A stretch of 43,766 nucleotides of DNA from Candidatus Altiarchaeota archaeon (GTDB taxonomy: Archaea; Altiarchaeota; Altiarchaeia; IMC4; QMZM01), in assembly GCA_030633595.1 (NCBI GenBank), contig DAOVSE010000001.1:1-43766 (forward strand). The letters are read 5' to 3'. The translations under genes and the position numbers were made by a program. Under the pieces are notes generated by a model. The model was given only the letters and a program-made list of their open reading frames with translations. It did not search any database and was not told the DNA's origin. Shown one piece after another: positions 1 through 43,766 of the stretch (within the stretch, counting starts at the first letter, position 1; every line of letters starts with the position of its first letter).

Positions 1-116
1 AGATTTTTAGTGAAACCAATTAGCCTGTGTGCTTTGGCTATATCCTTTATTCTGGCCCTAAAACCAGCACGCTGAACCCTACCTTTTATCAGGAATACTC
101 TCTTAGAATTAGCCAT
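1..116 (-). CDS. acylphosphatase, N-terminal part (CDS runs off the left window edge)
   Basis: Reverse-strand ATG at 116 reads MANSKRVFLIKGRVQRAGFRARIKDIAKAHRLIGFTKN, which fits the acylphosphatase V-x-G-x-V-Q-x-x-G-F-R signature. Absent from the ORF track because it is truncated. Confidence 0.55.
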   Translation of the reverse strand, partial: MANSKRVFLIKGRVQRAGFRARIKDIAKAHRLIGFTKN

Positions 117-220
117 TTTCTGTTTAATACATTAGTACCTTCAGTATAAATACCTTCCACTATTTCGTAAAAACAATTTTTCATCGTTACTTTAATTTAT
201 GTTTTTCATAAAATAATAAC

Positions 221-916
221 ATGATTGCCATAATAGGCGGGACCAGTTTATTGGATTTGAATTTTCTGGAGGGTTTGGAGGAGAAAATAATTAATAATGC
301 CTATGGAACTGTCTATCTTTTAAAAAACAAGGATGTTGTTTTCCTCCCCAGACATGGTCGAGACAGAAAGATTCCGCCCCACAAAATAAACTATAGGGCT
401 AATATTATGGTATTAAGAGATCTCGAGGCTGAAAAAATAATCGGGATCGGCTGTGCAGGCAGCTTAAAGAAGGAGATAACACCAGGAAGCATTCTAATAC
501 CAGATGACTACATGAACTTCGGAAAAATAGAAAGCTACTATGATTCAGAGATAAAACATATAACCCCGAGTCTAGATGAATTCCTCCGAGAGAGAATAAT
601 AGACTCCGCCAGAAGATCAGGTATAAAAGTGATTGAAAGGGGAATCTATGCGCAGACCCTAGGCCCGAGACTGGAGACAAAAGCGGAGGTATCATTCCTG
701 AAAGACTACGCTGACGTCGTCGGGATGACGATGGCGTCTGAGGCAACCCTATCCAAGGAACTTGAAATATCGTATGCATGTATCAATACCGTAGACAACT
801 ACGCACACGGAATAGTAGAAGAAGAGCTCGACTTCGAAAAAATCGTAAAAGATGCGTCAAAAAACAGAGAAAAAATCGCGAAACTAATCGAGGCCGTGAT
901 AGAGGAGCTAAGATGA
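221..916 (+). CDS. mtnP: 5'-methylthioadenosine (or methylthioinosine) / purine nucleoside phosphorylase family
   Basis: 231 aa. N-terminal IIGGTS, then LPRHGRDRKIPPHKINYRANI and VVGMTMASEATLSKE motifs typical of the MTAP/PNP trimeric family. A TATA-like TTTAATTTAT lies about 25 nt upstream. Confidence 0.8.
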   Translation: MIAIIGGTSLLDLNFLEGLEEKIINNAYGTVYLLKNKDVVFLPRHGRDRKIPPHKINYRANIMVLRDLEAEKIIGIGCAGSLKKEITPGSILIPDDYMNFGKIESYYDSEIKHITPSLDEFLRERIIDSARRSGIKVIERGIYAQTLGPRLETKAEVSFLKDYADVVGMTMASEATLSKELEISYACINTVDNYAHGIVEEELDFEKIVKDASKNREKIAKLIEAVIEELR

Positions 917-2163
917 GTATTCTGATTAAAGACGTTTTATTGGAGGGGGAACAGACAGATATCTACATTGAAGAAAACAGGATTTCTGAGATTGGAGCCA
1001 GGGTAGAGGCCGATTTTGTGATAGATGGGACTGATAAGGTTGCTTTTCCTGGTTTGATAAATACTCATACTCATTCGGCAATGACCCTGTTAAGGAGTTA
1101 TGCAGATGACCTGAAGCTCCAGGAATGGCTGGAGAACAAGATCTGGCCCCTGGAGGCCAAATTAACCGAGAATGATGTATACTTGGGTTCTAAATTAGCA
1201 TGTCTGGAGATGATAAAGTCAGGGACTACTTGCTTCAATGATATGTACTGGTTCATGAAGGGCACAGCTAGAGCAGTGGAAGAGATGGGTCTCAGAGCGG
1301 TTCTGGCAGAGGCCTTTATAGATCTCTTTAAGGAAGACATGGCCGAGGAGATGAAAGGGAAGACCAAGGATTTTATAAGCTACGTAAGGGGGATGGATAA
1401 TGAGAGAATTACTCCTGCCTTGGGACCGCACGCTATCTATACGGTATCTAAGGAAAGTTTGGGGTGGATTAAAGACTTTGCCGAAAAGGAGGATCTCCTA
1501 ATTCACTTTCACCTTGCCGAGACGGAGAAAGAAAACACAGACTGTAAAAATATGCATGGTAAAAGGCCCGTCCCCTTCCTGGATAACATCGGTTTCCTGA
1601 GCCATAGACTTGTCGCGGCTCATTCAATATGGCTTACAGGAGAAGAGATCAAAATCCTTGCAGAGAAGGGCGTAAAGATATCCCACAACCCTACATCAAA
1701 TCTGAAACTTGCTTCAGGTATTATACCTTATCAGAAGATGAGGGATTCTGGCAGTACTATCTCCCTCGGAACGGACGGCTGCGCTTCCAACAATAACCTG
1801 GATATGTTCGAGGAGATGAAGATAGCAACTATAGCCCAGAAGGGCTTTGTAAAAGACCCGACTGTGATGCCAGCCATAGAGGCATTGAAAATTGCAACAT
1901 TGGGAGGGGGTAAGGCCCTTGGTCTCAAGATAGGCGAAATCAGAGTGGGAAATCTAGCAGATATAATCCTCATAGATCTGAAAAGACCGGAATTAACACC
2001 CAGACATAATCTTATCTCAAATCTCGTCTATTCCGCCAACGGTTCATGTGTCGATACCACGATCTGTAATGGAAAGATTCTGATGCAGAACAGAGAAATA
2101 GCCGATGAGAAGATTATACTTGAAAACGCGCAATCTGTTGCAGAGGATCTGGTCAGTAGATAA
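913..2163 (+). CDS. mtaD: amidohydrolase-family MTA/SAH (5'-deoxyadenosine) deaminase
   Basis: The start is moved from the ORF-track 778 to the ATG at 913, an ATGA overlap with the upstream stop. It begins MSILIKDVLL. HTHSAMTLLRSYADD metal-binding motif, then HLAETEKE and SLGTDGCASNN. Confidence 0.8.
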   Translation: MSILIKDVLLEGEQTDIYIEENRISEIGARVEADFVIDGTDKVAFPGLINTHTHSAMTLLRSYADDLKLQEWLENKIWPLEAKLTENDVYLGSKLACLEMIKSGTTCFNDMYWFMKGTARAVEEMGLRAVLAEAFIDLFKEDMAEEMKGKTKDFISYVRGMDNERITPALGPHAIYTVSKESLGWIKDFAEKEDLLIHFHLAETEKENTDCKNMHGKRPVPFLDNIGFLSHRLVAAHSIWLTGEEIKILAEKGVKISHNPTSNLKLASGIIPYQKMRDSGSTISLGTDGCASNNNLDMFEEMKIATIAQKGFVKDPTVMPAIEALKIATLGGGKALGLKIGEIRVGNLADIILIDLKRPELTPRHNLISNLVYSANGSCVDTTICNGKILMQNREIADEKIILENAQSVAEDLVSR

Positions 2164-2226
2164 GATCTGGTTTTTATTTATAGACCATCTATTATATATC
2201 CAATCAGGTATATTTAATGCATTCAA

Positions 2227-3039
2227 ATGACAGATACAGAGGAACTAATTGAGGCCCTTCACTATATCAAGAAATTCAAGGATCAGATATTCATAATAAA
2301 GTTTGGTGGGGAGATCCTATCGGACGAGAAGGTTCTTGAGACTATTGCCTTAGACCTGGTTCTATTACATGACGTGGGCATACACCAGGTAGTTATGCAC
2401 GGCGCAGGTACATTGATTTCCTCTGAGATGAAAAAGCTGGGATTAGAACCAAAATTCATCAGGGGTGAGAGAGTAACGGATAGAGAAATCCTAAGTCTCG
2501 TGACAGGGTGCCTGCACCATGTGAACAACAGGATTGTCGGAAAGATAAACAAAAATGCCCCAATAGCCGTTGGATTGACTAGTGGTTTGTTTGAAGCAAA
2601 AAGAAAACGAGAAGAACTGGGATATGTAGGCGATGTAACTGAGGTCAATTTCAGGATCATTTTGGGTCTTATTGATGGAGGGTATCTGCCAGTAGTACTG
2701 CCCATAGGCATAGACGGAGAAAGCAACCCCCTGAATATTAATGCCGATATGGCTGCGGCTGAACTCGCGAAGGCATTGAATGCAACAAAGATGATAGTCT
2801 TGACGAATGTTGATGGTGTATTGGATAAAGATGGGGAGTTAATCAGGCAATTGAATATAAAAGAGGCTAAAAATCTTGTTAAAAATAGAGTAGTAACCGG
2901 TGGGATGATACCCAAACTGGAATCGGGTATCAAGGCACTCTCGGAGGGCGTTGAAAGAGTACATATTGTAAAGGCGGGGGAACATGCGATTTTAGGGGAA
3001 TTGCTCACTGGAGAAGGAACCGGAACAATGATAACCTGA
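2227..3039 (+). CDS. argB: amino-acid kinase family: acetylglutamate kinase (ArgB) or LysW-aminoadipate kinase (LysZ)
   Basis: 270 aa with IIKFGGE, VVMHGAG, NINADMAAAELAKAL and a GGMIPKL motif. Confidence 0.75.
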   Translation: MTDTEELIEALHYIKKFKDQIFIIKFGGEILSDEKVLETIALDLVLLHDVGIHQVVMHGAGTLISSEMKKLGLEPKFIRGERVTDREILSLVTGCLHHVNNRIVGKINKNAPIAVGLTSGLFEAKRKREELGYVGDVTEVNFRIILGLIDGGYLPVVLPIGIDGESNPLNINADMAAAELAKALNATKMIVLTNVDGVLDKDGELIRQLNIKEAKNLVKNRVVTGGMIPKLESGIKALSEGVERVHIVKAGEHAILGELLTGEGTGTMIT

Positions 3040-3041
3040 AA

Positions 3042-3488
3042 ATGAAATTTGTAAAGAATATTATCTCGAGAATAAGGTGGAACGTCATTATAAGCATAGT
3101 TGCTGTGGTTATACTAATCGTAATAGCGGTTCTTTTCTTTAAACCATCCCCATTTAGATGCTCCAATAGTGTATGTATCAACTCCTATGCAGAACCGAGT
3201 AGGATAACCCTGAAGGGGGACAGCACTCTATGGATTGACATAAGGAACATGGGGGGTGAAGATCTAATCATAGATATAAAACTCAAAACTCGCAACGAGG
3301 TTCTATTCTTCAAAGAAACAAATTCACGTGAAATTAACAAGGAGATAGAACTAGGGCCTGGGGAGAGTATGCAGTTAAATTTCAATTTAAAAGCAAATGC
3401 TCCATACCCAGGGACTTATCGTACGGATATAATGGCAATGTATAATGATGAACAGATAAATGATGAGGTATATATCCAGACATCATAA
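3042..3488 (+). CDS. membrane-anchored hypothetical protein with a beta-sandwich (CARDB-like) ectodomain
   Basis: N-terminal hydrophobic helix (VIISIVAVVILIVIAVLFF) followed by a beta-rich segment. Starts 2 nt after the argB stop. Confidence 0.45.
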   Translation: MKFVKNIISRIRWNVIISIVAVVILIVIAVLFFKPSPFRCSNSVCINSYAEPSRITLKGDSTLWIDIRNMGGEDLIIDIKLKTRNEVLFFKETNSREINKEIELGPGESMQLNFNLKANAPYPGTYRTDIMAMYNDEQINDEVYIQTS

Positions 3489-3489
3489 T

Positions 3490-4839
3490 CTAGAATCTCC
3501 TTTTTCTTACCTCCATCATTCTCCGTAACTTTTTGAGGGCGTTATCTGCAGCTTCAACAATTACATTATGTGAGGGCGCAACTGGTGGGGTATAGCAGTA
3601 TTTCAACTTCATCAGATCCATGATCTCGGCATTGTGAGCTATAGCAAATGCCAACAGATCTATCTTTCCTGCAACCCCTTCTTCTGCTATAACCTGCGCA
3701 CCAATTATTTTTCTATTCAATGCATTAAAGATTAGTTTAATATCAATCTCCTTTGCTCCTGGAAAATATGAAGATCTCGTTGTGCCTTTTACCTTTCCAA
3801 CAACTATGTCGATTTCATTTTCCCTTGCATCTCCCTCTGTTAAACCGGTCCTTCCTATCTCTAAATCAAATATCTTAAGGATCATGGAATTTAAAACACC
3901 CTCGAAGGTTGCATAACCCCCCACAGCATTCATCCCGGTTATCATCCCATGTCTTATAGCGGTAGTTCCAAGCTGGCTGAGCATCAATTTTCCTGTAACC
4001 ATGGACCTCGAGTCTACACAATCTCCAGCAGCATAGACGTCATCAATATTTGTCTGCAGCAGGCCATCTGTCTTTATGCCACCATCTACAGTCAATATAC
4101 CTGCTTTTTTTGCCAGCTCGCTGTTTGGCCTGAGTCCAACTCCTAAGAGGACTATGTCTGCCGGTATCGTTCTGTCCTCTACTTTTACACTTTCTACGTG
4201 CCCTTCACCCCGGATTTCCTTAACACTTTTATTGAGAATAAACTCTACCCCCCTCTCCTTAAGTTTATTCTCAACGAGCACTGAGAAATCAGGATCCAAG
4301 GGTCTTGCCAAGACATGCTCAAACTGTTCTATCAACGTAACTTTAAGACCTCTCTTTATGAATATAGCAGCCATCTCGAGACCTATCGCACCACCCCCGA
4401 TGACAACTGCGTTTTTTGCCTTTTCTAACGCATGCATTATCTTTCTCGCATCTTCGATCCTCTGTAACGTGTAAACCCCTTCCAACTCCACCCCCGGGAT
4501 CGGAGGTTTGAATGGAACACCACCGGTTGCAATGATCAGTGAGGTATATGAAAATTCCTCTCCCCTTTCCGTCTTTACCAATTTTCGGTCTGCATCTATG
4601 GAGATTACAGTATCTATCACGCAGTTTATCTCGCTCTCCTTGCAAATCTTAACGATGTCCTTTGAAATCTTATCGAGGCCTTCTATCTCTCCACCGATCA
4701 CGAAGGGTAATGCACAGGGAGAATATGAAAGCTCCTCATTCGTTATCAGGGTGATGTTGGCATCCCAGTTCGTCTTCTTCGCCGTTAATGCCGCAGTAAG
4801 TCCTGCACCCCCTCCTCCGATAATGACCAGATCATGCAT
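3490..4839 (-). CDS. pyridine nucleotide-disulfide oxidoreductase: NADH oxidase / CoA-disulfide reductase family
   Basis: 449 aa. GGGGAG FAD motif at the N-terminus, single redox Cys in SYSPCALP, second dinucleotide motif VVIGGGAIGLE, and AAGDC. Confidence 0.8.
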   Translation of the reverse strand: MHDLVIIGGGGAGLTAALTAKKTNWDANITLITNEELSYSPCALPFVIGGEIEGLDKISKDIVKICKESEINCVIDTVISIDADRKLVKTERGEEFSYTSLIIATGGVPFKPPIPGVELEGVYTLQRIEDARKIMHALEKAKNAVVIGGGAIGLEMAAIFIKRGLKVTLIEQFEHVLARPLDPDFSVLVENKLKERGVEFILNKSVKEIRGEGHVESVKVEDRTIPADIVLLGVGLRPNSELAKKAGILTVDGGIKTDGLLQTNIDDVYAAGDCVDSRSMVTGKLMLSQLGTTAIRHGMITGMNAVGGYATFEGVLNSMILKIFDLEIGRTGLTEGDARENEIDIVVGKVKGTTRSSYFPGAKEIDIKLIFNALNRKIIGAQVIAEEGVAGKIDLLAFAIAHNAEIMDLMKLKYCYTPPVAPSHNVIVEAADNALKKLRRMMEVRKRRF

Positions 4840-4884
4840 TTTGTGTCGTTATATATTACATTAACTAAAGAAAAAAACACATCA

Positions 4885-6066
4885 CTATTCAGGTATCGTA
4901 TATATCCCATACATCAATAGTATACAGACTATAGTAATGCTCACTATTGCCACCGCATTATCTGTTGAGAACGCTAGTACATTGCCGATTATTCTGGGTT
5001 TTGTCGGTGTTGTCGTCGTGGTTGTTGTCGTCGTGGTTGAAGTTGACGTTGTACTTGTCGTGGTTGTGGTCGTAGTTGTCGTGCTTGTTGTCGTTGGACA
5101 TGAATCACATGGACCTCCACAATCAATTCCCTGTTCACCCTGATTTTGTATCCCGTCCGAACAGGTCATGCAGAGATCACATGGACCTCCGCAGTCTATC
5201 CCGGTTTCACCCTGGTTTTTAATTCTATCATAACATGTTGGCTCAAGTGGGAGATTAACGGGCACTGTAGTGGTCGTTGTTGTGGTAGTGGTTGTTGTGG
5301 TAGTTGTACCGCAAGTCTCACTGTAGCTACAAGTAGCCACACATATACTTTCACAAGTACCAATGGTCCCCACTATAGAACAACTTTGAATCAAGAGCGG
5401 GAAATCCGCCCATTCATCAATATTACAACCATCCCTACCACATCCATCTGCAGGGCATCCAACGAGTGGACATAATTTGTAATTGGCTATGCAGTAGGGT
5501 TTATCTCCTGTATCGTCTGGGCAATGAGCCACCGCGCATCCAGCACATGCTGGTTGCGGACAGCCATGACAATAGATTCCATAGGTTGTTGGGCAGGCAT
5601 CTTCTAAATCTATGATGGTATCATTGTCGTCGTCGGAGTCGCAAGTTGAATTATAGGTACAAGTGGGTGTGCAGTTGTTCTCCTCACAAGTTCCATGATT
5701 TTCATCGACGGTGCAAGCATTCGAAACTATGTCTGGGAAGTCCGCCCATTGATCTATTTGACATTCGCCTAAACCACAGCCATCTACCGGACAGGGAGTG
5801 GGATTGCATTGGGAATCGTTCGCTATGCAAGTTGATGTTCCATTAACTGGGCAATGAGCCACTGCACATCCTGCACAGGTGATGTTAGAACAATTGCCAT
5901 CACCACTCACCGAACAACAGAAAATCAGAGAGAATAGGATACATACAGAAATTATCACAACGCCCCTCTGGAAGATATTTGTAACTCCTGACACTTTGCA
6001 TCTTAATCCTTTGGAATTTTGGCAATAAATATAATTACCATTTGACTGTAAAATATATAGATACAA
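4885..6066 (-). CDS. secreted or anchored Cys-rich, poly-Thr-linked surface protein (start codon uncertain)
   Basis: Hydrophobic N-terminal segment. Two copies of a CAGCAVAHCP...DGCG...WADFP module and two copies of NQGExGIDCGGPCDxC, separated by T13-T20 runs. C-terminal hydrophobic helix AVAIVSITIVCILLMYGIY. Confidence 0.55.
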   Translation of the reverse strand: MYLYILQSNGNYIYCQNSKGLRCKVSGVTNIFQRGVVIISVCILFSLIFCCSVSGDGNCSNITCAGCAVAHCPVNGTSTCIANDSQCNPTPCPVDGCGLGECQIDQWADFPDIVSNACTVDENHGTCEENNCTPTCTYNSTCDSDDDNDTIIDLEDACPTTYGIYCHGCPQPACAGCAVAHCPDDTGDKPYCIANYKLCPLVGCPADGCGRDGCNIDEWADFPLLIQSCSIVGTIGTCESICVATCSYSETCGTTTTTTTTTTTTTTVPVNLPLEPTCYDRIKNQGETGIDCGGPCDLCMTCSDGIQNQGEQGIDCGGPCDSCPTTTSTTTTTTTTTSTTSTSTTTTTTTTTTPTKPRIIGNVLAFSTDNAVAIVSITIVCILLMYGIYTIPE

Positions 6067-6133
6067 CTATTTACAGAACCATATAGCAAAGATATAGAAC
6101 TTTGATTTAACATACGACCAGATTGATAAGGAG

Positions 6134-6880
6134 TTATATCCCAACTATCTCAGGAAGTTTCCCCCAGACCCCCAGTTCGTTGTCCCTGAGAATGAGAACG
6201 CCGTCAATTTCTTTTATCTGTCGGGCCCTTTTTAACCCTTTTTTTATGCCTTTAGATCCCTTAACCTCGTTTCCTATGGATGTTGCTGCTGCATCAGCCA
6301 GTGGACAGGATTTCGCAACAACGGAGACGGCATCTGAATCTCCAAGACTTATTGAATGCCCAACAGAGCTGGAGCTCGTACATATTGCTAATGGAGTTTT
6401 ATCAGGACTTACCCTGAATCCGATCTTGTTGGAAAATTTTGAGCTTCCAGCATATACCCTGACAGTCCTCTCCTCTTTAATCTTCAGGAAGACATCACCC
6501 CCGTTTTCGACAATTACCTCTGTAGCTCCTTTTCTCAATAAAAGGTTTCCAAGTTGCTCAGAGAACATTCCTGCTACGGAAGCCATTGGACCCACCCCCG
6601 CCCTTTCTCCGGCATCTATCATGAGCTTTACGGTCTCTGGTGCGTGCTCATCAACCTTTAACGGATAATAAGAGATAGAGAAAAATGGTTCCCTCTGACA
6701 GTACCTTTCCAATTCATTATACATGTGTTCTAGAAATTCTGCAGTCCCCCTTTCAAGATCTTTGTCAGAGAGTACTGTGAGCTTCGTCTGTTTATACTCA
6801 AGTTTGAATCTCTTCAGATCTCCTGGATTGAGAGACTTCTGAGAGGACACGCCTCTACGCACGCTCCGCAACGAATGCAT
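6134..6880 (-). CDS. UPF0280 / COG2122 ApbE-like protein (MA1715-type sulfide-assimilation factor)
   Basis: 248 aa with K-x-T-K-L-T-V-L-S-D then AGVGPMASVAG and ICTSSSSVGHSISLG motifs as I recall for UPF0280. The ATG at 6880 overlaps the upstream gene by 67 nt, so the true start is uncertain. Confidence 0.7.
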   Translation of the reverse strand: MHSLRSVRRGVSSQKSLNPGDLKRFKLEYKQTKLTVLSDKDLERGTAEFLEHMYNELERYCQREPFFSISYYPLKVDEHAPETVKLMIDAGERAGVGPMASVAGMFSEQLGNLLLRKGATEVIVENGGDVFLKIKEERTVRVYAGSSKFSNKIGFRVSPDKTPLAICTSSSSVGHSISLGDSDAVSVVAKSCPLADAAATSIGNEVKGSKGIKKGLKRARQIKEIDGVLILRDNELGVWGKLPEIVGI

Positions 6881-7221
6881 TTATCACCCTCCACCTTGAT
6901 GCTCCAGTCTTCTGTAAATGAAATCGCGTTTGTTGGACATAATGCAATGCAGGCACCACAATCTATGCACTTGTCTACATCATTCGTGATATTTTTCTTC
7001 AATTTAATGACTTCTATCCCCCCCTTAATGAGCGCGTTTACCACCTTTTTCTGTTCCCTCTCATTCCCAAGGATGCTTATTATAATAGTTCCTTCATCGT
7101 AGTCTACCTTTGCCCTTAGTATATTGACCAGAATTCCTGTCTTGAGAACAGTACTGGCAAGTATCGGCGAATCTACGACATCCGATGGAATTTTTAACAT
7201 GTACTTATTCATCTTTTTCAA
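6814..7221 (-). CDS. NIL-domain + 2x[4Fe-4S] ferredoxin (MA1822/MJ0099-type partner of the COG1900 homocysteine enzyme)
   Basis: 135 aa. The N-terminal NIL-like domain (SPILASTVLKTGILVNILRAKV) is followed by CIDCGACIALCP and CIRCGACVEACP. Confidence 0.8.
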   Translation of the reverse strand: MKKMNKYMLKIPSDVVDSPILASTVLKTGILVNILRAKVDYDEGTIIISILGNEREQKKVVNALIKGGIEVIKLKKNITNDVDKCIDCGACIALCPTNAISFTEDWSIKVEGDKCIRCGACVEACPLRSLSIQEI

Positions 7222-7242
7222 CCTCAGATTTGATCTAATAGT

Positions 7243-7434
7243 TCATTTTCCTTGTTTCATTCTCCTAAATCTCTCGGCATCTTCTTTAGAATCTAACTCT
7301 AGGGGAAACCCGATATAACCACAGTCCATACATTCATACTTTCCGGATAACATCATCTTAGTTGCGACGATAATCCCCGTTACCTTAATATTCTCACTTC
7401 CGCATCTGGAGCAGACTTTGATTTCTTTTTTCAT
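7243..7434 (-). CDS. small 4-Cys zinc-ribbon protein, paralog B
   Basis: 63 aa with CSRCGS...CMDCGY. About 60 percent identical by eye to the neighbouring 65-aa ORF. Confidence 0.65.
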   Translation of the reverse strand: MKKEIKVCSRCGSENIKVTGIIVATKMMLSGKYECMDCGYIGFPLELDSKEDAERFRRMKQGK

Positions 7435-7505
7435 TTCCCGACACCCCTATGGATTATATTTTGGTTATTTTTGGAATGTAACACCTTTTCTAAAGGGGTT
7501 GCGTA

Positions 7506-7703
7506 TTAGTTCATCTTCCTTTGTTCATCCCCCCTAAATCTCTCAGTATCTTTTCCAGAGTCTAGTTCTAGAGGAAACCCTACATAACCACAGTCCATAC
7601 ATTCATACTTCCCAGGTAATATCGCCACAGTTGTGACGATATGTCCTGTTGCCTTGACATTCCTACTTTCGCATTTGGGGCAGACTTTAACTTTTTTATT
7701 CAT
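7506..7703 (-). CDS. small 4-Cys zinc-ribbon protein, paralog A
   Basis: 65 aa with CPKCES...CMDCGY. Its ATG overlaps the COG1900 stop as ATGA (7700-7703). Confidence 0.65.
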   Translation of the reverse strand: MNKKVKVCPKCESRNVKATGHIVTTVAILPGKYECMDCGYVGFPLELDSGKDTERFRGDEQRKMN

Positions 7704-9187
7704 TTTCTGACACCTCTACGGATTATATCCGTTACTGTAATTATCCCAATAAGTTTGTTTTCATTATCAACCACCGGGGTTGAACCAATTTTGAATTTGT
7801 CAAGTTTTCTGGTAACTACGTCTATGTATTCATCCTCTCTTGATGTTATAACATCCTTGGTCATTATCTCCTTCAACTTTTTCTTGTGTCTTGCAATAGC
7901 CTTTGTGATGTCCCAGGAGGTGACAATTCCAACCAGTTTATTCTCTTCATTAACTATGGGTATCTGATCTATCTCCTTTTTAACAAGTAGACTAGACACG
8001 TCTTCAATGGAATCCTCCAGGTTGGCGGTTATAACCTTCTTAGTCATTATCTCCCCGATTTTTGGTACCAACTTCTTTAAGTTCATTGACTTAAATTCCG
8101 TATCCTTTGGCAATGCTTGAATTTTATTGGAGAGAAAAAATTTCCCTTCTTGGATCCATTTCTTTAGCCTGTCCATTATCTCGAACGAGACCTTAAGACT
8201 GGACAGGGGACTTGTTCTCACCTTTTTATCATCTATGTAAACCTCGCCCGAAAATAATTCCTCATAAGTAACCTCCTTAATGACGGGTTTTTCCCTGCTT
8301 GGAGTTCCGTAGTCCAGTATCTCTGTCTTTATATCCTTGTTTCTGATTGCGGTTTTTTCTGCTATCTTTTCATTCAGGATCGGGATTGGGATTCCAATTC
8401 CAACAAAGAGGGAAACACCATATCCCGGGATTGTTGCTCCTGAAAGAAACTCTGGTGACATCTCCTTTAGGTCTCCTTTGGTTGCTATTGTGCTAAAACC
8501 TGTCTTTGGTGAATGCTGAGTTCCCTCCCCAACTATGAGGCCCTGGGCCCCGCATAGAAATATCTTGGTTCCAACACCGATAGTTTCAAATTCCGGGTCG
8601 TTAATTAACGGACTTATCTCCCCTGTCCCGGAAAAGTTGATATTCCTTCGCTTGGGGAGCAGGGTACCCATATATGTATGCAGGATTGTATCTGTGGGAT
8701 TTATGGCTGCGTTGTATTTCTGACAGCAGCTCCTCGGATTGAACATTATCGCTTGATTTAACTCGTCCATAGTCAGGATAGTTTCGACTTTTTTCCTCGG
8801 ATAGCAATCGGTTCCATAGGATGTGGCTCTTAAATTTATCTCCTTTCCTGAAACCAGGTCTTCAATAACGTGACCACCCCCATATTCAAAACCCCTGTCC
8901 TCATTCAGCTGAGTCGCTCCCAGATAGGCATCAACAGCCGCAATTCCAGTATATGCCTCAACATCATTTAACCAGACCCTATGCATCATTATCGGAGGGT
9001 CTGAATGACCAAAATTTAGAAAAACCCCGGAGGAACACATAGCGCCGAATGTCCCTGTCGTAACTATGTCAACCTCCCTCACAGTTCTTTTCGGATCGTC
9101 CTCAAATAGCTCAGGCATTTCATCAGCCCTGACAATAACAGCATCCCCTTGCCTGATCTTTTCATTTATCTCCTCGATAGTTTTCAT
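7700..9187 (-). CDS. COG1900 (DUF39) + tandem CBS domains: homocysteine biosynthesis enzyme / L-aspartate-semialdehyde sulfurtransferase (MA1821/MJ0100 type)
   Basis: 495 aa. N-terminal EINEKIRQGDAVIVRADEM...VDIVTTGTFGAMCSSG is typical of COG1900. The C-terminal roughly 120 aa form two CBS repeats (IMTKKVITA..., IMTKDVITS...). Confidence 0.85.
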   Translation of the reverse strand: MKTIEEINEKIRQGDAVIVRADEMPELFEDDPKRTVREVDIVTTGTFGAMCSSGVFLNFGHSDPPIMMHRVWLNDVEAYTGIAAVDAYLGATQLNEDRGFEYGGGHVIEDLVSGKEINLRATSYGTDCYPRKKVETILTMDELNQAIMFNPRSCCQKYNAAINPTDTILHTYMGTLLPKRRNINFSGTGEISPLINDPEFETIGVGTKIFLCGAQGLIVGEGTQHSPKTGFSTIATKGDLKEMSPEFLSGATIPGYGVSLFVGIGIPIPILNEKIAEKTAIRNKDIKTEILDYGTPSREKPVIKEVTYEELFSGEVYIDDKKVRTSPLSSLKVSFEIMDRLKKWIQEGKFFLSNKIQALPKDTEFKSMNLKKLVPKIGEIMTKKVITANLEDSIEDVSSLLVKKEIDQIPIVNEENKLVGIVTSWDITKAIARHKKKLKEIMTKDVITSREDEYIDVVTRKLDKFKIGSTPVVDNENKLIGIITVTDIIRRGVRK

Positions 9188-9260
9188 AAGGTTTAATTAT
9201 TTGGATATCCATATATAAATATTAAATGCTTAAATTATTCATATATGCATATTTAATAAA
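9188..9260. promoter_or_regulatory. divergent promoter region between the homocysteine operon and the HTH-CBS regulator gene
   Basis: 73-nt AT-rich spacer with several TATA-like boxes (TATATAAATATTAAAT, ATATTTAATAAA) facing both ways. Confidence 0.4.
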
Positions 9261-9821
9261 ATGCTTCTTCCAGAACTCTCTGAGATATCTCGATTGAGAA
9301 GGAAATTTGGCATCACACAAACAGAACTTGGAAAGAGGGCAGGCGTAAGCCAGTCTTTAGTGGCGAGATTAGAAAAAGGAAGGGCCGATCCCCGCTATTC
9401 TAAGGTTGCTAGTGTTTTCAGGGCATTGGACGAACTGAGAGGTAAAGAGATCCTTGCAAGGGAATTGATGACCTCTAGGGTGGTTGGGGTTCAATTGACA
9501 GATTCCATGGAAAAGATAGTGAATATCCTGAAAAAATTTAATGTATCCCAAATGCCTGTCTTTGATAAAAAGAAGGTGTTGGGCTCAATTTCGGAAAGGG
9601 TTATCCTTGATGAGATAGCAAAGGGTGCCAATATGCTCGATCTCTCTCATAAGAATGTAGAGAGGTTTATGGAGCATCCCTTTCCAATCGTGAGTATGAA
9701 CACACCCTTAACAACGATTTCATCCCTTTTAGAACACAATACCGCCGTTCTGGTTATGAAAAGGGATAAGATCGAAGGGATCATTACAAATGCCGATCTA
9801 CTTAAGGTTGTGCATCGATAA
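9261..9821 (+). CDS. XRE-type HTH + CBS-pair transcriptional regulator
   Basis: 186 aa. ITQTELGKRAGVSQSLVARLEKG is a helix-turn-helix, followed by two CBS repeats (LMTSRVVGV..., PIVSMNTPL...). Confidence 0.75.
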   Translation: MLLPELSEISRLRRKFGITQTELGKRAGVSQSLVARLEKGRADPRYSKVASVFRALDELRGKEILARELMTSRVVGVQLTDSMEKIVNILKKFNVSQMPVFDKKKVLGSISERVILDEIAKGANMLDLSHKNVERFMEHPFPIVSMNTPLTTISSLLEHNTAVLVMKRDKIEGIITNADLLKVVHR

Positions 9822-9828
9822 TATATTA

Positions 9829-10200
9829 AAAACAACCTTCAGAAAGGTTGACGCATCGAGCTTTAGAAAAGCTCGGCGCATCAAGCTTTAAAAAACCTTG
9901 ACCAAAAATTTAATCAGGTTTTCCGTCAACACTCAAGCTTTAGAAAAGCTCGGCGCATCAAGCTTTAAAAAACCTTGACCAAAAATTTATGTGAAATTTT
10001 TTCCGTCAACGCTTTTCCCAAAAGGGTTGAGCTTGACCAAAAATCTAACATGGATTTTTTTGATCAACCTTTTTCCTAAAAAGGTTGCATCAGAACGGGT
10101 ATTGTAGGTTTTCCCACAGACTGCAAAGCAGTCATGGGGCTTTGAAAATCTTTGATTTTCAAAATCGCAAGCTCGAACCCACAGAACGCGTTATCGAAGT
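9829..10200. repeat. intergenic stem-loop array containing a 77-nt tandem duplication
   Basis: Hairpins: CAACCTT/AAGGTTG at 9834-9851, CGAGCTTT/AAAGCTCG, TCAAGCTTT..AACCTTGA at 9882-9904, and TTTGAAAATC/GATTTTCAAA near 10142-10164. A 53-nt identical block occurs at 9861-9913 and 9938-9990. CTTGACCAAAAAT occurs three times. Confidence 0.8.
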
Positions 10201-10295
10201 TAACACTCACATACTTCCCAATACGACAAGAAATTTACGAAGTAAATTTGTTGGTTATTATAAAGTACAGCTATACTTTATAATTCAATAAAAAA

Positions 10296-11552
10296 ATGGG
10301 TAAGACAATCTCTGAAAAGATTTTAAGTAGGCACTCTGGAGAGGATGCATACGCAGGGGATATCGTCATAGCAGAGATTGACTTTGCGATGAGCCAGGAC
10401 GGTACTACCCCGCTGGCCATAAGGGCATTTAATGATATGAAAGCCAAGAAGGTGTGGAATCCAGAGAAGATAGCCCTTGTTATTGACCACTCGGCACCAA
10501 GTCCGAGTAAAGAGGTTTCAAATCTGCATAAGATGATGCGGAATTTTGGGTGTGAACATCATATAGAAAACTTCTATGACAGCGGTTGTGGTGTATGTCA
10601 TCAATTAATGCCAGAGGAGGGGCATGTAGTTCCGGGCGACTTAGTAGTTGGGGCCGACTCCCATACCTGTACATACGGGGCATTGGGTGCATTTTCAACC
10701 GGTATAGGGAGCACCGATATAGCTGCCGTCTTTTCTTCCGGTAAATTGTGGTTCAGGGTCCCAGAAACTATCAAATTTATAATCAATGGGAAATTGCCAA
10801 GGGGCGTTTATTCAAAGGATCTAATTCTGCATCTTATCGGAAAAATGACCGCAGACGGGGCAACTTACAAGGCTCTGGAATTCGGTGGCGATGTAGTCTC
10901 AGCTCTAAGTATTGACGCAAGGATGACCATAAGCAATATGGCAATTGAGATGGGCGCCAAAACCGGCTTAATTGATGTAGATAAAAAAACCCTAGACTGG
11001 GTAAAGGAACACTCCAAGAGAAAGCCTGCTGTTATAAAGAGCGATTCTGATGCTGAATTTACAAAGGTTGAGGAATATAATGCATCAGACCTGGAGCCGC
11101 AGATAGCGAAACCGCACAAGGTCGATAACACCTGCAATATTTCTGAGGTCGAGGGAACCCATATAGATGAGGCCTACATAGGAACATGCACCAACGGCAG
11201 ATTTGAGGATCTGAAAATCGCGGCGGAAATTTTAAAGGATAAACAAGCAAGTAAAGATGTCCGTTTTATTGTGGCTCCTGCATCCAGAGCCGTTTATCTG
11301 AGGGCAATGAATGAGGACGTAATCCAGACCTTACTAAAAGCTGGTGCTTCAGTAGTAACTCCCGGTTGTGGACCGTGTGTTGGAACACATGATGGAATCC
11401 CGGCAGATAACGAGAATGTGATCTCCACGGCCAATAGAAACTTCAAGGGCAGGATGGGGAATAATAGTGCATTTATATATCTAGCCTCTCCGGCAACGGT
11501 GGCTGCTTCCGCAATTACCGGAGAGATAACAGATCCGAGGAAATATCTATGA
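10296..11552 (+). CDS. leuC: aconitase-family dehydratase large subunit (3-isopropylmalate dehydratase LeuC / homoaconitase HacA)
   Basis: 418 aa with MSQDGTTPLA, GADSHTCTYGALGAFSTGIG, IGTCTNGR and PGCGPCVG cluster-ligand motifs. Confidence 0.85.
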   Translation: MGKTISEKILSRHSGEDAYAGDIVIAEIDFAMSQDGTTPLAIRAFNDMKAKKVWNPEKIALVIDHSAPSPSKEVSNLHKMMRNFGCEHHIENFYDSGCGVCHQLMPEEGHVVPGDLVVGADSHTCTYGALGAFSTGIGSTDIAAVFSSGKLWFRVPETIKFIINGKLPRGVYSKDLILHLIGKMTADGATYKALEFGGDVVSALSIDARMTISNMAIEMGAKTGLIDVDKKTLDWVKEHSKRKPAVIKSDSDAEFTKVEEYNASDLEPQIAKPHKVDNTCNISEVEGTHIDEAYIGTCTNGRFEDLKIAAEILKDKQASKDVRFIVAPASRAVYLRAMNEDVIQTLLKAGASVVTPGCGPCVGTHDGIPADNENVISTANRNFKGRMGNNSAFIYLASPATVAASAITGEITDPRKYL

Positions 11553-11602
11553 TTCCAACGTGACAATCCAGACTTATTCAGGAATTCTATGAGAACATCA
11601 TG

Positions 11603-11658
11603 ATCATGCCAAAATTTTTAACACGATTCTTCTGATTTTCTCGAGTTTTTGGCATGAT
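11603..11658. promoter_or_regulatory. 12-bp inverted repeat (ATCATGCCAAAA / TTTTGGCATGAT) plus TCATGA boxes upstream of the wHTH gene
   Basis: Perfect arms at 11603-11614 and 11647-11658. Four TCATGA palindromes lie between about 11598 and 11730. Confidence 0.35.
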
Positions 11659-11737
11659 TCTGTCATTTGAGTCATGAAAAAACCGAAAGGTATTTATATG
11701 AGTCATGACTAAATCATAATAATCATGAATATTAACG

Positions 11738-12202
11738 ATGAAAGATTCCCTCACAAATTATGACAGGGAGTTCGAGGAGATTGTGGGTAATCTCGCCGAT
11801 ACAGTACAGGATATGAGTGATCCGGTGGCTATAGCAACTATGCTGTATACGATCGCCGAGGAGAAAAAGAATGGCAACCTGGTGATAAGGGATATTAATG
11901 CTAAATTTGACAATATCCTTGAGGGATTGAAGGACATTTCCACAAGGTTGGATGATCTTGAGAGTAAAGTGGAGGTCCCATCAAGAGGAGATACCACATT
12001 CGAGATTTCCGACAGGGACAGGGAAATCTTGAGCTATGTAACCAGCAATAGGAGGGTCTGTGCCGACGACATTCAGGAAAAGTTCCAGTACCGGGGGAGG
12101 AATGCCGCATCTGCACGACTCAGCAAGTTATTCAGGGAAAATTTAGTGGAAAAGGTATATGTTGGAAGAAAGGTTTACTATCAACGCAGGATTCCTGACT
12201 AA
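11738..12202 (+). CDS. hypothetical coiled-coil + C-terminal winged-helix DNA-binding protein
   Basis: 154 aa. The C-terminal DREILSYVTSNRRVCADDIQEKF...RLSKLFRENLVEKVYVGRKVYY resembles a MarR/TrmB-like wHTH. Confidence 0.5.
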   Translation: MKDSLTNYDREFEEIVGNLADTVQDMSDPVAIATMLYTIAEEKKNGNLVIRDINAKFDNILEGLKDISTRLDDLESKVEVPSRGDTTFEISDRDREILSYVTSNRRVCADDIQEKFQYRGRNAASARLSKLFRENLVEKVYVGRKVYYQRRIPD

Positions 12203-12219
12203 TCAACCCCTTAACCAAA

Positions 12220-12321
12220 CCAACCACCCCCCGTCCTCCGTCAAGGAGGGCGGTCATTTTTATCACATCACAATGTGGTAATTCAGCCAACCACCCCCCG
12301 TCCTCCGTCAAGGAGGGCGGT
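12220..12321. repeat. two copies of a 35-nt GC-rich hairpin unit between convergent genes (terminator-like)
   Basis: CCAACCACCCCCCGTCCTCCGTCAAGGAGGGCGGT occurs at 12220-12254 and 12287-12321. Each holds a 9-bp stem, CCGTCCTCC/GGAGGGCGG, with one wobble. Confidence 0.75.
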
Positions 12322-12326
12322 TCTTC

Positions 12327-13298
12327 TCATTCTTCTAAGATCTTTTTTAGAAACCACTCAGAATCAAATTCTTTCAGATCATCGAGTCCCTGTCCGACCC
12401 CCATAAAGAGTATGGGCTTTTTTGTCTCATTCGTTATTGATAAGGCAGAACCACCCTTCACATCGGCATCCATCTTTGTGAGGATTATCCCGTCAATTCC
12501 TACATCTCTATTGAATATTCTTGCCTGATCTACTGCATCATTTCCTGTCAGGGCATCGCCAACGAAGATCTTCAGATCTGCGTTACTTACCCTGCAGATC
12601 TTTTTTATCTCACTCATCAGATTTACCTTCGTCTGCATCCTTCCGGCAGTGTCTGCCAGAACGACATCTATCTTTCTCGCCTTTGCATGCTCTATCGCAT
12701 CGTAGATGACAGCTGCAGAATCGGCACCCTTTTGATGTGTAATTGTTTTTATACCCAACCTTTCTCCGTACTTCGTTAGCTGTTCTATTGCACCTGCCCT
12801 GAAGGTGTCCCCGGCAGCTAAAATGACGGAGAGATTATGTTTCATCAGCAGATGGGCAACCTTTGCGATAGTGGTTGTCTTCCCAGAGCCATTAATCCCC
12901 AAGAATACCAAGGTTACCGGTTTTTCTGAATTCCGTACGAAATCTATAAGGTCTATATCCCTCTCAGGCTTCAACACCTCAATCAATACCCCCCTGAGAG
13001 AATTCCTGACAAATTCATGAATTCTATCCTTATCAATTTCCTTATCCCTGAGCTCTTCTTTTAATCTTTCCAGTATAAATTCTGTGGTTTCCACTGCAAC
13101 ATCGCTTTGAATTAAATCAAGCTGTAGACCCCACATGATATTCTCTAAATCCCCCTCAGAGAGTTGTATCCTTCTCTGTAGAATACCCTTTATCTTTGTT
13201 TCCGTAGTTAACTCTGCTTTCTTTTCAGCCGCCTTTCCAGCTGTCTCCTCTGCCTTTCCGATAAAACTACTGAGTCTTTTTTTCAGTGACTGGAACAT
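12327..13298 (-). CDS. ftsY: signal recognition particle receptor FtsY
   Basis: 323 aa with GINGSGKTTTIAK, DTAGR and TKMD GTPase motifs. Confidence 0.9.
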   Translation of the reverse strand: MFQSLKKRLSSFIGKAEETAGKAAEKKAELTTETKIKGILQRRIQLSEGDLENIMWGLQLDLIQSDVAVETTEFILERLKEELRDKEIDKDRIHEFVRNSLRGVLIEVLKPERDIDLIDFVRNSEKPVTLVFLGINGSGKTTTIAKVAHLLMKHNLSVILAAGDTFRAGAIEQLTKYGERLGIKTITHQKGADSAAVIYDAIEHAKARKIDVVLADTAGRMQTKVNLMSEIKKICRVSNADLKIFVGDALTGNDAVDQARIFNRDVGIDGIILTKMDADVKGGSALSITNETKKPILFMGVGQGLDDLKEFDSEWFLKKILEE

Positions 13299-13728
13299 TT
13301 TGATCCATTTGTAGCTCCCGTATCAATCCCTTGGATGTAGAATCCAGTTCGAGCAGTTTATTGTTTATCTCGACAATCGCACTTTGTAGTCTATTCATGG
13401 TATTCTCTAATTCCCCATTCCTCGATTTCAGAATTTCCTTTGCTTCATCGATCGTCTTTTCAACAGAGATTCCAGCACCGACCCCAACAATAACCTTTTT
13501 ACTGTCCTTCAACTCGGCCCTCGCAAAGGAAGTAGAACCAATTGATACCAGGATTTCCGTACCCATCTTGTTCTCTTTTAGAGAATCCATGACCTCAATG
13601 GCAGAGCCTGTTTCTATCCTTGTACTCTCAACCATCTGCATCTGCCCTGAAAGACTTTCTATCTGTTTTTTGTATGTATCCGCTTCCATCAAGATTCTCT
13701 GGAGTTCCTGCTGTCTATCTACTTTCAT
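13267..13728 (-). CDS. pfdA: prefoldin alpha subunit
   Basis: 153 aa with coiled coil, beta hairpins (ILVSIGSTSFARAEL, VIVGVGAGISVE), then coiled coil. The conserved archaeal pfdA-ftsY order is present. Confidence 0.8.
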   Translation of the reverse strand: MKVDRQQELQRILMEADTYKKQIESLSGQMQMVESTRIETGSAIEVMDSLKENKMGTEILVSIGSTSFARAELKDSKKVIVGVGAGISVEKTIDEAKEILKSRNGELENTMNRLQSAIVEINNKLLELDSTSKGLIRELQMDQNVPVTEKKTQ

Positions 13729-14393
13729 TTTTTTCTTTTCAGTATCTTTACCTCCTTATCATAACCAACAATAACAATCTCGGGTTTTCTCTTTGAGAAT
13801 ATCCCATTCTCAATAACCCCCGGAATCGAGTTTAGTCTTTCTTCCAGCTCATGGGGCTCTTTTATGTCAAATTTAGTATCTACAATTACATTCCCATTAT
13901 CCGTCCTGAAATTTTTCCGCAATTCTGGAATCCCACCAAGATGTTTAAGCTCTTCTTCGACGGAATCCCTTTCTGACGGTTCAACCTCGATCGCTACCGG
14001 AAAATTCCCGAGTTTTTTAACGAGCTTTGTATGATCGACAATTACAATAAATGTATTTGATTTTTCCGCTATCCTCTTCTCCCATGTATGCGCCCCACCC
14101 CCGCCCTTTATAAGATTAAAGTCTGGATCAATCTCATCCGCGCCATCGATATCCACATCTATCTCCCTGTACTCGTTCATTGAGGCTAAGGGTATTCCTA
14201 GTTCCCCTGCAAGTCTTTCGGTCCTTCTGGATGTCGGAACTGCGATAATATCAAGATTTTTCTCAGCGAGCCGTTTTATCGCATACTCTGCGGTGGAGCC
14301 AGTTCCCAAGCCGATGACCATTCCATCCTCTATAAAGTCTACCGCCATCTCAGCCGCAGTTTTCTTTGATAACCCTATTTTTTTTATATGCAT
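13725..14393 (-). CDS. rpiA: ribose-5-phosphate isomerase A
   Basis: GLGTGSTAEYAI, DGADEID and KGGGGAH motifs. The start is moved to the internal ATG (MHIKKIG...) at 14393. The stop overlaps the pfdA start as ATGA. Confidence 0.85.
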   Translation of the reverse strand: MHIKKIGLSKKTAAEMAVDFIEDGMVIGLGTGSTAEYAIKRLAEKNLDIIAVPTSRRTERLAGELGIPLASMNEYREIDVDIDGADEIDPDFNLIKGGGGAHTWEKRIAEKSNTFIVIVDHTKLVKKLGNFPVAIEVEPSERDSVEEELKHLGGIPELRKNFRTDNGNVIVDTKFDIKEPHELEERLNSIPGVIENGIFSKRKPEIVIVGYDKEVKILKRKK

Positions 14394-14473
14394 CTTCAGG
14401 TTAGAAAACTGGAAGACAATCCAATAGCCGCTCCCTAACATAAACTATTGGACTTTCCAAGTATAAATGTGAT

Positions 14474-14519
14474 CTTGCCAGAGGTTAGAATTTGTCATGT
14501 AACGTTTATTCATACAATA
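14474..14519. repeat. 46-nt direct repeat, copy 1 (pairs with 15559-15604)
   Basis: CTTGCCAGAGGTTAGAATTTGTCATGTAAC[G/T]TTTATTCATACAATA. The two copies differ at one position. Confidence 0.85.
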
Positions 14520-14704
14520 ACTAATCTAACTGATATTTATTTTTAACTGGGGATTCTGTAGAAAATCAAAACCAACAGTATACACCCAAATACCGGTTCC
14601 AAAATTATCTATCTCACAACCCCGAATCTTGAACATATTACGAAATTCTGGATATTTCTTTGAATTTGTTGGATTTCTTGGAATTTTTGTCTTGAGATGG
14701 AATA

Positions 14705-15172
14705 TTATGTTAAGAGACACCCTAAACCTGTAAAACCAAATATAAGAACAAGTAAAACCAAAACTAAAACTAAAAATAATCTTCCATACTTCCTATCTAA
14801 ACCTTCGACTATAGCGCCTATATTGAGAATCGCAGGTATCCCCTTGTTAAGTTGTCCTAAAGTTAATATATGAAGGTCTTTATCCTCCACTTTTTTAAAT
14901 TTATAATTACCAAATTCTATTTCCGACACTTTAATTTCACCAATATCTATCACCCTGGGTGTTTCTACCTTCAATTCATTATACAATGCTCTTATACTTT
15001 CTTCTCCCCCCCTAACTATAACTTCTACACTACCATCAGGTAGATTCTTAGGTGTTGGGCTACTTAAACCATAACCCATGATTTTTTCTAGGATAAACAC
15101 TCTATAACCTACATCATGGGCCTTGCCATTATCCCCAGAAATAGTAAATTTAGCAGTTTTCACCTCAGACAT
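14705..15172 (-). CDS. acylphosphatase-like domain protein with a C-terminal transmembrane helix
   Basis: 155 aa. ISGDNGKAHDVGYRVFILEK...VEVIVRGGEESI resembles the acylphosphatase fold. The C-terminus LFLVLVLVLLVLIFGFTGLG is hydrophobic. Confidence 0.45.
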   Translation of the reverse strand: MSEVKTAKFTISGDNGKAHDVGYRVFILEKIMGYGLSSPTPKNLPDGSVEVIVRGGEESIRALYNELKVETPRVIDIGEIKVSEIEFGNYKFKKVEDKDLHILTLGQLNKGIPAILNIGAIVEGLDRKYGRLFLVLVLVLLVLIFGFTGLGCLLT

Positions 15173-15299
15173 TTTTTTGATCTAATAGATTATGTATAAA
15201 ACTTATATATAACCTACTTGGTCGGATCGTAAACCCCTCTCAACGAGAACCACTAACGAAATAAGGGGAAATCTCCGGTTTCTCACAACTTAGTTATCC

Positions 15300-15389
15300 T
15301 TAATTCCCCGTTTTTTTTTCGTTGTATTCGATCAACACCTTATCTTTGTTCCTTAGATTCAGTTTCCCTGCGACGTCCTTCGATATCAT
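15300..15389 (-). pseudogene. remnant of an AbrB/SpoVT-type (VapB-like) antitoxin gene
   Basis: The reverse frame reads ...GGGQLMISKDVAGKLNLRNKDKVLIEYNEKKTGN*. This matches the looped-hinge-helix G-x-x-x-I-P-K-x-x motif, but no plausible start covers the whole domain. Confidence 0.3.
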
Positions 15390-15558
15390 CAGCTGACCGC
15401 CACCCCAACGCAGATTAGAGAGGTTTAAAAATACTGTTGTCTTTTATTTTGGAAGTTTAAAAAAGAGGGGTAAATCTGTTAAATTCCCACAATTTTAAGT
15501 CATATAGTTATATAGGTGTTTGAGCAAATTCAATTTGATAGATTACAACATTATTAGT

Positions 15559-15604
15559 CTTGCCAGAGGTTAGAATTTGTCATGTAACTTTTATTCATAC
15601 AATA
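15559..15604. repeat. 46-nt direct repeat, copy 2 (contains a TATA-like TTTTATTCATA upstream of rpl44e)
   Basis: See copy 1. This copy lies 32 nt upstream of the rpl44e ATG. Confidence 0.85.
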
Positions 15605-15635
15605 TCAGTATATTATCTCAACATCACTGTTAAAA

Positions 15636-15917
15636 ATGAAATTACCCAGTGTAGTCAAAACCTACTGCCCCCATTGCAAGGCCCATACGGAGCATGAGCT
15701 GCGATTGGATAGAAAGGGTAAAGAGGGAACCATAAAACAGGGGAGAAGGAGGTATGAGGCCGTAAAGAAAGGGTATGGCGGTTCCCCCAGAACCCCGAAA
15801 AAGACTGTTTATAAGGTAGGAAAGCGTCCGGTTTTAATATTAACGTGTAAGGTTTGCAATAAAAAACAGCAGAGAGTGTATAATTCCAGAACAAAAAAGA
15901 GGGTTGAGGTAGAATAA
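15636..15917 (+). CDS. rpl44e: 50S ribosomal protein L44e (eL42)
   Basis: 93 aa: [15 protein letters not shown]...GYGGSPRTP...LTCKVCNKK. Confidence 0.9.
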
Positions 15918-15918
15918 A

Positions 15919-16104
15919 ATGAGGGAAACAAAGAGTCGATTTTTAAGGGTAAAATGCGATGATTGCGGGAATGAGCAGATAATCTTTGATCGTACAGCAA
16001 CGCAAGTCAGGTGTTTGGTCTGCAATAGGATTCTGGCTGAACCCAGCGGGGGGAAAGCAATCATAAAGACGAAGGTTCTGGATGTATTGGACAAGGACGT
16101 ATGA
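15919..16104 (+). CDS. rps27e: 30S ribosomal protein S27e (eS27)
   Basis: 61 aa: [40 protein letters not shown]. Confidence 0.9.
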
Positions 16105-16547
16105 CTCCTTCTAAAATGAAACATTCCGGTGATTTTGAATTTTTAGAACATACTGCTGATCTAAAATTTATTGCCTATGGGAAAACGCTGGCTGACTGTT
16201 TTCAGAATTCTGCTAAAGCGATGTTTTCTGCAATTGTAGATCCGAAATCAATAGAAGAAAGATACACGAAAGGTATAAAACTGGAGGCTGAAACACTGGA
16301 GATATTACTCCACGATTTCTTGTCTGAGCTGTTATTCCTCTCTGAAACCAGGGAACTGTTCTTTAAGGAATTCCATGTTTCCATCGATAGGAATAAAAAG
16401 TATAGATTAAGGGCTGAGCTTGCGGGGGAAAAATTTAATCCAGGGAAACATGAGATAAAAACGGAGATAAAGGCAGTTACATATCATGAGATGCTCATAG
16501 AGGAGAGGGATAGAGGGTGGATAGCCCAGGTACTCTGTGATATCTAA
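16101..16547 (+). CDS. archease (RtcB tRNA-ligase activator)
   Basis: 148 aa with [16 protein letters not shown] at the N-terminus and IKAVTYHEM at the C-terminus. ATGA overlap with rps27e. Confidence 0.85.
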
Positions 16548-17855
16548 TTACGAATCTATAAATCTATTAACACAACTACTACCCCTCTCTATCAGATCCG
16601 TCAACAAAGATTCTGTTTGCGCCTCTGCCGTTATCCTGATACATGGCTCAGTTCCGGAGGCTCTTGTCAAAAACCATCCCTTATCTGTTTTAATTCTGAT
16701 TCCGTCAGTTTCATCTATTTCCCTGATATCCCCTTGAAATTCCCTCAGTATCTCTAGCCTGATTTTATTCATCAAATCCGCAGGGTTTTTCCCTTTATAA
16801 AAAATCTTTACCCTTTTTGTCGGATATTTTTTTATCTTTTCAAGGGTTTCGTAAAACCGATCCTCTGAAACCATCTTTACTATCTTTGCAGCAGTCAAAG
16901 GACCATCCGGGAATAGATGCACATCAGGGAATATGATGGAGCCTGATGGTTCCCCCCCGAATTCTGCATTCTCCCTATAAATCGCGTTGGCAACTGCGAC
17001 GTCGCCTATCGGTGTTCTAATTACCTCCTTGCAGATATCATCGATACACATGGATGCATCCACCGTAGTTACTACCTTATCCTTCCCATAGGCCAGTGCT
17101 GCTAAAAAATTGTCCCAGTCTACCAACCTGCCGTCCTTGCCGATTGCTGCAGACCTATCTGCATCACCGTCGTGAGCTATCCCTATATCTACGTTATTCT
17201 TCTCTACAAGATCACAGGTCTCCTGTAGATTTTCAGTTGTCGGTTCTAAGCCATGAGCGAATATTCCATTCATTTCCGTGTTGATTGCAATAACCTCACA
17301 ACCCATTCTCTCGAGCAGAAGGGGGGTTATAACTGATCCTGCGCCATTGGCACAATCTATCAAAACCTTTACCGGTTTCTCAACCCGGCCCACATTATCC
17401 AATATTCTCTTGATATGTTTCCCTATGTAGTCTCTTTTTTCAACAGAACCGGGATTTTTTTCAGGCTTAAATTTTTCTGAATAGAAAATTCTCTCCACCT
17501 CCCTTTCCTGTTCTGGTGAATACGCTTTTCCATCACCCCAGAACTTGAAGCCATTCCATTCGGGAGGGTTGTGAGAGGCTGTTACAACGACTCCCGTCCC
17601 ATAATCCTCTGTCGCCATCGCAACCGTAGGTGTAGGAACAATTCCCAGATCAACGACATCATGTCCTGTAGCAAGCAGACCGGAGATAAATTCATTCCCG
17701 AGCCTTCCGGAAGAACTCCTAGTATCCCTGCCTATGGCAATTTCTTTATCATCTGAATATGTTCCAAGGGAATAGGCCAGTTTCAGAACAAATTCGGGTA
17801 GAAGTTCATTTATCAGCCTCCTTACACCCGAGGTACCGAATAATCTTGGGTTCAT
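16548..17855 (-). CDS. glmM: phosphohexomutase: phosphoglucosamine mutase / phosphomannomutase
   Basis: 435 aa with the active-site TASHNPPEWNGFKF, the Mg site HDGDADR, and RASGTEP. Confidence 0.85.
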   Translation of the reverse strand: MNPRLFGTSGVRRLINELLPEFVLKLAYSLGTYSDDKEIAIGRDTRSSSGRLGNEFISGLLATGHDVVDLGIVPTPTVAMATEDYGTGVVVTASHNPPEWNGFKFWGDGKAYSPEQEREVERIFYSEKFKPEKNPGSVEKRDYIGKHIKRILDNVGRVEKPVKVLIDCANGAGSVITPLLLERMGCEVIAINTEMNGIFAHGLEPTTENLQETCDLVEKNNVDIGIAHDGDADRSAAIGKDGRLVDWDNFLAALAYGKDKVVTTVDASMCIDDICKEVIRTPIGDVAVANAIYRENAEFGGEPSGSIIFPDVHLFPDGPLTAAKIVKMVSEDRFYETLEKIKKYPTKRVKIFYKGKNPADLMNKIRLEILREFQGDIREIDETDGIRIKTDKGWFLTRASGTEPCIRITAEAQTESLLTDLIERGSSCVNRFIDS

Positions 17856-17857
17856 TT

Positions 17858-18814
17858 CTATTTTCTCTTCAATCCCATGATTCTCGCTAATAGAGCCTCT
17901 AACTGGATTCGCTCATTGGCCCCCTCCACAAGGGCAAAGTTTGCATCCCCAACCAGATCAATGATCCTTATCTTTAACTCGTCATCCCCATCCAGATTCA
18001 TTACCTCCCGGTTCATCTGTAATAGGATGTCTTCTCCGGACATTCCATAATTCATTATTAACCTATCAATCAGATTTCTGGCATCCAGGAATTTCCCATT
18101 CAGAGCCAATTCCAGCAGATCCCTTATATCCTTGGGTCTGGCTCTTGACGCTATAGAATAAACGTTATCCTCATCCACCTTTCCGATAGCTGCAGAAGAT
18201 TGTAAAATATTTATTGCGTGTCTTATATCACCTTCAGAAACATAGAGAATGGCATGTAAACCCTCATCTGTGAATGCCACACCCTCTGCTTTTAGGATCT
18301 CCTCCAGCCTCGTTTTAATTGCCTCTTTAGGCACTTTTTTAAACCTGAATAGAGAGCAACGAGATTGTAAAGGCTCAATAATCTTGGAGGAATAATTGCA
18401 GCTCAGGATAAATCTGCATGTTCGAGAATAGTTCTCCATCGTTCTCCTCATGGCATTCTGTGCATCCGAGGTCAGAGCATCTGCCTCGTCCAGAAAGATG
18501 ATCTTGAAGTCCCCTCCAATAGGCCTTGCCCTGGCGAAGTTCTTTATCTTTCCACGGACAACATCTATGCCCCTCTCATCTGAAGCATTTAATTCCAGGA
18601 AGTTACCGCCAACCTCACCAAATAGTTCATTGGTTATACATAAAGCTGCAGAGGTCTTACCACAACCCGCCGAGCCGGCAAAAAGAAGATGCGGAAGGGA
18701 TTTTTCCTTCACGTAAGCCTTAAGTCTGTCGACTATAGCATCCTGCCCAACCATATCATCCAGTTTTTTTGGCCTGTATTTCTCTGTCCAAGGAAGTTCC
18801 ATTTTAACTGTCAC
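17858..18814 (-). CDS. rfcS: replication factor C small subunit
   Basis: 318 aa with PWTEKYRPKKLDDMVGQ, GSAGCGKTS, the FLDEADALT Walker B motif, and the SRC motif (LQSRCSLFRF). Confidence 0.9.
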   Translation of the reverse strand: MTVKMELPWTEKYRPKKLDDMVGQDAIVDRLKAYVKEKSLPHLLFAGSAGCGKTSAALCITNELFGEVGGNFLELNASDERGIDVVRGKIKNFARARPIGGDFKIIFLDEADALTSDAQNAMRRTMENYSRTCRFILSCNYSSKIIEPLQSRCSLFRFKKVPKEAIKTRLEEILKAEGVAFTDEGLHAILYVSEGDIRHAINILQSSAAIGKVDEDNVYSIASRARPKDIRDLLELALNGKFLDARNLIDRLIMNYGMSGEDILLQMNREVMNLDGDDELKIRIIDLVGDANFALVEGANERIQLEALLARIMGLKRK

Positions 18815-18848
18815 GTCCAGATTTTTAGACTATTATATCTACTTTTCT

Positions 18849-18963
18849 AGGATTAAAAATACATTTTGAATTTTATTTAGTGCTATCGAGCACTGAATGT
18901 GTGAGTATAGCACATTTGCTCAAGCTTTATGAAAGCTTGAAATTACTTTTTCAGGATTAAAAA
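18849..18963. repeat. stem-loop cluster bracketed by the 11-nt direct repeat AGGATTAAAAA
   Basis: Direct repeats at 18849-18859 and 18953-18963. Between them are GTGCT/AGCAC, ATGTG/CACAT and TCAAGCTTT-ATG-AAAGCTTGA (18920-18940). Confidence 0.7.
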
Positions 18964-18983
18964 GTTGGGATAGTATGTTAGTA

Positions 18984-19313
18984 TCACAGAGGACAGATTA
19001 TCTCACACTCTCCGTCAGAAATCTGAGGAAAACAACCCTGGAAAAAACAAAGTACTTCTATACCCGTATCTGTAATGGTTGTATATCCTTTATCCCCGCA
19101 ATATTTCCATATATCCTTTCTCGATTTTTCAAAGCAATTGCCCATGCATAAGTAATCTGCTACTGGTTTTTCTTCCAAACACGTTATATCCGTAGCCCTC
19201 CATGTATCCTCCCCAATTTTCTCCCATTCTAATCCCGCAGATTTTTGGGGTTGAATACAACCTATCAAAAGGATAATTGCCAGCAATCCAATTCCGTAAT
19301 AAATTTTCATCAT
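18984..19313 (-). CDS. small secreted Cys-rich protein (lipoprotein-like signal)
   Basis: 109 aa. The N-terminus YGIGLLAIILLIGC resembles a lipobox. Eight further Cys residues follow. Confidence 0.45.
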   Translation of the reverse strand: MMKIYYGIGLLAIILLIGCIQPQKSAGLEWEKIGEDTWRATDITCLEEKPVADYLCMGNCFEKSRKDIWKYCGDKGYTTITDTGIEVLCFFQGCFPQISDGECEIICPL

Positions 19314-19644
19314 AAGCTTAGTATTAGATTGAATTGCCTAAAAGGTTTGAGCAGAACTTAGTAGTGTGGAATATATCAAATCTGCCCGACCATCCACAAC
19401 CTTAGGGAATCTTGACAATAAAGAAAACAAATGTTTTATATAAAGAACAATTGTTTGTAACTACTCAGGCTACACATGCTCATTCATCTTGAGAAGCTAA
19501 ATATATTTATACTCAACAAAGACGCATATATAGAACAATTAGAAAAGCGTATTGGACAGGGGGGTAGTTACGTTTCAGATAAACTACTATCCAATAGTTG
19601 TTTCTGACTCATCATCCCAATAGGCTTATCAAAGAATCCATGCA

Positions 19645-19980
19645 TCAGGCTTCCATCGACCTCTTAGGATGACCGAATTCGGGCAAAGCAGCAACAGCCT
19701 CTATCTCAGGCTGAATTTCTTTCTCGTACCTTATTGTCTCTTTCACAATCTTGCTTTTTGGATTAAGCTTGTAGAGTTGTGCCTTCCCAAATTTTCTGGT
19801 GGGGATCACAATCCCGAGTCTCTCCAGCTTATTCCACATACCATATAGAGTAGATTCGGACATGCCCGAGAGTCCTGCCAGCTCCTTTTTCGAGTAATCC
19901 AGATTTGGGTGGTCTAAGAGCATATCAAATACCCTGTTAAATGGTGTATCTCCAAAAATCTTTATAAACGCCGACTCCAT
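19645..19980 (-). CDS. winged-helix transcriptional regulator (small, accessory-type)
   Basis: 111 aa. YSKKELAGLSGMSESTLYGMWNKLERLGIVIPTRKFGKAQLYKLN is an HTH plus wing. Confidence 0.55.
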   Translation of the reverse strand: MESAFIKIFGDTPFNRVFDMLLDHPNLDYSKKELAGLSGMSESTLYGMWNKLERLGIVIPTRKFGKAQLYKLNPKSKIVKETIRYEKEIQPEIEAVAALPEFGHPKRSMEA

Positions 19981-20128
19981 TTTGACTGTATAATATTAAG
20001 GTTTCAAACTTAAGATATCTAAATAGTTAGGGTGGGTAGTTACAAAAATTTTATCGGCTAAAAATCTTGAAAACTTTTAAGGGTATATTCTAAAAAATAC
20101 CTAAATACTTTCTAAATAGTAAGGTAAT

Positions 20129-20296
20129 ATGGAAAAAATCAAGGTACTGGGTGGGAAAAGGGTCAGAGTAAGAATTCCCGATAAATTAATAACTACCGAT
20201 GAGTTCATAAGACAAGTAAAACCAGTATTCCAGAAAATAGCAAATAGGTTAACTGAAGACGAATGGAGAAAGATAAAGAGATCTACTGCAGCATAG
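20129..20296 (+). CDS. 55-aa hypothetical ORF (weak AbrB-like GKRVRVRIPDKL motif)
   Basis: ATG preceded by AAGGT. Below the ORF-track length cutoff. Convergent with the PIN-like ORF and overlaps it by 14 nt. Confidence 0.25.
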   Translation: MEKIKVLGGKRVRVRIPDKLITTDEFIRQVKPVFQKIANRLTEDEWRKIKRSTAA

Positions 20297-20720
20297 CTCT
20301 GAGATCGTGATAACTAATTATGTCCGGATAAAATTCTTTTGCTTTTCCCAATATCTCATTATCACCTGTAAGGAATATCAGATTATATTCCTTTGCTATC
20401 ACCACGTGAATCAAATTGTTGATTCTTTTCTTAAATCTCGTAAGATTCGCTAATTCCACGATATCATTACTGATCGTCGGATTCTCTATATAATTCACCA
20501 TTAACTCACTCTCAAAAGCCGCCCATATACGATCTGCCTCACCCTTACTACAATTCCACTCTGTTCTAAGCCCCCTAATGATCTCAGCTTTGGTTAGAGG
20601 AGATATATAGATCTCAAGTCTATCTAGATTATTCCTAAGAAACTCTATAACCCTTGGTATTTCAAAATCCTGATTTCTTCGAGTACACACCAACATCTTC
20701 TTAAAGAAACCATAGATCAT
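20283..20720 (-). CDS. PIN-like domain protein, possibly degenerate
   Basis: 145 aa. SPLTKAEIIRGL and LIHVVIAKEYNLIFLTGDNEI resemble the PIN middle and C-terminal motifs. The expected N-terminal acidic motif lies upstream of the ATG (..HYLIEDGKN..) behind a stop. Confidence 0.4.
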   Translation of the reverse strand: MIYGFFKKMLVCTRRNQDFEIPRVIEFLRNNLDRLEIYISPLTKAEIIRGLRTEWNCSKGEADRIWAAFESELMVNYIENPTISNDIVELANLTRFKKRINNLIHVVIAKEYNLIFLTGDNEILGKAKEFYPDIISYHDLRAMLQ

Positions 20721-20755
20721 GTTTGCATGTAAATATGTATTTTTGCCATCTTCTA

Positions 20756-20950
20756 TCAGATAGTGTTAAACAAAAATATGGAATTAGCATGCCATTCTGG
20801 AAATTGAGTTTGAATGTATTCTGCCAATTTGTGAGAAACGGATCTCTCGTTAACATCGTTTTCAAGTAGAAAAGCATCATTTTTAAACAAAAGTTCAACT
20901 GCGATCCAAACCTTCTTCTCTATTTCTTCCTTTTTATAATCCATAACCAA
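20756..20950 (-). pseudogene. 64-aa ORF, probably the N-terminal fragment of a larger (nuclease-like?) gene
   Basis: NERSVSHKLAEYIQTQFPEW resembles the start of a nuclease-type core, but the frame stops shortly after and no simple frameshift extends it. Confidence 0.25.
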
Positions 20951-20968
20951 TACCCTCCAAATTCTTTT

Positions 20969-22363
20969 TTATTCCCTCACAACCTCCCACTTACCGCCTT
21001 TATCCGGTCCAATTCTTTTCAATAAACCCCTTTTCTTTAGATTGTTGATACTGAACTTAATGCCGTCTTCAGTAATTCCAATAATCTCAGCCAGCTCTTT
21101 TCGTGTAATCCCGGGCTTGTCTTTTACCAATTCCAATATTTTCTGGGTAGTTTTCTGGGTAGTTTTCTGGGTAGTTTTTAGGCTATCAAAATAGAATTCA
21201 ATCTTATAATAATCTACATCCCCTCCAACTACAGGGGCTTTACTATACTGACTTTTCCACCCTGAAAACATCTTATCAAAACCAGAACCTGCATTCTCGG
21301 CAAGGCCTATTGCTCTAAAGATGCGCGCAAGCACAGGATTCCTGGGCTGTGAAAAATCTTCTTCCATGATTATTTTGAAATCTTTTGGCAATGCCCCCGG
21401 ATTCATGAATTCAATTCTGTTTGTGAAGACCCTTATACGTGGTTTTAATGTGCTGAAATACTCAGAATGCATAAGAAGATTAATTAATGCCTCCCTGATA
21501 GCAACAACCTGAGGCTGGTCTGCTGAAGCAAAACCCATACCTTTTAATTGAAACGGAATATCAATCTTCTTTAGCAACCTTTCAATAATACTAAAATAAA
21601 ATCTGAAGAGATTCTCCTCTTCACTTAACCTGTAAGTGTATCGCGTAGGTGCATCAGAATAAGATACCCCAGGTATCTCAAGATAATCTATTCTAAAATC
21701 AGTTATAATCTTATTTATACCGTCTTCCCTTCCGAAGAAAAGCATCCCACCAACAGTAACTTTGTCATCAATCAGGACATGCAGCTTCTTTAACAATTCT
21801 TTTGCAGTGAGCTTATTATATCTATGATCCGGATTGAATTTTTTCATATATGCCCTGTAATCTTCAACAGTCTTTTGGTCAAGGCTTTCGAATGTGAATG
21901 CTGTTAATTCCTTATCTTTTGACGAGAATGCCTGCTCTCGAAACATGGCATCTATTTCTTCCTGCGTTGCTCTTTGATCTCCGCTTCCCGTCCTTATGAA
22001 TGTATTCTTTGGATTATTATAAAACACCGGTTTCTTTTCAGCAAAGGGTATATAAAAGGCAAGAACAGTTTTTTTGTCAAAAACATATTTTTTACAGACA
22101 ACATTTATTCTCTTATTAAATTTATTGCCGTTTCTTAAGACAGTAGTAAAGTCCTCCGCTAGTTTTTCAGGATTTCTTACACCTGAGATATCATATTTTC
22201 TTCCTGCCTTTTTAACGCCAAAAATAATCCACCCACCCGCAGTATTAGAAAAAGCACTAACAGTTTCCCAGCTGTTTTTTGGAATCTCTGATTTAGCTTC
22301 TTTAACCTCAAAATCTTCCCATTCAATATCTTCAAGCTTTTTTATTAATTCCCCTTTATCCAT
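20969..22363 (-). CDS. COG2865-type protein: Schlafen/AlbA_2 domain + HATPase_c_4-like domain + C-terminal wHTH
   Basis: 464 aa with EDFEVKEAKSEIPKNSWETVSAFSNTAGGWIIFGV at the N-terminus, then ALINLLMHSEY, RNPVLARIFRAIGLAENAGSGFDKM, and a C-terminal HTH (ITRKELAEIIGITEDGIKFSINNLKKRGLL). Confidence 0.8.
   Translation of the reverse strand: MDKGELIKKLEDIEWEDFEVKEAKSEIPKNSWETVSAFSNTAGGWIIFGVKKAGRKYDISGVRNPEKLAEDFTTVLRNGNKFNKRINVVCKKYVFDKKTVLAFYIPFAEKKPVFYNNPKNTFIRTGSGDQRATQEEIDAMFREQAFSSKDKELTAFTFESLDQKTVEDYRAYMKKFNPDHRYNKLTAKELLKKLHVLIDDKVTVGGMLFFGREDGINKIITDFRIDYLEIPGVSYSDAPTRYTYRLSEEENLFRFYFSIIERLLKKIDIPFQLKGMGFASADQPQVVAIREALINLLMHSEYFSTLKPRIRVFTNRIEFMNPGALPKDFKIIMEEDFSQPRNPVLARIFRAIGLAENAGSGFDKMFSGWKSQYSKAPVVGGDVDYYKIEFYFDSLKTTQKTTQKTTQKILELVKDKPGITRKELAEIIGITEDGIKFSINNLKKRGLLKRIGPDKGGKWEVVRE
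21141..21176 (-). repeat. perfect 3 x 12-nt in-frame tandem repeat (encodes TTQK x3) in the COG2865 linker
   Basis: TTCTGGGTAGTT occurs three times with no mismatch. Confidence 0.9.
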
Positions 22364-22951
22364 ATTTTGAACCCCACACCCGCCAAATTATTCTTTATCT
22401 CTTCATTCAAGCTCTGCCCTTCTTTCATCTGTTCAGAAAGCTCAGACGTTAATTTTCTCATCTTCTCATCAAAGGGTATGCCGTCGTCTTCCTCTTCTTC
22501 CATGCCGACATATCGTCCGGGGGTTAATATGTGATTGTGTCTTCTGATCTCATCTAATTTGGCGGATTCTATCTGGTAGAAGTCTCTGGCTTCTTGTCTC
22601 TCTATTTTTAGCAGGAGCCGATAGTGTGTCCACGTTAATTTGTCACTCAGTGCATGACTTTTTGGGTATGTCTGGTAGAATTGCCTCATGTATCTTAGGT
22701 TGGTTTCTGTGAATCCTCTGCCGTAGTCTCTGGTTAGTCTCTCTGACAGTTGTTTTATCAGGTTTCGCCCGTATCTGGCTCTTTCCCCGGCCTTTTTGTT
22801 CTTCTTCGATTATTATTCTGCCTATGTTCCAGTAGGCTTCTGTCATGGTGGAGTTGACTGCCCGGTAGGCTGTTGTGCGCGCCTTCTCCAGGACCAGCTT
22901 TATGTTCTCGTATGCGTTCTCCATTCTCTCCGGGTTTTCTCCTTCGGTCAT
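22345..22951 (-). pseudogene. frameshifted DUF1016 (YhcG-like) N-terminal fragment fused to the C-terminal tail of a type I R-M methylase (HsdM)
   Basis: ORF 22643-22951 reads ..AYRAVNSTMTEAYWNIGRIIIEEEQKG. The reading continues in another frame as GERARYGRNLIKQLSERLTRDYGRGFTETNLRYMRQFYQTYP...FYQIES, with the shift in the CCCCGGCC run at 22785-22792. It then switches to KLDEIRRHNHILTPGRYVGMEEEEDDGIPFDEKMRKLTSEL...NLAGVGF, which is typical of an HsdM C-terminus. Confidence 0.6.
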
Positions 22952-23096
22952 CTTATTAATACATTAGAATTCTATAAATAAGTATAAACCCGGAAACCAT
23001 AGACATGTCAGTAGAATGATTATCTCTTTCCTTTATTGGCATGTCCCAGAAGGGGCTTTTTGCATATAATCTCTGCAAGAGAAACAGATAAAACAA

Positions 23097-23202
23097 GATG
23101 CCGTGGGATTCGAACGGCAGTGGCGGTGTTCTGGGTTTGGATATGGTGGGAGTATAGGAGGGCGAGATAGACGGAAAACTGTCTATTTATTGGGCTGATT
23201 CT
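23097..23202 (+). repeat. dispersed roughly 110-120-nt repeat, copy A (pairs with 42265-42387)
   Basis: Shares GATGC..GGATTCGAA...AGTGGC.GTG...ATAGAC.GAAA...TATTTATTGGG.TGATT.CT with copy B, same strand. Confidence 0.6.
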
Positions 23203-23336
23203 ATAGATGAATTCAATGAGACATAGAATCTGGAGGTAGAAAAATTAATTAATACCCTGAGCAAGAAGTCTTAAAGAAATTACTTAAATCTCTCTAAAAT
23301 TTAATAGTGAAAGCCTAAATTATTAGAACTAAGAAA

Positions 23337-26300
23337 ATGGCAAAGAGATTAAATCTGCCGAGGCTTGAAGAAGAGGTTCAGAGATACTGGGATGAGAAGG
23401 CAATATTTCAGGAATTTGTAGAATCAAAAAGGGGCGGTAAAAAGTTCTACTTCTGTCAGGGACCTCCATTCACCTCCGGAAAGGCCCACATCGGACACGC
23501 ATGGAATCATGCGATAAAGGATACCTTTCTTAGATTCAAGACGATGGAGGGTTACGACGTCTTCAGGAGGGCGGGTTGGGACATGCACGGCTTGCCGATA
23601 GAGGTAAAGGTAGAAGAGACTGTCCTTGGAAGCAGGACCAAGAAGGAGATAGAGGAATACGGGATTGAGAATTTTATTACGGAGTGTAAGAAATTCGCCA
23701 TCCAGAATATGAATCAGATGACAGAGCAATTGAAAAGATTAGGGGTCTGGTTAGACTGGGAGGATCCTTACATGACCCTGGATAAGAGGTACATGGAGGG
23801 GGTCTGGTTCGGAATAAAGAGGGCGTATGAAAAAAATCTCCTTTATGAGGATAAACAAGTAATTCATTGGTGTCCAAGATGCGAAACGGCGATGTCCGGC
23901 TATGAGGTGAGGGATGAATACAGGGACATTACGGATTTTTCGATCTATACGAGGGCCAAATTAAAGGACAAGGACGAATTCATCCTCATCTGGACAACAA
24001 CCCCGTGGACCCTGCCCGCAAATACAGCAATCGCGATTCATCCGGACTTCGACTATGTTCGCGTCAGGGTTGACAATGAAATTCTGATACTGGCAAAAGA
24101 AAGACTACCTGTATTGAAAAAGGAATACGAAATCCTGGAGGAATTCAAAGGCAAGGAGCTGGATGGTCTAGAATATATACCCATGTTGGATATACCAATA
24201 CAAAGAGATATCAAACACAGGGTTGTTATGGCCCCGGATCTAGTAACCCTGGAGGAGGGAACCGGTTGCGTTCATATAGCTCCAGGCCATGGAGAAGAGG
24301 ACGCCGCAATTGGCAAAAGATGCAACCTGACTGTACTGTCCCCAGTTGACGACGGTGGAAGATTTACCATAGAACCCTATAAGGGAGTATATGTCAGGGA
24401 CGCAAATTCGATCATCATTAATGAACTGAAGGAATCCGGAGCTTTGTTCATGGAAGAAAAGATAACCCATTCATATCCACATTGCTGGAGGTGCAAAACC
24501 CCATTAATCTTAAGATCAACTAAACAATGGTTTTTGGCTATTTCAAAGATAAAGAAGAGGCTTCTGGAGAAAAATAAGGAGATTGACTGGATTCCTGAGT
24601 GGATTGGCTCCGGTAGATTTGAGAACTGGTTAAAAAATGCGAGGGACTGGTGCATCTCAAGGCAGAGGTACTGGAATACTCCATTACCTATATGGCGCTG
24701 TGAATGTGGTAATCTGGAGGTTATAGGCACGATAGACGAGCTCTTCAGAAAATCAACCCAGAAATTGGATCTCGAAACCCTGGATCTGCACAGACCATCT
24801 ATTGATAAGGTAAAATTGAAATGCACCTGTGGGAAGGAGATGGAGAGGGTAAAGGATGTTCTGGATGTGTGGCTCGACTCAGGTTCTGCGTCATGGGCGA
24901 ATCTCAATTACCCCCATAAAAAGGAGGAATTTAAGGTGTTGTTTCCATCAGATTTCATTACAGAGGGCTCGGATCAGACTCGTGGCTGGTTCTATTCCCT
25001 CTTAGTTTCATCTGTGATAGCCTTTGACAGAATTCCATACAAGAGGGTTCTGTACCACGGTTTTACCCTGGATGCAGATGGTAGAAAGATGTCCAAATCC
25101 CTGGGAAATGTTGTAGACCCTACTGAGATAATTGAAAGATACGGAGCAGATGTTTTGAGGTTCTATATGCTAGGGGCAACGGTTCCCTGGGAGGATCTCA
25201 GATTCAGTCTGGAGGGACTTGAAACGACAAATAAGTTCTTTAATATTCTCTGGAATATCCACTCATTTACATCTACCTATATGAAACTGGATAAATTTGA
25301 CCCGACTAAGAAATATCCGATAAATTATAAAGAATTAGAAATTGAGGATAGGTGGCTCTTGTCAAGATTTAACTCATTGATCATGGAAACAACAAAAGCC
25401 CTGGAGAATCTGAGGCTTTATGAGCTGTGTAGATTGGTTTATGATTTTTCACTGGAATTGAGCAGATGGTACATAAAGCTGATAAGGGATAGGGTCTGGA
25501 TCGAGAAAGACGATCCAAGAAAGCTTTCTGTTTATCATACCCTGTATACCGTACTTTCAGGATTGTCTGTTATAATGGCGCCGGTAACACCGCATTTCTC
25601 TGAATACACCTATAGAAAGCTTACTAAAGGGAAGAGCGTCCATCTCATGGACTGGCCGAGGGCAAACAATGAACTAATAGATAAAAAATTGGAAGAAGAA
25701 ATGATCATCGCCCAAGAAATTGTAGAATGTGTTGCGGCAGCTCGCCAGGATGCGGGAATAAAGCTGAGATGGCCGATTCCACGGGTTATTATTGCTCCGA
25801 GAGATAAACTGGAGATTGACCAGGTGAAGGAAATAATTTTAAAGGCATCTAATGCAAAGCAACTCAAGATCAGGGAAATAGAAACAAAGGTAATCGCAAA
25901 GATTAACTATCCGGTTCTGGGCCCCAAGATCAAGGGCGAGATGAAGAAGGTAGTTAGATTACTGGAAAAAGAAGACGCCTCAAAAATAAAGAACGAACTC
26001 ATGAAAAAGGGCAAATACAAACTGGATAACTTTGTGTTAGCTGAGGATGACCTTATCTTTGAAAGCAAATTGCCTGAAGACATTATAGCAGAGGAATTTG
26101 AGAAAGGAATTGTGTATATAGACTCAAAACTGGATAAAAAGCTGTTCTCAGAGGCCATGGCCCGCGAGGTGATAAGGAGAATACAGGAGATGAGAAAGGA
26201 ACTCTCCCTAGAAGAGACGGAACAGATAGAGGTCAATATCAAATGCAGTAACAAATTTTCAAAATACGTAAAAGACAACAAGAAATTTATCGAACACGAA

Positions 26301-26393
26301 ACGAGAAGTGAAATTACCCTAGGTAAAGGTAAGGGCTTTGAGAAGAAATGGGACATGGAAGGCAACGATATTACGGTATATATCAAAAGATAG
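23337..26393 (+). CDS. ileS: isoleucyl-tRNA synthetase
   Basis: 1018 aa with PPFTSGKAHIGHAWNH (HIGH), KMSKSLGN, the editing-domain TTTPWTLPAN, and Zn-binding CPRC / CWRC. Confidence 0.95.
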   Translation: MAKRLNLPRLEEEVQRYWDEKAIFQEFVESKRGGKKFYFCQGPPFTSGKAHIGHAWNHAIKDTFLRFKTMEGYDVFRRAGWDMHGLPIEVKVEETVLGSRTKKEIEEYGIENFITECKKFAIQNMNQMTEQLKRLGVWLDWEDPYMTLDKRYMEGVWFGIKRAYEKNLLYEDKQVIHWCPRCETAMSGYEVRDEYRDITDFSIYTRAKLKDKDEFILIWTTTPWTLPANTAIAIHPDFDYVRVRVDNEILILAKERLPVLKKEYEILEEFKGKELDGLEYIPMLDIPIQRDIKHRVVMAPDLVTLEEGTGCVHIAPGHGEEDAAIGKRCNLTVLSPVDDGGRFTIEPYKGVYVRDANSIIINELKESGALFMEEKITHSYPHCWRCKTPLILRSTKQWFLAISKIKKRLLEKNKEIDWIPEWIGSGRFENWLKNARDWCISRQRYWNTPLPIWRCECGNLEVIGTIDELFRKSTQKLDLETLDLHRPSIDKVKLKCTCGKEMERVKDVLDVWLDSGSASWANLNYPHKKEEFKVLFPSDFITEGSDQTRGWFYSLLVSSVIAFDRIPYKRVLYHGFTLDADGRKMSKSLGNVVDPTEIIERYGADVLRFYMLGATVPWEDLRFSLEGLETTNKFFNILWNIHSFTSTYMKLDKFDPTKKYPINYKELEIEDRWLLSRFNSLIMETTKALENLRLYELCRLVYDFSLELSRWYIKLIRDRVWIEKDDPRKLSVYHTLYTVLSGLSVIMAPVTPHFSEYTYRKLTKGKSVHLMDWPRANNELIDKKLEEEMIIAQEIVECVAAARQDAGIKLRWPIPRVIIAPRDKLEIDQVKEIILKASNAKQLKIREIETKVIAKINYPVLGPKIKGEMKKVVRLLEKEDASKIKNELMKKGKYKLDNFVLAEDDLIFESKLPEDIIAEEFEKGIVYIDSKLDKKLFSEAMAREVIRRIQEMRKELSLEETEQIEVNIKCSNKFSKYVKDNKKFIEHETRSEITLGKGKGFEKKWDMEGNDITVYIKR

Positions 26394-26448
26394 TATATAT
26401 ATTTAAGATTGAATTCCATATATCTGATGTATTGTAAATTCAACCAAG

Positions 26449-26736
26449 ATGAAGGGCTCAAAAGGATACAGACGAAGAACGAGAAATCTGAAAGTAAGAT
26501 CCAGAGACAGAGGAAAGGTAAAGATCAGCAGGTACCTGCAGAAATTCAAAGAGGGCGATTCTGTTTCAATATCGATAGATCCAAGTTATCAGGCGATACC
26601 CCACCCGCGGTTCAAGGGCAAGGGTGGAAATGTTACCGGAAAGCAGGGTAGATGCTATTACGTTGAGATCAAGGACGGAAAAAAGAGGAAGGAGATTCTA
26701 ATTGCCCCAGAACACCTGACTGCCCCAAAATCTTGA
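26449..26736 (+). CDS. rpl21e: 50S ribosomal protein L21e (eL21)
   Basis: 95 aa: SKGYRRRTRNL...FKEGDSVSISIDPS...HPRFKGKGGNVTGKQGRCYYVEI. Confidence 0.9.
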   Translation: MKGSKGYRRRTRNLKVRSRDRGKVKISRYLQKFKEGDSVSISIDPSYQAIPHPRFKGKGGNVTGKQGRCYYVEIKDGKKRKEILIAPEHLTAPKS

Positions 26737-26805
26737 TCTTCTTTACAACGTAAATTCTGATTTAAAAATACAAATCTATATTTAATTCCATCATAACGAA
26801 ACAGA

Positions 26806-27150
26806 ATGAAAATTATAAACGAGAAATATGTCTCTCTGGCAGAGGTTAAAAAGACCCTGAAGGGTAGGGAGAGCAAATATGCCAAGGAGAAGAAAGAACT
26901 GCTCTACGAGCAAAGACGTGCATTAGAGCATTCACAGAGATACGCAAAACTGAAGACAAAGGATGTCAATGAATTGACAAAAAAATTGAGTGAGTTGGAT
27001 CTGAATCTAACGGAAGAACAGGTTGTTAAGATGTGTGATTTCCTGCCTGAGACTGTGGATGATGTTCGTGCAATATTTGCAAAGGAACGTTTCAGGCATA
27101 AAGAGGAGGAGATCAAGAAGATACTGGATCTCATTGTGCAATATCGCTAA
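26806..27150 (+). CDS. rpoF: DNA-directed RNA polymerase subunit F (Rpo4)
   Basis: 114 aa with VSLAEVKKTL..., LTEEQVVKMCDFLPETVDDVRAIF. The conserved rpl21e-rpoF-DUF655 order is present. Confidence 0.8.
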   Translation: MKIINEKYVSLAEVKKTLKGRESKYAKEKKELLYEQRRALEHSQRYAKLKTKDVNELTKKLSELDLNLTEEQVVKMCDFLPETVDDVRAIFAKERFRHKEEEIKKILDLIVQYR

Positions 27151-27167
27151 GGGCTTGTGTGGTTGGA

Positions 27168-27740
27168 ATGAACAAAGACGAACATGTCAGGATACTTGAC
27201 TACTTACCAAGAGGAAAGTCCGAGGTTCCTCCCCACAAGAGAAAACCAATTGCTCAGGCTGTTGGTGAGGATTTCTTTTCTTTACTCGAGATAGCCCCAA
27301 GACCCAATATTTCCCTTGAAACAGGAGAGAGGGTGTACATCGGAGAGGGTACAAGAGACAAGGTAGATCACATTGAAAGAAGAATAAAGTATGATTGGCT
27401 TACCCCCACCGCAAAAACTGAATTGAGTCTTATTCTGGCGGAGATAATAAGAGAGGATGAAAAGAAATTTATCGAGTTTTACAATACTCTCGGGACAATA
27501 AGTACGAGGCTTCATAAACTTGAGATCTTACCAAGAATCGGAAAAAGGCACAGGGAAGACATACTTAGAGAAAGGGAAAAAATGCCCTTTAAGAGCTTTG
27601 AGGATATGCATAGCAGGGTGAAGAATATACCAGATCCTGTCAAGGTGCTTGTGGACAAAATAATCGAGGAATTGGAGGGGGAGAGTAAGTATTATCTCTT
27701 TGTTCTATTACTTAGGGAGAGCCCAAGGTTTAGGAGATAA
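27168..27740 (+). CDS. DUF655-family predicted nucleic-acid-binding protein (OB + HhH)
   Basis: Begins MNKDEHVRILDYLPRGK...AQAVGEDFFSLLE. The start is taken at the ATG at 27168 rather than the GTG at 27159. Confidence 0.7.
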   Translation: MNKDEHVRILDYLPRGKSEVPPHKRKPIAQAVGEDFFSLLEIAPRPNISLETGERVYIGEGTRDKVDHIERRIKYDWLTPTAKTELSLILAEIIREDEKKFIEFYNTLGTISTRLHKLEILPRIGKRHREDILREREKMPFKSFEDMHSRVKNIPDPVKVLVDKIIEELEGESKYYLFVLLLRESPRFRR

Positions 27741-27809
27741 CCCCCGCATGTTATTTAAATACGAATCTATAGATTAATGCCCGCAGTATGACAAGGGAGA
27801 GAACATAAT

Positions 27810-27995
27810 ATGGCGGATATAAAGATAGAGGTTGAGAGATGCATCGGGTGTGGAGCATGTGTAAACGCATGTCCGGTTTCCCTATTTGAGATTGTTGAGG
27901 GAAAAGCAAGGATTACAGGAAACATGGATAATTGTGTACTATGCAGGGCCTGTGAAACTACATGCCCTATAGGCATAATACAAATTAGTGAATAA
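27810..27995 (+). CDS. 2x[4Fe-4S] ferredoxin
   Basis: 61 aa with CIGCGACVNACP and CVLCRACETTCP. Confidence 0.8.
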   Translation: MADIKIEVERCIGCGACVNACPVSLFEIVEGKARITGNMDNCVLCRACETTCPIGIIQISE

Positions 27996-28001
27996 GAGGT
28001 G

Positions 28002-28289
28002 ATGCAAATGAAAGAGAAAGGAGACGACAATGTGGTGTTTATAGGTAGAAAGGGGATAATGAGCTATGTACTGGCGGTTGTTACACAATTTAACAACGGC
28101 GAATCCAACGTGATAATAAAAGCCAGGGGAAGAGCAATTAGTAGGGCTGTGGATGTTGCGGAGATAGTTAGACAGAGATTTGTACAGGGTATAAGCACGA
28201 CAGATATAAAGATAGACACTGAGGAAATCGAGGGTGAAGAGGGTCCGATAAAAGTCTCTGCGATTGAAATAACTCTTTCCAAGCCATAA
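28002..28289 (+). CDS. albA: DNA/RNA-binding protein Alba
   Basis: [50 protein letters not shown]. The start could be the ATG at 28002 or at 28008, after GAGGTG. Confidence 0.85.
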
Positions 28290-28341
28290 CTCTTTTTTTA
28301 TTTAAGTATTAGCGTATGAAGTTCTCTAAATAGGGATAGAA

Positions 28342-28830
28342 ATGAGTTTGCCAATCTGTGCTATATGCGCAAAAACTGGCGTGTTATGTAGTGCATGCGA
28401 GAAAAAACTGAAGGATGGGAAGATATCCGAGCTGGATGTAGAATTATCCAAGATCTTATACAGACTGGGCAAGGGCGAGATCGGTTTTGAAAGGGCAATA
28501 GACACAAAGAAATTCATCATTGTTTTAACCCAGAAGGAGAACATAGGAAAGATTATCGGGAAGAGTGGGGACAATATTCGTCAGTTATCAAAGGATTTTG
28601 GCAAGCAATTGAGGGTGATAAGCACCGGCGATCTTCAACAAACAATATACGATTTTGTTGCTCCAGCAAGAATTTTAGCTGTAAACACCGTTTATAAGCC
28701 GGACGGCACCACAGTGCGTAGGGTTCGGATAAACAAAAGAGACAGAAAAAAACTCAGAATGAGCCTGAAGGAGATAGAAAAGCTCATGACATCCCTGACA
28801 AACGACAAGATTGAGATCTCCTTTGAATAG
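28342..28830 (+). CDS. KH-domain (NusA-like) RNA-binding protein with an N-terminal 4-Cys zinc ribbon
   Basis: 162 aa with CAICAKTGVLCSAC, then the GKIIGKSGDNIRQLSKDFG GXXG KH motif, then FVAPARILAVNTV. Confidence 0.55.
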   Translation: MSLPICAICAKTGVLCSACEKKLKDGKISELDVELSKILYRLGKGEIGFERAIDTKKFIIVLTQKENIGKIIGKSGDNIRQLSKDFGKQLRVISTGDLQQTIYDFVAPARILAVNTVYKPDGTTVRRVRINKRDRKKLRMSLKEIEKLMTSLTNDKIEISFE

Positions 28831-28860
28831 GTTTTTCTTATTCAAGGCCGTTCCATGTTT

Positions 28861-29217
28861 TTATTCTTCACACTCCACTCTCTTGGAGAAGTCACGACGG
28901 TCTCCAGAAATGGATCCATCCCCTTTTTCTACGTCAAATACGTACTTCACATGGAAAAGGTAGATAAGAATCGGGAAATCTATCGTGATAGCAACAGGAT
29001 CGAAAACGAAAACAGAGGTAACAAGACCGAAAGCGGTCAATATAACCGCCCCGTTCCAGGCCCACTTCGTTAGATGCCATAGACCCCAACCCAGCACAAT
29101 GAAAATCGGGGAGAGTATTAACATCAACGCAATACCGCCGTAGATGATATACTGCTGCCCTTCAAGGCTCTGAGGCGTTGGCACGGTCAAAACCGTGTAC
29201 AAAGCAAAAAAAACCAT
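28861..29217 (-). CDS. hypothetical integral membrane protein
   Basis: 118 aa with three or four hydrophobic helices. More plausible than the overlapping plus-strand ORF. Confidence 0.4.
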   Translation of the reverse strand: MVFFALYTVLTVPTPQSLEGQQYIIYGGIALMLILSPIFIVLGWGLWHLTKWAWNGAVILTAFGLVTSVFVFDPVAITIDFPILIYLFHVKYVFDVEKGDGSISGDRRDFSKRVECEE

Positions 29218-29388
29218 TGAGTAAAAACCCTATACCCGCCAAAAAATACAAAAGCGCCAGAAGATTCACAATAAACGGGGCACGCATAATTAATTTTATG
29301 GTTGTGTGTAGAAATATGATGGTTGCGATTTTTGTGAGGAACTAAGGGAAAAACAATCAATATTTATCCACGAAAATACAAAGATTTA

Positions 29389-29706
29389 ATGGTGATGAGG
29401 ATGTACCCCTATGCAGATGTCATTGAAAAGCTTGTTGAAGCCAAGGTAGATCGGGATTTTGTAGAGCAAACGCTCCAGAAGTTGCTGGAAAGGGAAAGGT
29501 TCATCATTCAGAACAACCTTGCTGACTGTCAGAAGGAAATGAGGGTATTTGAAAAAAAATATGGAATGAACTCTGACGAATTCTTGGACAGATTCAATAA
29601 AGGTAAAGTAGATGATAGAGACGACTATATAAAGTGGTTTTCTCTGAAGGACACCTATGATCGCTTGAAGCAACTTGAGCAGGATCTAAGTGGGGAGAAT
29701 GCATAG
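29389..29706 (+). CDS. small helical protein, candidate antitoxin/partner of the downstream DUF6516-like gene
   Basis: 105 aa. The EKKYGMNSDEFLDRFNKGKVDDRDDYIKWFSL motif recurs, as I recall, in small TA-associated proteins. It overlaps the downstream ATG by 8 nt. Confidence 0.4.
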   Translation: MVMRMYPYADVIEKLVEAKVDRDFVEQTLQKLLERERFIIQNNLADCQKEMRVFEKKYGMNSDEFLDRFNKGKVDDRDDYIKWFSLKDTYDRLKQLEQDLSGENA

Positions 29707-30056
29707 GATAGTGACTTACTTAGATAACTTGGAATCCCTGATCTGTATCAGCGACAATAACGCCCCTGACGGGATACTAGAATGCCAAACTCTATCTCAA
29801 GAACGGAACAGAGCTTTACGTCACGGAATACATTGTTCTGGAAAAGGAGATCATAAAGTCCAAATATAAGTACCACTGGCAGGACAAAGACGGAAATCTA
29901 ATTGCTCGCTGGGACAATGTACCTCATCATCCAGAGGTATCTACAGTCCCACATCACAAGCATGTCAAGGACAAAGTTCAAGAATCTGAAGAGCTGAGCC
30001 TGGGGGAAATTCTAGATTTAATCAGAAAGGGCAAAGAATGGACTACGTTAAAATAG
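29699..30056 (+). pseudogene. DUF6516 / TumE-like toxin gene interrupted by a frameshift
   Basis: Frame 1 reads MHRIVTYLDNLESLICISDNNAPDGILECQ... and then stops. From 29781 a second frame reads NAKLYLKNGTELYVTEYIVLEKEIIKSKYKYHWQDKDGNLIARWDNVPHHPEVSTVPHHKHV... Confidence 0.55.
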
Positions 30057-30334
30057 GACAATTAATAAATAATGCAATTAAGAAACATCATTGGCTCTGG
30101 CATCCCTACAACTTCTCGTATAACTGTCTTTACTGGATCCCCTGCATTGGAAACTACATAGAAACCATCGACACCCTCAGGGACCCAGACATTTTACGGC
30201 AACTTGAAGAATCCCGGGAGGATATAGAAAATGAAAGATGCTGGCGTATAGACTTCGAAAATAACAAGCTCATCCCCAGCCCAAAACTGCAAGAAGAATG
30301 TGAAGTAGAAGGGCCCCGGATTATAGGGGATTGA
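30038..30334 (+). CDS. hypothetical 98-aa ORF with an antitoxin-like ETIDTLRDPDILRQLEESREDIE motif
   Basis: The motif resembles the C-terminal region of Phd/YefM/RelB-type antitoxins. The N-terminal half looks non-native and may be degenerate. Confidence 0.25.
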   Translation: MDYVKIGQLINNAIKKHHWLWHPYNFSYNCLYWIPCIGNYIETIDTLRDPDILRQLEESREDIENERCWRIDFENNKLIPSPKLQEECEVEGPRIIGD

Positions 30335-30611
30335 TGTTATCTACCCCCAAGAAGTTACCACGAAGAGTTCTGTGCTGGCAATTTCCTTATCTTCTGTATC
30401 CCCACAACACCCAAACCCAGAACATTCCCATCACCACCACTCTGTTGGCAACAACAAATAGTTCAGGGAAAGTCTTCCAATCAACAAACACCTGCAGAAA
30501 TCTCTGGTCTGCAGGATCTGAAGCCTTGGCTTAGTAGGGTTTTTGTGAATTCCCGCGGGTTTTATGCCTGTGTGTAGAAATTATAAAGAATCAGGATTTG
30601 AGGTGTGTGAG

Positions 30612-30962
30612 ATGTCGTCTCGGAATTTCGAAACAATCTGGCGAAATATTCTAGAGTACGCAAAAACCTATTCTGAAATAAAGACATTATCAAGGCAATC
30701 AGCAAATAGGATAGTTTCAGTTGACGAAAGTAATCGGATAGCAGTCATATCCAAAAATCCACGAGATAAACCAACAAGGAGGAAATTAACAGGGAAAGAC
30801 TTCCGTTACGCTTGGAATATCCTTGTTTCTAAAAAAAGATTGCATCTTAAGGATTTGTCCAGGATAACAGGTAAAAAATCCGTGATCTGTGCGTTTTTGG
30901 CCAGAGCTAATCCATCAATCGTTGATTACGGAAAACGTCCACTAACGCTATATTTTCGATGA
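30612..30962 (+). CDS. hypothetical protein
   Basis: ORF starts at the ATG at 30612, preceded by AGGTG. I recognise no family motif. Confidence 0.35.
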   Translation: MSSRNFETIWRNILEYAKTYSEIKTLSRQSANRIVSVDESNRIAVISKNPRDKPTRRKLTGKDFRYAWNILVSKKRLHLKDLSRITGKKSVICAFLARANPSIVDYGKRPLTLYFR

Positions 30963-31055
30963 TTAAAAAAAGGAATCAATCCTAGATTCAAGAACCCACC
31001 CAGATATCCTCACTTTTTCTTATCTGAATCGAATTTATTAAAACCTCAGAAAAAA

Positions 31056-32357
31056 ATGCGTTCTCACTATTCAGGAGAGATTACCCCCGGATTGGATGGA
31101 AAATCTGTAACCATTAGTGGATGGGTTCATGAGATCAGGGACATGGGCAAGCTGAAGTTTGTGATTCTTCGCGACAGAGGGGGATTCATCCAGATAACGG
31201 CGAAGAAGGGTGTAACACCCGATGAAGTTCTTTCTGCAATAGATGATCTGAGCAAGGAGTCCGTTATCAGGGTGGAGGGCTCTGTAATCCGTAATGATAA
31301 AGCCCCCAAGGGCGTGGAGATCAAACCAGAAAAACTTGAGGTAATAAGCAAGGCTGCGTCACCTCTCCCCCTGGATGTTACACAGAAAGTTGATGCGGAT
31401 CTGGATACCAGACTAAATAATAGATTCATGGATATCAGAAAGCCGGACATCTCTTCAATATTCAGATTAAGGGGGGAAATCTTAAGCGCAGGGAGAAAAT
31501 TTTTGAAGGAGAACAATTTTATAGAGATACATACACCAAAGATTATTGCCAGTGCATCAGAGGGTGGAACAGAGTTATTCCCAATATCCTACTTCGATAG
31601 AGAGGCCTTTCTGGCCCAGTCACCCCAGCTTTATAAACAGATGATGATGGCCACCGGACTCGACAGGGTTTACGAGATAACAACATATTTCAGGGCGGAG
31701 GAGCACGACACCAGGAGGCATCTGAATGAGGCGACTGCCATAGATATGGAGATGGCGTTCATCAAGGATGATGGGGATGTAATGGATGTTCTCGAAAATC
31801 TTGTACTGGCCCTGATAAAAAAGGCCTCCAGCTGTGAAAATGAGCTGGATATCCTGAAAAAGAAGATCAACGTACCTGAGAGAATAGAGAGGATTGAATA
31901 TGATGATGTATTAAAACTTCTCAGGGAACACGGAAAGAAGCTCCCCTGGGGGGAGGATCTGGACACAGAATCTGAAAAGCTTTTGGGGAAGATAATGCTA
32001 AAGGAATTCGGATCCGAATTATATTTTATAGTACATTTCCCATTGGCGATTAAACCATTCTATACGATGCCGTTTAAGGGTGAAAAATACTCACGCTCCT
32101 TTGATCTCGGCTATAAGGGCGTGGAGATTGCCTCTGGCGGACAGCGTATCCACGATCTGGAATTACTCTCAAAGAGGATAAAGCATTTTAATCTAAATCC
32201 AGACAACTTCGAATTTTATCTAAAGGCATTTAGGTATGGGATGCCACCTCATGGCGGCTTCGGTCTTGGTATAGACCGGGTAATGATGCAGATTCTCGAT
32301 CTTTCAATACGGGAGGTTGTTTTGTTTCCAAGGGATAGACATCGCCTTACTCCCTAA
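31056..32357 (+). CDS. aspS: aspartyl-tRNA synthetase (archaeal type)
   Basis: 433 aa. N-terminal OB (ISGWVHEIRDMGKLKFVILRDRGGFIQ), class II motifs FRAEEHDTRRHLNE and GGFGLGIDRVMM, and QSPQLYKQ. Confidence 0.9.
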   Translation: MRSHYSGEITPGLDGKSVTISGWVHEIRDMGKLKFVILRDRGGFIQITAKKGVTPDEVLSAIDDLSKESVIRVEGSVIRNDKAPKGVEIKPEKLEVISKAASPLPLDVTQKVDADLDTRLNNRFMDIRKPDISSIFRLRGEILSAGRKFLKENNFIEIHTPKIIASASEGGTELFPISYFDREAFLAQSPQLYKQMMMATGLDRVYEITTYFRAEEHDTRRHLNEATAIDMEMAFIKDDGDVMDVLENLVLALIKKASSCENELDILKKKINVPERIERIEYDDVLKLLREHGKKLPWGEDLDTESEKLLGKIMLKEFGSELYFIVHFPLAIKPFYTMPFKGEKYSRSFDLGYKGVEIASGGQRIHDLELLSKRIKHFNLNPDNFEFYLKAFRYGMPPHGGFGLGIDRVMMQILDLSIREVVLFPRDRHRLTP

Positions 32358-32365
32358 AACTAAAA

Positions 32366-33094
32366 ATGAGAACCCAGACAAAAAATCTGATCTTTGCGTT
32401 AATCCTCATTTTTTTAGTAATCTCTATCGGAACATTGGGGTATATGTCGCTGGAAAAATTGGAATTTTTAGATGCATTATACTTCACGATAGTTACAATA
32501 AGCAGCGTCGGTTACGGTGATATTCAACCATCCCCTACAGCAGAATCGAGAATCTTTACAATATTTCTCATATTAATCGGTTTATCCTTGTTCTTCTATC
32601 TGGTAGGCTCAATCGTTAGCAGTCTGATTGAAGTAAGTCTTTTAGATATCTTTAAATTTCGTAGGATAACCGAGAGGTTGAAAAAAATGAAAAACCACGT
32701 GATTTTATGCGGATATGGTGATGTTGGAACGCTTGTAGCGGAAGGTCTGGGAAAGAAGGATGTGATTATAATTGACAAAGACAAAGAGAAGTTTGATGAG
32801 ATAATTAAACGGGAATTTGTGGGTATACTGGGTGATTCAACCCATCCATCAACCCTAGAATCCGCGGGGATAAAGGATGCAAAGGCGATAGTAATTGCAT
32901 TGAACTCCGATCCGGCAGCGGTATATACAATTCTAACAGCAAAGGAGCTAAACCCGGATATTGAGGTCTATGTCAGAGCGAACGAAAAGGGATCGACCAG
33001 TAAGATGAAAAGAGCGGGTGCAGATTATGTAATCTGCCTTCCAGCGGTCGGGAGTGTGGAAATCCTAAAGGCAATGAGAATGGAGAAAAGGTAA
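32366..33094 (+). CDS. potassium channel with an RCK/TrkA-N domain (MthK-like)
   Basis: 242 aa. Two TM helices flank the TISSVGYGD selectivity filter, followed by the VILCGYGDVG Rossmann motif. Confidence 0.8.
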   Translation: MRTQTKNLIFALILIFLVISIGTLGYMSLEKLEFLDALYFTIVTISSVGYGDIQPSPTAESRIFTIFLILIGLSLFFYLVGSIVSSLIEVSLLDIFKFRRITERLKKMKNHVILCGYGDVGTLVAEGLGKKDVIIIDKDKEKFDEIIKREFVGILGDSTHPSTLESAGIKDAKAIVIALNSDPAAVYTILTAKELNPDIEVYVRANEKGSTSKMKRAGADYVICLPAVGSVEILKAMRMEKR

Positions 33095-33156
33095 CAGTCG
33101 CTAAAATTAGGATATTTATACCCAAAATCAATTATCCTTATATCCTAATTCAGAGA

Positions 33157-33384
33157 ATGTACAGTCACACACGAAAGGTTGGATCGGTCGGGAGATATGG
33201 TTCGAGAATTGGTCGCAAGTTGCGAGATGAGATACGCAAGATAGAGGATCTATCTAAGGAAAATAAATGCCCTAACTGTGGTAGAAAGGTCAAGAGAAAA
33301 TCAACCGGAATCTGGGAATGCAAATCATGCGGTCTTAAATTTACCGGCGGGGCATATACCCCAACAACTACAAAGATAAAATGA
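33157..33384 (+). CDS. rpl37ae: 50S ribosomal protein L37Ae (eL43)
   Basis: 75 aa: TRKVGSVGRYGSRIGRKLR...CPNCGRKVKRKSTGIWECKSCGLKFTGGAY. Confidence 0.9.
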   Translation: MYSHTRKVGSVGRYGSRIGRKLRDEIRKIEDLSKENKCPNCGRKVKRKSTGIWECKSCGLKFTGGAYTPTTTKIK

Positions 33385-33530
33385 CATATGTATGTATAGA
33401 ATGCGGAGCAGAGGTAGATTATGAGTATCTGACAAAGCACAGGCTGAAGTGCACAAAGTGTAAGGAGAAGAGATCAAACATATGGATCAAGAAAAGACCT
33501 CCAATAGCTAAAACAGTAATTGCAAGATGA
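33381..33530 (+). CDS. rpoP: DNA-directed RNA polymerase subunit P (Rpo12)
   Basis: 49 aa, MTYVCIECGAEVDYEYLTKHRLKCTKCKEKRSNIWIKKRPP..., below the ORF-track cutoff. ATGA overlaps at both ends. Confidence 0.75.
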   Translation: MTYVCIECGAEVDYEYLTKHRLKCTKCKEKRSNIWIKKRPPIAKTVIAR

Positions 33531-33787
33531 ATCTTCTGGAGGTAACGATTAATGTTCCATCCGAGGTAGCGGACGTCTGTTGTAGGTCCATTGAGATGGA
33601 GACGAAGAGCGACGCATTACGCAGATCAGAAATAACCTTGGATCGTGATGGGAACTTCATGAATCTAAAGATCAGGGCCAGGGACCTTACAGCGCTTCGG
33701 GGATCCATGAATACCTATCTCAGATGGATTGCAATGTGTTTAAATCTAACAAAAACAACCTTCAGAAAGGTTGATGTGGCCGACTAA
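33527..33787 (+). CDS. pcc1: KEOPS complex subunit Pcc1 (C-terminus now encoded by the inserted stem-loop element)
   Basis: 86 aa with LKIRARDLTALRGSMNTYLRWIAMCLN, typical of Pcc1/CTAG. The last 11 codons run into the hairpin array. Confidence 0.7.
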   Translation: MNLLEVTINVPSEVADVCCRSIEMETKSDALRRSEITLDRDGNFMNLKIRARDLTALRGSMNTYLRWIAMCLNLTKTTFRKVDVAD

Positions 33788-33931
33788 AGTCGGATCGTTC
33801 GAGCCAAAGGCTCGAAGATTCCAAAACTCCAAAGGAGTTTTGAGAACGCACTCAAGACCGAAGGTCTTGCGTGCCATCAGAACGAGGTTATGGGGTCACA
33901 GACCGCATTATAGAATCTCAACTAACAAAAA
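33746..33931. mobile_element. 166-nt stem-loop array bracketed by the 10-nt direct repeat CTAACAAAAA (putative insertion)
   Basis: Direct repeats at 33746-33755 and 33922-33931. Five consecutive hairpins lie between 33756 and 33874. The left 24 nt are identical to 9829-9852. Confidence 0.65.
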
Positions 33932-33938
33932 GATTAAA

Positions 33939-34292
33939 ATGAATATACCAAAACAGATTCAGGACAAAATAAACCAGTTTCAAGGACTGCAGAATCAGCT
34001 ACAAGCAATAGTTTTGCAAAAACAACAATTAGTTTTGCAATCTACAGACATCGATAATGCCCTTATGGCGTTGGAAAAAATTGATAAAGAGAGGATCTAT
34101 GAAGCTACTGGACCATTATTGATCGAGACAAATAAACCCACGAGCGAAAAGAAACTTCAGGAAAATAAGGATGTTATAAATGCCAGAATTCAGATGCTTG
34201 AAAAACAGGAGAAAAAATTGACCGAAAAATTGAAGGAACTAAGTACGGAAATTCAGGCAGATCTGCAGGGCGGTGGTATCACGGGCGGTTAA
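33939..34292 (+). CDS. pfdB: prefoldin beta subunit
   Basis: The start is moved to the ATG at 33939 (MNIPKQIQDKINQFQGLQNQLQ...). The ORF-track N-terminal extension reads through the hairpin array. Confidence 0.85.
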   Translation: MNIPKQIQDKINQFQGLQNQLQAIVLQKQQLVLQSTDIDNALMALEKIDKERIYEATGPLLIETNKPTSEKKLQENKDVINARIQMLEKQEKKLTEKLKELSTEIQADLQGGGITGG

Positions 34293-34332
34293 TTCAGCGA
34301 GATTTATCCATTGAATCCCATATCTTAATGTT

Positions 34333-34388
34333 CAGATGATGATACCGACCCAGGCTGAATAGGGATGACAAGGGTAGCTGCTGATGGA
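34333..34388 (+). ncRNA. candidate C/D box sRNA (2'-O-methylation guide)
   Basis: C box ATGATGA at 34336-34342, then a 12-nt spacer, D' CTGA at 34355-34358, C'-like GGGATGA at 34362-34368, another 12-nt spacer, and D CTGA at 34381-34384. Confidence 0.55.
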
Positions 34389-34587
34389 CTTGAACTTACA
34401 CTGTAAGTTCACACCAAGGTGCGGCATGCGCTCCCTTCGGTCGCTTAGCCACACTGAATGAGATGATTTTTTATTGAACTGTCACACCAGTTCACATGCG
34501 TGTACTATCTTGTTGAATTCACGGAGTGAATTCCTTTCTTTTGGTCAAGGTTTTCTTTTGTAAAGAAAAGCTTGACTGCTGATGGAC
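34378..34587. repeat. 186-nt stem-loop array bracketed by the 12-nt direct repeat CTGCTGATGGAC
   Basis: Direct repeats at 34378-34389 and 34576-34587. Hairpins at 34392-34410, 34476-34493, 34515-34533 and 34546-34574. Confidence 0.7.
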
Positions 34588-34590
34588 AAT

Positions 34591-35136
34591 CTATAGCCGA
34601 TTCTTCAGTATCCTATCAATCTCTTTATACAATTCCTTTAGTGACTTTGTATTTTCTATCTGATAATCCGCTATCTTCCCTACCTCATCAATATACCTCT
34701 CTGTCTCCCTCGCCTCGGCCTTAAGGAACTCCTCAAATTCTATTTTATCCTCGCCCTTTTCACCCCTTGCCCTGCACCTGTCATACCTGAGCTCTGCCGG
34801 GGCATCAACAAATATCAATAAATTGTCCTCGAACTCCCTGAGCATTTTAACCTCGTTCATATACCTAATCCCATCAACCACGATAATCTCGGATGAATCC
34901 CTTTCCATGTCCTTACTGAAGGCGTTGACGATAACATCCTCCCTGAGGGACACCCTGAGAGAATGTCCGAGTTTCTGCAGATATTCCCTTTTATGGGGAA
35001 GGTATAGCCTGTTCAGAATGTCCATGAGAACCTGGGAAAACCGCATCTGTTTTGCCCCGTATTTCCTGTGCAGATAATCACCTACAACGGTCTTTCCAGA
35101 GCCTATTTTCCCAACCAATCCAATAACAAGTTCCAT
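34591..35136 (-). CDS. P-loop nucleotide/nucleoside kinase-like protein (CoaE / UPF0200-like)
   Basis: 181 aa with the GLVGKIGSGKT Walker A motif, and a size and layout typical of a small kinase fold. Confidence 0.55.
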   Translation of the reverse strand: MELVIGLVGKIGSGKTVVGDYLHRKYGAKQMRFSQVLMDILNRLYLPHKREYLQKLGHSLRVSLREDVIVNAFSKDMERDSSEIIVVDGIRYMNEVKMLREFEDNLLIFVDAPAELRYDRCRARGEKGEDKIEFEEFLKAEARETERYIDEVGKIADYQIENTKSLKELYKEIDRILKNRL

Positions 35137-35206
35137 TTTGGATATAAAAATTTAGGAAACACATATCTTATATAATCAGATTCAATAATAAGTCAATTAA
35201 GGTAAA

Positions 35207-36112
35207 ATGAGTAATGAGAAATTAATTGAAGAGATAGAGAGATTAAAGGAAAAGAGAAATGCGATTATACTGGCACATAATTATCAACCAGGCGAGATTC
35301 AGGACATTGCAGACCATCTCGGGGATTCACTGGGATTGAGTAGAAAGGCATCCAAAACAGACGCTGATGTGATTATATTCTGTGGTGTCCAATTCATGGC
35401 GGAAACCGCAGCCATTCTGTCCCCAGATAAGACAGTACTTCTGCCAGATGTAAAAGCCGGTTGTCCAATGGCAGATATGCTAACTGCAGGGAAACTCCGA
35501 GATCTAAAGAAAAAGCATCCGGATGCCGTTACTGTTGCTTATGTAAATACCAACGCAGAGGTTAAGGCTGAGGTCGATATCTGCTGTACCTCGTCCAATG
35601 CTGTTAGAGTGGTCGAGTCTTTAAAGGATGCTCCAGAGATCATCTTTGTTCCAGATAAATATCTGGCAGACTATGTATCCAAAAAAACCAATAAAAAGCT
35701 CATTGCCTGGAATGGATTTTGTCCGAGTCACGTAAAAATCCGGCCTGAAGATATACTGAGACAGAAGAGACTTCATCCAGGGGCTGAGGTAATGATTCAT
35801 CCAGAGTGTATTCCAGAGGTAATTGAACTGGCTGATGATGTACTCTCCACAGAGGGGATGTGTAAATATGTAAAAAAATCCCGTGCCTCTGAACTGATCG
35901 TTGGTACTGAGGCAGGGCTACTCTATAGACTGCGAAAGGAAAACCCTGAAAGGAGATTTTATCCGGCTTCAACCTCTGCAATATGTCCAACAATGAAGAT
36001 AATAACCCTAAAGAAGGTTCTTTGGTCACTACAGGAGATGAAATATGCGGTTAAGGTTCCGGATGATATCAGGATCAGGGCCGAAATGGCCGTAAACAGG
36101 ATGCTAAAATAG
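35207..36112 (+). CDS. nadA: quinolinate synthase
   Basis: 301 aa with ILAHNYQ, VQFMAETAAILSP, YVNTNAEVKA and IHPEC motifs. Confidence 0.9.
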   Translation: MSNEKLIEEIERLKEKRNAIILAHNYQPGEIQDIADHLGDSLGLSRKASKTDADVIIFCGVQFMAETAAILSPDKTVLLPDVKAGCPMADMLTAGKLRDLKKKHPDAVTVAYVNTNAEVKAEVDICCTSSNAVRVVESLKDAPEIIFVPDKYLADYVSKKTNKKLIAWNGFCPSHVKIRPEDILRQKRLHPGAEVMIHPECIPEVIELADDVLSTEGMCKYVKKSRASELIVGTEAGLLYRLRKENPERRFYPASTSAICPTMKIITLKKVLWSLQEMKYAVKVPDDIRIRAEMAVNRMLK

Positions 36113-36116
36113 CATA

Positions 36117-36845
36117 ATGGAGAGAATAAAAAAATATGTGGAGGGATTTAAAGGCAAAAGAGTAGCGGTGGCTTATTCTGGAGGGGTTGATAGTTCTCTA
36201 ATTGCATTCTATACTAAAGGCTTCGCTGACGCAATCCTTGTAAGAAGCGAATTAACCCCGAGATACATGCAAGAAAAAGCCAGAGGTTTTGCAAGGAAGT
36301 TTGGAATAAACTACAGGGTTTTGGACATGGAAATTCTGGATAAGATAAAGAACAATCCAAAGGACAGGTGCTACCTGTGCAAGAGAATGATCTTCCAGAA
36401 GATAAAGTCCATGGGCTATGAAGTGGTCCTTGACGGTACCAATGCGGACGATCTGAGGGAGGATAGACCTGGGCTTAAGGCAAACAGAGATGAGGGGGTT
36501 TACTCACCTCTGGCAGAGCTCGGATTGGGTAAAAAGGATGTCAGGAAAATCATGAGGGGGATAGACAAAGAGCTTTCACTACAACCCTCAGAGACCTGTC
36601 TTGCGACAAGGATTCCTTTTGAATCAGAGATAACCCCTGCCAGGTTGATGAGAATAGATAAGGCAGAAGACATGATAAGATCCCTTGACGTAAGCAGGGT
36701 GAGGGTAAGGGATCATTTCCCTTTTGCAAGGATACAGATCCCGAGAAAGGAGTTTGAGATCATCCTTGATTCAAGGGATCTGGTTCAAGGCCTTAAGTCA
36801 CTTGGGTATGAATACATCACATTAGATATGGAGGGTATGGAATGA
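36117..36845 (+). CDS. PP-loop ATP pyrophosphatase, LarE-like sulfur transferase family (TIGR00268-like)
   Basis: 242 aa with the AVAYSGGVDSS PP-loop and CYLCKRM Cys pair, plus DGTNADD. Confidence 0.65.
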   Translation: MERIKKYVEGFKGKRVAVAYSGGVDSSLIAFYTKGFADAILVRSELTPRYMQEKARGFARKFGINYRVLDMEILDKIKNNPKDRCYLCKRMIFQKIKSMGYEVVLDGTNADDLREDRPGLKANRDEGVYSPLAELGLGKKDVRKIMRGIDKELSLQPSETCLATRIPFESEITPARLMRIDKAEDMIRSLDVSRVRVRDHFPFARIQIPRKEFEIILDSRDLVQGLKSLGYEYITLDMEGME

Positions 36846-37960
36846 GAAAGATCTATCTGGATCATGCATCAACGACACCCGTCGACCTACGGGTTATGGA
36901 AGAAATGCTTCCCTATTTTACGGAGAGATTCGGCAATGCATCAAGCACGCACTCATTCGGAAGAGATGCCAGAAAGGTCCTTGACGATTCACGCAAGAAG
37001 GCTGCAAAAGCGATTAATGCAGAGACAGGGGAAATAGTATTTACCTCAGGAGGAACAGAATCAGATAATCTGGCGATAAAAGGAATTGCTTATAAAAAAG
37101 GGAAAGGACACATTATAACAAGCTGCATAGAACACAAGGCTGTCCTGAATCCATGCAGGCTCTTGGAAGAAAAAGGCTTTAAGGTTACATATCTTCCGGT
37201 AGATAAATACGGCAGGGTAGATCCTAAAGAGCTAGAGAATTCGATAACAAAAGATACATTCCTTATCTCAATAATGCACGCAAACAATGAGATAGGGACA
37301 ATCCAGCCAATAGAGGAGATGTGTGATATTGCAAGGGATAATGGTATAGTATTCCACACCGATGCAGTCCAGACGGCCGGAAAGCTTCCCCTGGATATGA
37401 AAAAGATGAACATCGATTTATTATCTATCTCAGCCCATAAACTTTATGGGCCGAAGGGCGTAGGCTTATTATATGTGAGAGAGGGAATAGGGTTGAAGCC
37501 TTTAATCCATGGGGGCGAGCATGAAAACGGCTTAAGATCAGGAACAGAGAATGTCCCAGGGGTAGTTGGTTTCTCCAGAGCTCTTGAGCTCTCAGTGAAA
37601 AAAATGGATAGGGAATCAAGGAGGCTTATAAGGCTTAGGGATAAACTCATCAAAGGGGCTCTTGAGATAGACAGGAGCTGGTTGAATGGACATCCAGAGA
37701 AGAGGCTTCCGAATAATGCACACATCACATTTTCGAGTATGGAGGATATAGACCTTGTATCCGAGCTTGACAAATACGGAATTGCATCTTCTGCTGCATC
37801 AGCATGCCTTACATATTCAACTAAAACATCACACGTCCTTTCGGCTATTGGATTGTCAGGAAAAGAAGCCCACAGGTCGTTAAGATTCACCCTTGGAAAG
37901 GATAATACCAAAGAAGACATAGAATATGTTATAAATAAAATACATGATTTAATAGGGTAA
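36842..37960 (+). CDS. nifS: cysteine desulfurase (NifS/IscS class)
   Basis: 372 aa with IYLDHASTTP, FTSGGTESDN, the PLP lysine in SAHKLYGPKGVG, and RSGTENVPG. ATGA overlap with the upstream gene. Confidence 0.85.
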   Translation: MRKIYLDHASTTPVDLRVMEEMLPYFTERFGNASSTHSFGRDARKVLDDSRKKAAKAINAETGEIVFTSGGTESDNLAIKGIAYKKGKGHIITSCIEHKAVLNPCRLLEEKGFKVTYLPVDKYGRVDPKELENSITKDTFLISIMHANNEIGTIQPIEEMCDIARDNGIVFHTDAVQTAGKLPLDMKKMNIDLLSISAHKLYGPKGVGLLYVREGIGLKPLIHGGEHENGLRSGTENVPGVVGFSRALELSVKKMDRESRRLIRLRDKLIKGALEIDRSWLNGHPEKRLPNNAHITFSSMEDIDLVSELDKYGIASSAASACLTYSTKTSHVLSAIGLSGKEAHRSLRFTLGKDNTKEDIEYVINKIHDLIG

Positions 37961-37961
37961 G

Positions 37962-39326
37962 ATGAATATTAGAGCACAAAAAACATATGAGGCACTCTTC
38001 GCATTGGAAGACCTTAGAGAGATTCTCAGAGCTACAGCTCCAGTGCATGAATTAAACGATGAGCAACAGGAGAGATTCAATAAAATTCTCAAAAGTCTGA
38101 GAGGGACATTAGACGAGATAGAGAAGGGGAGAGGCGAATCGAAGATTAGGTACATAGCTGATAAGATAGAACTCAGGAGCAAGGAAGAGGAATACATAAA
38201 TCTAAATCCTATTCAATCCGGAGGAAGACTTACTGCCGAAGCAAGGAAGGCGCTTATAGCGTATGGTGATGGATATTCTGTATGTGACTATTGCTTTAAG
38301 CCGTTCCGCCTTGATCACATAAAGAGGCCTCCTATTCAGGAATTCCACTCCGAGCTTGCTGAATTTGTGAACATGGAGGCTGTAAGGGTTGTAAGAGGAG
38401 CTCGGAGGGGCTTTCAGATCGTTGCAAACGCCCTCCTGGATAAGGGGGACATTGCCCTGATCGCTGAGGTCGGACACTATTCCCTTGGTCTTGCAATAGA
38501 AGCTTCGAGAGCAGAATGGAGGGAGATTCCCTTAAATGAAAACAGGATAGTAACCCCTGAGAAAACACAGGAAAAGATCGAAATGGTTAAAAAAGAAACA
38601 CGCAAGCTGCCTAAACTGATAGCTGTACCCCACATAGACTACATGTACGGGAACGAGCACGACGTTAAAGGGATAGCCAAGATAGCGCATGAATACGATA
38701 TCCCGTTCCTCTATAATGGAGCCTATACCGTTGGGATAATGCCCGTCGACGGGAAGAAGATTGGCGCAGACTTCATCATAGGTTCAGCGCATAAGAGTAT
38801 GGCTTCTCCGGCCCCCACCGGGGTTTTAGCCACAACAGAGGAATTTATGGGTAGGATCTTTAAGACAACCAGGAGCAAGGGGGATGTCTCAGGCAGGAAA
38901 TTTGGCATTAAAGAAGTGTATCTTTTGGGCTGTACTGTAATGGGTGCTCCGTTAATAGCGATGATGGCGTCCTTCCCAAGAGTTAAAGAGAGAGTAAAGA
39001 ACTGGGATGAAGAGGTGAAGAAATCAAACTACTTCATCCGGGAATTCCTTAGGATTGAAGGAAACTCTATCGTATCTGAGATGCCTAGGAAACACACAAT
39101 GACGAAGGTGGACTCCACCGGTTCATTCGACAAGGTGGCACAAACCCACAAGAAGAAAGGATACTTCCTACACAATGAGCTCTCCAAGAGGAAGATAACT
39201 GGTATCATCCCGGGGGCGACAAAACAATACAAGCTTAACACATATGGCCTCTCATGGGATCAGATAAAATATCTCGAGAATGCCTTCAGAGAGATAGCTG
39301 AGAGCTATAAAATTGGTGTGAGATAG
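37962..39326 (+). CDS. pscS: O-phospho-L-seryl-tRNA:Cys-tRNA synthase (SepCysS) with a roughly 75-aa N-terminal helical extension
   Basis: 454 aa with INLNPIQSGGRLTAEARKALIAYGDGYSVCDYC, NGAYTVG, the PLP lysine in GSAHKSMASPAP, and LLGCT. Collinear with my recollection of Archaeoglobus SepCysS from residue ~78 onward. Confidence 0.8.
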   Translation: MNIRAQKTYEALFALEDLREILRATAPVHELNDEQQERFNKILKSLRGTLDEIEKGRGESKIRYIADKIELRSKEEEYINLNPIQSGGRLTAEARKALIAYGDGYSVCDYCFKPFRLDHIKRPPIQEFHSELAEFVNMEAVRVVRGARRGFQIVANALLDKGDIALIAEVGHYSLGLAIEASRAEWREIPLNENRIVTPEKTQEKIEMVKKETRKLPKLIAVPHIDYMYGNEHDVKGIAKIAHEYDIPFLYNGAYTVGIMPVDGKKIGADFIIGSAHKSMASPAPTGVLATTEEFMGRIFKTTRSKGDVSGRKFGIKEVYLLGCTVMGAPLIAMMASFPRVKERVKNWDEEVKKSNYFIREFLRIEGNSIVSEMPRKHTMTKVDSTGSFDKVAQTHKKKGYFLHNELSKRKITGIIPGATKQYKLNTYGLSWDQIKYLENAFREIAESYKIGVR

Positions 39327-39331
39327 AAAAG

Positions 39332-41353
39332 ATGCCAACCCTGATCATAACTGAAAAACCAAACGTAGCAGAAAGAATAGCGAATTCTATAGGGGAGGCG
39401 GAGCAGCATAGAAAAGGGAAGGTTCGTTACTACAGAGTAGGTGATGTATTCGTTGCCCCAGCGGTTGGTCATATCTATACATTGAGGGAAAGAAACTACG
39501 GCGTCTGGAAGTATCCCGTCTTTGATATATCGTGGGTTCCAAGTTACGAGGCGAATAAAAACTCAAAGTTTACCAAAAATTATCTCGAGAATATAAAGAC
39601 CCTCGCAAAAAAGTGCAACAGCTTCATAAACGCGTGCGACTATGATATCGAGGGGGAGGTAATCGGATTTAATGTCATAAAATATGCCTGTGATATAGAT
39701 CCCTTTAAACAAAATGTGAAACGCATGAAATTCTCTACTCTAACCAAGGAGTCCATAGTTAACGCATACTCCGCACTCGAACCCATAAATAAGGGTATGG
39801 CCGACGCTGGAATTACAAGACATATCCTGGACTGGTACTGGGGGATAAATCTTTCTCGTGCATTGACCCTGGCCATAAGGAGGGCAAAGGGTTACACAAC
39901 CTTAAGCATAGGGAGAGTTCAGGGCCCGAGCCTAAAGATTCTAGCCACGAGAGAGAGACAGATAAGAGAATTCAAACCCGTGAAATTCTGGGAGCTCGAG
40001 ATGATCTCTCTCAAAGACAATTGTGAGGTAAAGGCATTACATTCGAGGGGGAAATTCTGGGAAAAGGAAGGGGCAGAGGAAACAAAGAAAAAATGCGGCA
40101 AAATTGCCATTGTCTCAAAGGTTCAAAAAAGTAAATACAAACAATTAGCGCCAGCACCCTTCGATCTAACCACCCTGCAGACAGAGGCGTACAGGCATTT
40201 GGGGATATCCCCCAATGATACATTAGAAACCGCCCAGGGGCTTTACACAGATGCTTATATAAGCTATCCGAGAACGTCAAGTCAGCAATTGCCAAAGGAG
40301 ATTAATTATCGGGAGATTCTTAAAAATTTAACCAAGATCAAGGAATACAGTGGAGGGGTGAAAGAGCTCCTTTCAAAAAAGAAACTGAAGCCGAATAACG
40401 GGAAAAAGAAGGATCCTGCACATCCAGCCATCCATCCAACGGGAGTGATCCCGGAGAGACTTACCTCTAATCAGGAAAAGATTTACGATTTAATCGTGAG
40501 GAGGTTTCTTGCAACCTTTGGCGATCCAGCAGTCAGGGAAACTGTTACGATAGAGTTGGACAATAATGGAGAGATATTCATCTCAAAGGGAACGATAACG
40601 AGTGAGAAGGGGTGGCATTCCCTCTATGGAAAATATGCAAAATTTGAAGAGAATCTACTTCCGGATCTGAAGAAAGATGAAAAACTAAATGTGAAGAAGA
40701 TAAACCTCCATGAAAAGGAAACTCAACCCCCCAAGAGGTATACCCCATCATCCATTATCAGGGAGATGGAGAAGAGAAATATTGGAACGAAGGCAACGAG
40801 GTCACAGATCCTGAATATCCTATTCAGGAGGGGTTATCTCCATGGAAAATCGATTGAGGTAACCCCTTTGGGCTTAAATGTCGTAGATACTCTTGGAAAA
40901 TACTGCCCCGAGGTGTTGAGCGAAAAATTAACCCGAAAATTCGAAAAGGAGATGGAGCAGATCGAATCTGGAAAAATTCCCCCAGAGAGGGTCATTGAGG
41001 GAGGGAAAGAGACCATAATTCGCATATCAAAGGAATTTAATGAAAATGAAGAGAAGATTGGAAAGGAACTCGCAAAGTCCTTACAATCGACAAAAGCAAC
41101 TGACAAATATGAATCCATGGGTAAATGCCTTAAATGCAACGGCAATCTTATTCTTAGAAAGTCAAAATTGGGGGGGCAGTTCCTTGGATGTAGCAATTAC
41201 CCCGATTGCTGTTTTACCATATCACTGCCGAAATCCCGTTTTAAAATCTCAGGAAAATGCGAGCACTGCGGATACGCTAAAATTATCATTTTAGGCAAAA
41301 AGCCGTGGACTGTCTGCGTTAATCCGGAATGCCCAAGCAAGAAGAAGACCTAA
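39332..41353 (+). CDS. topA: type IA DNA topoisomerase (archaeal Topo I/III)
   Basis: 673 aa with the TOPRIM LIITEKPNVA, AVGHIY, DYDIEGE, the catalytic Tyr in ISYPRTSS, and two C-terminal Cys4 zinc ribbons. Confidence 0.9.
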   Translation: MPTLIITEKPNVAERIANSIGEAEQHRKGKVRYYRVGDVFVAPAVGHIYTLRERNYGVWKYPVFDISWVPSYEANKNSKFTKNYLENIKTLAKKCNSFINACDYDIEGEVIGFNVIKYACDIDPFKQNVKRMKFSTLTKESIVNAYSALEPINKGMADAGITRHILDWYWGINLSRALTLAIRRAKGYTTLSIGRVQGPSLKILATRERQIREFKPVKFWELEMISLKDNCEVKALHSRGKFWEKEGAEETKKKCGKIAIVSKVQKSKYKQLAPAPFDLTTLQTEAYRHLGISPNDTLETAQGLYTDAYISYPRTSSQQLPKEINYREILKNLTKIKEYSGGVKELLSKKKLKPNNGKKKDPAHPAIHPTGVIPERLTSNQEKIYDLIVRRFLATFGDPAVRETVTIELDNNGEIFISKGTITSEKGWHSLYGKYAKFEENLLPDLKKDEKLNVKKINLHEKETQPPKRYTPSSIIREMEKRNIGTKATRSQILNILFRRGYLHGKSIEVTPLGLNVVDTLGKYCPEVLSEKLTRKFEKEMEQIESGKIPPERVIEGGKETIIRISKEFNENEEKIGKELAKSLQSTKATDKYESMGKCLKCNGNLILRKSKLGGQFLGCSNYPDCCFTISLPKSRFKISGKCEHCGYAKIIILGKKPWTVCVNPECPSKKKT

Positions 41354-41387
41354 TTTTTATGGAAAGAATCGAATATTAAGCTCTATA

Positions 41388-41567
41388 GGGCCCGTGGCTC
41401 AGCATGGTTAGAGCGCTCGACTGATAATCCCTTACAGTGGCTCACAGTCACCGGGCTAATTGCCCCTTTGTGTGCTAGTGTACTGCGTTCAGGATCATTC
41501 CCTTGGGGGTGGTTCAATAACGGGATCATAAATCGAGAAGTCCTGAGTTCAAATCTCAGCGGGCCCA
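41388..41567 (+). tRNA. tRNA-Ile (anticodon GAU, 41423-41425) with a 105-nt intron at the canonical 37/38 position (about 41427-41531)
   Basis: Acceptor GGGCCCG/CGGGCCC, D arm GCTC..GAGC, anticodon stem CTCGA/TCGAG, loop CTGATAA, T arm CTGAG-TTCAAAT-CTCAG, discriminator A, and no encoded CCA. The intron ends can form helix-bulge-helix (TGAT/ATCA flanked by CCC/GGG). Confidence 0.85.
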
Positions 41568-41812
41568 ACGAACCCCTTTCTTTACAAAAGAAGGGTGTTT
41601 ATCCCCCAAGAAAGGAATCTGCTTCGGAAATTCAACAAAGAATTATCCTGTGTCGTCGAGCGTTAGCGAAGACGGCACAAAGCGTGAACCGATTTCGCGG
41701 TTCAAAGAAAGGAATCTGCTTCGCAGATTCAACAATTCCTAAATTTCCGTTAAGAATGTATCTTGAGTGTTCCGACGGTAGTCAATCACATTCGCTTCGC
41801 GAATTCAACAGA
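41568..41812. repeat. stem-loop array with a 97-nt-spaced internal duplication, between tRNA-Ile and the RNase P Pop5 gene
   Basis: AAGAAAGGAATCTGCTTCG occurs at 41608-41626 and 41705-41723. Hairpins: GAATCTGC-TTC-GCAGATTC at 41712-41730, GAACCG..CGGTTC at 41686-41703, and ATTCGC-TTC-GCGAAT at 41790-41804. TTTCTTTACAAAAGAA is shared in reverse with 34553-34568. Confidence 0.75.
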
Positions 41813-42157
41813 TCATTTCTCTTTCAGATATTTCTCCCTCGTCCTTTTAACGGTACCGGAAACGCCGAGGATATGGAGAATAACCCTCTCCCTGTTGATC
41901 TCTTTTACCAGAGCCAGCGCGGATCTTACCTCATCGACGCTCTTGTGATTTACCTTCAGGATTCCCTTCTTTTTTTTATCATCCCATTCCATGACCCAAA
42001 GGCTTGTTCTACTAGCACCGAGTTCTCCGAGAAATTGAAGTACCGAATTCCAAACGGCTTTCACTACATCCCCTCTTTCAATATCTGAATCGCTTATGAT
42101 TTCAAAGGCCATATACCTGTTCCTTTCCCTCAAACTTGGCAGTATCTGTTTTGGCAT
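41813..42157 (-). CDS. rnp2: ribonuclease P protein component 2 (Pop5/Rpp14)
   Basis: 114 aa with LPSLRERNRYMAFEI...FLGELGASRTSLWVMEWD...GILKVNHKSVDEVRSAL...GVSGTVKR. Confidence 0.8.
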   Translation of the reverse strand: MPKQILPSLRERNRYMAFEIISDSDIERGDVVKAVWNSVLQFLGELGASRTSLWVMEWDDKKKKGILKVNHKSVDEVRSALALVKEINRERVILHILGVSGTVKRTREKYLKEK

Positions 42158-42264
42158 CTTTAAAGAAATTTATGATATCATATCTATAAGAATCAGTAGG
42201 TTTAATGTTTACCCCGATCCGGACCAGTGCAGAACAAATCTATCTCAACAAAACCACATGACAG

Positions 42265-42387
42265 GATGCGAAGGATTCGAATGCATATGGATGCCGATAG
42301 TGGCTGTGGCCATATACTGGACGTGGATAGTATGGCAGTACAGGAGAACAGAATAGACAGAAATCAGTATTTATTGGGTTGATTTCT
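42265..42387 (+). repeat. dispersed roughly 110-120-nt repeat, copy B (pairs with 23097-23202)
   Basis: See copy A. This copy lies about 115 nt upstream of the second COG2865 gene. Confidence 0.6.
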
Positions 42388-42501
42388 TTGCCAAAAACAT
42401 GGTCAGGAACTTACCATAGTTTTCTTTATAAAAGTCTAATTTAAATTATAAAAACATAAAATTCTGTAGACTTTTAATTCCAGCAATCTAATAGATTAGT
42501 G

Positions 42502-43766
42502 ATGAAGGAGCAAGAATTTGAAAAATTACTGAGGGACAGAGAGAACAAGGATCTGGATTTCAAGCTGGATCTTCCTAAGTCAGGAAACGTTGCTGAGTTA
42601 GTTACTGCCCTCTACAATAGCAGGGGTGGGAAGATTATTCTGGGCGTAGATGATGACAGAAATCCCATAGGTCTAAAAGATCCACAGGGGGTGGAACATA
42701 AATTCACCCAGATCATAAGGTATTACTGTAAGTTGGATGAGGATCCAGGGATAGAGTTTGTAAGGTATATGGAGAAAGACTTCATAGTGATTCACTGCCC
42801 CAAGGGAAGGAACACTCCCTGCCTTGTAAAAAATCAGTTAAAACCAAGGATTAGGACTGGCTCATCCAACATGCCAGCAAACAAAGAAGAGATTGCAAGA
42901 CTTTACAGGGAGGGTTCTACCGAAAGCCAAGACATTTACCCAGTGAAAAATGCTACTCTGGATGATCTAAATCTAAGAAAGATCAGGAAATATTTCAAGG
43001 AAAGCAGACTAACCGTTCAGTTGAAGGGTAAGTATTTTCATGACCTGCTGAAAAAGGAAAACTTCGTTGTTGAGGAAAACGGAAAGTTAACACCGACAGC
43101 TGCTGGGGTACTTCTTTTTGGAAAACCCCCTCAAGTAAGTCTTTCCTGCAGTACAATTCTTGCAGATAGATATCAAGGCGTAGATATGATTAGATGGATC
43201 GATAAAAGAGAATTGGATGGAACAATCTTTGAATTGATAGATAAGGCAGAAAAATTCTTCTTGGAGAATATGAGGACTGCTGCGTGGTCGAAGGGTTTTA
43301 AAACAATTCATAGGACGGAATATCCTATCGAAGCCCTGAAAGAGGCAGTAGTAAATGCCCTCGCCCATAGGGATTATTTCTTTGGAGAGAACATCTTGAT
43401 AAGGATGTTTGATGACAGGGTTGAAATTTTAAGCCCCGGTGAATTGCTGAGACCTCTAACGATCAAACAATTAGAGGATTTGACCTATGACCCCAAGTCC
43501 CGAAATAGAACGATTGTTGATGTCCTCATGAGACGGAGGCTTATGGATAAGAGAGGGTCTGGAATCATACGCATGAACAACTTCATGAGAGAATGGGATT
43601 TGGAAAAACCAACTTTCAGGGAAAGAACCGGGTATTTTACGATTATCTTCAGGGGCCCTGGAAAGCCTATTCTGAAGGTTCCCGATGAACGACTTAGTGG
43701 GTTGAATGAGAGACAAAGGGAGATAATTAGATGTATAGAGAAACATGAAACTATGACTATTGGTGA
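42502..43766 (+). CDS. second COG2865-type Schlafen/AlbA_2 + HATPase_c_4-like protein (3' end beyond the window)
   Basis: Open frame from the ATG at 42502 to the window edge. It is missing from the ORF track because it has no stop. Motifs: DLDFKLDLPKSGNVAELVTALYNSRGGKIILGV, AVVNALAHRDY, RNRTIVDVLMRRRLMDKRGSGIIRM. Confidence 0.8.
   Translation, partial: MKEQEFEKLLRDRENKDLDFKLDLPKSGNVAELVTALYNSRGGKIILGVDDDRNPIGLKDPQGVEHKFTQIIRYYCKLDEDPGIEFVRYMEKDFIVIHCPKGRNTPCLVKNQLKPRIRTGSSNMPANKEEIARLYREGSTESQDIYPVKNATLDDLNLRKIRKYFKESRLTVQLKGKYFHDLLKKENFVVEENGKLTPTAAGVLLFGKPPQVSLSCSTILADRYQGVDMIRWIDKRELDGTIFELIDKAEKFFLENMRTAAWSKGFKTIHRTEYPIEALKEAVVNALAHRDYFFGENILIRMFDDRVEILSPGELLRPLTIKQLEDLTYDPKSRNRTIVDVLMRRRLMDKRGSGIIRMNNFMREWDLEKPTFRERTGYFTIIFRGPGKPILKVPDERLSGLNERQREIIRCIEKHETMTIG

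Follow-up and report, generated by a model that had tools for sequence, protein, structure and literature searches.

The DNA analysed here, referred to as the window (the whole stretch of 43,766 nucleotides), is a piece of a Candidatus Altiarchaeales chromosome in which six intergenic spacers are filled with consecutive short hairpins. The question raised by this locus is whether the arrays form one window-wide family with signs of insertion and of selection on structure, as the original prediction held. They are not one family, since at least four unrelated repeat families are present. The elements encode nothing, and the best explanation, with a probability of about 60%, is that the spacers are pile-ups of small non-coding mobile DNA repeats, namely selfish copy-and-paste hairpin repeats mobilised in trans.

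Hairpin content of the six spacers

Perfect stems with loops of 3-8 nt were counted and compared with 500 dinucleotide shuffles. The spacers hold 24, 19 and 13 stems of at least 6, 7 and 8 bp, respectively, against shuffle means of 3.2, 0.92 and 0.31 and maxima of 12, 6 and 3. The hairpins noted in the spacers thus exceed chance (19 perfect stems of at least 7 bp vs 0.9 expected). MFE z-scores of the spacers range from -1.7 to -8.9. The window has 17 hairpins whose stem reaches 8 bp or more, and 13 of these have a 3-nt loop. Hairpins of this stem length occur at 3.9 per 10 kb in the window, compared with 1.3 both in close relatives and in 768 kb of other loci. The same arrays are present in an independent assembly that is 99.7% identical (L001), so they are not an assembly artefact. 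The features are as follows:

9829..10295, + strand: array 1, full copy of the hairpin-A element, Altiarchaeal subfamily, ~461 nt
9833..9850, + strand: hairpin A, copy 1, CAACCTT-CAGA-AAGGTTG, the invariant terminal hairpin
9856..9989, + strand: nested composite hairpin module, tandem duplication with a 77-nt period
10065..10200, + strand: second hairpin-A-like stem, CAACCTTTTT-cct-AAAAAGGTTG, then the CATCAGAACG module
12220..12326, + strand: array 2, tandem 67-nt unit
18868..18948, + strand: array 3, hairpins AGTGCT/AGCACT, GTGTG/CACAT and TCAAGCTTT/AAAGCTTGA
33746..33931, + strand: array 4, second copy of the hairpin-A element (33756-33921)
34332..34387, + strand: C/D-box sRNA candidate, Rfam snoPyro_CD 26.4 bits, below the gathering score of 45
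34390..34575, + strand: array 5, insertion behind the sRNA candidate, bracketed by CTGCTGATGGAC
41388..41567, + strand: tRNA-Ile(GAU) gene, Rfam tRNA 52 bits, intron of ~101 nt
41568..41812, + strand: array 6, hairpins from the tRNA-Ile gene to the stop of Pop5 (minus strand)

A dispersed element in arrays 1 and 4

A single dispersed non-coding element is present twice, as array 1 and as array 4. It starts exactly at hairpin A, the fixed end that directly abuts the flank, and continues with AYCATCA, a conserved single-stranded tract, a second hairpin (B) whose sequence depends on the lineage while its pairing is kept, and a lineage-specific tail. Altiarchaeota copies share a conserved consensus of ~150 nt, and the architecture is common to other lineages. 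Two sequences had been put forward as separate modules shared by the arrays. Both exist, the first as a 32-nt match of 91% identity (9820-9851 vs 33743-33774) with an exact 24-mer and the second as CATCAGAACG...CACAGAC at 10089 and 33875, but they are the two halves of the single ~150-nt element.

Array 1 occupies the entire spacer between the stop codon of a CBS-HTH gene and the ATG of an aconitase-family gene (LeuC/HacA-like). Its ends match the Altiarchaeota consensus (5' AAAAACAACCTTCAGAAAGGTTGA, 3' CTATACTTTATAATTCAATAAAAAA), and the covariance model finds it at 9827-9899 (36 bits) and 10062-10209 (21 bits). At this site, the relative L089 reads ...cgaTAAtatatactaaaATGggc, and 9832-10292 is specific to the window. 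The copy is swollen by nested hairpin modules. The tandem halves of the composite module (9856-9912 and 9933-9989) are 98% identical and hold TCAAGCTTT..AAACCTTGA hairpins with a C.C mismatch. As predicted, TCAAGCTTT hairpins occur at 9881, 9958 and 18920, with a reverse-oriented relative at 34545-34575; those at 9881 and 9958 are part of the local 77-nt tandem duplication. The second module copy and the hairpins after it (9942-10042) have an 87%-identical reverse copy at the array-5 position of L171, 84 nt long and flanked by a TCAAG repeat. After CATCAGAACG, the hairpin-B region is broken by extra hairpins and followed by CCCACAGAACGCGTTATCG.

The copy in array 4 (26 bits) is shortened at its far end and carries four nested hairpins. 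It was inserted in the last codons of Pcc1 and is flanked by a 10-nt duplication, CTAACAAAAA, at 33746-55 and 33922-31. In the relative L169 (...aatttaacagaagattaaaATG), the Pcc1 stop lies 1 nt before the prefoldin start, while the window ORF now extends across hairpin A and ends at a new stop codon (33787).

The 18-mer of hairpin A matches 86 loci, with ~70 copies in ~20 archaeal MAGs (3-11 per MAG), labelled by record titles as Altiarchaeota, DPANN-like, Thermoplasmatota, Hydrothermarchaeota and "Methanobacteriota". Bacterial matches number 15 vs ~17 expected by chance, and viral sequences gave none. The copies are scattered, in several archaeal phyla, among genes with no relation to one another. 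From phylum to phylum, hairpin A is 100% identical, loop included, while the rest of the element diverges, an invariance that is partly circular since copies were collected by exact match. Compensatory variants are also found (CAAACTT/AAGTTTG, CGACCTT/AAGGTCG, TAACCTT/AAGGTTA). A model-fitted alignment has pairing in 98% of its cells and double changes at 14 of its 15 pairs, a level that none of 500 shuffles reached. Hairpin B, with its lineage-specific sequence, is present in 85% of 53 distinct copies. The covariance model gives 64 matches in 543 kb of carrier loci vs one weak match in 768 kb of other loci. Smaller modules nest in the elements at two hotspots and recur at unrelated loci, also in relatives. 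The modules are not limited to the window.

Insertion sites and the remaining arrays

Empty sites for arrays 1, 3 and 4 were found in relatives of about 76-82% nucleotide identity (L089, L183-L185 and L169, respectively), where the gaps between the flanking genes are 1-14 nt (arrays 4 and 1) and 102 nt (array 3). The idea that the arrays are insertions holds for these three, but array 2 is a positionally conserved tandem repeat rather than an insertion polymorphism. Three arrays are bracketed by direct repeats as described: CTAACAAAAA (array 4), CTGCTGATGGAC (array 5) and TTTC(T)AGGATTAAAAA (array 3). Nine of 62 hairpin-A copies have a repeat, 10 nt or longer, of the flank that adjoins hairpin A, vs two and one in two controls. 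These duplications range from the 10 nt of the second window copy to 13 to >40 nt in the others; some long ones lie in tandem arrays (L005, L025) and could come from unequal exchange rather than insertion.

The array-2 unit combines a G+C-rich hairpin, CCGTCCTCC/GGAGGGCGG, with a hairpin ATCACAT/ATGTGGT, between convergent genes for a 154-aa ORF without Pfam match and an SRP54-type GTPase (FtsY-like). There are two copies in the window, three in L001, three in L089 and at least three in L090. Depending on the genome, the loop reads GTCAA, GAAA or ACCA, and it is uniform inside each. Array 3 lies at the left edge of a window-specific 4.4-kb segment, with its imperfect flank repeat at 18845-60 and 18949-64. 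Homology to L183-L185, where the RFC small-subunit and IleRS genes are adjacent, stops at 18867 and picks up at 23293.

Array edges also hold the C/D-box sRNA candidate and the intron-bearing tRNA. The boxes of the candidate are visible (ATGATGA..CTGA..ATGA..CTGA), and L169 shows no difference from this stretch wherever the two align. The tRNA-Ile(GAU) gene was missed by ARAGORN, and its orthologues in L181 and L182 are intronless.

Array 5 starts inside the sRNA candidate: of the two copies of the 12-nt bracketing repeat (34378-89 and 34576-87), the left one forms the D-box end of the candidate. The array is an old insertion with hairpin content that varies among relatives: two hairpins (about 34470-34533) are window-specific, and L169 has another two-hairpin module. 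Array 6 begins at the tRNA-Ile 3' end and contains three paralogous GGAATYYGC-ttc-GCRRATTC hairpins and a pair, TGTCGTCGAGCG/GCGAAGACGGCA and GTGAACCG/CGGTTCA. In L174-L176, this pair lies beside Pop5 as a tandem unit, and strains whose Pop5 is identical differ in its copy number, by 60 nt. Copy number thus differs between strains in array 6 as in array 2. The hairpin beside the Pop5 stop is conserved in L178. A 16-mer proposed to be shared by arrays 6 and 5 in opposite orientations is there (41577-41592 in array 6, matching 34551-34569 in array 5), although 2 nt from where it had been placed and as a match only weakly beyond chance. The stems with a GAA...TTC base, described as a co-varying series, also exist but are largely local paralogues (AAGAAAGGAATYYGCTTCG..ATTCAACA three times in array 6, related TTGAACT..AGTTCACA hairpins twice in array 5).

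Mechanism and alternative explanations

The arrays are read as mobile repeats because of the hairpin excess, the multi-copy 18-mer with its shared architecture, the empty sites, flank duplications, nested modules, strain copy-number differences and compensatory changes, and because no protein family recurs beside hairpin-A copies and the window has no transposase, RT or integrase domain. Copying and pasting would have a folded ssDNA or RNA as intermediate, on which an enzyme encoded elsewhere would recognise hairpin A, and joining would occur at staggered breaks whose repair duplicates the flank. Insertions would survive mainly where harm is small, such as the few nt between genes, last codons and tRNA/sRNA ends. 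Comparison of relatives shows that, after insertion, more short hairpin modules enter, units are duplicated in tandem and repeats are homogenised within a genome. Stems would probably be created and re-perfected by replication template switching, and effects on transcripts (3'-end hairpins, a new stop codon) are likely incidental. Against this reading, the mobilising enzyme was not found, a clear flank duplication is seen in only ~15% of copies, and relatives have array 2 and parts of arrays 5 and 6 at the same positions, as would be expected of functional elements.

It is rather unlikely that the hairpins serve the host as regulatory RNA structures (3'-UTR stabilisers, archaeal terminator helpers or operon processing sites), selected and spread by duplication, with hairpin A plus AUCAUCA bound or cleaved by a conserved archaeal RNA-binding protein. 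The identity of hairpin A and its loop across phyla, with the remainder divergent, could reflect such a conserved host function. Moreover, ~30 copies begin 5-7 nt past a same-strand stop codon or provide the stop (TGA at +16), the ORF to the left is on the same strand in 20 cases and on the opposite one in eight, the loops, read in the direction of the upstream gene, consist mostly of purines (aga, aaa, gaa), and array 2 and the hairpin beside the Pop5 stop keep their position in relatives. However, orthologous genes of relatives do without arrays, one insertion rewrote the Pcc1 C-terminus, copies lie in both orientations relative to tRNAs and genes, in a tRNA intron and within one another, array content varies between genomes about 80% identical, and no consistent T-run follows the hairpins. 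The compensatory changes would also fit, and co-variation had been taken as a sign of selection on structure. Pairing is indeed kept through double changes, but co-variation alone does not separate selection from re-palindromisation by template switching.

Retroposition is quite improbable. An RNA of the opposite strand (5'-hairpin B'-YUGAUGRU-hairpin A'-3', plus U5 in Altiarchaeota) would be reverse-transcribed at a nicked target, SINE-like, and hairpin A' would serve as the 3' recognition stem-loop. The element has an invariant end and a far end that is variable or shortened, as in window copy 2, flank duplications vary in length, and Altiarchaeota copies have an A-run, of differing length, in front of hairpin A, which fits annealing of a U-tail to an A-rich nick. 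In a strand-symmetric search, internal mismatches of hairpin B on the gene-sense strand were C.A in 11 cases (ten ordered C then A, one base each, and one A then C) and never G.T; these are U.G/G.U wobbles on the opposite strand, in at least five lineages and different stems. However, the model-fitted alignment has the opposite bias, with 19 G.U vs 2 A.C when the gene-sense strand is read. In 44 of 53 copies, the more stable fold is that of the opposite strand, but this may be a composition effect of a G+T-rich strand. In addition, no reverse transcriptase was seen in the window or ~0.5 Mb of flanks, tRNA junctions without CCA give no sign of mature-RNA chimeras, and non-LTR-type retroposition is not known in archaea.

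A similarly low probability is given to REP- or PATE-like substrates of an HUH Y1 transposase (IS200/IS605 TnpA or RAYT type) acting on folded ssDNA. A hairpin with an adjoining linear motif, AYCATCA, is the type of signal that these enzymes read, the copies are extragenic, numerous and clustered, terminal inverted repeats are absent, and one strand is apparently the structured one. Nevertheless, the hairpin is at a single end, abutting the flank directly, with no conserved 4-5 nt target beside it. Y1 transposition makes no flank duplications, and the variable ones seen here argue against such chemistry. Neither the window nor ~0.5 Mb of flanks yielded the suggested HUH/RAYT partner, and the surroundings of the copies showed no Y1 transposase.

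In-place origin by replication template switching, with nothing moving and the family likeness only apparent, is very improbable and, as sole explanation, refuted by the dispersed identical copies. In its favour, stems are perfect with 3-nt loops, the mechanism is documented elsewhere (PMC8794818), and L171 has only the left arm (CTGAACTTACACT, then CACC) of the array-5 hairpin TGAACTTAC/GTAAGTTCA; at this point the window and L169 both carry 9 nt more, GTAAGTTCA, which is exactly the reverse complement of the bases before. However, identical 18- to 150-nt sequences at unrelated loci of different phyla, the 84-nt module reversed at another locus, and 461-nt and 166-nt insertions with defined ends are left unexplained.

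The mobile hairpin repeats resemble bacterial REP/BIME clusters and the repetitive hairpin-forming elements of sponge mitochondria. As they have no terminal inverted repeats, classic MITE, REP, PATE, CRISPR array and attC site were rejected for them, in line with the original exclusion of CRISPR, TIR-MITE and a single REP consensus. Its statement that no such element had been described also stands: none was found in the literature searched, where the 18-mer has no published occurrence, and Rfam has no match for the hairpin-A element. A 2024 census had, however, already singled out Ca. Altiarchaeum as the archaeal genome densest in MITE-like repeats (PMC11602168).

Hairpin-filled spacers and empty sites in relatives

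Six intergenic spacers of the window are filled with short hairpins and are referred to as arrays 1 to 6:

9829-10295: array 1
12220-12326: array 2
18868-18948: array 3
33746-33931: array 4, at the junction of the Pcc1 and prefoldin genes
34390-34575: array 5, adjoining a C/D-box sRNA candidate
41568-41812: array 6, flanked by Pop5 and tRNA-Ile

Perfect stems (loops of 3-8 nt) number 24 in the spacers at a minimum length of 6 bp, 19 at 7 bp and 13 at 8 bp; dinucleotide shuffling gives means of 3.2, 0.92 and 0.31. This control, named in the original prediction, rules out chance hairpins of AT-rich DNA. Folding was much more stable than in the shuffles for five of the six spacers. Counting only perfect hairpins with stems of 8 bp or longer, the window has a density of 3.9 per 10 kb, and 13 of the 17 have a 3-nt loop. 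The density is 1.3 per 10 kb both at syntenic loci in close relatives and in 768 kb of other loci. An assembly artefact was ruled out, since an independent metagenome scaffold (L001), 99.7% identical to the window across 6.5 kb, has the arrays too. The sequence modules said to be shared among the spacers were found within 2 nt of where they had been placed. The single family that they seemed to imply did not hold, the hairpins belonging to several unrelated families and not to one consensus.

Judged from the corresponding sites in relatives, arrays 1, 3 and 4 are insertions, and the anticipated empty sites exist. At the array 1 site, L089 (~82% nucleotide identity) reads ...cgaTAAtatatactaaaATGggc, and the window has 461 additional bases. 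In L169 (~81% identity), the Pcc1 stop codon lies 1 nt ahead of the prefoldin start, while the window carries at this site a 166-nt insertion, array 4, between a 10-nt duplication, CTAACAAAAA; its Pcc1 frame reads through the first hairpin of the array as far as a new stop. Array 3 is positioned at the left edge of a 4.4-kb window-specific segment, the distance from RFC-S to IleRS being 102 nt in L183-L185 versus 4.4 kb in the window. The bracketing of arrays by direct repeats, also part of the original prediction, was confirmed.

The best-supported reading is that the arrays would be selfish, trans-mobilised hairpin repeats building up at gene boundaries. Its main rival, a regulatory role of the hairpins for the host, is weakened by the orthologous sites without the element and by the damage to Pcc1.

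The hairpin-A element

One genome per GTDB species was scanned with the 18-mer CAACCTTCAGAAAGGTTG, the first hairpin of array 4 (hairpin A, with stem arms CAACCTT and AAGGTTG), giving 86 loci. The 15 bacterial matches, against about 17 expected by chance, lie in unrelated surrounding sequence, and a viral origin found no backing in IMG/VR (0 matches). In archaea there are about 70 copies in roughly 20 MAGs (3-11 per MAG), labelled as Altiarchaeota/Altiarchaeales, Nanohaloarchaeota-like DPANN, Thermoplasmatota, Hydrothermarchaeota and "Methanobacteriota". The modules thus extend beyond the window.

The archaeal copies share an order, namely hairpin A, AYCATCA, 2-4 nt and a second hairpin (hairpin B); hairpin A and AYCATCA stand together in 51 of about 70 copies. 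Hairpin B is lineage-specific in sequence, yet nearly always there, with z < -2 in 85% of 53 distinct copies. The conserved unit in Altiarchaeota is about 150 nt long and consists of an A-run, hairpin A, AYCATCASAACGAGTATTGAGGGG, a loop and CCCCTCAGAACGCATTACAACAAACC...ATACTTTATAATACAATAAAAAA. Array 1 matches the consensus at either end, over 25 nt at the 3' end, directly before the downstream start codon, and array 4 has the 5' part plus a shortened remainder. Therefore, two modules listed separately in the original prediction (an identical 24-mer at 9829 and 33751, and a match ending in CACAGAC at 10089 and 33875) do exist, but as two halves of one element. By this consensus, one dispersed element is present twice in the window, as arrays 1 and 4.

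A covariance model of the element was built from seven simple copies.

Matches of the covariance model in four sequence sets
Window: 9827-9899, 10062-10209 and 33750-33832
Close relatives (~200 kb): one copy, in L089, with a TAACCTT/AAGGTTA stem
Carrier loci (543 kb): 64 copies
Unrelated loci (768 kb): one weak match

The boundary at hairpin A is exact in every copy, and the opposite end varies by lineage. Copies are extragenic or located at gene ends. The left-neighbour ORF is on the same strand in 20 cases versus 8 on the opposite strand, only a moderate bias, by which strict targeting of gene 3' ends was rejected. One copy lies within a tRNA intron at position 37/38 (L081), and others are found directly behind tRNA 3' ends or behind a duplicated tRNA 5' end (L034, L181).

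In 9 of 62 copies, compared with 2 and 1 in the controls, the flank abutting hairpin A reappears, as a repeat of 10 to >40 nt, at the opposite end of the element. Repeat lengths of 10, 13, 14, 16, 20, 23-32, 27 and >40 nt were seen, most copies having no detectable repeat. What is duplicated often corresponds to a gene's or tRNA's 3' end, and the gene stays intact. At two loci (L005, 786-1250; L025, ~5900-6200), the element forms tandem arrays together with 40-107 nt of the adjoining gene 3' end. The two flank copies match each other fully or almost fully within L044 and within L071, but differ from one of these genomes to the other, a pattern that suggests ongoing homogenisation.

The copies were selected by an exact match to hairpin A; its variants keep the pairing through double changes, with ATCATCA following in all, in line with the compensatory changes foreseen for the stems. 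Hairpin B could not be aligned across lineages with MAFFT and RNAalifold, which were replaced by per-sequence folding and model-based alignment. In the model-fitted alignment, which leans towards structure, 98% of the cells are paired and 14 of 15 pairs have changes on both sides, a result equalled in 0 of 500 shuffles.

As for the strand that is structured, the tests disagree. In a strand-symmetric search of hairpin B, the internal mismatches on the gene-sense strand were C.A in 11 cases and G.T in none; nine of the C.A positions lie two or three pairs in from the stem base. The pattern occurs in at least five lineages with different stems and corresponds to U.G wobbles on the opposite strand, which also has the more stable fold in 44 of 53 copies by MFE. 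Folding energy and symmetric mismatch count would thus favour the opposite strand, whereas the model-fitted alignment, with 19 G.U versus 2 A.C wobbles on the gene-sense strand, would favour the latter.

Several identities of the opposite strand (UGAUGAU, hairpin, CUGA) were rejected by eye: a C/D-box sRNA or K-turn (9-nt spacing, terminal stem impossible), a hammerhead ribozyme (GAAA missing after helix II, first base of CUGAUGA variable), an anticodon or T-arm mimic (wrong loop parity), a BHB splice motif (flanks being direct, not inverted, repeats) and an attC site (core sites missing). Across the whole window, at the gathering threshold and up to E = 5, no Rfam 15 family fell on the arrays, the matches being tRNA and a sub-threshold C/D sRNA. 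A resemblance between GGUUGAUCAUCA and the 16S 3' end needs a 5-nt gap and was judged insignificant.

Movement, amplification and known repeat systems

Short hairpins with 3-nt loops are nested in the element at two hotspots, the gap between hairpin A and AYCATCA and the loop of hairpin B. A two-hairpin module, of which GTGGCGGAGC-aaa-GCTCCGACAC and then ACACGCCAGACC-gaa-GGTCTGTCGTGT is an example, was found in three settings: in hairpin-A elements, in array 5 of L169 and downstream of tRNA-Ile in L181. In addition, a composite of about 100 nt from array 1 (9942-10042) has a reversed copy at the array 5 site of L171, with 87% identity and flanked by TCAAG repeats, and the array 5 homologues of the window, L169 and L171 each have a different hairpin content. 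These three observations show that the small hairpin modules move. In L171, array 5 has one arm only of a hairpin that is complete in the window and in L169, and the 9 missing nt are the exact reverse complement of adjacent bases, which would be the signature expected of template switching (PMC8794818).

Tandem change is also visible. The 67-nt unit of array 2 has two copies in the window, three in L001, three in L089 and at least three in L090; its loop is uniform in any one genome and different between genomes, which indicates homogenisation. Next to Pop5 in L174-L176, the hairpin pair of array 6 is repeated in tandem, and strains that share an identical Pop5 differ here by 60 nt in length.

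If the arrays are selfish hairpin repeats, these would nest within each other and amplify in tandem, and template switching or gene conversion would keep them palindromic. A folded single-stranded intermediate would be joined at staggered breaks; such a process fits a terminal hairpin that is single and invariant, as well as a far end and duplications that vary. An autonomous copy or a neighbouring mobilising enzyme was ruled out by ORF BLAST and Pfam scans of carrier loci and window. All-against-all BLAST of 1,412 carrier-locus ORFs (~0.5 Mb) gave no recurrent protein family beside the copies, and Pfam found no transposase, reverse transcriptase or integrase domain in 40 window ORFs. The suggested HUH/RAYT partner was not found there either, those same searches revealing no recurrent ORF family around the copies and no Y1_Tnp domain in the window ORFs.

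Retroposition may move the element. SINEs, with a 3' stem-loop shared with a partner LINE, have likewise one conserved terminal stem-loop, variable bodies and target duplications of variable length, and one hairpin-A subfamily has an A- or U-rich junction. The pattern would be compatible with a SINE-like element if the opposite strand is the RNA, and only one shortened copy is documented. In contrast to SINEs, the host is a prokaryote; a partner reverse transcriptase was seen neither in the window ORFs nor in ~0.5 Mb around the copies, and non-templated CCA, a retro-signature, is absent at the tRNA junctions.

Y1-type ssDNA transposition is the other possible route. The PATEs derived from IS200/IS605 in haloarchaea and cyanobacteria resemble the element in being archaeal, non-coding and hairpin-bearing without terminal inverted repeats. 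However, PATEs have subterminal hairpins at both ends and a fixed 4-5 nt target without duplication, whereas hairpin A stands at one end, 0 nt from a flank of unconserved bases, and duplications are present. RAYT-associated REP/BIME sequences are likewise short, imperfect palindromes outside genes, next to a conserved linear motif; they too are non-coding, of high copy number and clustered in spacers, often directly behind stop codons. The present elements differ in being archaeal, in belonging to several unrelated hairpin families with variable flank duplications, and in that no RAYT/Y1 gene was found in the window or in ~0.5 Mb around the copies; in most arrays the units run head-to-tail or are of mixed families, without regular alternation of orientation. 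What is shared with REP/BIME is descriptive features only.

Classic MITEs have in common with the element their small size, lack of autonomy, many copies, intergenic position, filled and empty sites and flank duplications, and the same host clade carries a cMITE load, that of Ca. Altiarchaeum hamiconexum, flagged as the densest among archaea. The hairpin-A element differs in that one end alone is conserved: the left end is always CAACCTTCAG..., and the right ends, located by the flank repeats, differ among lineages and lack complementarity to the left end; terminal inverted repeats are absent. Duplications range from 5 to >40 nt and have no fixed length. CRISPR features were equally absent, as the hairpins differ, repeat-spacer periodicity is lacking and cas domains were not found; both exclusions made in the original prediction, CRISPR and TIR-MITE, were upheld. 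Integron attC core sites (RYYYAAC...GTTRRRY) do not fit by eye, and the neighbours are housekeeping genes.

Another comparison was with the repetitive hairpin-forming elements (RHE) known from sponge mitochondria and with double-hairpin elements in mitochondria of fungi. The RHE comprise several short hairpin-repeat families in intergenic spacers, nested and differing between close relatives (PMC2800124). Both share with the arrays the entry of multiple hairpin families into spacers, nesting and variation between close relatives, but they are organellar and not part of an archaeal chromosome, and have no terminal hairpin invariant across phyla.

The 18-mer was not found in any paper of the library searched, and a keyword search on archaeal hairpin repeats returned only a general MITE census and analogies. 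This 2024 census of MITE-like repeats, in which Ca. Altiarchaeum hamiconexum is the densest archaeal genome (146 per Mb), does not describe the hairpin-A element (PMC11602168). That the element is a previously unrecognised archaeal mobile-element class, recognised via one invariant terminal hairpin, exchanged between phyla in sediment/seep communities and inserting with long target duplications of variable length, is a bold claim that we consider improbable; the mechanism could then be retroposition of a small structured RNA, as in a first SINE-like element in Archaea, or a new ssDNA integrase chemistry. Either mode of mobilisation, RNA-mediated or by new ssDNA chemistry, would be new to the archaeal repertoire of transposition.

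Repeats of this small selfish kind (REP, BIME, MITE) have been mapped well in bacteria and hardly in uncultured archaea. Since the exact 18-base signature can be traced through Altiarchaeota, DPANN-like archaea, Thermoplasmatota and Hydrothermarchaeota, it is a possible marker of DNA exchange among co-occurring archaea, including known host-symbiont pairs, and the element can serve as bait for finding its mobilising enzyme. The elements change the ends of genes by inserting (Pcc1 with a new C-terminus, operon junctions split apart, a copy within a tRNA intron, tRNA ends duplicated) and inflate the spacers of otherwise compact genomes, which is relevant to the annotation and binning of such MAGs.

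Neighbouring features of the window

Pfam assigned archaeal housekeeping genes in the window: HcyBio-CBS, aconitase-family LeuC/HacA-like, FtsY-like SRP GTPase, RFC small subunit, IleRS, AspRS, Pcc1, prefoldin beta, NadA, a SepSecS/aminotransferase-type gene, topoisomerase I and Pop5. Among named homologues, those closest to NadA, Pop5 and RFC-S are 77-84% identical and carry the annotation Candidatus Altiarchaeales or Altiarchaeota. Further features are:

34332-34387, + strand: C/D-box sRNA candidate with boxes ATGATGA..CTGA..ATGA..CTGA, identical in L169 across the aligned part
41388-41567, + strand: tRNA-Ile(GAU) with an intron of ~101 nt (Rfam 52 bits; no ARAGORN call)
18868-23292: window-specific 4.4-kb segment between RFC-S and IleRS, which are adjacent in L183-L185
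14473-14519 and 15558-15604: 47-nt direct repeat, 98% identical, flanking a 1.04-kb segment with an acylphosphatase-like ORF
4885-6066, - strand: 393-aa ORF with no Pfam match and many internal repeats (families D1, D5, D6, D17)
7247-7728: two tandem paralogous small ORFs of ~63-65 aa (213-nt repeat, 77% identical), at the 3' end of the HcyBio gene

The C/D-box candidate scored 26.4 bits in Rfam against a gathering score of 45, and 12 nt with its D box have a second copy at the far end of array 5. The tRNA-Ile intron has no similarity to other fetched sequence; the orthologues in L181 and L182 lack it and have upstream a 22-nt duplicate of the tRNA 5' end, then a CAACC-based hairpin element.

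The 18868-23292 segment encodes a PIN-domain protein, a Schlafen AlbA_2/HATPase_c_4/HTH protein and a DUF1016 fragment, a 10-nt repeat, GAAATTACTT, occurs at 18939-48 and 23276-85, and the whole looks like an integrated island. The 47-nt repeat is located exactly at the end of L089 synteny (14378) and the start of L183 synteny (15582). In L089 (reverse-complemented, 8293-9161), about 870 nt with an ORF are inserted between the LeuC-like gene and the 154-aa ORF downstream of it, and the window has no such insert. At 28841-31004, about 2.2 kb of short ORFs without Pfam matches correspond to ~0.5 kb with one 152-aa ORF in L169. The cumulative GC skew has its minimum at ~23000, where mostly-minus genes become mostly plus, which may mark an origin of replication or no more than a divergent gene boundary.

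Follow-up and report, generated by a model that had tools for sequence, protein, structure and literature searches.

The window analysed here is a stretch of 43,766 nt from an archaeon of the Altiarchaeota, a phylum known from metagenomes only. It carries the gene string L37ae-RpoP-Pcc1-prefoldin beta. L37ae, Pcc1 and prefoldin beta are identified above curated cut-offs, and RpoP is supported at E = 1.5e-8, short of its own cut-off. An earlier note on this DNA had described ATGA overlaps at the rpl37ae/rpoP (33381-84) and rpoP/pcc1 (33527-30) junctions, and both are real. The next junction, between pcc1 and pfdB, holds a hairpin-rich segment that we call element B. All coordinates given for it in the earlier note are correct, and the features are the following.

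33527..33787, + strand: pcc1 (KEOPS subunit), 86 aa, C-terminus ...NLTKTTFRKVDVAD*
33746..33755, + strand: left direct-repeat copy CTAACAAAAA, made of pcc1 codons L-T-K and an A-run
33754..33774, + strand: family head AACAACCTTCAGAAAGGTTGA, exact match, with the same sequence at 9831-9851
33775..33874, + strand: slot-1 hairpin array of four hairpins (33780-33793, 33798-33816, 33822-33842, 33848-33874)
33875..33886, + strand: CATCA box CATCAGAACGAG, a conserved family module with its other window copy at 10088-10099
33887..33913, + strand: degenerate platform hairpin (GGTC ACA GACC) and second box CAGACCGCATTATAG
33914..33921, + strand: AATCTCAA, by direct reading a filler or else a piece of an imperfect, longer duplication
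33922..33931, + strand: right direct-repeat copy CTAACAAAAA, followed by GATTAAAATG
33939..34292, + strand: pfdB (prefoldin beta), intact, 95% identity with the orthologue in the relative L044

The two copies of the decamer are separated by 166 nt. The insertion point is at or within the A-run of the left copy, and the sequence that follows the right copy corresponds to the ancestral end of pcc1 (GAT TAA in relatives) plus the start of pfdB. The direct repeat may be longer than 10 nt, if AATCTAACAAAAA on the left (from 33743) is set against AATCT[CAACT]AACAAAAA on the right.

Five hairpins had been reported between the decamers, and all are present and near-perfect. The head hairpin (CAACCTT/AAGGTTG, 33756-33773) has a perfect 7-bp stem with a CAGA loop. 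Hairpins 2 (CCGACT/AGTCGG), 3 (TTCGAGCC/GGCTCGAA) and 4 (CAAAACTCC/GGAGTTTTG) are also perfect, and hairpin 5 has a 12-bp stem with a single T.C mismatch. A stretch of 120 nt of the insert holds 5 of the 78 short perfect hairpins of the window. The region 33740-33940 folds at -73.1 kcal/mol, compared with -39.3 +/- 3.9 for shuffled sequences (z = -8.7), and none of 200 shuffles matches this value. Taking the head as offset 0, the CATCA box lies at +121 and GCATTA at +148. The element is truncated at the module that carries the second box, and the A-rich tail (TTTATAATACAATAAAAAA) is absent.

Positions 33756-33787 of pcc1 are encoded by the inserted element. The earlier note counted 11 element-encoded codons (TTFRKVDVAD*), which on inspection are ten residues and a stop, also supplied by the element. 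This stop is a TAA at 33785-33787, on the stem/loop boundary of hairpin 2. It is followed by 151 nt before the pfdB start, in line with the uncoupling by about 150 nt proposed before. The pfdB ATG is preceded, 28 nt upstream, by a weak TATA-like sequence, ATTATAGA, and one could speculate that this sequence serves as a promoter.

Insert-free junctions in related lineages

The earlier note suggested looking for an empty site in relatives, and orthologous loci in five lineages (L001, L002-4/L044, L005-6/L045, L007/8/10 and L009) have an insert-free junction. In all of them a segment of 175-177 nt is missing, and the pcc1 stop is followed by 1 nt and then by the pfdB ATG, not by a long spacer free of hairpins. 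The nearest relative has approximately 84% amino-acid identity. In a blastn comparison with the syntenic L044 locus, the alignment stops at window position 33754 and restarts at 33930. The Pcc1 orthologues end in NLTKD, NLTKED, NLTED or NLTKG, which is 1-2 residues past NLTK, and none has a TTFRKVD-like tail.

By itself the decamer repeat is within chance, as 50 direct repeats that are exact over 10 nt or more occur in the window at a spacing of 60-399 nt. It becomes significant because both copies end precisely at the edges of the segment absent from relatives, for which a composition-based chance estimate gives approximately 1e-5. This comparison shows that one copy of the element inserted only in the lineage of the window, co-oriented with the operon, at an A-run in the final codons of pcc1, and that at least 10 nt of target were duplicated. 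The earlier proposal of insertion with target duplication thus holds for the insertion and for the flanking duplication. A fixed duplication of the transposase type does not hold, given that lengths in the family run from 10 to approximately 52 nt or more.

The same alignment shows that pfdB lost its stop/start juxtaposition with pcc1 through the insertion. Pcc1 gained ten residues and a stop, and the proposal that such an insertion alters both a protein C-terminus and operon coupling is borne out.

The ancestral allele proposed earlier needs correction. The 176-nt excision in silico leaves five As, an NLTKRLK* ending and an ATGA overlap, and this overlap is seen in no relative. In the relatives, which read ...AAT TTA ACA AAA GAT TAA n ATG, the run has one A fewer (four), Pcc1 ends in D* and a single nucleotide separates the two genes. 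Both repeat copies in the window have A5, and the ancestor in this lineage may therefore have had A5 as well. On the sequences at hand, an A4 ancestor with one slipped A is equally possible. The empty allele has the form ...TGTTTAAATCTAACAAAA(A)GATTAAAATGAATATACC, with or without the extra A.

A separate observation concerns the affinities of the genes: Pcc1 is nearer to L001, and the neighbouring genes are nearer to L044. We considered the junction as a recombination breakpoint and rejected this, since sliding-window identity puts the discordance inside pcc1 (33460-33700), away from the insertion.

A modular family in Altiarchaeota

The stem-loop array had been taken as the mobile unit. It arrived instead inside a composite element, together with a conserved head, a CATCA box and the remnant of a platform hairpin. 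The window contains one full-length sister, element A, and two further hairpin inserts.

9828..10295, + strand: sister element A, full length, with head, many hairpins, CATCA box, expanded platform hairpin and tail ATACTTTATAATTCAATAAAAAAA
18840..18963, + strand: third hairpin insert, flanked by a 20-nt direct repeat (18/20 identical) ending in AAAAA
34390..34575, + strand: hairpin array Y, head-less, inserted at the 3' end of a C/D box sRNA

Element A occupies the gap from the stop of a CBS/HTH gene to the start of an aconitase-family gene, and contains a 77-nt internal tandem duplication. The intergenic region that holds the third insert is only 58 nt long in L044. Array Y is flanked by the 12-nt repeat CTGCTGATGGAC (34378-89 and 34576-87). 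L001 lacks the array, the remaining relatives have it or an expanded form of it, and an orthologous hairpin of this array has two compensatory pair changes.

Approximately 110 copies of the family were found, almost all in Altiarchaeota contigs, and the head 20-mer matches 107 public loci (33 in genomes and 74 in metagenomes). The order of modules is head hairpin, variable small perfect palindromes, CATCA box, platform hairpin (which can itself contain further hairpins), second box (GCATTA/TAATGC) and A-rich tail. The conserved head spans 21-27 nt, AACAACCTTCAGAAAGGTTGA(TCATCA), and its 27-nt form AACAACCTTCAGAAAGGTTGATCATCA is conserved across genomes of 41% to 66% GC (the latter in L030). 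Variants of the head keep their pairing (CAAACTT/AAGTTTG, CAACCTG/CAGGTTG), as do the stems, which vary among copies. Family copies are mosaic, measure 106-464 nt from head to tail and contain no ORF. Element B follows this order up to its degenerate platform hairpin and second box, without a tail, as a truncated member would. It also has the usual position, with an A5 run before CAACC and pcc1 reading into the head.

The usual site is directly past the stop codon of a co-oriented gene. A long same-strand ORF ends between -40 and +60 nt from the head in 54 of 85 unique copies, against 9 of 85 in the opposite-strand control. The base is A at -3 and -4 in 81-84% of copies and T at -7 in 67%, a pattern of stop codon plus A-run. 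The head provides the final codons NNLQKG* in 8 copies.

Flanking repeats of at least 10 nt are present in 15 of 78 unique copies, compared with 1.6% in controls that pair flanks with mismatched elements, where the longest repeat is 12 nt; most copies have no detectable flanking repeat. Examples of long duplications measure 43 nt (L059), 40 nt (L053 and L042) and about 52 nt (L115), and in every one of these the element entered at an A-run. The right junction shows microhomology in L059 (ATTA) and L115 (AATAAAA). The long repeats in L013, L020/L099, L094 and L056 are tandem duplications of flank plus element, and not simple target duplications. Both L059 and element B are truncated copies directly flanked by duplications. 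The signature of the family is therefore an exact head end at an A-run, a variable right end and duplications of 10 to approximately 52 nt or more, where the contrast between precise head and variable tail is partly one of ascertainment, as copies were collected via a head search. A head lies upstream of 29 of 34 tails, and 2-3 copies are really head-less.

Several searches gave no match. Terminal inverted repeats are absent from element B, element A and the family consensus. An autonomous partner was sought among head-to-tail intervals, none of which exceeds 464 nt except for one weak match, and no ORF-bearing element with the head occurs in 840 kb of loci. Outlier copies are preceded by ORFs of housekeeping genes (MutS-like, NMD3-like, CDC48). 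There is no donor or sibling copy of hairpins 3-5 in the fetched loci, no match of the 24-mer TTCGAGCCAAAGGCTCGAAGATTC among metagenome contigs, and no head in IMG/VR that would point to a viral origin. A scan of the whole window against Rfam at gathering thresholds gave a tRNA only, and Rfam 15 at a permissive E <= 10, run on B/Y, A and a canonical copy, returned no credible match to the element. With ARAGORN, neither a tRNA nor a tmRNA was detected. Literature searches on Altiarchaeota hairpins, repeats or reverse transcriptase, and on the head sequence, retrieved nothing relevant. Going by these literature and Rfam searches, the family is apparently undescribed. Covariation analysis of short-form copies with MAFFT/RNAalifold was uninformative, the alignment not being structure-aware.

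Two functional assignments were discarded. The forward tail was considered as a promoter of the downstream gene, and its TATA-like TTTATAAT is too near to many start codons for this, at a distance of just 11-12 nt. Read on the reverse strand, the head resembles a C/D box sRNA (GUGAUGA-N9-CUGA), with the wrong box number and spacing: a single C-like box stands 9 nt from a single D-like box, and the “guide” falls within the hairpin. No Rfam C/D match to the element was obtained at E <= 10, in a scan that did detect the true C/D sRNA at 34330-34389.

Mode of insertion and alternative explanations

We consider it probable that element B belongs, as a copy truncated at its 3' end, to a modular non-coding family of Altiarchaeota that is present in many copies and spreads by head-first copy-in, probably at the DNA level. 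Judging from the anatomy of the family, copy-in would start at the head, with the top strand extended from the 3' end of the target A-run. Synthesis would stop at a variable point and give truncated copies, and rejoining upstream of the entry point would produce duplications of very variable length. Copy-in most likely acts on DNA. In 37 distinct single-mismatch hairpins, a small sample, G.T occurs once, A.C three times and same-base mismatches 22 times, and loop composition shows no strand bias family-wide (A 104, T 95). The few wobble-type mismatches and the even loops favour DNA over RNA. Candidate routes would be single-strand hairpin DNA with an HUH-type or similar enzyme, or template switching by a polymerase, and intrastrand templating could keep the palindromes perfect. 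We attribute the tolerance of the element between co-directional genes to the stop codons that it supplies in two frames and to its A-rich, unstructured stretch before the next start codon. No transposase or reverse transcriptase was found among the 18 window ORFs scanned, and no mobilising enzyme in the window or linked to any family copy.

The same ends could be produced by RNA-mediated, SINE-like retroposition, which we regard as unlikely. A reverse-strand RNA would end in the head hairpin and a U-run (GUGAUGAUCAACCUUUCUGAAGGUUGUUUU), the nicked target A-run would anneal to the U-run and prime reverse transcription, tail-side truncation would come from incomplete cDNA, and target duplications of varying length from a second nick at no fixed place. 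The exact head boundary at A-runs, the variable other end and the range of duplications agree with this, as do the mosaic copies, expected from template switching, and the strong conservation of the head despite very different genome GC, which suits a 3' RNA hairpin recognised by a protein. However, no reverse transcriptase was seen in the window or beside any copy, stems on either strand lack G.U-type tolerance, and head-less hairpin arrays have flanking repeats too. Full-length copies also contain a putative upstream TATA-like region, which argues against retroposition, as a transcript starting downstream could not copy that region. Publications on Altiarchaeota and reverse transcriptase were, by title or abstract, not on topic. 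RNA is central in another way if the array is a host regulatory or structural module (a pcc1 3'-UTR stabiliser or a pfdB regulator) whose hairpins are kept by selection at the RNA level. Family copies are indeed co-oriented with the upstream gene, the region folds very stably, stems and head variants differ between copies yet stay paired, and array Y offers its two compensatory changes. Even so, we find this very unlikely: the module is missing at the pcc1/pfdB junction in all five related lineages, G.U is not enriched, Rfam has no match even at E <= 10, and flanking duplications are a mark of insertion. This concerns the origin of the element and the maintenance of its hairpins; a function may have been acquired after insertion.

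A classical MITE, moved by cut-and-paste by a DDE transposase encoded elsewhere, would make the decamer a fixed-length target-site duplication. The elements are small, non-coding, multi-copy and intergenic, and element B has its 10-nt flanking repeat. Against this, the ends are not inverted repeats (AACAACCTTCAG... versus ...GAATCTCAA or ...ACAATAAAAAAA), duplications of 10, 12, about 20, 40, 43 and about 52 nt are not of fixed length, they directly flank truncated copies, and orientation relative to genes is strongly biased. Variable duplications without terminal inverted repeats or an ORF argue against a classical transposase in general, and the MITE reading is highly improbable and already largely refuted. 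Finally, the insert could be removed or skipped after transcription, as a bulge-helix-bulge intron, by a ribozyme, or by ribosomal bypassing between the decamers. Identical take-off and landing sequences around a hairpin-rich segment have precedents in T4 gene 60 and the mitochondrial “byp” elements. Here the A-rich flanks are unable to form the 4-bp central helix with 3-nt bulges, and all that pairs at the junction is an outer helix of 5 bp (AAUCU/AGAUU). The scans detected no ribozyme or intron family, the 176 nt far exceed known bypass gaps, and the putative take-off site has no stop codon after it. The probability of such removal is close to nil.

Returning to head-first copy-in, a more specific proposal is tentative and rather doubtful: that this is the first archaeal head-first copy-and-paste non-autonomous element with a target-primed signature, moved by an HUH/Rep-like enzyme, a primase-polymerase or a reverse transcriptase (an archaeal “SINE”), with the head as recognition site and arrays both made and kept perfect by intrastrand template switching. 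If copy-in of a target-primed or HUH type is true, the repertoire of archaeal mobile DNA is wider. The family is large, spread widely across Altiarchaeota, and its signature falls outside the standard prokaryotic transposon classes. A mobile non-coding element within such a highly conserved archaeal gene string is a clean natural experiment: the insertion rewrote the Pcc1 C-terminus and broke translational coupling, and both genes survive, which shows how operons are remodelled by such elements. Target duplications are sometimes long enough to recreate a gene start (L115). In practice, arrays break MAG assemblies, inflate intergenic regions and lead to false extensions of protein C-termini (NNLQKG*).

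Comparison with known systems

The REP/BIME sequences of enterobacteria are also modular intergenic arrays of small palindromes, usually past co-oriented genes and variable in unit number, and are thought to be mobilised via single-strand DNA hairpins by the HUH enzyme RAYT. A REP is an imperfect palindrome of 20-40 nt with a GTAG/CGTC tag, and no such tag is found at the hairpin feet here. Unlike REP/BIME, the family has heterogeneous palindromes framed by a long conserved head, boxes and a tail, variable target duplications and an archaeal host, with no RAYT identified in the window. The BOX elements of Streptococcus pneumoniae have A-Bn-C modules. They share with the family conserved terminal modules around a variable number of internal ones, and are likewise non-coding, intergenic and highly structured. 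In contrast, the family has perfect hairpins unrelated to one another in place of a repeated boxB, and the insertion signature is an A-run target with duplications of 10 to about 52 nt.

Palindromic elements of Rickettsia and the coding palindromic repeats of Methanocaldococcus jannaschii are inserted in frame within ORFs. They too are small mobile repeats that add peptide segments and do not destroy the gene, whereas the present family sits at or near the gene 3' end and brings its own stop (NNLQKG*, TTFRKVDVAD*). Correia/NEMIS elements of Neisseria lie between co-transcribed genes, where they change operon expression and RNA processing, and have terminal inverted repeats and a TA duplication. 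The location is similar, but both of the latter are absent here. The PATEs derived from IS200/IS605 also bear hairpins, lack inverted terminal repeats and are strand-specific. They are moved as single-stranded DNA to a fixed tetra- or pentanucleotide target without target duplication, and in this they differ from the family, which has flanking duplications and an A-run target of variable context.

Replitron-1, a precedent for the proposed copy-in, is a copy-and-paste transposon with an HUH Rep, with orientation-specific insertion, a fuzzy right end and target duplications of variable length (PMC10288648). It resembles the family in its insertion directly after a short target, exact left end and terminal hairpin (PMC10288648). 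Replitron-1 is, however, eukaryotic, autonomous and Rep-encoding, and its right ends are read-through sequence from the parent copy, whereas right ends here are truncations. The hairpin at the putative initiating end, the variable duplications and the fuzzy far end would be in keeping with an HUH Rep element; no Rep gene was found in the parts of the genomes searched. As for target-primed SINEs, no partner reverse transcriptase was found here in the window or next to any copy, an RNA intermediate would be hypothetical, and stems lack RNA-type wobble. The family nevertheless has the SINE insertion signature, as seen in copies gathered by head search: an exact end at a target homopolymer, truncation of the other end, variable duplications, and neither inverted repeats nor an ORF.

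The insert at the pcc1/pfdB junction

Insertion with target duplication, the main claim of the earlier note, is upheld at the pcc1/pfdB junction by the empty site of five lineages and by the decamers at the gap edges. The note's ancestral junction, unit of mobility and nature of the duplication are all corrected below.

33746-33755 and 33922-33931, + strand: direct repeat CTAACAAAAA, with 166 nt between copies
33527-33787, + strand: pcc1, C-terminus ...NLTKTTFRKVDVAD*

The decamer reads as reported at both positions. Between its copies stand the five hairpins described before, four perfect (stems of 7, 6, 8 and 9 bp) and a fifth with a 12-bp stem and one mismatch, all with loops of 2-4 nt. The junction region folds at -73.1 kcal/mol; dinucleotide shuffles give -39.3 +/- 3.9, so that z = -8.7. 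Taken alone, a direct repeat of 10 nt is unremarkable: the window has 50 exact direct repeats that are 10 nt or longer and spaced 60-399 nt apart.

The insert encodes the final ten codons and the TAA stop of pcc1, and pfdB starts at 33939, 151 nt 3' of that stop. ATGA overlaps are present at both upstream operon junctions, as had been claimed. L37ae, Pcc1 and prefoldin beta reach the curated family cut-offs, and the 49-aa zinc-ribbon ORF matches RpoP with E = 1.5e-8.

The protein collection contains only five other Pcc1 clusters at 90% identity, two with NCBI names placing them in Candidatus Altiarchaeales MAGs. These orthologues end in NLTKD, NLTKED, NLTED or NLTKG, none with a TTFRKVD-like tail. 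No relative has a long spacer: in all orthologous loci (L001-L010, L044 and L045) a single nucleotide separates the pcc1 stop from the pfdB ATG. In the DNA alignment their junction reads ...AAT TTA ACA AAA GAT TAA g ATG, and the additional DNA of the window forms one gap. The blastn match to the syntenic locus L044 stops at window 33754 and restarts at 33930. Five lineages across the available diversity are without the insert, so parsimony favours an insertion in the lineage of the window.

Excision of 176 nt was expected to restore an ATGA overlap, with five As; in the relatives the A-run has four and Pcc1 ends in D*. Both window repeat copies carry five As, which may already have been present in this lineage's ancestor, or one A may have slipped in later. 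The nearest relative has only ~84% protein identity.

The genes of this locus differ in relatedness. Pcc1 has 84% aa identity to L001 but 72% to L044, whereas its neighbours PfdB, L37ae and the kinase are nearer to L044 (PfdB 95%, against 73% to L001). The stretch that disagrees falls within pcc1 (window 33460-33700 versus L001 and L044), not at the insertion, and could come from rate variation or old recombination.

A modular element family

The 24-mer AAAAACAACCTTCAGAAAGGTTGA from the first hairpin is also found at window 9828-9851, and CATCAGAACGrG at 10088 and 33875. The 20-mer head, part of the conserved 5' hairpin module, has 33 exact matches in GTDB species representatives, of which 27 lie on contigs with Altiarchaeota or Altiarchaeales in the title (per genome, 7 in MAG126, 8 in WOR_SM1_SCG and 5 in B80_G16). 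The single Synechococcus match looks like chance. There are 74 matches in JGI metagenomes and none in viral contigs. Aligned copies have a common module order:

Module 1 (flank, before the head): stop codon of a gene in the same orientation, with an A-run
Module 2: head hairpin and (T/C)CATCA
Module 3: slot 1, with 0 to many hairpins
Module 4: CATCAsAACGrG box
Module 5: GGGG/CCCC platform hairpin, its loop able to house more hairpins
Module 6: CAGAACGCATTA (or TAATGC)
Module 7: G-poor stretch
Module 8: tail TTTrTAATACAATAAAAAA

Elements with the tail measure 106-464 nt and contain no ORF. The sister copy at 9828-10295 is among the largest full-length members. The pcc1/pfdB insert has the head, four slot-1 hairpins, the CATCA box, a decayed platform hairpin and GCATTATAG; because its modules end there, it is a truncated member of this family, which corrects the proposal of a stem-loop array as mobile unit. 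Copies within a genome are mosaics, such as L011, with slot 1 as in L022 and platform contents as in L027.

A long same-strand ORF ends -40 to +60 nt from the head in 54 of 85 unique copies (9/85 for the opposite strand, used as control), and the consensus upstream of the head is T-R-A-AAAA-CAACC. In eight copies the ORF continues into the head and terminates ...NNLQKG* at its TGA, so C-terminus remodelling, as in Pcc1, is a recurrent outcome.

Contigs with the labels Nanohalarchaeota and 'archaeon', and one of 66% GC labelled Thermoplasmatota, also carry the head with an ATCATCA extension. At L030/L066 (the 66% GC contig), L029, L036 and L090, the AT-rich head and ATCATCA are intact at 3' ends of housekeeping genes; in L030 the head encodes the NNLQKG* C-terminus of a MutS-like ATPase. 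Such conservation across very different base compositions points to strong head constraint or recent transfer.

Insertion signature and mechanism

Direct repeats of at least 10 nt ending at the head boundary are enriched, flanking 15 of 78 unique copies against 1.6% of controls, where the flank was paired with a different copy's element (longest control repeat 12 nt). Their lengths differ greatly, from 10 nt at the pcc1/pfdB insert through 40 nt (L053 and L042) and 43 nt (L059) to ~52 nt (L115), which corrects the fixed, transposase-type duplication that the note's term 'target duplication' suggests. The L059 element is just 65 nt (head to GAACGC), with ATTA common to element and target at its right junction. 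In L115 (- strand; head at oriented position 6124) the element lies 14 codons into a methyltransferase-like gene, and the duplication contains the start codon, with the whole gene regenerated downstream. Long duplications thus let intragenic insertions be survived.

Wherever the right-hand copy shows the target, the element entered at an A-run (GGAAAA|GG, TATAAAA|AATT, TTGGAAA|AAGG, ACAAAAA|GATT). Terminal inverted repeats are absent from the family. Tandem [flank + element] units occur in L099 (8890-9230, three units, 111-nt period), L094 (9048-9260, two units, 106-nt period) and L013 (783-1400), and fit unequal crossing-over on the duplications. A variant of the head in L013 keeps its stem paired through a compensatory change (CAAACTT/AAGTTTG).

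Two head-less hairpin arrays in the window likewise have flanking repeats. The two arrays, and the sRNA gene next to one of them, are:

18840-18963: hairpin insert with three small hairpins, flanks TACTTTTCTAGGATTAAAAA and TACTTTTTCAGGATTAAAAA (20-mers, 18/20 identical, ending AAAAA)
34330-34389, + strand: C/D box sRNA just 3' of pfdB, retained in all relatives
34390-34575: array Y, at the 3' end of the sRNA, flanked by the 12-nt CTGCTGATGGAC

The L044 counterpart of the first intergenic region is only 58 nt, and the site of array Y is empty in L001. The sRNA has boxes C (ATGATGA, 34336-42), D' (CTGA, 34355-58), C' (GATGA, 34364-68) and D (CTGA, 34381-84) and a 5-bp terminal stem; it scores 26.4 bits (E = 0.004) against Rfam snoPyro_CD, under the gathering threshold. 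Counterparts of array Y were read at 3600-4330 in L007, L008, L009 and L005. The first three share the same Pcc1 protein (P0006) and have intergenic lengths of 670, 258 and 427 nt, differing by whole blocks, which suggests unequal crossing-over on repeats. One orthologous hairpin carries two compensatory pair changes (GAATTCAC/GTGAATTC versus GAATTTCC/GGAAATTC).

A head end placed exactly at an A-run, together with a far end and a duplication that both vary, suggests that the top strand was extended from the 3' end of the target A-run. Template copying would have started at the head, halted at variable points and then returned to the target at a position upstream of where it had entered. Copy-and-paste by an HUH-type or other ssDNA enzyme recognising the head hairpin fits this, and Replitron-1 combines the same features (PMC10288648). 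Polymerase template switching between hairpin-rich loci fits as well, as does target-primed reverse transcription of a reverse-strand RNA ending in a hairpin and U-run. A DNA-level process is favoured from sequence patterns, since RNA-selected helices would gather G.U pairs, whereas the 37 distinct single-mismatch hairpins include 1 G.T, 3 A.C and 22 same-base mismatches. Intrastrand templating ('quasipalindrome correction') yields perfect palindromes with concerted two-arm changes, and the palindromes here match such products. The flanking repeats of head-less arrays also argue for the DNA level. No mobilising enzyme was identified among window ORFs or family-copy loci.

At the locus itself, ribosomes would now terminate at 33787. 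pfdB is presumably still expressed, because it keeps 95% identity to its L044 orthologue. It would be read either from the same transcript, with initiation in the 25 nt ahead of the AUG, which are A-rich and mostly unpaired, or else from a new start. The weak TATA-like ATTATAGA found 28 nt upstream of its ATG is a speculative promoter.

Other features of the window and known systems

A tRNA gene with a ~109-nt intron lies at 41388-41567 (Rfam 52 bits, missed by ARAGORN), and its anticodon loop CTGATAA suggests Ile-GAU. After it, 41568-41810 holds repeated 'hairpin + AACA' modules, with the 19-nt AAGAAAGGAATCTGCTTCG twice; this hairpin family is other than the head-bearing one. In the convergent intergenic region 12220-12321 a GC-rich hairpin unit of 35 nt, CCAACCACCCCCCGTCCTCCGTCAAGGAGGGCGGT, occurs twice at a distance of 67 nt. 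At 7260-7700 (- strand) there is a tandem duplication with 269-nt spacing and exact repeats of 27 and 12 nt, whose copies look like paralogous small zinc-ribbon ORFs when the minus strand is read by eye.

A 3.9-kb block (19360-23289) is missing from L044, where MazE/PIN stands instead. It encodes a PIN protein and a Schlafen/AlbA_2-HATPase_c_4-wHTH protein. Its DUF1016 N-terminal domain is divided between two overlapping ORFs (22345-22951), probably a frameshifted pseudogene.

Several identities for the element were rejected. Without inverted repeats or a fixed-length duplication the family is no MITE, it has no GTAG or CGTC tag of REP, and its duplications exclude an IS200/IS605 derivative. 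C/D sRNA and BHB intron identities failed their defining tests, and the element matches no Rfam family. Literature searches returned no description of it. That its mechanism makes it a new class of archaeal mobile element is possible, though less likely than not. In the way it works, the family comes nearest to the bacterial mosaic palindromic repeats, REP/BIME and BOX. Its effect on proteins is like that of the palindromic elements of Rickettsia and M. jannaschii, and its effect on operons like that of the Correia elements. SINE/target-primed insertion and Replitron-1 are nearest to its insertion signature.
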